Shown: positions 1-64,000 of the stretch, piece by piece | How the letters are laid out: each line of letters opens with the position of its first letter | Numbering within the stretch: the first letter of the stretch is position 1 | Notes under the pieces: model-generated | Database searches by the model: none | Told to the model about the DNA's origin: nothing | What the model saw: only the letters and a program-made list of their open reading frames with translations | Assembly: GCF_006345805.1 (NCBI RefSeq) | Contig: NC_043010.1 | Coordinates: 36,456,001-36,520,000 of the forward strand | Reading direction: 5' to 3' | Length of the DNA stretch: 64,000 nt | Source of the DNA: Octopus sinensis | Lineage: Eukaryota | Program-made: the position numbers and the translations under genes

Positions 1-1530
1 CCACCTCGTTGTTAGCTATCGGTCTCACCAATCAAGATTTATAGGTTTGCAAAGTCTGTAATTATCACCATAAACAGGCTAACTGACGAGGTAAAAAAAA
101 AAATAAAAAAAAAAAACCAAAATGCCTTTAGGTATTTCATTAAAGTAATTCTTATGTTACAGTTTCAAATCTGACCGGAGGTTGATTCCCGCTTTCATTT
201 CGTCCGGGGGTTCGCTAAAATAATTACTACCAGCGAAGTGCTGAAGATGAAGAATAGAATATCCACCACGTATGAAGACGATATACATGTCGTAATGAGC
301 ACAGAAGAAATTGGCGAGAAATTAAAAGAAAACTAGGTAACATCATTGTACTAAAATACAACATTCGTGACAGTAGATATACGACTACAAGCAATACAGT
401 GACACTATTTCTTGACAAACATCCAAACAGAAAATAACAGACACACCACAGTTGTCTAGACCGAAGGCATATAAATAAATATATTTGCATGGAGACAGTG
501 AATGTTCACACAGTTAGAAATTGGCGGTGTTGACATCACTGTTTAAAAGAGCTTTTACATTCCCGATCAGAAAGGAAGCTCTAGATAATAAAAATCTACA
601 CAATAAAACACTCACTAATCAGCAACGGTGACATATATATATATGTTATATTATATATTATATCTTATATATATATATATTATATATATATATATTATAT
701 ATTATGTATTATATTATATATATATATATATTATATATATATATATTATATATTATATATATATTATATATTATATATATATACACATAAATGGACCAAG
801 GGTATAGCACAATATATTCTCAAATACAATACATTATATACGCCAAGCATTAAAAACCTATCAAAAGGAGATCACTATAGTGTGTATGTATATTACATGA
901 ATAAAATGCACACTAACTATAGAATAAATAAATGTATCATTAAAACTGTCATGAAACAGGAACCAGATATATTACATCTAGCTATAAACGAATACTAGTA
1001 ATATACCGCAAATGTTTTTTGCGTGTTCTTATCATTAACAAACCCAAACATGTAAGCCTGCGAACGATCTACTATCGACTAATACGATTTTCTAATTTGG
1101 TTGCAGACCAGAATGTTGTTAACTTCACGACTTCAACTGCTATATTAGCCATAAAAGTTGGACACTCTCTCCCAACGGCTTATCATGCTGTGTTGCAAGG
1201 AACAATGGAAATGTGTTGCTGCGCAGAACAAAAACCTAGTTAGGAAAAGAATAGTAACAACCTAACTAGGCAGTATACGCTCTAAAAAATCGTTTATGGT
1301 GGAATCGGTTTTTCTAACACCTAACGGAGTTAACATAAACTCACATATGAAACAGTGATCAGACACAAAAATAAACATGACAGATGAAGTAAAAATTTAA
1401 CGTTAAAAGGTTCAAATTTCATCGGTAATATCAATAGGCTCCCAGAAGGCCTGCCTCCAGGGAGCCTATTGAAGTGGCAACAATATGCACCTACATATCT
1501 TCATCAGAAGTTCGGTGCCTGAGAATTTAG

Positions 1531-1906
1531 AGCATAATTATAATTAGGGTTCAGCAAAAATTGCTTCACCACATACCGATATTTAGAAATAGCAGTTAAA
1601 TACTATTCCACTACCATAAAATATCTCGCAGGCTCCACTACCATAAGATATCTCCCAGACCGTAATACTCTCAACTCACGCAGGTATTACTGCCTGGGTG
1701 ATACCTTATGGTAGTAGAATAGTATTTAACTGTTATTTCTAAATTTCTAAATTTTAGTATGTAGTGAAGCAATTTTTGCTGAACGCTAATTATAATTATG
1801 CTTATAATTATAGAATTGTTGTATAAGATTACCGATTATGGTTCTTTTGACATACTGAACTACTTGGTAAAATGATTAATTATTAATTGATTAATTTATT
1901 TTACCC

Positions 1907-1910
<4 letters not shown>
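1531..1910 (+). mobile_element. Fold-back (inverted-duplicated) short element, probably PLE-derived; same family as 39470-40077
   Basis: Arms 1531-1619 and 1706-1802 are reverse complements, and the inner CCCAGACCGTAATAC/GTATTACTGCCTGGG also pairs. The 3' part 1700-1910 is homologous to the reverse complement of about 39478-39630 and ends in (TTA)n. Confidence 0.65.
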
Positions 1911-1980
<70 letters not shown>

Positions 1981-2877
1981 AGATAGATATATAGATAAAT
2001 AGATAGATAGCTAGATAGACAGATGGTTAGATAGGTAGATATTTATATATATAAATTGATAGATAGATATAAACTGTCTTCTCTCCGCACGCACACACAC
2101 ACACGTACACATACATGCACTATGCATCACACATCACATGTTGACCTCACCTCACAAGTTTTCTAACACGAAATACAAAAACTAATCGATCAAATTAGAA
2201 AAGCAAAACCCTACAGAAATCTTCGTCGACCACCAATTGGCCGGACAACCGTACCAAATTGTATTGACCTATGACTGGAACGTCGAAGAATTCACTTCCG
2301 CTTCGCTTCCGTTTCCTTAGACATCAGACATCAAATTGTTTCAAGTGACTAGTTTCTTAATTAAAGAAGGGATTGACGGTAGAGGAGTTCGAACGAAACC
2401 AACGTTCTGAGAAACGCTAACCAGGAAAGCAGATGTCATGTCTGATCAGTTGAGAAGTACTTGGTTAGATTAACGCCAATATACGCGCGGTGTCTTAATC
2501 TGTCAGTCTTTCTGTACGTCTGACGCGTGAACGAACCATCATCGTACAATAATACACGATAACTACGGCGATGACAACAAATACAACAATGACGACGACG
2601 ACGACGACGACAACTACAGCAAGGATGAGAGCATCAAGAATGACGTTGATGTTAGCAACAACAACAATAGAAATAATTTCAAAGGGTATTTTAAGGAGGA
2701 TGGAAATAGTCGATCGCATAAATCCCAGGATGCAACTTGTAGTTATTACATCCACCTCGAAAGGAGGGAAGGAAAAAGTTGATCTCGGCGGAATTTGAAC
2801 TCAGAAGGTAAATATGGAAAGAATACCGGCAGGCATTTTTCTGCGGCGTGCTAACGATTCTGCCACGACAACCGCAT

Positions 2878-2891
2878 TAATAATAATAATG

Positions 2892-2939
<48 letters not shown>

Positions 2940-3006
2940 TAATAAATAATAATAATAATATTAATAATAATTATAATAATGATAATAATAAAATAATAAT
3001 AGAGTA

Positions 3007-3063
<57 letters not shown>

Positions 3064-3064
3064 C

Positions 3065-3102
<38 letters not shown>

Positions 3103-3121
3103 CATCATAATAATAATAATA

Positions 3122-3155
<34 letters not shown>
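2878..3155. repeat. (AAT)n microsatellite
   Basis: Direct reading; explains the poly-Y/I/L pseudo-ORFs. Confidence 0.97.
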
Positions 3156-3157
<2 letters not shown>

Positions 3158-3751
3158 ACACAAACCACCTCTAGTGCTTGAAAATGATCACATCTCACTC
3201 CTCTGGAACTTCACCATTCAAACTGACAGAAAGATAGATGCAAATAGGTCAGACATTATATTGAAAGACTTCAGACAAAGAACATACCGCTTCGTTGATA
3301 TGACTGTCCCAATCGATATAAACGTATCTGTCAAGATCTACCAAAAACTGAACAAATATAAAGATCTTGAAATAGAAATCAGCAAAATGTGGAACCTGAA
3401 GGCTAAAACAATACCTGTTGTCATAGGTGCCCTGGGAATGATAGCAAAAGGGGCTGATTGCTATCTAACTCAGATACCAGGAAACCCCAAAATGGCAGAA
3501 ATTCAAAAGATAGTGCTCATGGGAACTGCTCATATCCTACGCAAAATACTTTCTATGTAATCTCAAGTTTTAAAACAAACATAATTTTCGTATGATTTTT
3601 TAAACATTCACTAGTACAACACTAAATATAAAACCAAATATATGGCACACTAGACATAACAACAACATGAACTTCCAGCCTGTTGTCTCTTGAGGTCTCT
3701 GGGTGAGACTTGGAGCCAACTTGTACAAATGTAAAGCAAAAGTCAAACATA

Positions 3752-3753
<2 letters not shown>
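3156..3753 (+). mobile_element. 5'-truncated R4/Dong-clade non-LTR retrotransposon (restriction-like endonuclease C-terminus plus 3' UTR) inserted in (AAT)n
   Basis: ORF 3174-3560 has WNFTIQTDRKIDANRSDII...VDMTVP...KLNKYKDL...PVVIGALG, the RLE PD-(D/E)xK region of R4/Dong elements. Flanked by (AAT)n on both sides, matching the known TAA-repeat target of Dong. Confidence 0.88.
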
Positions 3754-3833
<80 letters not shown>

Positions 3834-4829
3834 AATTCATTTAATTTTAATAAAAAAGAATGAGAAAAACAACACCAAAAAAACAGCAACAATATAAATG
3901 AATTCCAACTCGTTTTAAGTGGTTCTAAATTTAATTTTGAATAAAGTGTGTGAGAAGTTACCATTGAGATTCTTAAGGGGCAAAAATTTTTGTAAATGAC
4001 TTCGTGGAACCGGAAGCGAATGTCTAACAAATGTTTCCTGTTTCGAGTAATATCATCGTGCATATATTTTATTTTATATATTTTCGCCCTTTCTTACTTT
4101 TTTTTTTATTTCAAAGCAATTGAGCGAAGTGGAGGTAAGCGCCAACTTAAATGCTCTAAGTTCACTTCTCATTAAAATAGGTCAGTATTATAATGTAGAG
4201 TACCATTGAAAGGACATCAACCGTGTTTTGTTATTGTTGTTTGTATGTTTGTTTGTCTCTTTGCTGTTGTTGTTGTTGTTGTTGCTGTTGTCACAGTTTA
4301 TGATATTATCATTATTGTTGATTACCTTCAGGCCAACTCTGCTCGAAAAGCATTCCATTCAGGACATAGCCAACTCGTAATTTTAAGGGATATGTGGGAC
4401 TTTATTACCTCTTGTGATCACTTCTTATCTAAGATGGTACGATGTGATTTTGAGGGTAATATGACTGCCATTTCTCATAAGCAGACAGACTACGTGAAAT
4501 CCGCCATAACGTTCTTAACGACGTTAGTGTCATGGGTTAAAGGTTAATAACCGATATCATATTAACGGTAAGGAACGACGCTATGCTGTGACTTTCTCTA
4601 AGATATAAAACACTTAATGGTTCCGCTCACCTATAGCTGCGAATTAACTACCCACCACAATGGTACTTAAAAGATGTAATTAAGAGACTGCAAAATATAT
4701 CCCTTGATTCATAGAGTTTTGTTAAGTCTTAGCTCATATCCTACTCATTATTCCTGTGAGAACGAGCCGAATATGAGATGAAGAATGACTAAAACGAAAC
4801 GGGAGTTTTTTCTTACGTATTTCATTTCC

Positions 4830-5250
4830 AATATAGATAAAAGGCTTGAAATTTGTGGGGAGGGGGTCTACTCGATTACATCGACCCCAGTGCGTAACTG
4901 GTACTTTATTTATCGACCCCGAAAAGATGAAAGGCGAAGTCGACCTCGGCGGAATTTGAACTCAGAGCGTAAAGGTGGATGAAATGCCGCTTAAGAATTT
5001 TCGTTTGGTATGCTATCGATTCAGCCAGCTCGCCGTCTTAATAATAATAACAGTAATGATCCTTTCTACTATAGGTACAAGGCCTGGAATTTGTGGGGTG
5101 GGGGGAGAGTCGATTACAGCGATCCAGTACTTGAAAGAATGAAAGGCAAACTCGACCTCGGGGGAATTTGAACTCAGAAAGTAACGGCAGACGAAATACC
5201 ACTAAGCATTTCGCCCGGCGCGTTAACGTTTCTACCAGCACGCCGCCTTA
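4830..5250 (-). mobile_element. Two adjacent tRNA-derived SINE family A copies
   Basis: Reverse complement of the family core GAGTTCAAATTCCGCCGAGGTCGACTTTGCCTTTCATCCTTTCGGGGTCGATAAA with the GGCGAGCTGGCAGAA head. Confidence 0.85.
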
Positions 5251-5312
5251 ATAATAATAATAATAATATAATAATAATAATAAAATAATAATAATAATAT
5301 AATAATAATAAT

Positions 5313-5343
<31 letters not shown>

Positions 5344-5523
5344 TAATAATAATAATAATAATATAATATAATGATAATGATGATGATGATGATGATGATA
5401 ACAATAACAATAACAACAGCAGCAGCAGCAGCAGTAGCAACAACAACAACAGCAGCAGCAGCAACAACAATAATAATAATAACGTATTTATTAGTCATAA
5501 TGCCCCATTATATATATATATAA

Positions 5524-5561
<38 letters not shown>

Positions 5562-6256
5562 AACACTAAAACTTTGGTGGGTTACATAAACGTAGAGACG
5601 TAGAAGATAAGTTTCTGTAAACACAAAATGGTTGCAATCATATCCTTACTCAATAGTCATTAAAAAATTGGTATTTGATTATATAAAAAAATACATAAAA
5701 ATAAGCAAGATAAGAAAGAAAACACAAATCAAATTATCCAACCATCCAAGGAATGCAACTCACCAGTTAAACTGGGTTCGAAGATTTCCCGACTCTGCTC
5801 ACCTGCCACTCGTTATACTAACATCCAGTAAATACAAAGGCACATGTAAGAACGCTTGCATTGGTCGTAAAAATTTATTACCGTAGTTTTTCACAACCAG
5901 CTTGAAGTTTATCTGTCTTCTGTATATAAGCCATTTTTCTTTCACCTCATACAACACAGCTTAATCTTCATCGGTTTTACAGGGGCTCAGTAGCGAGCTG
6001 TGGGAAATGCGCATTAATCTCAGGATCGTGAGATTAATGTAAGGATCAATGGAGAAGTTATACTAAGACGAACACGACAAAGAGTGTTTTCTGTTTTCGA
6101 TGCATCCAATTCAAGATGGAAGGTGAAATGCTGGACAGAAGAGAGAATCACAACAAGAATTATCAAACAGATACAAACTAGGCTAAAATTGGGGCTATAT
6201 AAGGTGACGCTGAAATAATGATCAGAGAAGTTCCTGCATAGAAAATATCTGAAAAA

Positions 6257-7412
6257 GGCGACAAGCTGGCAGAAACGTTAGCACGCCGAGCGAAGTGCAT
6301 AGCGGTATTTCGTCTGCCGCTGAATTCTGAGCTCAAATTCTGCCGAGGTTGACTTTGCCTTTCATCCTTTTGGGGTCGATAAATTAAGTACCAGTTACGC
6401 ACTGGGGTCGATGTAATCGACTTAATCTAATCCTTTCTCTCTGTCCTTGTTTGTCCCCTCTGTTTTTTAGCCCCCTATGGTAGTAAAGAAATAGATATTT
6501 CGTCTGCCACTACGTTCTGAGTTCAAATTCCGCCGAGGTCGACTTTGCCTTTCATCCTTTTGGGGTCGATAAATTAAGTACCAGTTACGCACTGATGTTG
6601 ATGTAATCGACTTAATCCCTTTGTCTGTCCTTGTTTGTCCCCTCTGTGTTTAGCCCCCTGTGGGTAGTAAAGAAATAGATATTTCGTCTGCCACTACGTT
6701 CTGAGTTCAAATTCCGCCGAGGTCGACTTTGCCTTTCATCCTTTTGGGGTCGATAAATTAAGTACCAGTTACGCACTGATGTTGATGTAATCGACTTAAT
6801 CCCTTTCTCTGTCCTTGTTTGTCCCCTCTGTGTTTAGCCCCTTGTGGGTAGTAAAGAAATAGGTATTTCGTCTGCCACTACGTTCTGAGTTCAAATTCCG
6901 CCGAGGTCGACTTTGCCTTTCATCCTTTTGGGGTCGATAAATTAAGTACCAGTTACGCACTGGGGTCGATGTAATCGACTTAATCCCTTTCTCTGTCCTT
7001 GTTTGTTCCCTCTGTGTTTAGCCCCTTGTGGTAGTAAAGAAATAGGTATTTCGTCCGCCACTACGTTCTGAGTTCAAATTCCGCCGAGGTCGACTTTGCC
7101 TTTCATTCTTTTGGGGTCGATAAATTAAGTACCAGTTACGCACTGGGGTCGATGTAATCGACTTAATCCCTTTCTCTGTCCTTGTTTGTCCCCTCTGTGT
7201 TTAGCCCCTTGTGGGTAGTAAAGAAATAGATATTTCGTCTGCCACTACGTTCTGAGTTCAAATTCCGCCGAGGTCGACTTTGCCTTTCATCCTTTCAGGG
7301 TCGATAAATTAAGTACCAGTTACGCACTGGGGTCGATGTAATCGACTTAATCCCTTTCTCTGTCCTTGTTTGTCCCCTCTGTGTTTAGCCCCTTATGGGC
7401 AATAAAGAATTA
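6257..7412 (+). mobile_element. SINE family A multimer: one tRNA-like head plus six ~184-bp bodies
   Basis: Units start at 6306, 6496, 6680, 6864, 7047 and 7231. A-box-like TGGCAGAAACGTT and B-box GAGTTCAAAT. Flanking duplication AGAAAATATCT(G/A)AAAAA at 6240-6256 and 7413-7429. Confidence 0.93.
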
Positions 7413-7439
7413 AGAAAATATCTAAAAAAATATATATAT

Positions 7440-7750
7440 ATACTGAACAAGTTGAAAATAAACGAAGACAATTTGCTACATTGGCATATTGGGGAAGAGA
7501 TCGTTGGATTCTTAATTGCGCTGCAAGATCAAACAATCTCCCGCAGAAAACATCAGAGCCACATAATTGAACAGAATACATTAAATAATTGTTGGGAATA
7601 TGGAAGTTAGCCAGAAACTATTTGCCATATTGTCTCTGGCTGTTCGGCCTTAGATCGCCTACGCATAATTAATAATATCTACAGGTAGGACAAAGCTGGG
7701 TTCTTTCATATACTGGAGGTTATATTAGCATCATGAAATACCAATGGACA
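7440..7750 (+). pseudogene. Decayed R4/Dong-type LINE fragment (post-RT and CCHC region)
   Basis: Translates across stops and frameshifts to GFLIALQDQTIS...ETICHIVSGCSAL...HN, typical of RLE-clade elements. Confidence 0.7.
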
Positions 7751-8070
7751 AAAAAAATAGTATCAATTTAGTACCAATTAAATGTGTTACGAGGTCGACC
7801 AAGCCGCCATTTTCTTTTACCTTGGTATATGCTAATCCAGGCAGGCTGGAAAATCAAAGCTAACTAATCTGATATAGTCGTGAATGACTAACTGGAAGAA
7901 TAAAAGAGAATAATTATAAATGCCGACAAATCGAAGTATTAATCCCGAGGACACAAATAATGCATGCCTCAAAGAGATGGACGAATTATCCAAATGTAAA
8001 TTATAGCAACTAAGATGCTTTGTTTAGTTTTAAAAATAAACGATGAAAGAAAATTCTCAAACCAAGATAA

Positions 8071-8118
<48 letters not shown>

Positions 8119-8253
8119 TATATATATTATATATATTATAGATATATATACCGGAGTAAACACATAAATGTGAAACAAGGTGGAAAAAAGAGTACTCAAA
8201 TACCAGTGGTAAAGTAATATGCTTTATTTAAAGCAGCAGAAAAATCAACAAAA

Positions 8254-8295
8254 TCTGTTACTCTGAGTTTCTCGTTCCGTTCATCATAGTTTTTG
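8254..8295 (-). ncRNA. Degenerate minimal hammerhead ribozyme in a short TA-embedded element (about 8150-8300)
   Basis: Minus strand reads aUGAUGA acg-gaa-cga GAAA cucagag UA acag; C3 and stem I are damaged. Confidence 0.5.
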
Positions 8296-8300
8296 CTAGA

Positions 8301-8333
<33 letters not shown>

Positions 8334-8353
8334 ATAATATATTATATATATAT

Positions 8354-8400
<47 letters not shown>

Positions 8401-8694
8401 CATACATACATACATATAATATATATATATATATGCATACATACAATACATACATACTACATACATACATACATAAATGTGTGTGTATTCTCGAGCAAGA
8501 CACTTTAATACATGCTGCTGCTGCTGGTGCTAGTGCTGCTTCTAGGGGTGGACCCTAACTAAAAGCACATAGAAAATAAGAAACCTACCCACAGTACGAT
8601 TAGTCAATGCAGACCAACGGAAACCCAAACCACTTCTGTATCGCTACAAGAAGCCACGAATAATCAAACACCGTGAGAAAACAACAGCAGCAGC

Positions 8695-8727
<33 letters not shown>

Positions 8728-8761
8728 AACAATAACGATACTAATACTACTACTACTACTA

Positions 8762-8829
<68 letters not shown>

Positions 8830-9108
8830 TGATCTTGCCAAATACAAGCAATAAGTTCTTTGCATAGAATCAAACACTAATATCAAATACGTCAAATAAC
8901 CTATTTAACTCAGTCACTATGGTAGTATCGAGAGAAACTGTGTTTTGAGTCCGATAGCGTAAAATCAACTTCTCTTCCTACGCAAATAGCAACATAAAGC
9001 CAGAAAGAAAAATTGAAAGAAATTATTCACAAAAGGAGAAATACTTATCATTACTTAGTGAAATAAAACGGAAGTTATCTAATGTTAAGAAGGCAAACAC
9101 ACACGGAT

Positions 9109-9158
9109 GTATGTATGTATGTATGTATTATGTATGTATGTATTATGTATGTATGTAT

Positions 9159-9199
<41 letters not shown>

Positions 9200-9200
9200 A

Positions 9201-9242
<42 letters not shown>

Positions 9243-9599
9243 ATATATATATATATATATATATTTATCTATCTATCTATCTATCTATCTATCAATCTAC
9301 CAATCTATCTATCTATCTATGTATCTATCTATCCATCCATCTATCTATCTATCTATCTATCTATCGATCTATCTATCTATCTATCTATCTGCCTATCTAT
9401 CTATCTGTCTATATATATGTAGTATTAAGGTTTGACGAAAAGAAGTGTTGCTGTGTGGATGCGAAAAAAACTTGTGCAACTGATTGGGCAAAAAAACATT
9501 CCTGATAAAATATTTTGGAAAAATGCAATGTATGGGGAATGTATACCATCGTTACGTATATATATATATATATATTATATATATATATATCTATATATA

Positions 9600-9634
<35 letters not shown>

Positions 9635-10068
9635 CATATATATACATACATACATATATAATAGGTATATATATAATATATATATATATATATACATACA
9701 TACATACATAAATACACACAAACACAAACACACAATATATATATGTTGGTGTGTGTATGTATGTATACATATGCATGTAATTATATATATTATATATCGA
9801 TGTGAAATATAATAATGAAACGAAGGATGGATTATCGCCCCACTAACAGACAAATTCAATCACATTGCGAGAACATATCGAATGAAAAATATTGAATCTC
9901 ACAAACGCACAAAAGATGTTGCATGAATAAGAAAGGAGACAAGGGATATTATTACGTACGTATGTGTTTGTGTGTATATATGTATATATATACTATATAT
10001 TATATATATATATATTATAGATATATACATACATACATATTATATATATGCATATATATTATATATAG

Positions 10069-10116
<48 letters not shown>

Positions 10117-10144
10117 ATATATATGTATATACGTGTATATATGT

Positions 10145-10185
<41 letters not shown>

Positions 10186-10240
10186 CATATATATATACGC
10201 GCACACACACACACGTATACATGCACTTACATATATAAGA
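9109..10240. repeat. Compound (TATG)n/(TCTA)n/(TA)n/(CA)n microsatellites
   Basis: Direct reading. Confidence 0.95.
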
Positions 10241-10891
10241 AGGAAGCTATCATACTAACATCATAACAACGGCCTAGCAGAATAAGAAGCAAAAAAAGAA
10301 AAAAGAAGCTAGAACCAAAGACAAAAGAAGAAAATCTGATGGAGAATCTACCCACGTGATCAAGACGGCTTGCAACTCACTAAAAACCTCTCTGGAATTG
10401 ATAAAATCTCAAATGTGCGCAGATTCGTAGATGTAAATGGAAGTCGTTGCTAAATCGAACAGTTATTGAAGATAGAAATAACACAAAATCTAAGCGTGGT
10501 ATGGAATTGATTACCAAAGAAAAATTCTTTGATAGCTTAGCATACTTTACTTATACACATATCACAAAAACCTTGTGCATGTACAAAGGAATCGCCAGTG
10601 CAAAGATACTGCGTCAACTACGCCATGCCAAAGAAAGGAAAATATACATCAATATTATAGGCACAGGCGGGGCTGCTTGATAAGAAGTTCGCTTTCCCAT
10701 CACATGGTTCCGGGTTGAGTCTCACTGCGTGGCACCCTGGGTAAGTGCCTTCTATTATTTCCTTCGGGCTGACCGAAAGCCGCGTGAGTGGATTTGGTAA
10801 ACGGAAACTGAAAAAAGTTCGTCGTATATATATAGTTCAGTTACGGAAAGCAAAATACGAAGACAGGTGAAGGAACAACAAGCAGGTGTGT

Positions 10892-10930
<39 letters not shown>

Positions 10931-10932
<2 letters not shown>

Positions 10933-12121
10933 GGGTGCGTAAGGTATCTGAGGACATACCTTTTTTGGGTCATTTTTGCATATTTTGCCTACCCTGTATA
11001 ATCTTTGTTTCAGAAAATGATAATAGCGGACCCTCAGTTTATTCAGGAAATGGAGAGGCATGCTGTTATTGTGTTTATAATGGTTGAGCATAGCAATTTA
11101 GAAATATTGCGATTTTTAATAGTTGCCAGATCTTTCATCTACAAAGTTTGTAAGGAGCTAGAGACTGAAGATGGAAACGTATCATCAGTATCAAAGCATA
11201 AAAAGCATTCTAAGCGCTCTTAAATCATCAGAACACCTGAATTTATCCAGCAAGTTCAACAGATCATTGATTACAATCCCAGAAAGTCCATGAGGTCAAT
11301 TGCACAAGATCTCCATGTGTTGAAAGGAACAGTTAGAAATGTTGTCCACGAAGACATCAGATATAAGGCTAAATGAGGAAAGGTCAGTTTGTCTGAAAAA
11401 ACAAAAGAAAATCACTACATCAGATCTAAAAGGCTCTTAAACAAACTGAAAGATCCAGCAGAAGATTTGGTTTGGTTTTTCTTAAACGAGAACTTCAGAA
11501 GTTCCAAGTGTTATGCATACAAAATTTCCTGCAACTGTCATGGTTTTAGGGGTCGTCAGCAATGAAGGAGATGTGATGCCTCCTTAATTCTTTCCACAAG
11601 GCCTTAGAGTTAATTCTGCCGCCAACATTGAGATCCTGGAAATAATTTTTAAGCCCTGGATAGACAGTCTATGCAATGGAAAGCCATATGTGTTTCAGTA
11701 AGACTCTGCACTATCACACATAGCTCTAGCAACACGGGAATGGATGGCTGAAAATTTTCATGATCACATAGCCCCTAAAATTTGGCCTCCTAATTCCCCT
11801 GATCTCAATCAATCCATTGGACTATTACATGTGGAGCGTTGTTGAGAGAGAGGCCAATGATCACGCCCATAACACCAAAGATTCTTTGAACCAGACAATG
11901 ATCAGAGTAATGTCCAAAATGAACTAGGATCACTTGATTCAAGCATGTAGATGATTTAGATCTCATATAGAAGCAGTTGTTGAAGCTATATTGAATAACA
12001 TTCTAGAAATGAAGGTTTATTTTTATCCTCATAGCATTTTTTTATAAATAAAGTTATCTGTTATGGTAAACCTCTTATTTTTATAAACATAAATTTGTCC
12101 TCAAATACCTTACGCACCCTG
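10931..12121 (+). mobile_element. maT (DD37D) Tc1/mariner-superfamily DNA transposon, both ends intact but transposase pseudogenised
   Basis: 26-bp TIRs CAGGGTGCGTAAGGTATCTGAGGACA / TGTCCTCAAATACCTTACGCACCCTG, with TA on the left. Transposase remnants VMVLGVVSNEG, YVFQ*DSA, WPPNSPDLN(fs)PLDY give D-37-D spacing once a 4-nt duplication is removed. Confidence 0.92.
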
Positions 12122-12125
12122 GTTA

Positions 12126-12166
<41 letters not shown>

Positions 12167-12184
12167 ATAGTAGAATGATTATGA

Positions 12185-12582
12185 GAAAGTTCTTGGTACA
12201 GTATTATATATATTTGAAAGAATGAGTAGAGATGGTTTTTTTGAGGGGATAATTTTAATTTTAATCTTAATAATAATGTTTACAATGAGTTACTCAGATA
12301 TGAGATTCAAGCTTCCCGTAGCCGTTAACCTTGAAACTCATATCACACAGTAACTCACTGTAAAATTATTATTAAGATTAAAATTAAAATTATCCCCTTT
12401 AAAAAGCCATATCTACTCATTCTTTCAAATATATATAATACTATACCAAGAACTTTCGTCCCTTTCTGTAGAAGAGCGTAGGCTCGAAACGTAAAAAAGT
12501 TTTTCTATTTCTGTTTGTTTTTCTATTTCTGTTTGTTCTGTACACCGCCTGTCTTTTGTTTTTTTTTTCGTAAACTCTCCCT
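12185..12582 (+). mobile_element. Fold-back PLE-like short element with a hammerhead-like motif
   Basis: 12185-12310 pairs with about 12330-12457. This is followed by CUGUAGAA gagc-guag-gcuc GAAA cg UA at 12466-12493, a T-rich tail and (TA)n. Confidence 0.65.
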
Positions 12583-13606
12583 ATATATATATATGTACGT
12601 GTGTGAGTCTGTGTGTGTGAGTTTTTGTCTGTGTTTGTTTCTCACTACTGGCTGACAACCGATGATGGTTTGTTGCGTCCAGTAACTTAGCGTTTGGGCA
12701 ATATGGACCGATAGAATAAAATCATGCCATAGGGTCGATTTGTTCGACTAAAATTTTTTCAAGGTGGTGCCGTAGCTTGGCCACAATCTATTGACTGAAG
12801 CAAGGAATAGAATGAAAGAATACGGACAAGACCTGAAATTCAGGAGAGAGGACTACAACGATCCGAAAGAATGAAAGACAGAAAAAAAAAAGAATAAAAG
12901 AAGCGACCGTAGTAGAATTTGATCTCAGAACTTAAAGTCACAATTTGTGTTGACCAGCGTACACACGATTCTGTTGGCTCGTTGCCTTGGGTAATTCAAG
13001 GTTTTTAAGTAGGTTTTAAACGCTGAAAACTAGAATAGGGCAATTTTCATCAATACACAGTAGTAGAAAAGAAAAGCACTAATTCAATAGAACTTGCAGA
13101 AATGAAGGAGAAAATTAGAATAGATTATAGAAGAGTATAATTGTTAAGATAAAAAGAAAAAAATAACAAAGCCTGCAATAAGATTATGGCTATAAATACA
13201 CAAGCTGCCTCAGTCATAAACAACCGTTTCGACATAATAAATTGGAAGGTAAGTGAACTGAAGCGCTTAGATAAGAAGACTATAAAACACTCACAACATT
13301 CCGAACTCACTATCATAAAACTAAGATATAACAGCGCGTAGACAAGGGAGAAGACGCAGATACGTACGCAGTGTTGTTAGGAAGACAGACACCACATGAG
13401 TCTAGAAAAATACTTAAAACCCAGAAAAAGGCACCCCGATTAGTATTATAAGATAACATAAAAAAAACACAAACATCTCTCACACACACATACACACACA
13501 TTATACGCCCGCATTCAAGAAAACGAGAATGTACAAACTAGAAGTTAATTACACAGGGAAAAGGCTTTGATAAGGGCTAGACAAAAGAAAACAGGAAAAT
13601 AAAATG

Positions 13607-13607
<1 letters not shown>

Positions 13608-13666
<59 letters not shown>

Positions 13667-13681
13667 GAGTAGAGTGCAGTG

Positions 13682-13736
<55 letters not shown>

Positions 13737-13799
13737 GAGTAGAGAGCAGTGCATTATTATTATTATTATTATATTATTATTATTGAGTAGAGAGCAGTG

Positions 13800-13852
<53 letters not shown>

Positions 13853-13966
13853 TTTTTATTATTATTATTATTAATTATTATTATTTTTATTATTATTATT
13901 ATTATTTTTTATATTTATTATTATTATTATTATTATTGGTTTTATTATTATCATTATTATTATTAC

Positions 13967-14012
<46 letters not shown>

Positions 14013-14026
14013 GATGTTGTTATTGT
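13608..14026. repeat. (ATT)n microsatellite with three 16-bp retroelement 3' stubs
   Basis: GAGTAGAG(A/T)GCAGTGC at 13667, 13737 and 13785. Confidence 0.9.
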
Positions 14027-14337
14027 AGTTTAAAAAAGAAGGAAGAAAAAGCGATAAAAATTAAACAACAAACACCCCACAAAGAACTAATGGAACAATT
14101 GTTGAGGGAGAGAGAGAGAGAGAGAGAGGGCGATGGAGAAGGAAAAGAGAGAGACAGAAATCATTTTTATGTTAAGTGTACCGTATGACTGGAGGAGAGC
14201 GAAAGGAAATGGGTTAATATGAACTGGGAACAAAAACACGAAAGCTTTAGATTAAGATAAAGAACGGAAGTCAGATTTTAGATACACAAATTCTATGCCT
14301 ACTGCGCGCGCACAATAAAATAGAATTGCCAATCGTG

Positions 14338-14438
14338 GCACTCCGTCGGTTACGACGACGAGGGTTCCAGTTGATCTGATCAATTGAGCAGCCTGCTCGT
14401 GAAATTAACGTGCAAATGGCTGAGAGCTCTACAGATAC
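14338..14438 (-). mobile_element. SINE family C 3' fragment
   Basis: Matches 63294-63395 (GCACTCCGTCGGTT...GCCTGCTCGTGAAATTAACGTG). Confidence 0.8.
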
Positions 14439-14439
14439 A

Positions 14440-14604
14440 GGCGCAGAAGTGGCTGCGTGGTAAGTAGCTTGCTTACCAACCGCATGGTTCTGGGTTCAGT
14501 CGCACTGCGTGGCACCTTGGGCGAGTGTCTTCTACTATAGCCTCTGGCCGACCAAAGCCTTGTGAGTGGATTTGGTAGACGGAAACTGGAAGAAGCCCGT
14601 CGTC

Positions 14605-14673
<69 letters not shown>

Positions 14674-14876
14674 CTGTGTTTGTCCCACCAACATCGATTG
14701 ACAACCGATGTTGGTGTGTTTATGTCCCCGTAACTTAGCGGTTCGGCGAAAGAGACCGATAGAATAAGTACTAGGCTTACAAAGAATAAGTCCTGGGGTC
14801 GATTTGCTCGACTAAAGGCGTTGCTCCAGCACGGCCGCATTGAAATGACTGAAACAAGTAAATGAGTAAATGAGTA
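14440..14876 (+). mobile_element. SINE family B, full length, with internal (TA)n(TG)n
   Basis: tRNA-like head GTGGCTGCGTGGTAAG...GGTTCAGTC, GGCACCTTGGGCGAGTG core, and 3' ATGACTGAAACAAGTAAA tail. Confidence 0.9.
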
Positions 14877-15589
14877 TAAGTGTACTCATAATGTATTATG
14901 ACTAGTATTTTAACATTAAAAAATACTAAAATCCCATAGTGAAAAGCGTGAAAACCAGACCATGTTTTAACTTTATTCAACGGTTATATTATTCTATACA
15001 CATTCATACAAATTCGGAAAGAGTTTTTTACATTCTATGTTAATTTTTTTTATTACTTTCTGCTGGAGAGTGTAGGCTGAAAACGTACAAGACATTTTCA
15101 TTTTTCCGAATGTCAAACTAATACACCTGTTTTCGTGTTTAGTCTTTCTATAAATTTCGGCTATATATAGCGTTGCTAATATATAAAAAAGGTTCTAAGT
15201 CCAATACGTTGCTTTTTCACAAAAAGAAAAAAAAATAGCTTCACTATTCCATAGCAAAACCGCTGTACTACACTTTGATAATTTTTTTATATCTTGACAT
15301 TTCGAGCAGCTGGAGATACGATAGTTTGACCAAAATAACCGTTTGTCGCAAGCAAAAATAATTATTGAAAAAAACGCACTTGGCCAAATTTAGACATACG
15401 ACATTTCAATATAATAACAATGATATATATATAATATATATATAATATTATATATATATACTTTGATACTTTGATAGGTTTCGGCCATTATTGGCCCAGG
15501 TCATGTCTAACTTAATAGCACCGCCTGGTGCTATAGATATATATATATATATATGACGGAACGCACGCATCCATTTCTAAGTAAGATTG

Positions 15590-15688
<99 letters not shown>

Positions 15689-15761
15689 TATATATATAGA
15701 TATATAGATAAATATATATATATATATAGATATAGATATATAGATAAATATATATATATAT

Positions 15762-15816
<55 letters not shown>

Positions 15817-15912
15817 TAAGAGATGTAGGTGAAATAGCACAGAAGTTAATAATATAAAACATTTCAATTTAAGAAGGAATTTAATAAAATGATTTTAAAA
15901 TTATAGAAAGAA

Positions 15913-15950
15913 AATATTACCGGTTTCAATGATGAATCTTATCAAATATC
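15913..15950 (-). ncRNA. Minimal type I hammerhead ribozyme, U3-A8 variant
   Basis: Minus strand: gauau UUGAUAA gau-ucauc-auu GAAA ccgg UA auauu. Stems I and II are weak. Confidence 0.6.
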
Positions 15951-16329
15951 AGCAAAAATTTATGAAAATTTTAAATAAAAACGGTTAACCTACCTGGGTG
16001 TGAGGTAGGGAAGTAATACACACGCATATGTGTATGTGTATGTTTGTGGCACACATATGTGCATTTGTGTGTGTTTGTGTGTATATATGTGCGTGTGTCT
16101 TTGTGTCTGTCCCCGATCAGCACATGACAACCGGTGTTGGTGTGTTTACGTCCCCGTAGCTTAGCAATTGAGCAAAAGTGACGGATAGAATACGTACCAG
16201 GCTTTAAAAAAATTAAGTTCTGCGGTCTATTCAATTGATTGCAAAAAAAAAAAAAATCAAGGCTGTGCTCCAACATGGTCGTAGTCTAATGACTGAACAG
16301 ATGAAAGAAAAGCTAAAAGAATACAAAAT

Positions 16330-16896
16330 GTTCTTTTCTACTCTAGACACAAGTCCCGAATTTTTGGGGGAGAGAGCCAGTCGATTTGATCGACTCCAGT
16401 ACGCTACTGGTACTTAATTTAATGACCCCGAAAGGATGAATGGTAAAGTCTACCTCGGCGGAATTTGAACTCAGAACGTAAAAGAAATTCAAAATATTCT
16501 TTTCTACTCTAGGCCCAAGGCCCGAGGTTTTGAGGGAAGGGGCCAGTCGATTAGATCGACCCCAGTTCGCAACTGGTACTTAATTTATCGACCCCGAAAG
16601 AATGAAAGGTAAAGTCGACCTCTGCGAAATTTGAACTCAGAACGTAAAGACAGACGAAATACCTATTTCTTTACTACCCACAAGGGGCTAAACACAGAGA
16701 CGACAAACAAGGACAGGCAAAGGGATTAAATCGATTATATCGACCACAGTACGTAACTGGTACTTATTTAATCGACCCCGAAAGGATGGAAAGCAAAGTC
16801 GACCTCGGCGGAATTTGAACTCAAAACCTAAAGACAGACGAAATACCGCTAAGAATTTTGCCCGGCGTGCTAACGTGTCTGCCAGCTCACCGCCTT
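16330..16896 (-). mobile_element. SINE family A dimer/trimer
   Basis: Head near 16895, junction GAAATACCTATTTC at 16656-16669; distal units have the alternative TGCCTAGAGTAGAAAAGAA-type tail. Confidence 0.85.
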
Positions 16897-17199
16897 AAAA
16901 ATACGAAATATTCAGCCATCACTGGAAGACGACCAAAATTACTTTTGTTCGACATGGACAATGTTTTAAACTTTCTCATTTCTCTTTCAGAACAGCACAA
17001 GGTCCACTTCTTGTGTTTGTACGGTGTTGTGGCGTGTATGCGTTGAGGACCCTAAGAGCGATATACCAGCGGTGCACAACTTCCTTGTAGGGACTTCTAT
17101 GTTGGGCAGGTGAAAGGATGGTGGAGAGACTAATACGGACCCTGCCACTTCCCAGAAATAAAATAGATCTGCGTGGGGCAGACCCCAGGATTTATGTTT

Positions 17200-17733
17200 T
17201 TTTTTTCCTTTTTAGTCTAGTACTTATTCTGCCGATCTCTTCAGCCGAACCACTGGGTTACGGGAACGTAAACACGCCAACACCGGTTGTCAAGCTGTGG
17301 TGGTGGGAGACAAACACAGATACAAAGCAAAGACACACACACTGACGCATATGTGTGTGCGTGTGTCTTTGTGTCTGTGTTTGTCCCCCCACCATCGCTT
17401 GACAACCGGGGCTTGGTACTTAGCTGCTCGGTAAAGAAACCGATAGAATAAGTACTAGGACTTCAAAATAAGTCCTGGGGTCAAATTGTTCGACAAAAAA
17501 AAAGAAGAAAATACTTCAAGGCAGTGCTCCAGCATGACCTTAACCAAATGACCGAAACAAATAAAAGAATATATATATATATATATATGACAGGATTCTT
17601 TCAGTTTCCGTCTGCCAAATCCACTCACAAGGCTTGGTCGGCCCAAGGCTAAAGTAGAAGACACTTGCCCAAAGTGGCACACAGTGGGATGAACCCAGAA
17701 CCATGAGGCTGCGAAGCAAGCTTCTTACCACGT
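17200..17733. mobile_element. SINE family B minus copy interrupted by a plus-strand 3' half
   Basis: 17200-17340 (-, 3' half), 17350-17570 (+, 3' half), 17587-17733 (-, 5' half). Confidence 0.75.
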
Positions 17734-18267
17734 AATCTTGAAGTTCCAACTTGCTCACTTTCTTCAGACTGGTCAGATGACCTTGTGGTTGTTGCTGTTG
17801 CTATTTCTGATAGGGGTCAACACTGTTGCTGTTGTCGTTGCTGTTGCCATCGCTGCTGCTGTGCCTACTGTTGTTGCTGCCTTTTTTGTTACTGTTCTTG
17901 CAGTCCTTGATGTTGCTGCTGTTGCTTCTGTTGTTGTTGTTGTTGTTGTTGTTTTTAAGCAACAAGACGGGTAAGGGGGAATAGGTGATGGTGTAGGCCT
18001 TAGGGGCGGGAGACCCCAGACCTTGGAAAAAAAAACTTTGGTCGTCTTGTTGTAGTCGAGGGCTCTTCGTTGACGCCCGACACCACTAGGAGGTGGCCCT
18101 CGAAGGCGCTGGAAATGGAGATCTCCAGGTCCAAATTCTTGAACGGCTGCTGCTGCTGGTGTTGTTGCTGTTGTTGTTGTTGATATTTTTTTGGTTGTTG
18201 TTGTTTCCGCTTGCTGTTGTTCTTCTCTTGTTGCATCTCCTGTTTCTGTCTGTATTGTTGTTGATAT

Positions 18268-18628
18268 TCTTTTCTATTCTAGGCACAAGGTCCGATGAGA
18301 TTGACTGCAGTATTTCACTGGTACTTAATTTATCGATCCCGAATGAATAAAAGGCCAAGTCGACCTCGGCGGAATTTGAACTCAGAACGTAAAGGCAGAC
18401 AAAATACCTATTTCTTTATTACCCACAAGGGGCTAAACACAGAGGGGACAAACAAGGACAGACATAGGTATTAAGTCGATTACATCGACCCCAGTACGTA
18501 ACTGGTACTTAATTTATCGACCCCAAAAGGATGAAAGGCAAAGTTGACCTCGGCGGAATTTGAACTCAGAACGTAAAGGCAGACAAAATACCGCTAGGCA
18601 TTTCGGCCGGCATGCTAACGTTTCTGCA
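18268..18628 (-). mobile_element. SINE family A dimer
   Basis: Junction AAAATACCTATTTC at 18401-18414. Confidence 0.85.
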
Positions 18629-18651
18629 TGTTATTAGTGTTGCCGATATGG

Positions 18652-18715
18652 TAATAGTTGTAGTAGTAGTAGTAGTAGTAGTAGTAGTGTAGTAGTAGTA
18701 GTAGTAGTAGTAGTA

Positions 18716-18753
<38 letters not shown>

Positions 18754-18895
18754 TAGTAGTAGTAGTAGTGTAGTAGTAGTAGTAGTGTAGTAGTAGTAGT
18801 AGTAGTAGTAGTGTAGTAGTAGTAGTAGTAGTGTAGTAGTAGTAGTAGTGTAGTAGTAGTAGTAGTAGTGTAGTAGTAGTAGTAGTAGTAGTAGT

Positions 18896-18928
<33 letters not shown>

Positions 18929-21445
18929 TAGTAGTAGTAGTAGTAGTGTAGTAGTAGTAGTAGTAGAGTAGTGACACCGCTATCAGTCAGTGCCATCTTG
19001 CTAAAAGAAATCCTAATTAGATTAGAGTGTCATGGAGTGGAGGGTGTTGGGTGGCTGGTGGGTGTAGTAATAATGGTGGTGGTGGTGGTGGTGGTGGTGG
19101 TTGTGGTGGTGGTTGTGGTGATGGTGGTGGTGGTTGTGGTAATAGTGGTGGTGGTTGTAGTAGTGGTTGTGGTGGCGGTTGTAGTGATGCCGGTTGTAGT
19201 AGTGGAGGTGGTGTTGACAGTGGTCGTGACGGTTGTAGTAGCGGTGATGTTAATAGTTGTGGTGATGTGATGGAGAAGGTGATAGTGATGGTGGTTGTGG
19301 TGGTGGTCGTGGTGGTGGTGGGGCGGGTGGAAGCTATTGGCTTTGGTGTTGATGGTGGTGATGATGATGATGCTAGTGGTGGTGGTTTCAATTTTGGTGA
19401 CGATGCTTATGGTGGTGGTGGTGGCTTCGATGGGGCGATGGAAGTGATGGTGGTGATGGTGGTGATGACGATGATGATTGTGGCGGTGATGGAGATGTAA
19501 ACCATGGTAGTTTTGATGTTGGCAGTGATGATGGGGTTGAGGCCCGTGGTAGCGATGATGGAGGCGATGGTAATGATGATAGCGCTAATGATGAATCCTG
19601 TAAGATAGAGATGGCGGGGTGGGCGGTTATTGGGTCGAGGAGGAAATTTGATGAAGAAATTGGTTGTAGAAGAAGAAAAAATACCCAAAAAAACATCAGC
19701 GATAAAGGAGAATTGGGGCGGGTTGCATTGGTGTGGTGTGGCGTTGTTTTTGGGGTGGAGGGATTAAGCATGTCTTGAAAAATACAACAGTAAAGAAAAA
19801 ACAAAATGGCTGCCTAAATGTTAAAAATATCCGTTGTTTCTGTTGATGCTGGTGATTGTGTTGTCGTTGCTGATAGCGTGATGGACGATGTTGCTGTTGC
19901 TGTTGCTATTGCTGTATTTATTGTTGTTGTTGTTCTTGCTGATGTTGCTGCTGTTGCTGTTGATGTTGTTATTGTTGTTATTGCTGTGTTTATTGTTGTT
20001 GTTGTTGTAGTTGCTGGTGTTGCTGGTGTTGCTGGTGTTGCTGTTGATGTTGTTATTGTTGTTATTGCTGTGTTTATTGTTGTTGTTGTAGTTGCTGGTG
20101 TTGCTGTTGATGTTGTTGTTGTTGCTGATGTTGTTGCTGCTGTTGCTGCTGCTGCTGATGTTGTTGTTGTTATTGTTGTTTTATTGTTGTTTTTATTGTT
20201 GTTGTTGTTGCTGGTGTTGCTGGTGTTGCTATTGCTGTGTTTATTGTTGTTGTTGTTGCTGTTTCTGTTGATGTTGTTGTTGTTGTTGTTATATTTATTG
20301 TTGTTGTTGCTGTTTCTGTTGTTGTTGTTGATGTTGTTACTGTTGTATTTATTGTTGTTGTTGCTGATGTTGTTGCTGTTTCAGTTGTTGTTGTTGTTGT
20401 TACTGCTGTAATTATTGTTGTTGTTGATGTTCTTGTTTCTGTTATTTTTGTTGTTATTGCTGTATTTATTGTTGATGTTGATAGGTGTAGGAGTAGCTGT
20501 GTGGTAAGTGCTTACGGACCACATGGTTCCGGGTTCAGTCCCACTGCGTGGCACCTTAGGCAAGTGTCTCCTACTATAGCCTCGGGTCAACCAAAGCCTT
20601 GTGAGTGGATTTGGTAGACGGAAACTGAAAGAATCCCGTCGTATGTATATATATATCACGTGATCACGTGACCGACCAGACCATCAGATGTTGTTACACA
20701 TCGCTGGTCACAATGCGTTCGCATTGTTTTAGCCTTCGAATGACGCTACCCCGCTGGCTAAGCGAGCAGGCCATATATATATATATATGTGTGTGTATGT
20801 GTGTATGTATGTGTTTGTATATGTTTGTGTGTCTGTTTGTCCCTCCTCCCCCCGCCAACATCGCTTGACAACCGATGCTGGTGTGTTTACGTCTCCGTTA
20901 TCTAGCGGTTCGGCAAAAGTGACCGATCGAATAAGTACTAGGCTTACAAAGAATAAGTCCTGGGGTTGATTTGCTCGACTAAAAGGTGGTGCTCCAGCAT
21001 GGCCACAGTCAAATGACTGAAACAAGTAAAAGAGTAATGAGAGAGTTGATGCTGTTTCTGTTGTTATTGCTGTATTTATTTTTGTTGTCGATGTTGCGAC
21101 TAATTGTGATAGATGTCGGCGATGGTGACAGTAGTGGTAAAAACAGTAGCGGTGATAGTACTTGTGGTGAGGGCCGAGGTAGCAACAGTAGCGGTGGTGA
21201 TACAAGAAGTCGCAATGTACTAATGAGAGTTCAGGTGATAGTAGTAGTGGTGGTTGAAATAGTTATGGTAGTAGTATAGCAATGGTGGTGTATTGATGGC
21301 CGAAGTGGCGGCGTTAGTGGTAGGTGAAGGGTAGTAGGTAGAATGGTAGTAGTAGTAGAGGCAATAGTGATGGTGGTGAGGTTTCTTGAGTTAATAACAG
21401 TGGTGGTGCCAGTTGTAATACTGATGGTGATAATAATAGCAGCAC

Positions 21446-21493
<48 letters not shown>

Positions 21494-21720
21494 CAAAAGT
21501 AGCAGTAATAATGGTATTGGTACTAGTAGTAGGAGAAGGAAGTGGAGGGCGAGGGGAAGGAGAAGTCGGTGGAAGAGTAGTAATGGTAGTAGTAGTAGTG
21601 GTAGTAGTAGTGGTAACGGTAGTAGCAGTTGTAGCAATAGTGGTTGTGGCAGTTGCAGTAGCAGTAGCAGTAACAAGAACAGCAATAACAGCAGAAGCAG
21701 CAGCAGCAGCAGCAGCAGCA

Positions 21721-21782
<62 letters not shown>

Positions 21783-21852
21783 ACACCAGTGGTAGTCGTT
21801 ATGTTGAACGTACTTGTAGGAAGCGGTAAGTTTGCAAAAAAAAACCCAGAAA

Positions 21853-21888
<36 letters not shown>

Positions 21889-22046
21889 CAAATGTACTAG
21901 TATTAGTAGTAATAGTAGCAGCAGTAGTTGTAATTGTAGCAGTAGTAGCAAAATATTAGTAGTAGTTGTTGTAGTAGCAGCAGCAGTAGTTCTAGTAGTA
22001 GTAGTTGTAGTAGTAGTAGTAGTAGTAATAGTAGTAGTAGTAGTTC

Positions 22047-22085
<39 letters not shown>

Positions 22086-22560
22086 CAGTAGTAGTAGTAG
22101 TAGTAGTAGTAGGAGTAGTAGTAACACCAGTGGTAGTCGTTATGTTGAACGTACTTGTAGGAAGCGGTAAGTTTGCAAAAAAAAAAAAGAAAAAAAAAAG
22201 GAAAAAGACGAAAGAAAAAGAAAAAAAGCGAAAATTCCGTGTATTTCCTGGAAAAAAACTGCCAGAATTCTATAGAACCTGTTACAGTTGTAGTTGTAGT
22301 TACAGTTGTGATGCCCTTTGCTGTTTTTTACGTTATTGTTGTTGGCGGCGGCGGTGTTTGAGTTAACGATCTTCTAGAGCGGAATCTTTGGTGCCGTTGT
22401 GGGAAGGCAGTGGATACGATGATAGGGGAAACTGTTGTTGTTGTTGTTGTCATTGTTGTTATTGCTGTTTTTCTACTTGTTGTTGTTGTTGCTGCTCGTT
22501 GCTGATGTTGTTTCTGTTATTGGCCGTTATTGTTGTTGTTGTTCTTGCTGTTGTGTTGTG
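18652..22560. repeat. Long compound trinucleotide field (TAG)n, (GGT)n, (TTG)n, (TAG)n
   Basis: Direct reading; produces the poly-V/L/G/T pseudo-ORFs. Confidence 0.93.
20484..21036 (+). mobile_element. SINE family B, full length, hosting a 117-bp insert in its central (TA)n
   Basis: Matches 14440-14876. Confidence 0.9.
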
Positions 22561-22851
22561 CTTTTTTTTTTCTATTTCTTGCTCTCTCGTTGTTGGCCTT
22601 GCTGACGGCACTGCTTTCGGTTATCGTATAAACATGTAAGAACAGCTGTGAGATAAATACCTGAAGAATAATGTATTCCATTACACGTTTAAACATACAT
22701 ACGCATGTGTGTATGTTTGGACGTGTACATATGTATATACATAGGGGGTTGTACTGGAAATCGGAGGCGTCGGAGTGGAGGACGTGGCCTGGCTTCGAAA
22801 AGCAGATGATTACATTTATATATATGTGTGTGTGTGTATGTATATATATGT

Positions 22852-22897
<46 letters not shown>

Positions 22898-22990
22898 TAC
22901 ATATATACATATATACATACAATGTATGTATATATATATACACATATACATATATTACATACATATGTATGTATGTATGTATGTATGTAC

Positions 22991-23024
<34 letters not shown>

Positions 23025-23110
23025 GTACATACATACATACTTACATACATACATACATACATACCATACATACATACATACATACATACATACTACATAT
23101 ATATATATAG

Positions 23111-23202
<92 letters not shown>

Positions 23203-23999
23203 GGATAGATAGATAGATAGATTGATAGATATGCATACATACATACATAAACATATACAACTTTACATGTTTGTGAAAATATATTGATTCACGTATATGC
23301 AAAAGTATGTACTTGTGCGCAGACACACACACATACACACGCACATATATATAAATACACGCACACATACACATATATACACACATAGGCGAGTAAATAT
23401 GTACATAGATACATACAGACGAGCATGCACATATATATATATCCAGAGCAGTATCCAGAGACAAAATTTCTATCACTTTCTCTGAATTCCTCAACATGAA
23501 ATTGATATTTATCCAGACAAGTACAAGATACGTTATATTACATTAGGATTAACAATACGGCTGAAGCAACGAACCCCGATGAAATATTCTGTGGTGTGAT
23601 CTAACAAATTGTAGGGTCTTATATATGTACGTTAGGGATTTGCAAAGCTATAATTATTTGAAAATATTCATGCAGTTTCGAGACACAGTATCTCTTTGGA
23701 GTGGTTAAAAGCCGAAATCGCTAAACAAGTGATATAACTCCAGTACTAATTGGAATCGATATCTTTAAATTTAAATTGACATACATGGGAAGAGATCTCT
23801 GAAGCCCAACTGGTGAAGGCAACGAGTCCGTTTTGTCCTTATTAGCACTCCTCGGTGAAAGATATTGTACATAGATTGGCATAGACTACGTACACACACA
23901 AACACACATACATGCTCATATAAATACACACATATACATGCGTACATATAAGTATAAATATACGTATATATAGATGCATGTGTATGTATATAGATAGAC

Positions 24000-24298
24000 A
24001 CACATATGGATAGATTAATAATGCATGCTTGCATAATTTGAGAATCTGCCGATCTTTCCGAAACGTGTGTAAGCTAATTAAATTATGTATAATTCTTTAC
24101 GCATGATTGCAATTTGCTTTGCGAATAATAGCATATTCACTAAATAGCTTGGTTCACACACACATAATACATATGTATTGTGTGTGTGTGTGTGTGTGTG
24201 TAGAATTATGCATAATTTAATTAGCTTACACACGTTTCGGATAGAACGGCAGATTCCAAAATTTTGCAATCATGCGTATTAATCGATCCTTATGTGTG
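24000..24298. mobile_element. MITE/fold-back-like element with ~97-bp inverted repeats
   Basis: GAATCTGCCGATCTTTCCGAAACGTGTGTAAGCTAATTAAATTATG (about 24042-24087) versus its near reverse complement at about 24211-24256; the arms extend to about 24000 and 24298. Confidence 0.75.
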
Positions 24299-25087
24299 TA
24301 TGTATATAAGATTCTGTAGCGATAGAGAAATTTAGCACTTACTTCTCCTTATGAAAGCTATATCACGCCGCTTAGAACAGAGGGCATTTTAAGAGAGATA
24401 AATAGTAGTAAAACTAACAAAAGTTAGAGGTATTTCAGTAGACCTACCTAGAAATTGTATTTATTAGCTCATGATAGAATTGTTATAGGGTACTTCATTT
24501 CCTCAATCTCACCTGTCAACCTGAAGAATGTTTATGGCAAGGTTCCTCCCATGTTTAAACTATGACTGACCTATTCAAATACACAGAGGAGGTAGGTAGA
24601 ACCAAGCTATTTAGTGAATATGCTATTATCCGCAAACCAATTGTCACTATTACACAAGATAACTGGTATGTTATATAAAACATAAAAATACCGATTAAGT
24701 TTCCTGCGTTTCTTATTAATATATAATGTGGTTCGAACTCCCACGTTAGCCTATTCTGATCTGGTGATCATTGTGCAACCGCGTTGAGCATTAAAGGTGA
24801 GTATGGAACCGTTTTAGCACGTTATGTGTGGTGCCTTGCAGCATTATTTTAAATTATGTATGCAACGCCATCGAAAACAGCAGCGACGAAAACATCATCA
24901 TCATCAACGACAATAACAACATCAACAGCAAGCACTTCAGCTACGGCATTAACATCTTTGAGTAGATCTGGTAGAACATCATCAAAACCAACAGCATCAA
25001 CATCATCATCATCATCAATGCCATACTAGAGATAGTAGCCAAAATATCACTTATATCTCACCTTATTCTCTTAAAAATGCTGGATAC

Positions 25088-25578
25088 ATTCATTCGCTTA
25101 TTCTTTCATTCGCTTATTCTTTCATTCGTTTATTCTTTCATTCGCTTATTCTTTCATTCGTCTATTTCATTCGTTTATTCTTGTATTCGTTTATTCTTTT
25201 ATTCTTTTACTTGTTTCACTCATTTTTGACTGCGGCCACGCTGGAGCATCGCCTTTTAGTCGAACAAATCGACCCCAGCACTTATTCTTTGTAAGCCTAG
25301 TACTTATTCTATCGGTCTCTTTTGCGGAACCGTTAAGTTACGGGGACGTAAACACATCAGCATCGGTTGTCAAGCTACGTTGAAGAGGGGGCGGACAAAC
25401 ACAGACACATAGACATATACATACACACACACACACACACACTCATATATATATATATATATATGCTTTGGTTGGCCCGAAGCTATAGTAGAAGACTTCT
25501 GCTCAAGATGCCATAAGTGGGACTGAACCCGGAACCATGTGGTTGGTAAGCAAGCTACTTACCACACATTCACACCTA
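25088..25578 (-). mobile_element. SINE family B with tail expanded into a 16-bp minisatellite (TTCATTCGCTTATTCT)n
   Basis: About seven units at 25088-25205 abut the SINE 3' end. Confidence 0.8.
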
Positions 25579-25924
25579 TTTGACAACAATATTATTCACT
25601 GCCTGGCAAAAAATAAGCAGCAAAAGAATAATGAAGGAAAACAAAACAAATAAAAGCGGGTATGCTAACGTCTTCTCAATTCGTCCTGTCTTTTTCTACA
25701 CGTCGCAGTTGTCTCCCCTTCAAGTTTTCGCTTCATCTCTTCCTCAAGTCACGTATCTTACTTGACTGCATCTATCTCTTTTAGCGATACCTATTTGGAT
25801 TAGACAGGCCAAATTACAACCACTACCATCCATCATCATCGTCAACACCCTCCTCCTCCTCCTCTTCTTCTTCTTCTTCTTCTTCTTTTTCCTCCTCCAC
25901 CTCATCATCATCATTATCATCAAT

Positions 25925-25956
<32 letters not shown>

Positions 25957-26579
25957 GATCACCGTCATCGACGACGTTGCCGGCGTCCACTTCCTCCCCT
26001 TCGTCCCCTCACCAGTCCCTCTTTCTCCCCCCTTCTTTCCCTCCTCCTCTCCTTCCACTCTCCCGCCATCCCCTCCTGCTTCTCACTTCAACGCTCTTTA
26101 ATTAACGCCAGTATCGATTGACCAACTCTCTAAAATAGCCATCCTGTACGTAATTGCCTTAAATGTGTCTGACGCACTATTTTATCAGTGTGACCAAATA
26201 TTTTCAGACCTATCCAACCCTTCGCTCTTAATCAAGTCTTCCCTTTGTTGTTCGCATTATTGCTGTTGTTATTCGAATTTCCCCAAGTGTGCTTCCGCTA
26301 TCAATCTCACTTAACTAATTTCTAATATGTTTTAATGCTTGGCCATATTAACAAAGAAAATTATAACTGAATATGTTAGGCAAGAAAGAAAGGAAAAAAC
26401 AAAGATTTAATTAACAACTGGTTAATTGTTTCTATCTTTTATAATCAGCAAATATAACTACTCACAAAGCTTTGATCGGTCCGAGCCTATAGTAGAAGAC
26501 ACTTGCTCATGGTGCCACGCAGTGGGACTGAACCCGGAACCATGTGGTTCGTAAGCAATCTACTTACCACACAGCCACT

Positions 26580-27455
26580 CGATGAGGTATCTAAAATAGC
26601 CGGAAAGGTTCTCTGTAGAACAAACCAATTGTAGTGCGGGGCGTGGGGGTCCACTTCGGCTGCTAGAACCCACTTGATGTGACCCTCAGGCATCAGCCTG
26701 TTGACCGGCGTCATCACATGATGTTGTACTGCAACGTGGTTCGTCTTTGCTTTGCAGTGCTTCTCCCCTATCCTTCGATTTTTGCGATGGTTGAAACAAA
26801 AGAACAGCGTGCTTCCATGAAATTTTGCTTGGTGCTGGGGAAAACGGTGGACAAGGATGCTACCATGAGCAAAACACAAGTTTACAAGTGGTTTCCACTC
26901 TTTAGGAATGGTCACTAGAGGGCCAACCTCGTTCCAGACGGCCATCGATCTCCTGAACGGATGAAAACATCATGTAAATTCATGAACTGATTTGGAGGAC
27001 TGTCACCGAACAATTAACGAACTTGTTGATATAACTGTTGTTGTCCTGGAGCTCCTGTAACCGAATTTTGAGAGAGGAATTTCCAATGAAAAGAGTTACA
27101 GCAAAATTTGTGTCTCGCTTGCTCACTGAAGATTAAAAGCAGTCACGAGTGAATGCCTGTCGTGAACTGAAAGGACAGTTGGAAGTTGATCCAGACCTTT
27201 TTTCAAAGGTCATCACTTGTGACGAAAGCTGGTGCTACGGAATTTGCAGATGTGGAAGAGGGTGAAGAAAAAAAAAACGACGGAGGCATTAAAAGGCATC
27301 TTTTCGTAAGAATTCCGGCACTGCATCGAACAGTGGAAAACGCGCCTGGACCGAAGCACTGCTTCAAATGGCGATTACTTTGAATGCGATAAAAATGTAA
27401 ACTAACTGAATAAAATGGTATTGCAAAATTTCGGTTTCTTTTGGATCCCCACTTG
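26580..27455 (+). mobile_element. Mariner (DD34D-type) transposon remnant, internally deleted
   Basis: MVETKEQRASMKFC..LGK..MSKTQVYKW; MKRVTAKFVSRLLT; FSKVITCDESWCY (first catalytic D). Degenerate TIRs at 26580 and about 27429-27455. Confidence 0.85.
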
Positions 27456-27463
27456 CTTGTAAT

Positions 27464-27495
<32 letters not shown>

Positions 27496-27531
27496 GATAA
27501 AATTTTTCGAAAAGAATTCTATCAATGGTCA

Positions 27532-27567
<36 letters not shown>

Positions 27568-27634
27568 GTAAAAAGTGAAAAAACTACAAAAGGCTTGTTT
27601 TATAAATTTTTTTCATACAATGACATAGTTTTTG

Positions 27635-27674
27635 AAGAAATGACCGGTTTCGCGTTCAGCTTTTCAAATTTCTT
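27635..27674 (-). ncRNA. Minimal type I hammerhead ribozyme, U3-A8 variant
   Basis: Minus strand: aagaaau UUGAAAA gc-ugaac-gc GAAA ccgg UC auuucuu. Perfect 7-bp stem I and palindromic stem III. Confidence 0.78.
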
Positions 27675-28897
27675 ACATCGTTATGTTTACGTTGAGAAGT
27701 GTGAAGAAAGAGTTCCAGATAAGGGGAGGTAATAAGTGATTTCTTCCGGTGTAAGGGAGATAATCGCTTAATATGAAATTGTGTTGCAAGGTTCCTCATG
27801 TGACACCATGTGTTGAAACAGATATTGATGTATTTCGGGATTATTGTTTTACTTGTTTCAGTCATGTGACTGCGGCCATGCTGGAGCACCGCCTTTGGTC
27901 ATTTCTTTTTCTTTCCTTTTTTGCCCAAATAAACACACACGCACTATATATTCGTTCTTCACTCGTTCATTACTGCTCTAATCCTAACTCATGTCCGGAA
28001 ATCTCTCGTCACACATCGTTGTCGTGACGGAGATCGTCGTGGTCGTGGTCGTGGACATCATTATCACCATCACCATCACCATCACTGTTTCCCCTTGTTG
28101 CTTCCAGCTCTGTTGGAATGAGTTAAATATTCTTTCTACAGAACACACACCATCTTCCATTCTTACTTTTCGGCTCAGTCTTTTCCTTCTCTTTCCGTAA
28201 ACATCTTACCATCTTCCTTTCTCCATCACCTCCCCCCACACACCACCTTTTGCTCTAGCTCTGATTTTACCTGCTTCCGCTTTCGATCTACTTTTACCTT
28301 TCTCACATCCCACCCCACCCCACCCACATTCCTCTTCCCATCTCAGTCCTTTTCTTATTTCCTCTGGTAGCTCTAAATGTCTTAAATCTTTCCAAAACTT
28401 ACTTCAACCAAAACCATATAATTCCCTGACAACAATCTGCATGATACACAAATGTTAAGTGGATTGAAAGTATATAATTAATGCACGGCGCATTGTGAAT
28501 TTGAAATAGGATCAACATGCCAGATACGCTTACGGTACACACACCACACACACACACACACACATACAGGTATATATATATTATATATATATATATATTA
28601 TATATATATATATATAATATATATATATATAATTGCTAACAAGGTGTAGCTTATATATAATGTATGTATGTACATATGTGTGCGTGTATCTGTGTCTGTG
28701 TGCAATATAAAAAAAATTAATATGATCGAATATATAATATATGATATATATATACACATATATTTATATACATAAATATATATACGTGCATACATATGTA
28801 TCTATGTATGTATGTATATATATATATATTATATATAGTATATATATATATATATATATATATACGCAGGCGCACATACATGCGCATCTTTATCTAG

Positions 28898-28976
<79 letters not shown>

Positions 28977-29159
28977 ACAGAATGTATGAACCACTGCGTG
29001 GCACCCTGGGCAAGTGTCTTCTATCATAGCATCAGGCTGACCAAAGCCTTGTGAGTGGATCTGCTAGATGGAAACTAAAAGAAGTCCATCGAATATATAT
29101 ATATAATATAAATAATATATATATGCATACATACATACGTATATGTACATACTTACATC

Positions 29160-29207
<48 letters not shown>

Positions 29208-29479
29208 GCATATGTGGGCACAGGACGTCATGAAACGTGTACAACAAAAAAAAGCGAAGTACGAGTACATGGAATATGAACTATTTTTTTATCGAACAAC
29301 GAAAGATACAAATGGAAAACAAGACAAACAACATAAAGAACGACCCTTCATCAGTTGTTGGTTGTTTTTCTACTCTTGTATTTTCATATATGTTTGTGTA
29401 TATATATATATTGGTAAAACGGTAAGATAACAAAAGAAAGAAAGAGACCTCAATATTATGTAAATAGAGGAAATTTATC

Positions 29480-29546
29480 TATACAATAATATGTTACATT
29501 ACTCGAATAATGTATCTTGACTATCGAGTAATGTAACATATTATTG

Positions 29547-29550
<4 letters not shown>
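29480..29550. repeat. Perfect 27-bp inverted repeat (hairpin end of a short TA-embedded element)
   Basis: TATACAATAATATGTTACATTACTCGA (29480-29506) / TCGAGTAATGTAACATATTATTGTATA (29524-29550). Confidence 0.9.
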
Positions 29551-29579
<29 letters not shown>

Positions 29580-29929
29580 TATATATATATCGAGAGAGAG
29601 AGAATACGAAGGGCTTAGGGCCACTGATGATCGAAGCCAACAGGTACGTTGTGTTAGTGCTCCAATTGATAAGCTACTCGGATCCAAGTTCACAACGGGG
29701 ACCAGAACTGGGAAGTCGCAGCCTAATTACCAGCTAGCCGGTATAAACTACAGGGGCGAGAAAACAAATCCAAGGGAGGACAAGCTTATCAGCTCAATTA
29801 AATTGTTTTAATTATAATAATGGGGAATCGAAGTAATTATCATTATTCGTGGTTTAAAAGTCTTTGAGTAGATCTGGTAGACTCGCGGCGATGCTCCAGC
29901 ATGGCTGTTACCCAATATATCATGGAGCC

Positions 29930-30780
29930 TTAAGACGTCGTGCTGGCAGAATCATTAGCACGCCGGCATTTTCATCCACCTTCACATACTGAGTTCAAAT
30001 TCCGTCGAGGTCGAATTTACCTTTCATCTTTTTATGGTCGATATTTTAAGTACCAGTGATACACAGGGGTCTATGTAATCGACTGAACCCACTCACCCGA
30101 AGCTGCTGACCTTGAGTCAAAAATTTACAGCCCATGCACCATCCGACTTGCTGCTACATAACGATAATAACCCGATCTACTATAGGCACAAGGCCTGGAA
30201 AAATTTGGAGGAGGGAACGAGTCGATTACATCGACCCCAGTATATCACTGGTACTTAAATCTATCGACCTCGAAAGGACGACAGGCAAAGTCGACCTCAG
30301 TGGAATATGAAAGCAGAATATAGCAATCGACGAAACACGATGAAGCATTTCGTCCAGCGTGCTCACGGTTATCCTTTCTACTATAGGCACAAGGCCCGAA
30401 ATTTGTGGAAGGGGTCAAGTCGATTACACCGACGCCAGTGTATCACTGGCACTTGATTTATCAACCCTGAAAGGATGAAAGGCAAAGCTGACCTTGGCGG
30501 AATTTGAACGCGGAATACAGCGAAATGCGACAATGCATTTTGCCCGGCGTGCAAACGACTCTGCCAGCTCGCCGCCTTGATATAATCCTTCCTATAATAG
30601 GCACAAGACCTGAAATTTGGGAGAGGAGGGGATAGTCGATTACATCGACCCCAGTACTTCACTCGTACTTAATTTGTATCGACTTTGATCTCGGCGGAAT
30701 TTGAACGTAGAACAGCGATAGGCAAAATACTGCGAACCATTTCGTCCTGTGTGCTAACGATTCTTCCAGCTCGCAGCTTT
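29930..30780. mobile_element. Cluster of four diverged SINE family A copies (one +, three -)
   Basis: Core motif matches at about 29990, 30290, 30490 and 30690. Confidence 0.8.
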
Positions 30781-30828
30781 GACATGATGATGATGATGAT
30801 GATGATGATGAGGATAATGATAATAATA

Positions 30829-30882
<54 letters not shown>

Positions 30883-30922
30883 TGATGATGATGATGATGA
30901 TGATGAGATGATGATGATAATA

Positions 30923-30986
<64 letters not shown>

Positions 30987-30987
<1 letters not shown>

Positions 30988-31540
30988 CCCTGATGCAGTA
31001 CCAGGCAGCGGCTCTCATGGCTTCTGATATTAACTGATTGGAAGTGTTATCATGTACATTGTTTGTCTTGGTATAAAAGATGGGCTACAGCAAATATTCT
31101 GCTCAATACCACAGATTTGCTTGTCAGGTGTTTGACCGTAACCAGTTGAGAATGTCCCTTAGTGGCTGACGATATGTGCATCTCTGATCATGAGCAGAAG
31201 TAGTGGAGGAACATTATAACCGTATGTTGAGAGGGATTCTTTGAGGTTTGAAGAATTCACCTGTGGAAACATGGGTGGTTCGTTCAACATCCTTAAACAA
31301 CCCTTTATTCAGAGACCTTTTGAGCGGGATGGGCTACTCGACCAGAAGAAAATTCTAACTGGGCCCCACCTGCGAAGTCATGCGCTGTTTATCTTGATAT
31401 GAGATCACCATGTCGCGCACATATGGTAGTGATGCATGTGCCTAGTGTATCCTTATCAGACGGGTAGTCATGATGGGTATATTGGGCTTCGTATATTTTA
31501 CCCCAGTGTCACTTTGATGGCATGCACTGCTCTCTCACTC
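30987..31540 (+). mobile_element. 3' portion of an (AAT)n-targeting retroelement (non-coding)
   Basis: Unique 554 bp flanked by (AAT)n on both sides; the terminal GCACTGCTCTCTCACTC matches the stubs at 13667-13800. Confidence 0.65.
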
Positions 31541-31579
<39 letters not shown>

Positions 31580-31652
31580 ACTAATAATAATAATAATGAT
31601 AATAATAATAATAATGATAATAATAATAATGATGATAATAATAATAATAATG

Positions 31653-31721
<69 letters not shown>

Positions 31722-32692
31722 TAATATCACCAACACCAAAAAAAACACGTTCGTAGCAATGATATCATATAAAAGATTAAAAAAGAATTAAAAACGTATC
31801 AACAAAGGAATCCTGTGTGGTCGCTCAAGCTGCTAGAAATAACAGCCGGGTATCCTTTAATTTACAATCAACTGTTTCTCAAACAATACCAGCAAACGTT
31901 ATATAACGTGGTACAACGTTTTCTGTACATTGTGGAAAAGTCGGGATGGTCACGGTTTGAATGTCGTTGATCATTCGTCTTCTCGATCTTGGTTGACCGT
32001 AGGGACCAGACCACAACAGCAGCAGCAACAACAACAAAAACAACAACAACAATAACTGTTACAATATTATCTTAGAACTAGAATATTATCACCGAAAATC
32101 CACCACCACCATCACCAACAACAACAACAACACCGGAAACAATGACTACACCACCAACACCATCAGCATCACCATTATCACTACCAATACCATCAACGCC
32201 ATCATCAGTACCATCAAACAGTGTATGTTAGATGAGGTTAGAAATGGGGAGATAAATAAAGCAATGATTGCTCGAGAAAAGATTCAGTGATAAGGTAATG
32301 GACTGTGTGAGTGTGTGAGTGTGTTTGTGTGTGTGTGTGTGTACGTATTTACACACACACTTATATACATATATGTAATATATGTGTATACACACACACA
32401 TATATATTTACATATATACACACATAAATACAGACACACACATACACACACACATATATATTTACATATATACACACATAAAAACAGACACACACATACA
32501 CCTACACATATATACATTCATCTATGCATGTATGTGTGTGTGTAAGTATGTATGTATGTATTTATGTAATGTGCGCTTGAGATAGTAGGTATTAGCAGTG
32601 AGTGAGTGTTGAGGAGAGGAAATAACGAATGGTGAGAAGCAATATTTGAAGGAAAGGAGGAACATGAATAGTAGTAGTAGTAGTAGTAGTAG

Positions 32693-32724
<32 letters not shown>

Positions 32725-32798
32725 TGTAGTTGTTGTCGTCGTCGTAGTAGTAGTAATAGTAGTAGTTGTAGTTGTAGTAGTAGTCGTAGTAGTAGTAA

Positions 32799-32833
<35 letters not shown>

Positions 32834-32919
32834 ATTGCAGTAGTAGTCGTCATAGTAGTAGTTGCGGTAGTAGTCGTCATAGTAGTAGTTGCGGTAGTAG
32901 TAATAGCAGCAGAGCTAGC

Positions 32920-32958
<39 letters not shown>

Positions 32959-33378
32959 TAGTAGTAGTAGTTGCAGCAGCAGCAGTAACTCAGTATCGAT
33001 GATATTGTAATGATTCTAATAGGACACGTAGTTTGTTTCTGATGACAGCGTTTGAACGAACCGCAATTTCTCGAGATGTTTGTACGACTAGTATGAATGG
33101 TCACTAGCTGCATTGATAGTAGTGGTAATCGCTGTTGCTCTTGTGGCTGTCGTTATTTAGGTCCAGGTCGACCCCTGAGATCTGGTGAATATTATCCAAT
33201 ATGGCTTACACCCCACCACCGAATATTGTATTTCGAAAACGAAAGGATGACGTTTTAAGGGTATTTGTCTGCCTTTCCAGGGGCAGATCGTGGGACTGGA
33301 GTTGAAGTATAGTTGTGACAACGGTGACAAAAGGGATGAGTAATGGCGGGTGTCGTAGGAATGATACTAGTAGTAGTA

Positions 33379-33790
33379 GGCGGCGAGCTGGCAGAAACGT
33401 TAGCACGCCGGGCGAAATGCTTAGCGGTATTTCGTCTGCCGTTACGTTGTGAGTTCAAATTCCGCCAAAGTCGACTTTGCCTTTCATCCTTTCGGGGTCG
33501 ATAAATTAAGTACCAGTTATGCACTGGGGTCGCTGTAATCCACTTAATCCGTTTGTCTGTCCTTGTTTGTCCACTCTATGTTTAGCCCCTTGTGGGTAAT
33601 AAAGAAATAGGTATTTCGTCTACCGTTACGTTCTGAGTTCAAATTCCGTCGTGGTCGACTTTGCCTTTCATCCTTTCGGGGTCGATTAAATAAGTACCAG
33701 TTACGCACTGGGGTCGATGTAATAGACTTAATCCGTTTGTCTGTCCTTGTTTGTCCCCTCTATGTTTAGCCCCTTGTGGGCAAGAAATAA
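33379..33790 (+). mobile_element. SINE family A dimer
   Basis: Head GGCGGCGAGCTGGCAGAAACG; junction GAAATAGGTATTTC at 33604-33617. Confidence 0.9.
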
Positions 33791-34645
33791 GTAGTAGTAG
33801 TAGTTGTCATCGTGTTGTGGCTGAGTACCCCACACCAGACTTACACCCTTAAAGCTTAATTCATAAGCCAAATGAACGGGACTCAATACAATATGGTATG
33901 TGGTAGACGAAAAGTAAAAGAAAAACGTCGTGTGTCCTTCCCAAGCCATAAGGGTCATGTGGTTGGTTTCCCAGATGTTGTCGCGTATATAACCTCCACC
34001 CTGCTCTTAGATGGGACACAGGTCCGTCGCAGGATTAGAAATTTTGCCAGCTGACTGAACTAGAGCGATGTGAAATGAAAAGTATTGCTCAAGAACACAA
34101 CGCGTTCCCTCTTCCAGGAATCGAAACTGAAATCTTACGATCATGCGCCTCCTCCGTATATATTATATGTATTATGTATATATCTATGTGTGTTTTTGTG
34201 GTTGTGTTTCTTTCCTCATTACCACTTGACATTCGGTGCTGGTTTGTTTATGTTCCCGTAAGAGAGCTATAGCTGGCTTGAAAATAACTACAGAGGTCAA
34301 TTTGCTCGTCTAAGCTCTTCAACGCGTTGCTGTAGCGCGGCCGGTGTCCAGAGACTGAATCAAATAAAAAAGAAAACACACACACACACACACTCACACA
34401 TAATATATATATATATATATACATATACACACATATACATACATATACTCTCACAGCCACACGTTACACACATCTCTTGTGAACACACACCGGCGAACTT
34501 TCAGAGCTGCAAAGAGACTGCCAAAAATATTAATCTCTAGTATGGTATCGAGTACTTTTTCTTCTGACAGTCAACACTAAACGCATATGTATACGTGTGC
34601 GCAAGCGCGTGCGTGTGTATAAGCTTCTGAGTGTCAGTGCGTATA

Positions 34646-34695
<50 letters not shown>

Positions 34696-34982
34696 CTTAT
34701 TAAGTACATGACCAAATATATGTATATACGTATGTACACATATATGCGTACATACATACATATACGCATTTACGCACACACATTTATGCATCATACATAC
34801 ATACATTACATTCATATACATATATATGATATATATATGCATTATATATATACATATATATGTATATATATATGTATATATATACTATATATATATATAT
34901 TATATATATACACACATATATGCACACATACATACAAACATATATATCTATCTATCAATACACACACACACAACACACACAC

Positions 34983-35030
<48 letters not shown>

Positions 35031-35056
35031 TATGTTTGCATGTATGTGTACATATA

Positions 35057-35113
<57 letters not shown>

Positions 35114-36015
35114 GCTCATGTATATATACATACACACATACATACATACATACATGCATACATACATACATACATACCATACATACATACATACATACAT
35201 ACACACATACATACATACATACATACATACATACATACATACATACATACGTGCATACATACATACATACATACATACATACATACATACATACATACAT
35301 GTGCATACATACATATATGCATACATACATACTTGTTGGGCAGACAAACATAGACAGAATCTGAACTACTTTACAAAAACCATGTCAGAGAGCAAATGTT
35401 TATCAGATTAAATTCTGTTAAAAGAACACTATCCCCCTCCCCCACCCCCACCCCCACGCCACCACCACTATCACCACCACCACCACCACCACCAACGTCA
35501 ATGCCACCACTATCACCATTACCGCTACCGCTACCACACCGACCTTTCTCTGTTCAACACCAACTTTGCTTGCTTTTATATTATATATTTTTTCCCCCTC
35601 CTCCATCTCTCACTTTTACCATAGACACGAAATTAATGTTGCGTAGCTTTTCTGTCAGGAAACAAAAGAAATAATCATCATCAACAACAACAACTACAAC
35701 AACAACTTTACCAACAAGAGGAATAACAACAGCAATAGCAACCATAATGGCAACGATAACAGCAACAACAACAACAACGACAACATCACACAAATTGTGT
35801 AGCATCTTTTCTTATCAGCTTCCATACTTTTCATATCTGATCTGTTCTTTCAGTGTCTTCTGCTGTAACTCTATTTACTTCTAGGTTTGTCTTATAAAAA
35901 GCACTCAATCTCCTTTCCCCCGGTGCTGTGACTGCTCTAACTGTTTTATCGGTCCCAGGATGTCGAAACGCAAAGCCAACTTCGGCAGGATTCGAGTTCA
36001 ATCGGTAAAGAACCT

Positions 36016-36243
36016 TGAGCTGGCAGACACGTTAGCACGCCGGGCGAAATGTGTAGCCGTATTTCGTTTGCCATTACGTTCTGAGTTCAAATTCCGCCGA
36101 GGTCGACTTTGCCTTTCATCCTTTCGGGGTCGATTAAATAAGCAGCAGTTACGCACTGGGGTCGTTATAATCGACTTAATCCGTGTGTCTGTCCTTGTTT
36201 GTTCTCTCCGTGCTTAGCCCCTTGTGGGTAGTAAAGAAATAGG
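36016..36243 (+). mobile_element. SINE family A monomer
   Basis: Head, core and GGGTAGTAAAGAAATAGG end. Confidence 0.85.
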
Positions 36244-36565
36244 TAAGGAACCTTCTTAGTAGAGTTATCTCTTACCTAAGTACATGACCAAATACTTGAA
36301 GGTAAAAACTCAGTCGAGTATACCGAATCAAATACTTCATTATTAATTTATTTTATCGACCTCAGAAAAATAACAGATGAATAAAAGATTTGAATCACTT
36401 ACAGCTATAATTAAATATTTTCTTACATTAAGCACAGGAGGGAACTAAACGGCTGAGTATCCCGAATCCAGTACTACCATGGTACTTTATTTTTATCGAC
36501 CCGCCTCCCAGAAGAATGACAGGTGAAGTGGATCTGAACGTACACCATGAAGAGCAGTGAGTAAA

Positions 36566-36754
36566 GGCGTAGGAGTGGCTGTGTGGTAAGTAGCTTGCTT
36601 ACCAACCACATGGTTCCAGGTTCATTCCCCCCGCATGGCACTTTGGGCAAGTGTCTTCTACTATAGCCTCGGACCGAACAAAGCCTTGTGAGTGGATTTG
36701 GTAGACGGAAACTGAAAGAGGCTTTGTCGTATATATGTTATATATATATATATA

Positions 36755-36795
<41 letters not shown>

Positions 36796-36901
36796 TGTGT
36801 ATATGTGTGTGTGTGTGTGTGTATGTGTGTGTATGTGTGTGTATGTGTGTGTGTGTGTGTGTGTCTGTGTTTGTCTCCTCAACATCGCTTGACAACCGAT
36901 G
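36566..36901 (+). mobile_element. SINE family B, interrupted
   Basis: Head GGCGTAGGAGTGGCTGTGTGGTAAG; stops after GACAACCGATG. Confidence 0.85.
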
Positions 36902-36943
36902 ACTAACTATATATAATTTTTCCCAAATTTAATTGTTTTCCAT

Positions 36944-36988
36944 ATTTGCAGTTGAAAAAGTTTCAATGACTGAAACCGGTACTGAAAT
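36944..36988 (+). ncRNA. Minimal type I hammerhead ribozyme, U3-A8 variant
   Basis: auuugcag UUGAAAA agu-uucaaug-acu GAAA ccgg UA cugaaau. Confidence 0.72.
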
Positions 36989-37133
36989 GTTTTTTTTATA
37001 AAAATATTTTAGCATTTTCTATCTTGACTTTTTATCCATATATATCAACTCGTGTGTTCCTTTTCAACCTTCTACACATACACACACACATATATACACA
37101 CACACACACACACACCACACACACATATATATA

Positions 37134-37214
<81 letters not shown>

Positions 37215-37760
37215 GCAGGGCTCAATTTGATCAAAAGAGACCCTCGAAGGCCATGCTCTAGCATGGTCGCAGTCCAAATACTGAAAGAAGTCAAAGTAGA
37301 AAAAAAAAAGATAAAAGAACTATAATAAAATAAAAACAAATGATTGTATTCCATTCCAATTTCGATGGGAAATTTTAAGTTTTCTGTAGAATTCCATCTA
37401 AAAGTCTGTAAATGGATATATAGTATGTGCACTTTGGTCTGTCTGTCGCGTTTTGTTCTTTGACACTTGGCTCCGGTGCAATGAAAACAGTAAATCATAA
37501 TGCTTCGTGTAATTCCTTTAATAGAATTTGAAAGGACACGGGAGGAGAGAATTGGAGGGTTGGTTGGTTGGTTGATGGGACGGTGGTTCGGTGGGTCAGT
37601 TAGCTGGGTGGGTTAGGTGAATGTAGGAGTGATTTCGTTCTTTGGTTCTGGAAGATAATATGACATTTCATTTTCTATCTATAAAGGCGAGCGCGCGCAC
37701 ATACACATTATATTATGCATACATACACACACGGACGGACACGCACAAACACAACACGTA

Positions 37761-37830
<70 letters not shown>

Positions 37831-37833
37831 TAT

Positions 37834-37929
<96 letters not shown>

Positions 37930-38291
37930 CACACACATATACTATATATATATATATATATATATAGTTAGATACGTATATGTTTGTATATAAATACATA
38001 CATATATACACACTATATATATGTATGTATATGTACATACGCGTACATATATATATATCTGTGTGTTTGTGTACGTATGCATGCATATGCAAAAAATACA
38101 TATATGTATATGTTTGCGTGTGTGTGTATGTGTGTGTGTGTAATATCATAAAATGTTCGCACCAAGTAGGCGACCTTATTCTTAATGCATTAATCTTTCT
38201 GTAGTTCTGTGTGTGTGTGTGTGCTTGTATATTTCTACATATTAGTATACATATATGTATAAACGTACCTAAGCGTTTGTGTCTTTGGTGT

Positions 38292-38350
<59 letters not shown>

Positions 38351-38500
38351 TTAGATAAAACGAAACAGAAAAAAAGAACATAGATTGCAAGAAAGCCGGA
38401 GGATGCCTGCGTCAGCACAAATTATATTTACAAGATAAAAGTAAAAATACTTTAATTATTAGAAATGCGTAGATAAATTTTATACATACGGTATATATAC

Positions 38501-38900
38501 GCGTAGGAGTGGCTGTGTGGTAAGTAGCTTGCTTACCAACCACATGGTTCCGGGTTCAGTCCCACTGCATGGCACCTTGGGCAAGTGTCTTCTACTATAG
38601 CCTCGGGCCGACCAAAGCCTCACGAGTTGATTTGGTATAGGAAACTGAAAGAATCCCATCGTATTATATATATATATATACACATATATGTTTGTGTGTG
38701 TGTGTTTGTTTCTCCACTATCATTTGATAACCGAAATTAGTGTGTTTACGTCCCCGAAATCTAGAGGTTCGGCAAAAGAGATCGATAGACTAAGTACCGT
38801 GCTTACAAAGAATAAACCCTGGGTCGATATGTTCGGCTAAAAAGGCGCTGCTCAAGCTTGGCCGCAGTTAAATGACTAACACAAATAAAAGAATAAAAGA
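38501..38900 (+). mobile_element. SINE family B, full length
   Basis: Matches 14440-14876. Confidence 0.88.
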
Positions 38901-39469
38901 ATATAATCATATATTTGTATTAATTGTTTTTGTTATATGCTGGCCAATTGATAAAATCTTTTTTAATGATTTTATACTTAATTATGTATAAATATATATT
39001 ATTTACTCCGGCCAACGTATTGATTGCGGTATCATTTTGGTCGTAAACGCACGTGGTTGAAGTGAATAACTTAGATTTAACTTGTATGTACGTGTGAATA
39101 TTCGTATATATACTTGTGGATAGGTATTATTCGTATGTGTATGTATAAATATTTGCAAAGGGATTTTATATATCTAAGCTATAAATCGATCTATAAAAAA
39201 CCCTTTTTGAAAAAAATCTTCCTTGTTCGTTTTCTCACTTTCAACCTGTGCTAAAGTAGTACAAGATGTGGTTTTTAGAACCATTTGGCGTCTATTTCCA
39301 GCATGTTGGTGCTGCTGTTTATCAGTGCTCTTTATTATGATGATATCTATATAATTATATACTTGTATTATTGTGACCTATATCGTTTTTATTACATGCT
39401 GGACACTTGATACAATCGTTTAATGATTTTACCCTTAATTATGTATATATATATATATATATATATATC

Positions 39470-40073
39470 AATAAAATATAGGGTGAAATCAATTAATTTG
39501 GAGTATCATTAATTTCACCAAGTAGATTTCGGCATGTAAAAGCCCCATTCGAGGAAGGTTAAGTATACTAAGTAATTAGGGTTTAGCAACGATTTGCCTC
39601 ACCACACACCGAATTTAGAAATAGCAGTCAAAGAGTTATGGCTATTCTTTCTACTTAAAAGAGAGATCTCAGTAAAACCACAGCACTTAAAAGGCAAGCA
39701 ACGCAGGTAAAAGAGAAAGAAATGACGACAATCATTCTATATTAAGTCACCTACGGACGTACGTTTCGAAATTAAGTCATAGGAAAGCATAAAAATTAAA
39801 TAATTATGTCTTACCCGACTACTTTTCTCCTCAGCGTAGGACTCTACAATTATGAATAATTGTGTATTAAATTTGGAGGCACTAGAAGACATCACCTCAA
39901 CTCATGGTATCAGAGCGAGCGTAAGCCGTGACCATCTTTCTCTTTTACCTGCGTTGTTTGCCTTTTAAGTGCTGTGGTTTTACTGAGATCTCTCTTTTAA
40001 GTAGAAAGAATAGCCATAACTCTTTGACTGCTATTTCTAAATTCGGTGTGTGGTGAGGCAAATCGTTACTTAG

Positions 40074-40077
<4 letters not shown>
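39470..40077 (-). mobile_element. Non-autonomous fold-back PLE-like element enclosing a hammerhead ribozyme
   Basis: Inverted arms 39564-39720 and 39935-40077 (one substitution, one 14-nt deletion); flanked by (TA)n; HHR in the spacer. Confidence 0.8.
39746..39843 (-). ncRNA. Type I hammerhead ribozyme with canonical core and extended stem II
   Basis: Minus strand: ccuacg CUGAGGA [60-nt imperfect stem II, gaaa...uuuc] GAAA cguacg UC cguagg. Predicted GUC cleavage between 39756 and 39755. Confidence 0.88.
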
Positions 40078-40105
<28 letters not shown>

Positions 40106-40137
40106 GTGTGTGTATGTGTGTATGTGTGTGTGTGTAC

Positions 40138-40176
<39 letters not shown>

Positions 40177-40910
40177 CTTTTTTCTTTTTGCTTGTCCTGT
40201 TCCTTGGTTTGTGTCTAAGTTTTTCGTCTCTCTATGTGTTCGACGTCTATTTGGTGTCCTGTACACTATATGCGTGTATATGTACATGTAGAGGTAGGTA
40301 CGTACATATATGTTTAATATTATATGCATATGTTCTATTTTATTAATCAATATATATATATATTATATATATATATATATATACATATACACATATACTG
40401 ATATATATATATAATACACACACACACGCATTTTACTCATTCAGTATAGTCTGCTGCGTTTTCTTACCAATGAAATAGAAATTCAAATATCGTACAATGA
40501 AAAAAACTATATATGTATATTATTTTTTTCTTCTTTACTTTATAAAAAACTTTTTTTTTTAAATAACCAGCGGTGAAACGAAGTATTAATAATCGAACAC
40601 TCTATCTCCAGTGCCGAATCCCTCATCACCCACATCACGGAAAGAAATTCAAAGATAATACAGTCGCAGAAAATACTGAATTATTTAAGAGGCATGGCTC
40701 ATAATGTGTGTAGTTTCTAAGAGTAATTTTTTTATTTTCCTCTCCAGATTTGATTTAATGTTATCATTACTGAAGTTTGTTTTCTGATTCTATTTCAAAA
40801 GTTAACTTTGATTTGCTTAGGTGTTTTTTTTGTTTTTTGTTTTTTGTAAGTGCATATACTAAGTAATTCTTGGACTCTCTTTTATATTGTTCATAGCAAT
40901 CTACGTATTT

Positions 40911-41223
40911 AAAACGATAAACGTCGCCTTTTTCAAGCCTAGCCAGGATCATGGGCCCAGTTTCCCGGTTTCTGTGGCGTATGTGTTCCCCCCCCCCCCA
41001 GCTGCACTGAATGCCAGCCCATCGCAGCGTTACTCAAGAGAGAGTGAAAGAAAGTTGTGGCGGAAGAGTACAACAGAGGTCGTCATTTCCTCCTGCAGGA
41101 GCTTCGTGGAGCTTCTAGGTGTTTTTGCTCAATAAACACACACAACACTCGGTCTGGGAATCGAAACCGCGATCCTCCGACCGCGAGTCCGCTGCTCTAA
41201 ACACTGGGCCATTGCACCTCCAC
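40911..41223 (-). mobile_element. tRNA-derived SINE (family C head, different 3' body)
   Basis: Head GTGGAGGTGCAATGGCCCAGTG...GGTTTCGATTCCC; 13-bp TSD AATCTACGTATTT at 40898-40910 and 41224-41236. Confidence 0.88.
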
Positions 41224-42328
41224 AATCTACGTATTTGCTATTGTATTTTACGAATAAAAATTTAAAACTTTATTCAGTGTACGCAATTGAAAGAGTTAAA
41301 CTGAAATAGTCATATATGAATCATACTTTATTTCAAAAAATTTTGCCATAAAGGCATGATACAGAGTAGCTTGTGGGCTGGACAACGACGTTGATGAGGT
41401 GAATGATGATAAGGATGATATTAATGGGAGAAGACAAAAAACGCCGCCTATTTTCTGCTTCTCTAAAACATTATACTCTTCTCTTTTTCCACAGAAAAAT
41501 ACAAAATGAGGTAATGAACCTCTTACTTCAGTTTTACAAATTTTGGGACTTATAATCCATTTAAGAATTGGGGCGTTAAGCCTCTTAAACACAATAACAT
41601 GCAATAAACGTTAAACATTATAACACTGAGGCTTTTCCAGCTCTTGTCATTATTCCTCCCCATCATCGCTTGTGCCCGTATACTCCACCATCTCCCACGC
41701 CTCATTCAAGACCAAGGCGGGATCCGAGCCGGTGTCGCCCGGCCACAAGCGATATTCCTCGTTGAGTTCCTGCAGCCTAAACTCCACAGACATCGTTATG
41801 ACCACCACAGCTATCTGCGGAGGCCATTCGGGATCCTGCGTGAAAGTTAAAGGTACTCTGTATTTGAATCATACTTAATGTGTATAAACCGCTAGCTGTA
41901 CTTAATTGTTATTTTTCGTTTTTCTGACATAGAGAAAAATGCCCTCAATGATATGCTGTGTACGAAACATGATATATAAGGGACCGAGAAAAACAGCGCC
42001 GCTGCAGCGTTTCACAGGATTGACTGCTGATGCTGCTGGGATGGCATTCATTTCACTTTGATTTATATTATTTTTGCAACACAACATGCCTCTGAAGGGT
42101 TTTTTTTCTCTTAGACAGCGACCACAGCATCAGGCCTGTCAGCAGTTCTCCATTCAGTATAAAGCATTGATAGTTTTTTTTTTTTTAATCTCATATCGTT
42201 TCAATGCTGTAAATTGTATTTTTATTCAGCTCGGTACTCTTCCGCTGTATCAGTGAATATATTATTCACTGTTTACTATATATCGAAAACTACGAATTTT
42301 TTTTTACAAAGAAGTGATTGTTAAGTGT

Positions 42329-42371
42329 ACGTCATTGACAAGGTCCAAGCAGGCCAAAACGCGTTTGACGT
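42329..42371 (+). ncRNA. Minimal hammerhead ribozyme, U3-A8 variant, with G12A (likely inactive)
   Basis: acguca UUGACAA gguc-caagca-ggcc AAAA cgcg UU ugacgu. Confidence 0.7.
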
Positions 42372-42629
42372 TCTTGTAGGTTTCTGCTGGTAGGACGGTC
42401 ATCTCACTACAATACATATTATGCTTTTAACACTGCATATCAATGGAAAGATTTTCTCTAAAACAAAATCTACAGCAGTACGACGTTCAGTGGTGTATAT
42501 ACGTACATGAGAAACTAAAAATCTTCATGTTTAATGATATATTTACTCTGCTGTTAAAAAGCGATGACGATATGAAGGTAGGAGAGTCCAGTTTGCTGGA
42601 CATTGTTGTAGAGCTGAAAAAGAAGTAAT

Positions 42630-42821
42630 TTCTACTCTTCTCCTCTGGAAGCCATCTACTCGCAATACCAGAGGGCGCACACTCTCCTACCCTGATGTAA
42701 TCTCCAGGGATACAGGCATCCATCAACAGGACCTCCGTAATGCCATGATGGACCGTGAAGTCTGGCGTAGCATGGTAAATTCCATTGTCTCGACCACGGT
42801 CGAACAATGATGATGATGATG
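42630..42821 (+). mobile_element. RTE-type LINE 3' end
   Basis: Translates to STLLLWKPSTRNTRGRTLSYPDVISRDTGIHQQDLRNAMMDREVWRSMV; (TGA)n tail. Confidence 0.8.
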
Positions 42822-43324
42822 AATTTACAGTAATTGAAAAATATAGATCTAATCATTTGTTTAAACTCTATATTTACACGTTGTGAAACCTGCCTCCACC
42901 GATTGCTCTAAAAATACTGCGGGTCTAACAAGACAGGGAGTGACACGGAATAGGTAGACGAAAGAGCGTGGGAAGTGTGAGGACATATTCAAAAATCAAA
43001 ATGGCTGAACTGTCTGGAATAAAATAAAAAGTATCAAAAATTTTTAAGAAAATCATCGCAGAGACCTCGAGGCAATTGACTTGATTACAAAAAGGCACTT
43101 GACACTATTCCTCTTTCATAATTGCTTGCACCAATACATTCGGTCAAAGTACCTGCTGTCCTAATTGCTGACCGGCTGACCAATATTTCGCATGGAACTA
43201 AAAGCATAGCAATCGCTATAAATATATGGGAAGAAATATTCTTAAAGAGACATACATTTTGTGCTTCAGTTCATGTTGGCAACGAGATCTACTGTGGTTT
43301 CTTTTATGATACATTCACACATAC

Positions 43325-43389
<65 letters not shown>

Positions 43390-43690
43390 CGTGAGTGTGT
43401 GTGTGTGTGTGTGTGTGTATGTATATATATATATATATAAAGCATGAACGTAATCTATGGGTTTTGCGATAAATTTCGAAAAGACTTACTTTAGAAAAAT
43501 CTACAAAGCAGGATTTACAAATAACCTTTTGGAAAATTGTTAACTTTTTTGCTTTCCATTCTTACGGTACGGATAAAATAAATTCTAGTTAAGTACTGGG
43601 CTCTATGTAATGGATTGTAATCTCCCATAACGCAAAATGTGTAAGATTACAGAGGTAGTTATTATTATTATTATATTATTATTATTATTA

Positions 43691-43729
<39 letters not shown>

Positions 43730-43732
<3 letters not shown>

Positions 43733-44140
43733 GGCAGTTAGCTGACTGTGTCGCTACCGCTCCGAGCAAAATGCTTAGCGGAATTTCGTCCGCTTTAACG
43801 TTCCGTGTTCAAATTCCACCGAGGTCGACTTTGGTTTTTCATCCTTTCGGGGTCGATAAAATAAGTACTAGTCAAGCTCTCTGCATTGATGTAATCGATT
43901 TCCCCACTATCCCGAAATTGCTGGCTCTGTGCTAAAATTTGAAACCCTTATTATAATTACTGTTAAGTCGGCGAGCTGGAAGAACCGTTAGCAAGCCGAA
44001 CAAAATGCTTAGCAATGTTTCTTCCGACACTTCACGTTCTGAGTTCAAATCCCGCCGAGTTCAACTTCGGTAGGAATTGAACTCAGAAAAGCATATAGAA
44101 TTCTATTTGACGCTTTAACAAATCAACTAATACACCGCCG
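43730..44140. mobile_element. SINE family A copies, including a plus/minus fusion at about 44037-44088
   Basis: Core matches; TTCTGAGTTCAA.../...TTGAACTCAGAA inverted. Confidence 0.7.
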
Positions 44141-44397
44141 TCGACTGAGATCAATAAATGTATGTCTTCTTTAAAAATTATTTTAAACGAGGGGGAGGCA
44201 GTATAGTCGGTAGAGCGTCTGACAAAATACCCTGAAGTACTTCGTAACTTTTTGAGTATAAATCCCGCTATATTTACCTAACCTTACAGCGTTTTGATGA
44301 AAGATCGATAATATTTATCGACAGTCAGTGAGTGGAATCGATTCAGTCACTTAACCCTTCTCTATCAAATTTTAGCCTTTTTGCCTATTCTCTAGTC

Positions 44398-44601
44398 TTT
44401 TTACTCTTTCACTTGAGTGTGGCCATGCTGGAGCACCGCCTTTAGTCGAGCAAATCGACCCCAGAACATATTCTTTGTAAGCCTAGTACTTATTCTATCG
44501 GTTCTCTTTTGCCGGACCGCGAAGTTACGGATGTGGGGGGGGGGACAACACAGACACAGAAACATATACACACACATACATACATACATATATATATATA
44601 T

Positions 44602-44643
<42 letters not shown>

Positions 44644-45030
44644 GACGGCTTCTTTCTGTTTCCGTCTACCAAATCCACTTACAGGGCTTTGGTCGGCCGG
44701 AGGTTATTGTAGAAGACACTTACCCAAGGTGCCACGCAGTGGGACTGAACTCGGAACCATGTGGCTGGTAAGCAAGCTACTTACCACACAGTCACTCCTA
44801 CGCCTACGTTTATCTTTTTTCCGTTATCGTTTACATTTTTACTAGTTTGTCATTAGACTGCGGCCATGCTGGAGCATCCCTTTGGAGAACTTTGACCGAA
44901 TGAGTCGAACCCCAGCACTTTTAAAGCTAAGTACTAAATTTATTGTTCTCTTTTTCCGAAGCGCTAAGTTATGGGGATGTAAACGCGCCAACATCGGTTA
45001 TCCAGCGGAGATGGGGCAAAACATAGACAC
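44398..45030 (-). mobile_element. SINE family B full copy (44398-44803) plus an extra 3' half
   Basis: Reverse complement of family B. Confidence 0.85.
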
Positions 45031-45120
45031 ATGCCCCCCCCCCCCCATATATATACATACATAATACATATATATATACATATATATAATATATACATAT
45101 ATATATATATACATATATAC

Positions 45121-45155
<35 letters not shown>

Positions 45156-45287
45156 GATATATATATATATATATATATATAAATATATATATATAAGATT
45201 CTGAACCTTCAGAATTTTAATATGCTAGACCACTGGTGTTAAATGATTTGAATTAAATTAATATCCATTTCTCACCCTCATTTTAAA

Positions 45288-45371
<84 letters not shown>

Positions 45372-45909
45372 GGAACAAGGACCGTAACAGGCGACAACTA
45401 AACATCCCGACAGTAGACGATAAAAGGACAGAAAATAACTAGGACGGGTCATTCGCTGCTTCCTATCCTCAGTCGAGTTCCATACTGTCATTGGAGTTTC
45501 GACCGGTTACACTCGAGTCTCTCGTGCAGACTTAAAGTAACCGGTAGAGTGGTTACACAAAACACCATGCAGTATTTGAGTGGGATTCTTTACGTCCTCA
45601 GTACATATTCCGTCAAGGTCGGCTTTGTTTTTATTTTTATAATATCGATAAAAATGTACTCGTTAAGTGCTCGGTTATCGATATTATTGACTGTGCCGCT
45701 ACCCACAAAACTGTGGCCTCGTATTTTATCAGAAATCAATGTTTTCAACATTTTTGTAGCTTTAATTTTATTGAATGTTTAATCGATACAAACTTGTGAA
45801 TTACCATGTGCCTGAAGTGCTGTTAATTTTATATTTTGATTTTAGAAAAGTCTGCGTCGTACTGACTACGGTAGAATAAAAACTATGCCACGTGTCTTGT
45901 GGTGTCATT

Positions 45910-46220
45910 TTCTTTTCTATTCTAGGCACAAGGACTGAAATTTTGGGAAAGGGGGGGGCCAGTCGATTAGATCGAACCAGTACACGACTGGTACTTAATT
46001 TATCGACCCTGAAACAATGAAAGGGAAAGTCGACCTCGGCGGAATTTGAACTCAGAACGTAACGGCAGACGAAATACCTATATCTTTACTACCCACAAGG
46101 GGCTAAACACAGAGAGGACAAACAAGGACAGACAAACGCATCAAGTCGATTACATCGACCCAGTGCGTAACTGGTATTTAATTTATCGACCCCGAAAGGA
46201 TGAAAGGCAAAATCGACGTT
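45910..46220 (-). mobile_element. SINE family A dimer (head truncated)
   Basis: Junction GAAATACCTATATC at 46071-46084. Confidence 0.8.
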
Positions 46221-46702
46221 TATGTAATTCACCCAGCTCACAAAAATGAATAATCCAGCGACGGTCCAGCGTATCATCCAGGTGGAGAATATATACGTCA
46301 CAGATCCGGAAAACTGGCTTTATGAGCATATGGCTCGCAAAGAGCCTTTGATTTTCTTTTTTTTTTTTGGTTTCTGTTTTCAGTCTTCACTCCCAAACGC
46401 TAATATCTCTATTGCCAAGGTTTTTTTTAAAAATTTGTATTAGGCATGAAGATAAATTTTCAGTAATAATAATTTTGATTTCATATTTTAACACATGGCC
46501 AACACTCTGGGTGAGTGGTAGGTCGATTTCATTGTCCCAACTACTCTACTGGTATTAATTTTATTGACCCCGAAAGGAAGAAAGATAAAGTCGACTTCGG
46601 TAGAACTTAAACTCAGACGTTAGGACTGACGAAAAGCCGCTAATCCTTTTGCTGCATTACTTTCTGTAATAACATTGACACAATAACAACTTCACATATA
46701 TA

Positions 46703-47215
46703 TCTATATATATAAAACTGTAGTTGTGTGAGTGTCTGTCCCCTTCGATTTAGATTCCTAACTACTCCCACATTTTGCGGTGCAGTTTAACCAAATTCGG
46801 GTATCTTATAGTCGTGATTCATATCGAGCCCGTCTGAGTATTAGCGCGCGTCTACGATGAGTCTACGATTTTAAAAATAATTTAACATCATTTTTTATTC
46901 CATTTTAATGCATAAGTTTTCGTGTGTCGATGGCGGCGGAGTTGGCGTCCACGGTCACACCTGCAGCTGTTTGCTTCTCCCCTTTCTTCCCTCCCTCGTG
47001 AAGCTGTGGGGAAGGGAGTGTAAGGAAATCAACGTCGTAAAGCGTTGTCAAGGAGACCAGCGTTCTTTTAGAACAACGACTTCATGGCTTGAAGACACCA
47101 AAACAGAAATGGCTAAGAAAGCCCGAATTGGCATCTATAAGGGAAGTAACTCTCTAAAAATGCTTATATAGTTATTTCCCTTACAAACCCGAGCAACGCC
47201 GGGCGATACTGCTAG
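46703..47215 (+). mobile_element. Non-autonomous Helitron, copy 1
   Basis: 5' TC, subterminal hairpin CCCGAGCAACGCCGGG, 3' CTAG, inserted between A and T; near-identical copy at 60657. Confidence 0.9.
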
Positions 47216-47335
47216 TATATGTATATATCTTTTAACTTTTACTTCTTTCAGTCATTGGACTAGGTGCACGCAGGGGCACAGGGCCAACTTATACCTTGAG
47301 AATGAATTCTCTTGTCATATATCTATCTATCTATC

Positions 47336-47403
<68 letters not shown>

Positions 47404-47547
47404 GTCTACCTGTCTGTCTATCTATCTGTGTATCCATCTATACATACATACATGCATACATATATATACATACACATATACACGCACACACACACATATT
47501 ATATATATATGCATACGTATTATATATATATATACATATATATGTAT

Positions 47548-47823
47548 AACCCCATCAAGCTTCCTTGGTGAGGAGGGTGTTTATTGGACATCCTGCGGGA
47601 TGAAAAACAAAACCCGTCAAAGGGCGGAGGAACTCTTGAGAGTCAACGGCCATCCAATAAATGTCTTAAGGATGTATCATGCGCGGGGACATAGAAATAA
47701 TCGGACTGAATACCCGATCGCATTTCCTCACTTTAAAAAAAATCTTCTTGCACAGGCATTGCACAATAACAACATTGATTAAGCTTCGTGCGATGGCCAT
47801 ACACGATACGAGGGGGCAGCCAC

Positions 47824-47826
<3 letters not shown>
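47548..47826 (+). mobile_element. TA-embedded GC-richer structured repeat fragment, possibly a non-LTR retroelement UTR
   Basis: Flanked by (TA)n; TTTATTGGA/TCCAATAAA closes three short hairpins. Confidence 0.4.
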
Positions 47827-47857
<31 letters not shown>

Positions 47858-48011
47858 TATTATATATATTATATATATAATATAATATATATATTATATA
47901 TATATACTATATAATATATATATATACATGTATTATACACATACACGTATACACGTATATATATATATAATATATATATATATGTATTGTGTGTGTGTTG
48001 TATATTATATA

Positions 48012-48180
48012 TTCGGCCAGAGTTCTTTCGTCACACTCCTGTGACCGCATCAGTGGTCCTTTGTTTTCTTCTTTCTTATTTGTGTCTCTCCTTACTAACC
48101 GCCAGAAAGAACTCTGGCCGAAATAAGATTAAGATTAATGTAAAAAATAAATAACACTGAAGCAATGTAACACCAAATAT
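48012..48180. mobile_element. Short PLE-like element with 18-bp inverted repeat and a minus-strand HHR-like motif (48015-48059)
   Basis: TTCGGCCAGAGTTCTTTC / GAAAGAACTCTGGCCGAA; minus strand reads cca CUGAUGCG gucaca-ggag-ugugac GAAA gaac UC ugg. Confidence 0.6.
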
Positions 48181-48309
48181 ATAGTGCGTGTGATTTTATT
48201 GGCTAAACTGGCAAAAATTACGATTCCGAAATATAACGATATCTGTTTCAACACACGACTTCACATAAAAAATCTTGCACAACAAATATATAAACGTACT
48301 GTATATATA

Positions 48310-48705
48310 CTCTTTTACTCTTTTACTTGTTTCAGTCATTTGATTGCGGCCATGCTGGAGCACCGCCTTTAGTCGAGCAACTCGACCCCGGGACTTATTC
48401 TTTGTAAGCCCAGTACTTAGTCTATGGGTCTCTTTTTGCCGAACCGCTAAGTGACGGGGACATAAACACACCAGCATCGGTTGTCAAGCAATGCTAGGGA
48501 GACAAACACAGACACACAAACACACACACATGCATATATATATATACGACGGGCTTCTTTCAGTTTCCCTCTATCAAATCCACTCACAAGGCTTTGGTCG
48601 GCCCGAGGCTATAGTAGAAGACACTTGCCCAAGGTGCCACGCAGTGGGACTGAACCCGGAACTATGTTGGTTGGTAACAAGCTACTTACCACACAGCCAC
48701 TCCTG

Positions 48706-48773
<68 letters not shown>

Positions 48774-48797
48774 TTACCACACAGCCACTCCTGCGTA
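48310..48797 (-). mobile_element. SINE family B, full length, head partly duplicated
   Basis: TACTTACCACACAGCCACTCCTGC occurs twice around a (TA)n run. Confidence 0.88.
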
Positions 48798-49198
48798 TAT
48801 ATATACATATACGCATTTACATGTCTATAGTATCTTATATACATGTGTGCATGTATGCACATGTGTATGTATGTGTGTCTTTGTGTTTCTCGCCATAGCA
48901 CGCGACAATCAGTTTACGCCCTCCTATTTAGTGGTTCGGCAAAAAGATATTGATAGAACAAACACCAGAGATGAGCCAAAATGTAAGTGCCGTGATCGAT
49001 TTTCCCGGCGAAAACCTAAAATGGCCGCTGTCCAATGACGGAAACAAATAAAAGAATAACAAAATTCAAAATAACAGAGAAATACAATAAGCTGGCTTTG
49101 TATCTTAGTAAACGAGGTTAAAGTGATGGACGACGTGTTTGCTGTTTCCAGTGTACAGGTAATCTATTTAGCATTCAGCAACTGAAGATGTGGGTGTA

Positions 49199-49283
<85 letters not shown>

Positions 49284-49429
49284 CATATAATATTTTATAT
49301 GTATATATATATATATATATATCTATATATATATATATATATATTTGTATGTATATATATATAATACACACACATATATATACATTCATACATATAAATA
49401 TATACACACAAACATATATATATATATAT

Positions 49430-49507
<78 letters not shown>

Positions 49508-50631
49508 TAGACAGACAGATACAGAAATACATTCATATAAACATGAATGCATACATACATGCCTACACGTATGCATACATAAATTTCTCAGTCTAATATT
49601 GCCCCAAACAAGATCGAAGTTCTTGCTTTTGTTATCTAAGATTTCTTCAGAAACAATTCATTTATAATTAAATAGAAAAGTTATGAAGATGGTAAAGATG
49701 GCAGCGATAACCGTCACTGTGTGTGTGATCTGTAGTGGCATCTGGTGTGTTGAAACGAGTTTGCTTATGGGTTTGTATAACAGGCAACACGTCTATTAAT
49801 GTTTTTGGTCTGCTAGTGTATGTATGCGTGTGCGAGTTTGTGTATGTATGTGTCTGTATGTATGTAGGTGAGCGTGAGTGTGTTTATCTACTTATCTTGA
49901 GAAGGAAAAGAAACACAGGCTTATTTTTTAACCTTTATGACATATTAATTCTGGATAATACTTGATTCTTAAGATTTTCTTTCCTTATTCGGAGTTGATT
50001 GTAATTACCACTTGGTGTTTGTTTACTTACTTCGGAAGCTTAGATGTTTTCAGTAAAACCGAATCTTACCTCGTATGCTATGAAGAATTTATTTAGTAAC
50101 ATATAAAATATATATATCTTTCAAGTGTGCGTGTGTACCTATACGCATGTGTGTGTTTTTATGGTGTGTTTATGAATGTATATGAACACGGGTATTTGAA
50201 AAGCTGAAAACAGGAGAAAGCTTTTACACAAAATAATTACTTCATTTTTTAAAAGTATTTTTTAATATGTTAAATCACATCGAAGGCTGTTAGAATTGTT
50301 AGAATCACGCAGAGGAAAATGTTTAGCGGCGTTTCGTCCATTTTTACGATCGGAGTCCAATTTCCACCGAAGTCGACATTGTCTTTCATCCTTTCGGGAT
50401 CGACAGAATAAGTACCAGTTCATCACTGGGGTCGATGTAATCGACGTACTCCCTCCCTTGAAACTGCTGGCATTGTACCGAAATTTGAAACCAATATATT
50501 AAACAACATTAGATTTAAGACCTCTCTTCAAATTTTGTGACTGTATCAAGGATATTTCCTGAAAACATAAAAAAAAATATGTGCGTGAGTGTGTGTGTTT
50601 GTTTGTTTGTTTGTTTGTGTGTGTGTGTGTG

Positions 50632-50694
<63 letters not shown>

Positions 50695-52449
50695 TGTGTG
50701 TGCATTGAAATAGTGAAAATCATCGCTGCTGATGAAAGAAGACTGTGCACATCCTTTCTTCGTGGGATTGAAGAAAAGAAAACAAGAAATCTCCTTTCAG
50801 ATCATTTTACGCGTTAATCACTGCTTCTCAGAGAAGACATAATCGGCTTCTTTCCCCATTCTACAGTATAGACCATTCAGATACTAAATATAAGCAAATC
50901 ATAAATCTGATTACTGCTACGTTGGTAGATCACCCAAATCTGCAGATCTGGGCTTTTAACGACTTGTCATTAAGTATATAGTATCTATTTTATGAATAAC
51001 ACAGCGTAAACCAGCAGAAGGGAAATATATTTAAATATTAAAATGCTTCGCAGAAAACGAAATAAGTTTGTAAACATATACTTTCTATGCCATTAATGTG
51101 AAGAAGAAAAGAGAAAGCAGTTGTCACCTGATGGACCGTTTCACAATTTCTCGATAACTCCTCAGAGAATATGTACTCGGCTTCCTAACTCCTTTAATAG
51201 CATTTACGATTGCTTGTATACAGTAGCCGCAAATTATGCTAGAATCATAGTTTATCTCCACATCTGTGTTTATGTTACTTTCATATTATCATTTTCTGCG
51301 CCGTGTGCAAATGGTCTGACACATAGAGATTGACGAAAAATAATCTTTAAAAAAATTAAGCGAATCTGGCTTAAGTCTGCTACAGATTCATCTGATGATA
51401 CCTATGTATTTAATTTCCAGCTAAAATACCAGTATGGAAAAACATAATAAACAAAATGTGAAACAGAGGGCACACCACAAAGCTAAAACATCTTTCCACT
51501 TGCTTTTTTACTTTCCGTTTTTTTCTTACCTTTCACCTTCCATCTCTCTCGACGAAGGGAATACGTCCGAAACGTCTACGTAACATTGCCTTCGTCTTAC
51601 AGAGATTTTAATAACATGACTTTACACATTATCCATTTCGTTATTGTTTTATATTTAATTTTCTACATTTTTATTATTGCTGTGATGCCTGGTTATTATT
51701 TACTTGACTAAAATAGGCACCTGAGTGAAAACAATACTGTGGTAGACACCATGGACAAACACGTGCGAAGCCATGCTCCTGCCTGGCAGCACGCCCAATG
51801 ACTGAAACTATTTAACTTTATAGAGTACGTGTACACATAACCCACCATTCACACACACATGCATTCATAAATACATATATACATACACAAACGACATATA
51901 CATGCAGACGTGTATAATATATATATATATATATATATACATATTTATACACGCGCACATACACACGCATATATATATATATATATAAAATATTTACTCG
52001 TGTATAAATCACATCCCTAATTTAATGTTAAATCTTAGTACAAAATCTTTTGGTCTTCATATTCAAATTTGATATCATAACTGACAACGTTAATTACTTT
52101 TGCTTGAGTCAACAAAACAAGCGTCCATGTTGAAACAAATTTATTCACATACAAAACTAAATCATAAACAATACTATGGAAAATAATTATTAGTAATATT
52201 GAAAACAAACAATGAAATAAAATTACGTAACGCAAGTTACAACTAGAAAACAAGGAAAAATCGCATGAAAATATAAAAACTAAATACCAAATAAAACTAT
52301 ATAAAATTACATTAAAACTCAAATTAAAATCAGGAAAATATTAATTACAATTCACATCAAATATCAATTAAAACCAATTAAAATTCTGGAAGAATGGTAT
52401 CTTCATCACTGTGACCCTCAAAGTTCATCCCTTCTCTCTAATTGCCTCG

Positions 52450-53632
52450 GTTATGTCTCATCTTGGAGTAAAAGTGTCCGTTTCCTCCAAGTCGTCATTT
52501 TGGCTTTCGTAGTCCTCCCAAAAGACAGTCATCCTCTGTTGCATCCATCTTGGTAGATATTTCTATATTAAGAAATATTCTATTGAGCATCTGACACAGA
52601 ATGTCACCCCACCTACGTAATAATCCACGAAGTTAACAATGATAAACTTGGTTTTTTTAAGTTGTTTCCCTTGGTCAATTCTTCCTTGTCTAAAGCCATC
52701 CAGATCTTCCATTTCTGGCACTATACTCTGTCTTTAGATGGCTTGTAAATCATGACATCTAAGGGATTTAACAAGGATATAAGTCCTCCTGGTATTACTG
52801 CCTGGACTGAGTTAATTTTGTTCACTTTCTGTTGTTTATTCTGTCTCTTATGATCACGAAAGTGGTCCAATATTAGCTGAGCTTTGTACTTTAGAAGTTC
52901 TATACTTTAGTGAACCAGATTACTAAACCCTTTTCATTCACTCAGCACTTAGGATGTTAGTCTACTCTTGCCCCAGGTGCTAGCCTCTTTCACTTTCCTA
53001 TTGTTCCCTCTTGAATATCACAATTGATTTTAGTTTGTTTCCATTAGCATTACATCCAAGCACTATTGAGAAATGTGTCCTCTCATGTCCTGTTGTACAT
53101 AGTAGTATAGTTTTCTTTCCTCAAGTATCAATTGTTCGGTTTCCAAGTAGATCAAAGAACATAGGACTTTCGCCCGTATTCTCTCCCTGGCTAAGTACAA
53201 AATCAAACTTTTTCATTTACTTGACGATAAAAGTATGGAAGACAGTTATCTTGTCATTAAAGTCAGGGAGTATTTTCTGATAGACCTTTGTTTTTTTTCT
53301 TTCTATCGTTGACTGAATCGATGTCTTTTCATAGATATCTATACCCTTCCGTTCCAAAGTTTGAATGAAAGATCTGTTGGTAGCGTTTTGACGAATCTGC
53401 AGCAAAGTCAGAATAAAATTATCGCCCTTTTGGTTTGTAATCCAGTCTCCTGGTTGCTTCTCCATATCCAGATAGTGAACTTCTTTTCTTCGGCACATAT
53501 GAATTTGGGCATTTATAGTAGAGCTTACTTTTGCTTTCGCCAATCTCTTAAAACACCCTTTCAGCAGCTCTGTTACTATTCAACTCAGCAAGATTATAAC
53601 CTGAAGCTTAACAGCAGTATTATATAAGCATG
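52450..53632 (-). pseudogene. pogo-family (POGK/Passer-like) transposase relic
   Basis: Minus-strand frames give AELNSNRAAER..RDWRKQK, TKVYQKILPDFNDKI, ESPMFFDLLGNRTI..GKKTI..TTGHERTHFSIVLGCNANGNKL..IVIFKR, ILDHFRDH, VIPGGLISLLNPLDV. Confidence 0.85.
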
Positions 53633-54512
53633 GTTTTTCCTTTTCACAAAAACAGACATTATAACAAAGTCATCACTCAAAGAAAGTTCTCACTTTTATA
53701 GAATTAGTTGTTATGTTAAAGGATTGTTTATGTAAGCTGTTTTCCTTTGTACATTGTTTATATTTAACCAGGTTCGTTAATTTGATTAATTAGCGATGCA
53801 TAACCAAGGCACATTGACAAAACAGTATGTAATTAGCGGTATCACTAATGAACGTTATAACAACAGCCAACTTATCTAAACACAATTTTCCATGGATTAA
53901 TAATTTTACAGTTAGATGGGCCTTTAATTAAAGAAATGAGCAAGTTATCACTGCTAATTATTAAAATAGTCGGCAAAATTCAAAGACCAGTTTTGCTGAT
54001 AATCATTTTTATACATTCATATTTAGCAATTTATTCAAAATGGCTGCACTCAAAGCGCTTCATTCGTCGTATTTCTTATGATTGAAGCATAGATATTTTT
54101 CATATTATTCAGTGACATTTACAAATAAATACAGATAAACGATCAATAAGATGGGATTTGTGTTATCAATAATATATGAGTTTATTAATTTCATAAGATT
54201 TGAGTGGAATATAAAAGTTATTGTCTGGAATTTATTCAAACATGGCGTCAGATGATAACGACCGTGAGTAAACTGTAGGTAGATAGATAGGTGGCGCGAA
54301 CAGAGAGAAGGTTTTGGAGTTGTCCCATGCATAATGTCCTACTCTAGAGTTATTTCAAGTAAATCAATTATAAAATCGTGCGACTTATACAGAATAGTAA
54401 ATACGAAATATACGATATATGAATTTGCACCCCAGCATGGCCGTAGCCTCAAGGCTAAAACATATAAAACAATAAGAAAATAAGAAAATATTTGTATAGA
54501 TATGAGTATATA

Positions 54513-54546
<34 letters not shown>

Positions 54547-54769
54547 GGGGGGGAGAGAGAGAATAAAAAACTTGTAGATTTAGCGGTCAATCATGGCGAC
54601 ACACACACACACACATATATATATACACATATATAAATATATAGATATAAATACATATATATAACATACATATAACATATATATACATATATACATATAT
54701 ACATGTATATATATACCTATATACATATATATATACATATATACATATATATATACATACACACACACA

Positions 54770-54826
<57 letters not shown>

Positions 54827-55142
54827 ATAGGATTAGCTCGCATACGAGTAGGTATATATTTGTAAAAAATGAAGTTCGAAAATGCTGCTGTATTATACAA
54901 TTTTTAATTTTTATATATACATTATAACATGTTTCAGTTCCTGAAATGAACCTTATATATAAAAAAAGACAGCTCATGCCGTCAAACACAAGAAATTCAT
55001 TTATAATACACACAGATTCCGCAGTTGGGCCTTCCACATTTTCTAACTGCTGGTTTTGTGGTTGATGTTGAGTGCAGTGTAGCTTGGGTTAAAATCCTTT
55101 TCAAGGATTTTGGTTGCCGTTTACTTTTAATGATGGTGTGTT

Positions 55143-55750
55143 AAAAACCCTTCCCTACATCTCTACACACAACCCACTCAACAATGAGGCCTTCAACACC
55201 ATACTACAAAGCACAGCCCTACTAAAGGGAGACCCAAAGATGAACCGGATCCTCGAAACACACACCATCATTAAAATAAACGGCAACCAAAATCCTTGAA
55301 AAGGATTTTAACCCAAGCTACACTGCACTCAACATCAACCACAAAACCAGCAGTTAGAAAATGTGGAAGACCCAACTGCGGAATCTGTGTCATCTTGAAA
55401 GAAGGATCAGAATTCATACTGGAACAAGGCCACCAGTTCACCATTAGAACAAACTTCACCTGCGCATCAGAAAACTTAATTTACGTCATAACATGCGCAG
55501 GCTGCAATAGGCAGTATATAGGCCATACAAAAAATAGCTTACGTAACAGGGGCGGTGCATAAATCACAAATTAGAACCCTGATTACCGCAAAATACCGGT
55601 CAGCGGACACATAGATAGATGTGCTGGAAATGTAAATCCGAAATTTACAACTAACCCGCTCTATAAATTCAGTGACAACGCACCTTCACACAACGCCAAA
55701 ATAAAGAACTATATTTCATAAAAAAATTTAGACCAAGTTTAAAACCCCCT
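55143..55750 (+). pseudogene. PLE RT-thumb, Cys-rich linker and GIY-YIG endonuclease, frameshifted
   Basis: LPYISTHNP...KCGRPNCGIC...FTCASENLIYVITCAGCNRQYIGHTKNSLRNR...H; the Cys-rich linker resembles Neptune-type PLEs. Confidence 0.88.
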
Positions 55751-55933
55751 GGGCCAGGAATACTAAAACAAAAGATAAGTCCTCCGAAAAGGAGAAGCAA
55801 AATTCCACCACGGCCGCTACTTCAAACAGACACTCACTCTGACGGAAATATGCCTTAGTAAAAGGGAAAAAATTCTTTCGTGCAAATCTGACCCTGATAC
55901 ATACGATACAGCTACGGGTCAGACCCGATTCTG

Positions 55934-56337
55934 ATTGGTCAACAAGTTGATGACGTCTAGCTCTGCTAGAATGGACAGGATACAAACAGGGGACAGTCAT
56001 TAGTCAGAATATTGATGACGTTCTTTTCTGCTTGAATAGTCACCTAACAAGTACAGACAGGGGGCAGATCTAATGTAGCTATAAGTCGTGATTGGGCAGA
56101 ATCTGGATGACGTCCCGTTCTGCTTGACTAACGAAGCGACTGGTCAAAACAGGAAACAACAAGAGGCAGTTATAATGCAGCGATTGGTCAAAATAATGAT
56201 GACGTCCCGTTTATACTTTTTTTTACTACTAAGCCACCTAACGAAACGATTGGCCAAAACGTTGATGACGTCACGCTACACTGGATTGACCACCTAACAG
56301 GCATTATAAAACCGAGCACTTCACAAAAACTCACTAG
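55934..56337 (+). promoter_or_regulatory. PLE pLTR Pol II promoter: five CCAAT(rev)-N12-CRE modules, TATA box and Inr-like site
   Basis: ATTGG/ATTAG at 55934, 55999, 56091, 56183 and 56249, each exactly 12 nt before TGACGT; TATAAAA at 56305; TCACT at 56331. Confidence 0.7.
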
Positions 56338-56640
56338 AACCACCCAGCGAACATCCACCATGGGTCATCACATTTGCTTAAGGTAAAAATGAATTCCTCG
56401 CTCTTTCGGAAACATCAATCTTCTGTATTGACCGCTTTCCACCACTTTGATCTGTTTTTTGTATTGAATACGTATCGCCACCGTGGGCCACTGCATCGAA
56501 CACTTTGAACATATACTTCAAACTATATATCAACTATACATGAACTATATATCAACTATACATGAACTCTAAGATGTCTCACTCCGTTGTGTATTATAAA
56601 CGAATTTCTTGTGTTTGACGGCATGAGCTGTCTTTTTTAT

Positions 56641-56700
56641 ATATAACTTTTTTTGATAAGGTTCATTTCAGGAACTGAAACATGTTATAATGTATATATA
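56641..56700 (+). ncRNA. PLE pLTR minimal hammerhead ribozyme, U3-A8 variant
   Basis: UUGAUAA gguuc-auuucag-gaacu GAAA caug UU; stem I is imperfect. Confidence 0.68.
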
Positions 56701-56748
56701 AAAATTAAAAATTGTATAATACAGCAGCATTTTCGAACTTCATTTTTT

Positions 56749-56796
<48 letters not shown>

Positions 56797-56825
56797 TATA
56801 TATATATAATATATATATATATATA

Positions 56826-57241
56826 TCTTTCGCGTAAGAGTCCGACGGTCCCTATCTGAAAGTTTTGATTTTCTTCCAGAGTTTTGTTTCCATGAGGAGG
56901 TTTTTCTCTCTTTCTCAAAGGCTATCATTATTTTCGAGACAGTACTTTTTGATACACCAAGCATTTTGGCTGTTTTCGTTACGCTAGTGCCTGCCATACG
57001 AGCATCCAACAATTTGACCTCTTTGAATGTCCGATAGATCTGTTATTTTAATGAGTTTTAATTATCTTTTTCTGATGACGACTGAAAAGAAACAGCAAGT
57101 TTAGCAAAACATATTAAGCAATACTAATAATAAATAAAAAAACACAAAAATAAACAAGCTTTTGACGGTTTTATAGATATTTCAAAATTGATTCTATGAT
57201 TCTAAGATGCCAGGCGTTTCCATTATTTTGTCCAACCCCTG
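56826..57241 (-). mobile_element. Tc1-like transposon 5' fragment
   Basis: TA|CAGGGGTTGGACAAAATAATGGAAAC TIR; paired-like N-terminus ARMAGTSVTKTAKMLGVSKSTVSK...SGRKSKLSDRDRR. Confidence 0.87.
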
Positions 57242-57664
57242 TATATATATATATATATATATATAAGCATGCATGTATATTTAGATATGTACAGGCATAC
57301 ACACACAAATAGTATATACCTGTAATAAAAAAATATATCTTACACCTACAACATAGGCAGTCAAGGAACGAAATAACTTAGGAATCTCCACTATACTGGA
57401 AAATAAAATGTATTCAACTGGACAATAGCAACGGACAGATATATTAACAGGAGAACAAGAATCTTTAACGCACAGGGCAAATTCTCTTGTTAGTTGCGTA
57501 TCAAATATCAGCATGATTTCGACACCACCGTAGAGGTGTGTACGAATCTTAACTCACGCACATACATATACTCAACAAGCATACACACACATCACACACA
57601 CATCACATACACACACATACACACACACACACACGAACACAAACGCACACATGTATATGGTGAG

Positions 57665-58613
57665 AAGGCAGTGAGCTGGCAGAAACATTAGCACGCCGGG
57701 CGAAATACTTAGCGGTATTTCGTCTGTCTTTACATTCTGAGTTCAAATTCCGCCGAGGTCGACTTTGCCTTTCATCTTCTTGGGGGGTCGATAGATTAAG
57801 TACCAGTTATACACTAGGGTTGATGTAATCGATTTAATCCCATTGTCTGTCCTTGTTTGTCCCCTCTATGTTTACTTAGTTGTACTTGTACTTATGACGG
57901 CGTTCACCCAGGGCGGGTTGAGTCGGCTTCTTCTCTGGTCCTGAACAATGGCGGCTCACACTCGACGGTCCTGTGCAAGGTTACTGGAGATAGCGAGCTA
58001 TTCGCGGTTCATCTGCATAGACCGACCACCTGCGGACCTGAGAGTTCGGAGAGGTCCTCCTTTATCGTCGTTGCCCAGGTCTTCAGCTGTCCGCCCGTGC
58101 ATTTGCGCCAGTTCGGAAATGGAGGTGGGAGGAGGACATCGCGAATCAGCTCACCTTCTGGACGCCGGGCTGCATGACCAAACCACCTTAAGCGCCGTTG
58201 TAGAAGCACCTTGTGGACAATAAAGAAATAAACGTTAGCACGCCGTTAGCACGTTAGCACGCCGTATTTCGTCTGCCGTTACGTTGTGAGTTCAAATTCC
58301 GCCGAGGTCGACTTTGCCTTTCATCCTTTTGGGGTCGATAAATTAAGTACCAGTTACGCACTGGGGTCGATGTAATCGACTTAATACCTATGTTTGTCCT
58401 TGTTTGTCCCCTCTATGTTTAGCCCCTTGTGGGTAGTAAAGAAATAGGTATTTCGTCTGTCTTTATATTCTGAGTTCAAATTCCGCCGAGGATGACTTTG
58501 CCTTTCATCCGTACGGGGTAGATAAATTAAGTCCCAGGTGCGTACAGGGGTCCATCTAATCGACTGGCCTCCTCCCTAACACTTTCGGGTTTTGTGCCTA
58601 GAGTAGAAAAGAA
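57665..58613 (+). mobile_element. SINE family A copy (split by an RTE fragment) followed by a SINE A dimer
   Basis: 57665-57873 resumes at about 58206-58231; dimer junction at 58441-58454. Confidence 0.85.
57874..58207 (-). mobile_element. RTE-clade LINE 3' end nested in SINE A
   Basis: LQRRLRWFGHAARRPEG...GGQLKTWATTIKEDL...LAQDR; (CAAGTA)n-like tail. Confidence 0.87.
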
Positions 58614-59099
58614 CATGTACAAGGTGAGAGATAGTGAGGGAGAGGGAAAAGACAAAGACGCGTTCAGGAGGAGATAGAAAGGCACATATGTTTTATAGCT
58701 TAACGTTCATAGTTTAACGTGGAAATGTACTCGAGTGTCCAATACACTTTCACATGGTATGTATGAGAAAAATTGGCTTCGCTACTGTTGTTATCTATTC
58801 ACAGTTTTCACTGAAGATCACAGATAAAGTTCTCGATATGTATATATATATATATATATATATATGGTGTGTGTGTGTGTGTGTGTGTGTATCTATATGT
58901 TTCTATATATGTATGTGTATTTATATATGTACTTAGGGACATAAAAAAATGTGTCATCAACAATAATACATGTTATATATGTGTGTGTATGTGTGTTTGT
59001 GTGTGTGTGTGTGTGTGCGTGTGTATCCCTACATAAATATATGTGTTTATATATGTGTATTTATTTATGTATGTATGTCTGAATGGATGGATGAATGTG

Positions 59100-59130
<31 letters not shown>

Positions 59131-59200
59131 ATGCTATGCCATTCTTTCATGCATATACATTTTTATATACATTGCACATAAGTATATTTACATATATACA

Positions 59201-59233
<33 letters not shown>

Positions 59234-59279
59234 GCATGTGTATATATATATATCCATATATATATATATATACATATAT

Positions 59280-59316
<37 letters not shown>

Positions 59317-59600
59317 CCATATATACAAAGAAAAAAATATGCATGCATACTGCAGACAGGACAGAAAAATCAATAATCTTCGTTCTAACTGATTCTTCTG
59401 ATTTTAGAGAAAACTTCTTTTGGAAAGAAACTGTGATGAACAAGAAGAATATGAAGGAGGAAAAATCTTCGACTTGGCCAAAATCTTTTTTCTGTTTTTT
59501 TTGTTTTTTTCACTTTTATCTTTCCAGTTCTGTTTGAAGAAGAGGAGACAGAAGGACTGACAGTAAATACAGCAAAAGTTAACAGCGACAACAACAAATT

Positions 59601-59674
<74 letters not shown>

Positions 59675-60656
59675 ACAAGTGAGAAAACAAAGGGAAAAAT
59701 CAATAGAGTGCTCTTTGAGATGATTGCAATTCCTCTATGTAGGTGATAATTCTGGTAGAATCAATTGGAGAGAGAAAAATTGAGGAATATGGAAGAAAAG
59801 GGCAAAAAAAAAGAAAAATAGAGAAGAAAAAGAAAAAAATTGAACGAAATAAAGAAATCATCTGTTGACCCCCAGGACACTTTTGGAAGCAAACAGAAGT
59901 TTACTATTGTTGTTGTTGTTGTTGCTGTTGTTAGACGTCATTATCATTACCATCACGACGACGACGACGACCACCACCACACCACCATCATCACCACAGC
60001 CGCCGTCTCCACTACCACCACCATCACCTCCGAAACCATTTTCCTCTTCCTTCTTCTCATCGCCATCCTTATCTTTGTCATTGTTTTCGCCATTTCGCTT
60101 CAGCAAATATATTCCAAGCCTGCATGTGTATGTATGTATGTATGTATGTATGTATGTATGCATTGTTTTTATGTGTATCTATGTATGCATGTATGTATGT
60201 ACGTATGTACGTATATATATGTGTGCGTATATATATATACTCATGTATGTATATGCATATGTATATATATGCGGACTGTATATGTGTATGTTTATAATTC
60301 TTTCTAAAGCTTGCACTTTTTTTTTGGGGGGGGGAAGAGGGGTTGCTCGTTTACATCGACCCCAGTGTTCAACTGGTATTTTATTTTATCAAACCCAAAT
60401 TTCGAAAGGCAAAATGGACGCACACACACACACACACACACAACATTTACATGGATGTGTTTGGGGGTATATATGTGTAGGAAGAGACAGACAGAGAGAG
60501 AGAGAACTCTGAGTTACCAAAGTGCAAGATACCAAAGTAATTCAAAGCAAACCGATAACTGCGATTTTCCATTATTACTGCTTGAGGTTTGGTCATTGTC
60601 ATGTGTAAGAGCGGAAACCGCTACCCAACCCAACACGAGAGAGCACGTGTATAACA

Positions 60657-61164
60657 TCTATATATATAAAACTGTAGTTGTGTGAGTGTCTGTCCCCTTC
60701 GATTTAGATTCCTAACTACTCCCACATTTTGCGGTGCAGTTTAACCAAATTCGGATCTTATAGTCGTGATTCATATCGAGCCTGTTTGAGTATTAGCGCG
60801 TTCTACGATGAGTCTACGATTTTAGAAATAATTTAACATCATTTTTTATTCCATTTTAATGCATAATTTTTCGTGTGTCGATGGCGGCGGAGTTGGCATC
60901 CATGGTCACACCTGCACCTGTTTGCTTCTCCCCCTTTTTCCCTCCCTCGTGAAGCTGTGGGGAAGGGAGTGTAAGGAAATCAACGTCGTAAAGCGTTGTC
61001 AAGGAGACCAGCGTTCTTTTAGAACAACGACTTCATGGCTTGAAGACACCAAAACAGAAATGGCTAAGAAAGCCCGAATTGGCATCTATAAGGGAAGTAA
61101 CTCTAAAAATGCTTATATAGTTATTTCCCTTACAAACCCGAGCAACGCCGGGCGATACTGCTAG
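60657..61164 (+). mobile_element. Non-autonomous Helitron, copy 2
   Basis: A|TC...CCCGAGCAACGCCGGG...CTAG|T; highly similar to 46703-47215. Confidence 0.9.
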
Positions 61165-62999
61165 TATAACATAACTTTAGAAATAGCACGACTAAGACAG
61201 CCTGTATAATTATACCTGAAGCTGCGATGGCTTTTTTCGAAAGGAAGCAAAAAAATTTGTACATAAACGCAAAATTAAATTGGCTGCACTTAAACATCTA
61301 CATCGGGGATCTTTTTGTCCGACTCTCTAACATATTTCAATTCACCACCCTTTCCCGTTAAACTGATGGGACATTGTTATATATAAAATATGATATGTTA
61401 GCAAAAATCATGAAATAAGTCTATTTTGTTCGCTTCCATTAATATTCATTTAAATTTCAACGCTCTATTTTAAATAATTAAACGTTATATGTATTTCAGC
61501 CGCACTAGACGGAAGAAAATATGGCAAGTCAATAATTTTCTCTCTATTTCAAAGAAGTGTGTTTTCTGATTTAATGTTCATTTTTACTAAACAAAATGAG
61601 TCCATGAAGAAAATTACTTTCGATGTTTTTTCAAGTTCAATGAAATTTTTTCTCCTTCTTTCAAAATTTGGCCTATTTTAGTCGATAGTAAGAACTAACC
61701 TACTTTGGGTTATTTAGAGCAAAAAATCGAAATTTTCTAGTGACTCTACTCTGCAGATTGATCAATTATGAATATTTTATATATTTTGTCTACTAAGATA
61801 TTTCAGTAAAAATATGTGTTCAAATGATCGTTCGATTGGCTAAAAATTGTGAAGTTTTTAAACGTTTTGAACCGACATCATCGGTAAAAATATTCACGGA
61901 TCTTGTCTCCAGACAAGACCAACCAACCACCAACCAACCAACCAGCCAATCAACGATGTTAGTAATAAACATGCATGGACTTTACCTCTCGGCCAGAGAT
62001 ATACTTTTGTCTAATAAACAGTAATATGTATTATCTGATAATGTACTGAAAATATTAATTCTTAAATTTAAAAATAACTGTCCAAGATTTCACTAAAAAC
62101 ATTATTTTTCTTTTTTTGTCTTTTCTGTGCTAAAAATATTTTGATGCTGTCTCAAAAATGCATGGATTTCTATTCATACTCAATGAAGCAAAACGGAAGC
62201 GTTTCATTGAATTTTGAATTCACAGCGTATTTATTTTTCTTGTAGTGTTTTTTATATATATTTTTCCAGCGATATACCTCATAACAAACTGTTCGAGTAG
62301 AAAATTGCGGTCGATTTTTCTTTCTATTTTTTTTTTTTTTTTGTTCTTTTCAAGTTCAACATGTCAAAAGCAATGTGACGTAGAAAGTGAACCAGAAAGC
62401 ATTGTTATTGCAGTTAGTTGCTAAACAACGTCATTTTGAATCAATGTCATTTAATCTATGTTCATATATATAAACAAATATATAAATGCTGGAAAATAGC
62501 TTCGTCTGACGGATAAATCTAACCTCAATAATATTTTTAAAAGCCCACAACGGGGAAAAAGTATGTGAAGAAAGAAAGATGAATGATTATGAATCCTTTG
62601 TTATATATTTGGTATAGGATCAAAAGAACGACACATATTCTTATGCCGAGTGTCTCTCTTATTTGTCGCCAGCGTCTTGCAGAATCAGAATAAACTCTTG
62701 CCAAGTTGAAAACCAATTTTCAAAAACATCCTTAATGTTCGTATAAATATCTCTAGTATATTCTAAGCAGATGCTGGAAACATAATCTCAAAAGAAAAGT
62801 TTTCTCATATCTATTTTTACTCCGAAAGATGAGCATTCGATCTTCAGAAAAGAAGAGTGTCATAAAAAAGAAAGAAAAACTCGTTTTTAATTCGGTTTTC
62901 GTGCTTTTCCTCAACTATGGTCTTGAATGTTGGGTAATTATCGAAAGAGTACGACTGGGAATATAAGCAGCTGAAGATTTCTGGGGTAACGCTACTCGA

Positions 63000-63285
63000 T
63001 AGGATGCGCAGCTCAGGGATGTAGGAGTCTTTTCAGGTCGAGCTGTCATTTCTCTGCATTGAGAGATTACAACTCTAATACTAAAGACGTGATTAGAAAG
63101 TCGTAGAAGAGAATCACTACCGGCAGGAACCTAGGATCAGACCATGATTAGGAAGGTTGGGTAATGTCCGCAGAATCAGTTGGGCATGGTTGGTAATCCA
63201 GCTGAAAAGTGTTATGTCGGTTGCTTCCGGCAGGACCTTATGGAGGAGGTGTTTGAGAACTCCACACCAAGACCATCCCATGAAT
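63000..63285 (+). pseudogene. Degenerate RTE-like LINE 3' fragment
   Basis: PRIRP...SWAWL...SVASGRTLWRRCL resembles the RTE C-terminus. Confidence 0.5.
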
Positions 63286-63674
63286 GGATGGAAGCACTCC
63301 GTCGGTTTCGACGACGAGGGTTCCGGTTGATCCGAATCAATGGAACAGCCTGCTCGTGAAATTAACGTGTAAGTGGCTGAGCACGCCACAGACACGTGTA
63401 CCCTTAACGTAGTTCTCGGGGATATTCAGTGTGACACAGAGAGTGACAAGGCCGGCCCCTTGAAATACAGGTACAACAGAAACAGGAAGTAAGAGTGAGA
63501 GAAAGTTGTGGTGAAAGAGTACAGCAGGGATCACCACCATCCCCTGCTGGAGAATCGTGGAGCTTTTAGGTATTTTCGCTCAATAAACACTCACAACGCC
63601 CGGTCTGGGAATCGAAACCGCGATCCTATGACCGCGAGTCCGCTGCCCTAATCACTGGGCCATTGCGCCTCCAC
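63286..63674 (-). mobile_element. SINE family C, full length
   Basis: tRNA-like head GTGGAGGCGCAATGGCCCAGTG...GGTTTCGATTCCC; TSD ATCCCATGAAT at 63275-63285 and 63676-63686. Confidence 0.9.
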
Positions 63675-64000
63675 TATCCCATGAATCACTATTCATGGGA
63701 GGAGAAAATGGATAGATGGACGGATTAATGGATGGATTGATAGATTAATGGATGGATTGAGGGATAGAAAAACAATAATCATATTCTCCAGACCCTCTTT
63801 TCGAATTATTATAGTCGTACGTAACCAAAATTTACAGATGCCTACTCTCGGTCGTAAAGTTTAGATAATAGCTTTGTCTGGCCATTATTCCGAATACACA
63901 GCAACAAAACGCCCTGACTTCATGCAAATACATTCATACAGCCAGGTTTTCATATATACCCCGTTGCCAATGGTTCTCCGCATTGCAAACTTGTTGAATA

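Follow-up and report, generated by a model that had tools for sequence, protein, structure and literature searches.

The hammerhead-like sites in the analyzed window (a 64,000-nt stretch of the Octopus sinensis genome; NC_043010.1, positions 36,456,001 to 36,520,000) are best explained as 3′-end stubs of Penelope-like families. In this explanation, five of the stubs inherited a U3-A8 core, with which intact elements of these families likely cut their RNA weakly as a dimer. We assign this reading a probability of about 70%. Relatives of all nine sites occur elsewhere in the genome (2.7 Gb), with Penelope-type features for eight of the nine. The copies in the window are isolated dead stubs (Table 1).

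Table 1. Hammerhead-related features of the window and the insertions that carry them
Feature	Position	Strand	Characteristics
U3-A8 type I minimal hammerhead	15913..15950	-	Stem I 5 bp, stem II 3 bp, CCGG loop
Old stub of ∼330 bp around the 15913 hammerhead	15657-15986		Relatives L025 and L188 at 72–80%
U3-A8 type I minimal hammerhead	27635..27674	-	Stem I 7 bp, stem II 2 bp, CCGG loop
3′ stub of Neptune-like family with the 27635 hammerhead	27534-27774		Family linked to RT/EN in L035 and L177
U3-A8 type I minimal hammerhead	36945..36987	+	Stem II 4 bp, CCGG loop
3′ stub with the 36944 hammerhead	36906-37217		Commonest family among CCGG matches; relatives L031 and L136 carry RT/EN
U3-A8 hammerhead of old family	42329..42371	+	67–77% identity; G12 to A at CpG
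U3-A8 hammerhead (56641 site)	56647..56692	+	Stem II 5 bp, CAUG loop, two U.U mismatches in stem I
Neptune-like insertion	54778..56826	+	5′-truncated, flanked by (TA)n runs; 95–98% identical to intact element L550
Forward copy inside this insertion	55144-55688		GIY-YIG fragment (coordinates given), then 3′ UTR
Inverted arm preceding the forward copy	54778-55140		Hammerhead core deleted
Hammerhead vestige (39746 site)	39750..39783	-	Stem I, GAAA and CGUACG palindrome kept; no core
Inverted arms at the 39746 site	39585-39720 / 39935-40070
Broken C3-G8 hammerhead copy (8254 site)	8250..8293	-	Two small deletions, one removing C3
C3-G8 hammerhead-like motif (12466 site)	12461..12497	+	A6U, CG loop; family with 14,165 exact matches
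C3-G8 hammerhead-like motif	48015..48059	-	A9C, non-palindromic loop 3

The original prediction had described about nine minimal hammerheads. The letters are as described at all nine sites, including five UUGANAA cores (N7 = U, A, A, C, and U) and six palindromes (CCGG three times, CGUACG, CGCG, and CAUG). The full core (N3-U4-G5-A6-N7-N8-A9, G12-A13-A14, A15.1-U16.1, and H17, with a 3–8 pair) is present at 15913, 27635, 36944, and 56641, and a core position is damaged or missing at the other five. Site 42329 has lost G12 (A12) and is predicted to be an inactive copy. Site 39746, proposed as a type I hammerhead, has no CUGANGA-type core, because the spacing from stem I to GAAA is only 10 nt. 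The three supposedly weaker copies turned out to belong to C3-G8 families, with C3 deleted at 8254, U6 at 12466, and C9 at 48015. Except at 8254 and 42329, these defects are family traits, as are the two U.U mismatches in stem I of 56641; the 39746 vestige is the fixed state of a young non-coding family of ∼390 bp (1,374 candidates), and the A9C motif of 48015 that of a tandem family of ∼630 bp (45 candidates). The 8254 copy derives from a ∼200-bp family (767 candidates) that ends in a canonical C3-G8 hammerhead.

A scan with a strict grammar (core, stem I ≥3 bp, stem II ≥2 bp, palindrome ≥4 nt, and G or A at position 12) was fitted by only four sites, all U3-A8: 15945(−), 27667(−), 36952(+), and 42335(+). 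Local dinucleotide shuffles gave 0.015 strict sites per window, with one site in 3 of 200 shuffles and two in none of 200. A (TA)5 run lies within 150 nt downstream of seven of the nine sites, against a background of 30% of window positions when 150 nt on either side are counted; 42329 is 1,050 nt away. Rfam returned no match in the window at the gathering score, and a whole-window scan by E-value gave only microsatellite-driven or other chance matches among the 150 of 326 matches listed. When two of the nine sites were scanned singly, the best match was Hammerhead_HH9 on 42329 (E 4.3; 10.8 bits versus 52). Rfam hammerhead models, which expect a full helix III, did not match a retrozyme copy either.

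Genome-wide pattern counts, set against a reversed-pattern control (in brackets), show that U3-A8 is an inherited family state and not decay. With a CCGG loop, U3-A8 cores number 9,233 (48), C3-G8 cores 135 (26), and the mismatched C3-A8 and U3-G8 cores 257 (28) and 312 (36), respectively. Positions 3 and 8 are therefore paired in 9,368 of 9,937 CCGG-loop matches, and single-change cores are ∼30-fold rarer than the double change, as expected from the claim that U3-A8 does not reflect decay. The CAUG loop gave 2,207 (239) U3-A8 and 961 (44) C3-G8 cores, and the CGCG loop 2,126 (69) matches, of which 94 of the first 100 are U3-A8. U3-A8 is confined to such 4-nt palindromic loops: with a 2-nt CG loop there is no excess (2,364 versus 2,407 in the control), and 9,119 ordinary C3-G8 CG-loop motifs occur beside the U3-A8 families. 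In total, there are ∼13,000 U3-A8 copies, about half of all hammerhead-like motifs counted under the tested patterns, in keeping with the large set that had been proposed. N7 and N17 vary among the motifs, as in active hammerheads. Editing of A8 from A to I as a switch is unsupported, since U3-G8 is no commoner than C3-A8.

The same data bear on the reading that the sites are chance matches in AT-rich DNA or single canonical copies altered after insertion by C-to-T and G-to-A decay. The 36% GC content of the genome, the lack of excess for the CG loop, and the G12A change at 42329, which is CpG decay, would suit it. Nevertheless, it is refuted by the four strict sites against 0.015 in shuffles, by the control counts, by the rarity of single-change cores, and by the young family of the 56641 motif (98–99% identity; 1,011 candidates), in which U3-A8 is fixed and present in 20 of 20 aligned young copies.

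Pairing of the stems was examined in seven U3-A8 families among 14 clusters with at least two copies, the stems having played no part in picking the families. Stem I has a mean of 4.57 of 5 pairs (7 of 7 families) versus 2.33 ± 0.55 with arms permuted (1 of 10,000), and stem II has 3.57 pairs versus 1.51 in the same families (0 of 5,000). The letters of both stems differ between the seven families while pairing is kept; within single families, such as that of 56641, covariation is weak. Several autonomous families have a stem II of only 1–2 bp or a U.U in stem I, and the six window segments that were folded showed no advantage over shuffled sequence (z −1.1 to +0.7). The U3-A8 retrozymes, on the other hand, keep a 6-bp stem I and a 4-bp stem II (z −2.8). 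Helix III is a very short palindrome across families (CCGG, CAUG, CGCG, or GCGC), with a computed cost of 5–6 kcal/mol in the monomer but a favorable energy of −7.5 to −8.3 kcal/mol for the self-duplex.

The carriers are Neptune-like Penelope-type elements. The hammerhead lies inside the pLTR of elements encoding RT and GIY-YIG (L031, L034, L035, and L550, and in the window at 55144-55688), and such RT/EN linkage was found for the families of 27635, 36944, and 56641. In the intact element L550, hammerheads 5,933 bp apart flank frames of 479 and 781 amino acids. The element protein matches RVT_1 (33.2 bits) and GIY-YIG in Pfam, the latter at the C terminus, and contains a CX2-5CxxC linker and GxKF and DKG motifs. 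The elements further show pLTR tandems, an inverted 5′ copy, a tail extension, and a (TA)n target. Both the Neptune-like elements and ∼360-bp non-coding tandem retrozymes have a fixed 3′ end, from which the motif is ∼70–240 nt distant on the inner side; insertions of both kinds lie in (TA)n and are 5′-truncated, often with an inverted arm. Neptune-like is a provisional call from motifs and architecture, with Nematis as the alternative, the trees containing unnamed relatives and no named references. Identity with Naiads, in which a hammerhead might have been missed, was rejected, as the endonuclease is C-terminal.

Starting from the endonuclease, 28 element loci comprised 17 with an intact downstream U3-A8 motif, 14 of which are from one family group, 3 with a damaged motif, 8 with none, and 0 with C3-G8. 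Of the 20 motifs reached through the protein, 17 keep U4, G5, A6, A9, and G12–A14. The Penelope-derived origin of the sites is supported, with EN linkage for the three linked families; for 15913 and 42329, no linkage to an RT/EN ORF was found here, and neither is placed on the protein tree.

The five U3-A8 sites had been regarded as unrelated contexts, and we consider it very unlikely that five unrelated elements each evolved the compensation independently and that about nine ribozymes are present. The three families that can be linked fall into one Neptune-like clade (support 97/98) with U3-A8 on all deep branches, and therefore most simply share one ancestral change; moreover, an intact core is absent at five of the nine sites. 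Independent origins do find some footing in the position of 15913 and 42329 off the protein tree and in the genome at large, where the switch between C3-G8 and U3-A8 happened more than once: within one 360-bp family, in the autonomous clade, and on the branch leading to a second group of retrozymes.

The retrozymes are non-coding tandem units of 360 and 362 bp with one type I hammerhead each and up to seven in a row; these 360-bp families include 0 of the 9 sites in the window. The largest groups have the U3-A8 core. One ∼360-bp family (∼90% identity) consists of separate C3-G8 (n = 33), U3-A8 (n = 36), and C3-A8 (n = 7) subfamilies. A CpG-first path, with decay of C7pG8 followed by C3U, would fit the switch in this family, although its direction is ambiguous: the root of the tree rests on a 0.94 branch, the alternative midpoint root being spoiled by a truncated row. 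One array alternates A-B units and another is patchy, which is ambiguous with respect to a circular template. Both retrozyme families are covered by contigs from sequencing runs presumed to be RNA, in which a 362-nt go-back join appears; we did not use this as evidence because tandem DNA copies would give the same join.

Family-wide fixation of U3-A8 is no proof of catalysis, because mismatched subfamilies (U3-G8 in L176 and L178; C3-A8 in L120, L121, and L179–L181) and core-defective families have been amplified. The A6U family alone has 14,165 exact copies, and A9C, coreless, U3-G8, and C3-A8 families have spread as well. Nor are element 5′ ends enriched at the cut site, with 13 matches versus ∼13 true control junctions (judged by eye among the first 100 of 112 matches to a control pattern contaminated by a sister subfamily). 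Five such ends occur in the 360-bp family and 0 among 30 long copies, and two U3-A8 arms (L073 and L081), of ∼35 counted by eye, begin within 5 nt of the cut site. A 5′-end pile-up as a fossil of cleavage thus gave no signal; as it is equally absent from canonical C3-G8 copies, this test is uninformative.

These observations would also suit a hammerhead-derived signal with relaxed or lost catalysis, kept for dimerizing or for RT binding or positioning, with U3-A8 as tolerated AT-rich drift. In favor of such a signal, hammerhead mutants of a lizard element had no effect on insertion in vitro (PMC11167929), and in pairwise core mutagenesis all double mutants had low activity except G3-C8, the only swap that rescued it (PMC9901934). 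We nevertheless judge it rather unlikely, given the 3–8 pairing in the CCGG matches, the persistence of the core letters in the protein-anchored motifs, the preserved stems of the U3-A8 retrozymes, and the variability of N7 and N17.

For the preferred reading of weak cleavage as a dimer, two motifs may pair through the self-complementary A-NNNN-U to build helix III, with U3-A8 standing in for the C3-G8 pair and cleavage presumably following H17. Cut in this way, tandem read-through transcripts would release element RNA; in retrozymes, the resulting monomers could be circularized and serve the Neptune RT as templates. For insertion, cleavage is probably an aid and not a requirement.

Both the U3-A8 variant and its Penelope-like link are already known, so the finding of U3-A8 is in itself ordinary. 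In Schistosoma mansoni, the pLTRs of Penelope-like elements named Cercyon were described to contain U3-A8 minimal hammerheads (Cervera and de la Peña 2014, PMC4209133), with the same type I minimal motif near the 3′ end, predicted dimers, and mostly single dispersed copies with some inverted pairs. However, Cercyon gave ∼1,300 matches compared with ∼13,000 in O. sinensis, and stem II measures 7–8 bp in the main Schistosoma motifs and 1–5 bp in the octopus, which further differs by the 4-nt palindromic loop, the Neptune-type linker, and U3-A8 as the state of a whole clade. According to Perreault et al. 2011 (PMC3088659, citing its ref. 32), U3-A8 is natural and active in vitro; the compensatory pair is the same there but is reported for several examples only, whereas in the octopus it is a genome-wide retroelement trait of dimer-type motifs. 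The elements resemble Neptune (Craig et al. 2021, PMC8557442) in protein (RT with GxKF, DKG, and YLDD, CX4CxxC linker, C-terminal GIY-YIG, and upstream frame) and structure (pLTR tandems, inverted 5′ copy, optional tail, (TA)n target, and 3′ hammerhead), but the “cuganga” core search of that study would not report UUGANAA. Likewise, the ∼360-bp non-coding tandem units with one type I hammerhead each, from monomers to 7-mers and with Penelope-type insertion, resemble animal non-LTR retrozymes (Cervera and de la Peña 2020, PMC7229834; Li, Clavereau and Pollet 2026 preprint, 10.64898/2026.07.22.740005); the octopus retrozymes, known from DNA, differ by U3-A8 in the largest groups and by one family that is divided into C3-G8, C3-A8, and U3-A8 subfamilies.

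What is new is the scale and natural history of a variant that, as anticipated, escapes CUGANGA-anchored searches and also Rfam. One young family contains both paired states and a mismatched state between them, and sister families, whose cores are intact, swapped, deleted, or changed by A6U or A9C, provide material for asking whether cleavage matters to Penelope-type transposition. It is conceivable, if doubtful, that the youngest Penelope-type elements run on non-standard working cores, comprising ∼13,000 U3-A8 copies, with C3-G8 replaced at least three times and caught mid-switch with C3-A8, and at least 14,000 A6U copies with a free N7; we found no published precedent for a natural A6U hammerhead core. 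If true, standard descriptors would overlook the majority of the hammerheads in an animal, and with these families as a natural series one could measure the amount of catalysis that retrotransposition requires.

Direct reading of the window confirmed the letters of all nine hammerhead sites (8254, 12466, 15913, 27635, 36944, 39746, 42329, 48015, and 56641, named by position) as given in the original prediction. A strict scan of the window, which is 36% GC and rich in microsatellites (genome, 2.72 Gb), returned four complete type I motifs versus a chance expectation of 0.015 per window (200 local dinucleotide shuffles). All four carry U at position 3 and A at position 8 (U3-A8, core UUGANAA) instead of the standard C3-G8 (CUGANGA). 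A fifth U3-A8 core is present at 56641, where stem I contains two U·U mismatches. Position numbering follows the hammerhead standard, in which G12 is the general base. The number of intact ribozymes had been set too high, as five sites have defective cores (see table); A12 at 42329 is CpG decay. Rfam gave zero matches at gathering score in the window. We consider it about 95% probable that the window motifs are Penelope-element hammerhead motifs.

Coordinates of window features and of related loci (L-numbers) gathered for comparison
Feature	Window position	Related loci	Observation
Site 8254	8254		Imperfect motif, C3 lost
Site 12466	12466		Imperfect motif, U at position 6
Site 39746	39746		Imperfect motif, core absent
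Site 42329	42329		Imperfect motif, A at position 12
Site 48015	48015		Imperfect motif, C at position 9
Related 166-184-bp repeat	6306-7409, 16314-16648, 33426-33794		Tandem arrays, presumably SINE-like
~200-bp family	8100-8305	L462-L476	Both ends fixed, flanked by (TA)n runs; canonical hammerhead very close to one end (~16 nt away)
Another short repeat end	12180-12460		Inverted pair (798 candidates); 12466 stub set into it
A6U family	12461-12497	L512-L521, L540-L549	Very large, short, non-coding
~390-bp young family of 39746	39440-40070	L191-L210	Start fixed, 3′ end at either of two points separated by ~30 nt; hammerhead vestige without core
~630-bp tandem family	48015-48059	L447-L461	A9C core, loop 3 non-palindromic; window copy with 18-bp inverted duplication
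Insertion of 56641 family	54778-56826	L550	95-98% identity across main segments; GIY-YIG fragment and inverted arm retained
Hammerhead of 56641 family	56636-56702		5′ flank able to pair with helix III/cut-site strand; alternative pairing would block active form
Neptune-like elements		L550:2674-6374, L031:1419-4616	Upstream frame (479 aa in L550) precedes or overlaps RT-EN frame
360-bp family		L073-L122, L510-L511	~90% identity
362-bp U3-A8 candidate retrozyme group		L417-L446, L492-L499, L506, L522-L533	About 2,000 CGCG matches plus CAUG relatives; stem I long, bulged; arrays up to 7 units, L522 with two alternating unit types
CAUG-loop U3-A8 motif		L332:2161	Behind 38%-identical element outside O. 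sinensis clade; contig filed under bacterial assembly, probably animal-host DNA

An intact element of the 56641 family (L550) consists of a hammerhead, a 479-aa frame, a 781-aa frame for reverse transcriptase and GIY-YIG endonuclease (RT-EN), and a further hammerhead, with a period of 5,933 bp. The carrier elements possess the reverse transcriptase motifs GLKF, DKG, and YLDD and a CX4CxxC linker, the same anatomy as that given for the Penelope-like Neptune or Nematis elements (excerpt of PMC8557442). The numerous open frames of 781 aa point to recent element activity. Sites 27635 and 36944 are 3′ stubs (240-310 bp) of two further RT-linked families, and no frame could be linked to the stubs of older families at 15913 and 42329. 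A protein-first search yielded 30 GIY-YIG loci, two of which were set aside as resembling a host nuclease; downstream of the 28 kept, the U3-A8 motif is intact at 17 (14 from one family group), damaged at three, and absent at eight, with C3-G8 at zero. Inverted pairs 0.1-5 kb apart are common among U3-A8 matches with a CCGG loop, one form of the short palindromic helix III region.

U3-A8 had been proposed to be an inherited compensatory core of Penelope origin, and the analysis bears this out. All 20 young copies aligned for the 56641 family have the pair, and so do most of the 13 old ones from the 42329 family. For the stem test, 254 motif matches in loci of the same genome formed 14 clusters with at least two copies (22 singletons were excluded); the loci were collected by pattern, and the cluster numbers are not a census. 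In the seven clusters whose representative is U3-A8, stem I forms 4.57 of 5 pairs versus 2.33 ± 0.55 with permuted arms (1 of 10,000), and stem II forms 3.57 pairs versus 1.51 when shuffled (0 of 5,000).

Exact pattern matches were counted genome-wide against the reversed pattern as control, with gaps of 7-16 allowed for the CCGG loop and 7-20 for the CAUG loop. For CCGG, the counts are 9,233 for U3-A8 (control 48), 135 for C3-G8 (26), 257 for C3-A8 (28), and 312 for U3-G8 (36). For CAUG, U3-A8 gives 2,207 matches (239) and C3-G8 961 (44), the latter heterogeneous and old-looking; these canonical motifs (e.g. L405-L416) seem to predate the majority of U3-A8 families, a hint of turnover in time. 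The CGCG loop gives 2,126 matches for all four cores together (69), with U3-A8 in 94 of the first 100. The total is about 13,000 U3-A8 motifs, a figure that decayed copies escape and in which a few sites are perhaps counted twice. Motifs with the 2-nt CG loop are C3-G8 (9,119; control 992), with U3-A8 at chance level (2,364 versus 2,407). Therefore, U3-A8 is a trait of the 4-nt-palindrome class and not a genome-wide takeover.

In a set of 124 related loci taken from other organisms, 21 show C3-G8 close to the frame, two show U3-A8, and 101 yielded no motif; C3-G8 is thus likely the ancestral state. The autonomous families of O. sinensis form one clade (support 100/100 in one tree and 97/98 in another); U3-A8 is present on each deep branch, and nested inside is a U3-G8/C3-G8 family. 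The original prediction counted too many independent origins. Several U3-A8 gains may have occurred among these families; the simplest reading of the trees is a single ancestral change with later reversals.

In the monomer, the one-pair helix III costs a computed 5-6 kcal/mol, whereas the A-NNNN-U self-duplex is computed at -7.5 to -8.3 kcal/mol; these energies fit the dimer model for minimal hammerheads of Schistosoma (excerpt of PMC4209133). Dimer cleavage after H17, the cut site, would release the RNA of the element from read-through transcripts; in retrozymes, short non-coding tandem units carrying a hammerhead, it could give circles (model in an excerpt of PMC7229834). Copies continue seamlessly past the hammerhead into the next unit, as expected of uncut tandem or circular templates. 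Several observations speak against activity. The element 5′ ends show no excess at the cut site, although the same holds for the C3-G8 controls. The families with no core (39746; 1,374 candidates), with A9C (48015), and with A6U (12466; 14,165 exact 28-nt matches) have also spread, and U3-G8 and C3-A8 subfamilies were amplified too. In one hammerhead, only a swap to G3-C8 restored activity (excerpt of PMC9901934). An excerpt of PMC11167929 describes insertion in vitro as unaffected by hammerhead mutants, cleavage as dependent on element protein, and zero RNA-seq reads as ending at the cleavage site. Motif position, family fixation, stem covariation, and the palindromic helix III are shown here, and we lean toward real, albeit putative, cleavage by the well-folded U3-A8 families.

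The A6U family has the core CUGUNGA with intact stems I and II and a free N7. Among its first 100 matches, read by eye, position 6 is U in 99 and position 3 is C in 97, whereas N7 is U in 49, A in 22, C in 16, and G in 13. The tail of this family is similar to that of a canonical-core family.

We found no report on octopus hammerheads, U3-A8 retrozymes, or a natural A6U core in the open literature; supplements or Lunse et al. 2016/17, reportedly a survey of Penelope hammerhead variants, may cover them. The excerpt of an O. vulgaris repeat paper (PMC13282606) mentions neither hammerhead nor Neptune. The window motifs are real, and the U3-A8 core and its Penelope link are already published: U3-A8 covariation was reported as natural (excerpt of PMC3088659), and about 1,300 U3-A8 minimal hammerheads were found in Schistosoma, reached via the Cercyon element (excerpt of PMC4209133).

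Non-coding tandem units of 360 and 362 bp also carry U3-A8. As many as seven follow one another; their 3′ ends are fixed, their 5′ ends vary, and inverted arms are present. By this organization, the units appear to be retrozymes. In a second such group, all sampled copies but one have U3-A8, while stem II and the palindrome (CAUG, CGCG) vary. In the 360-bp family, C3-G8, C3-A8, and U3-A8 subfamilies separate with the core columns masked, and this family provides a natural series for compensatory change.
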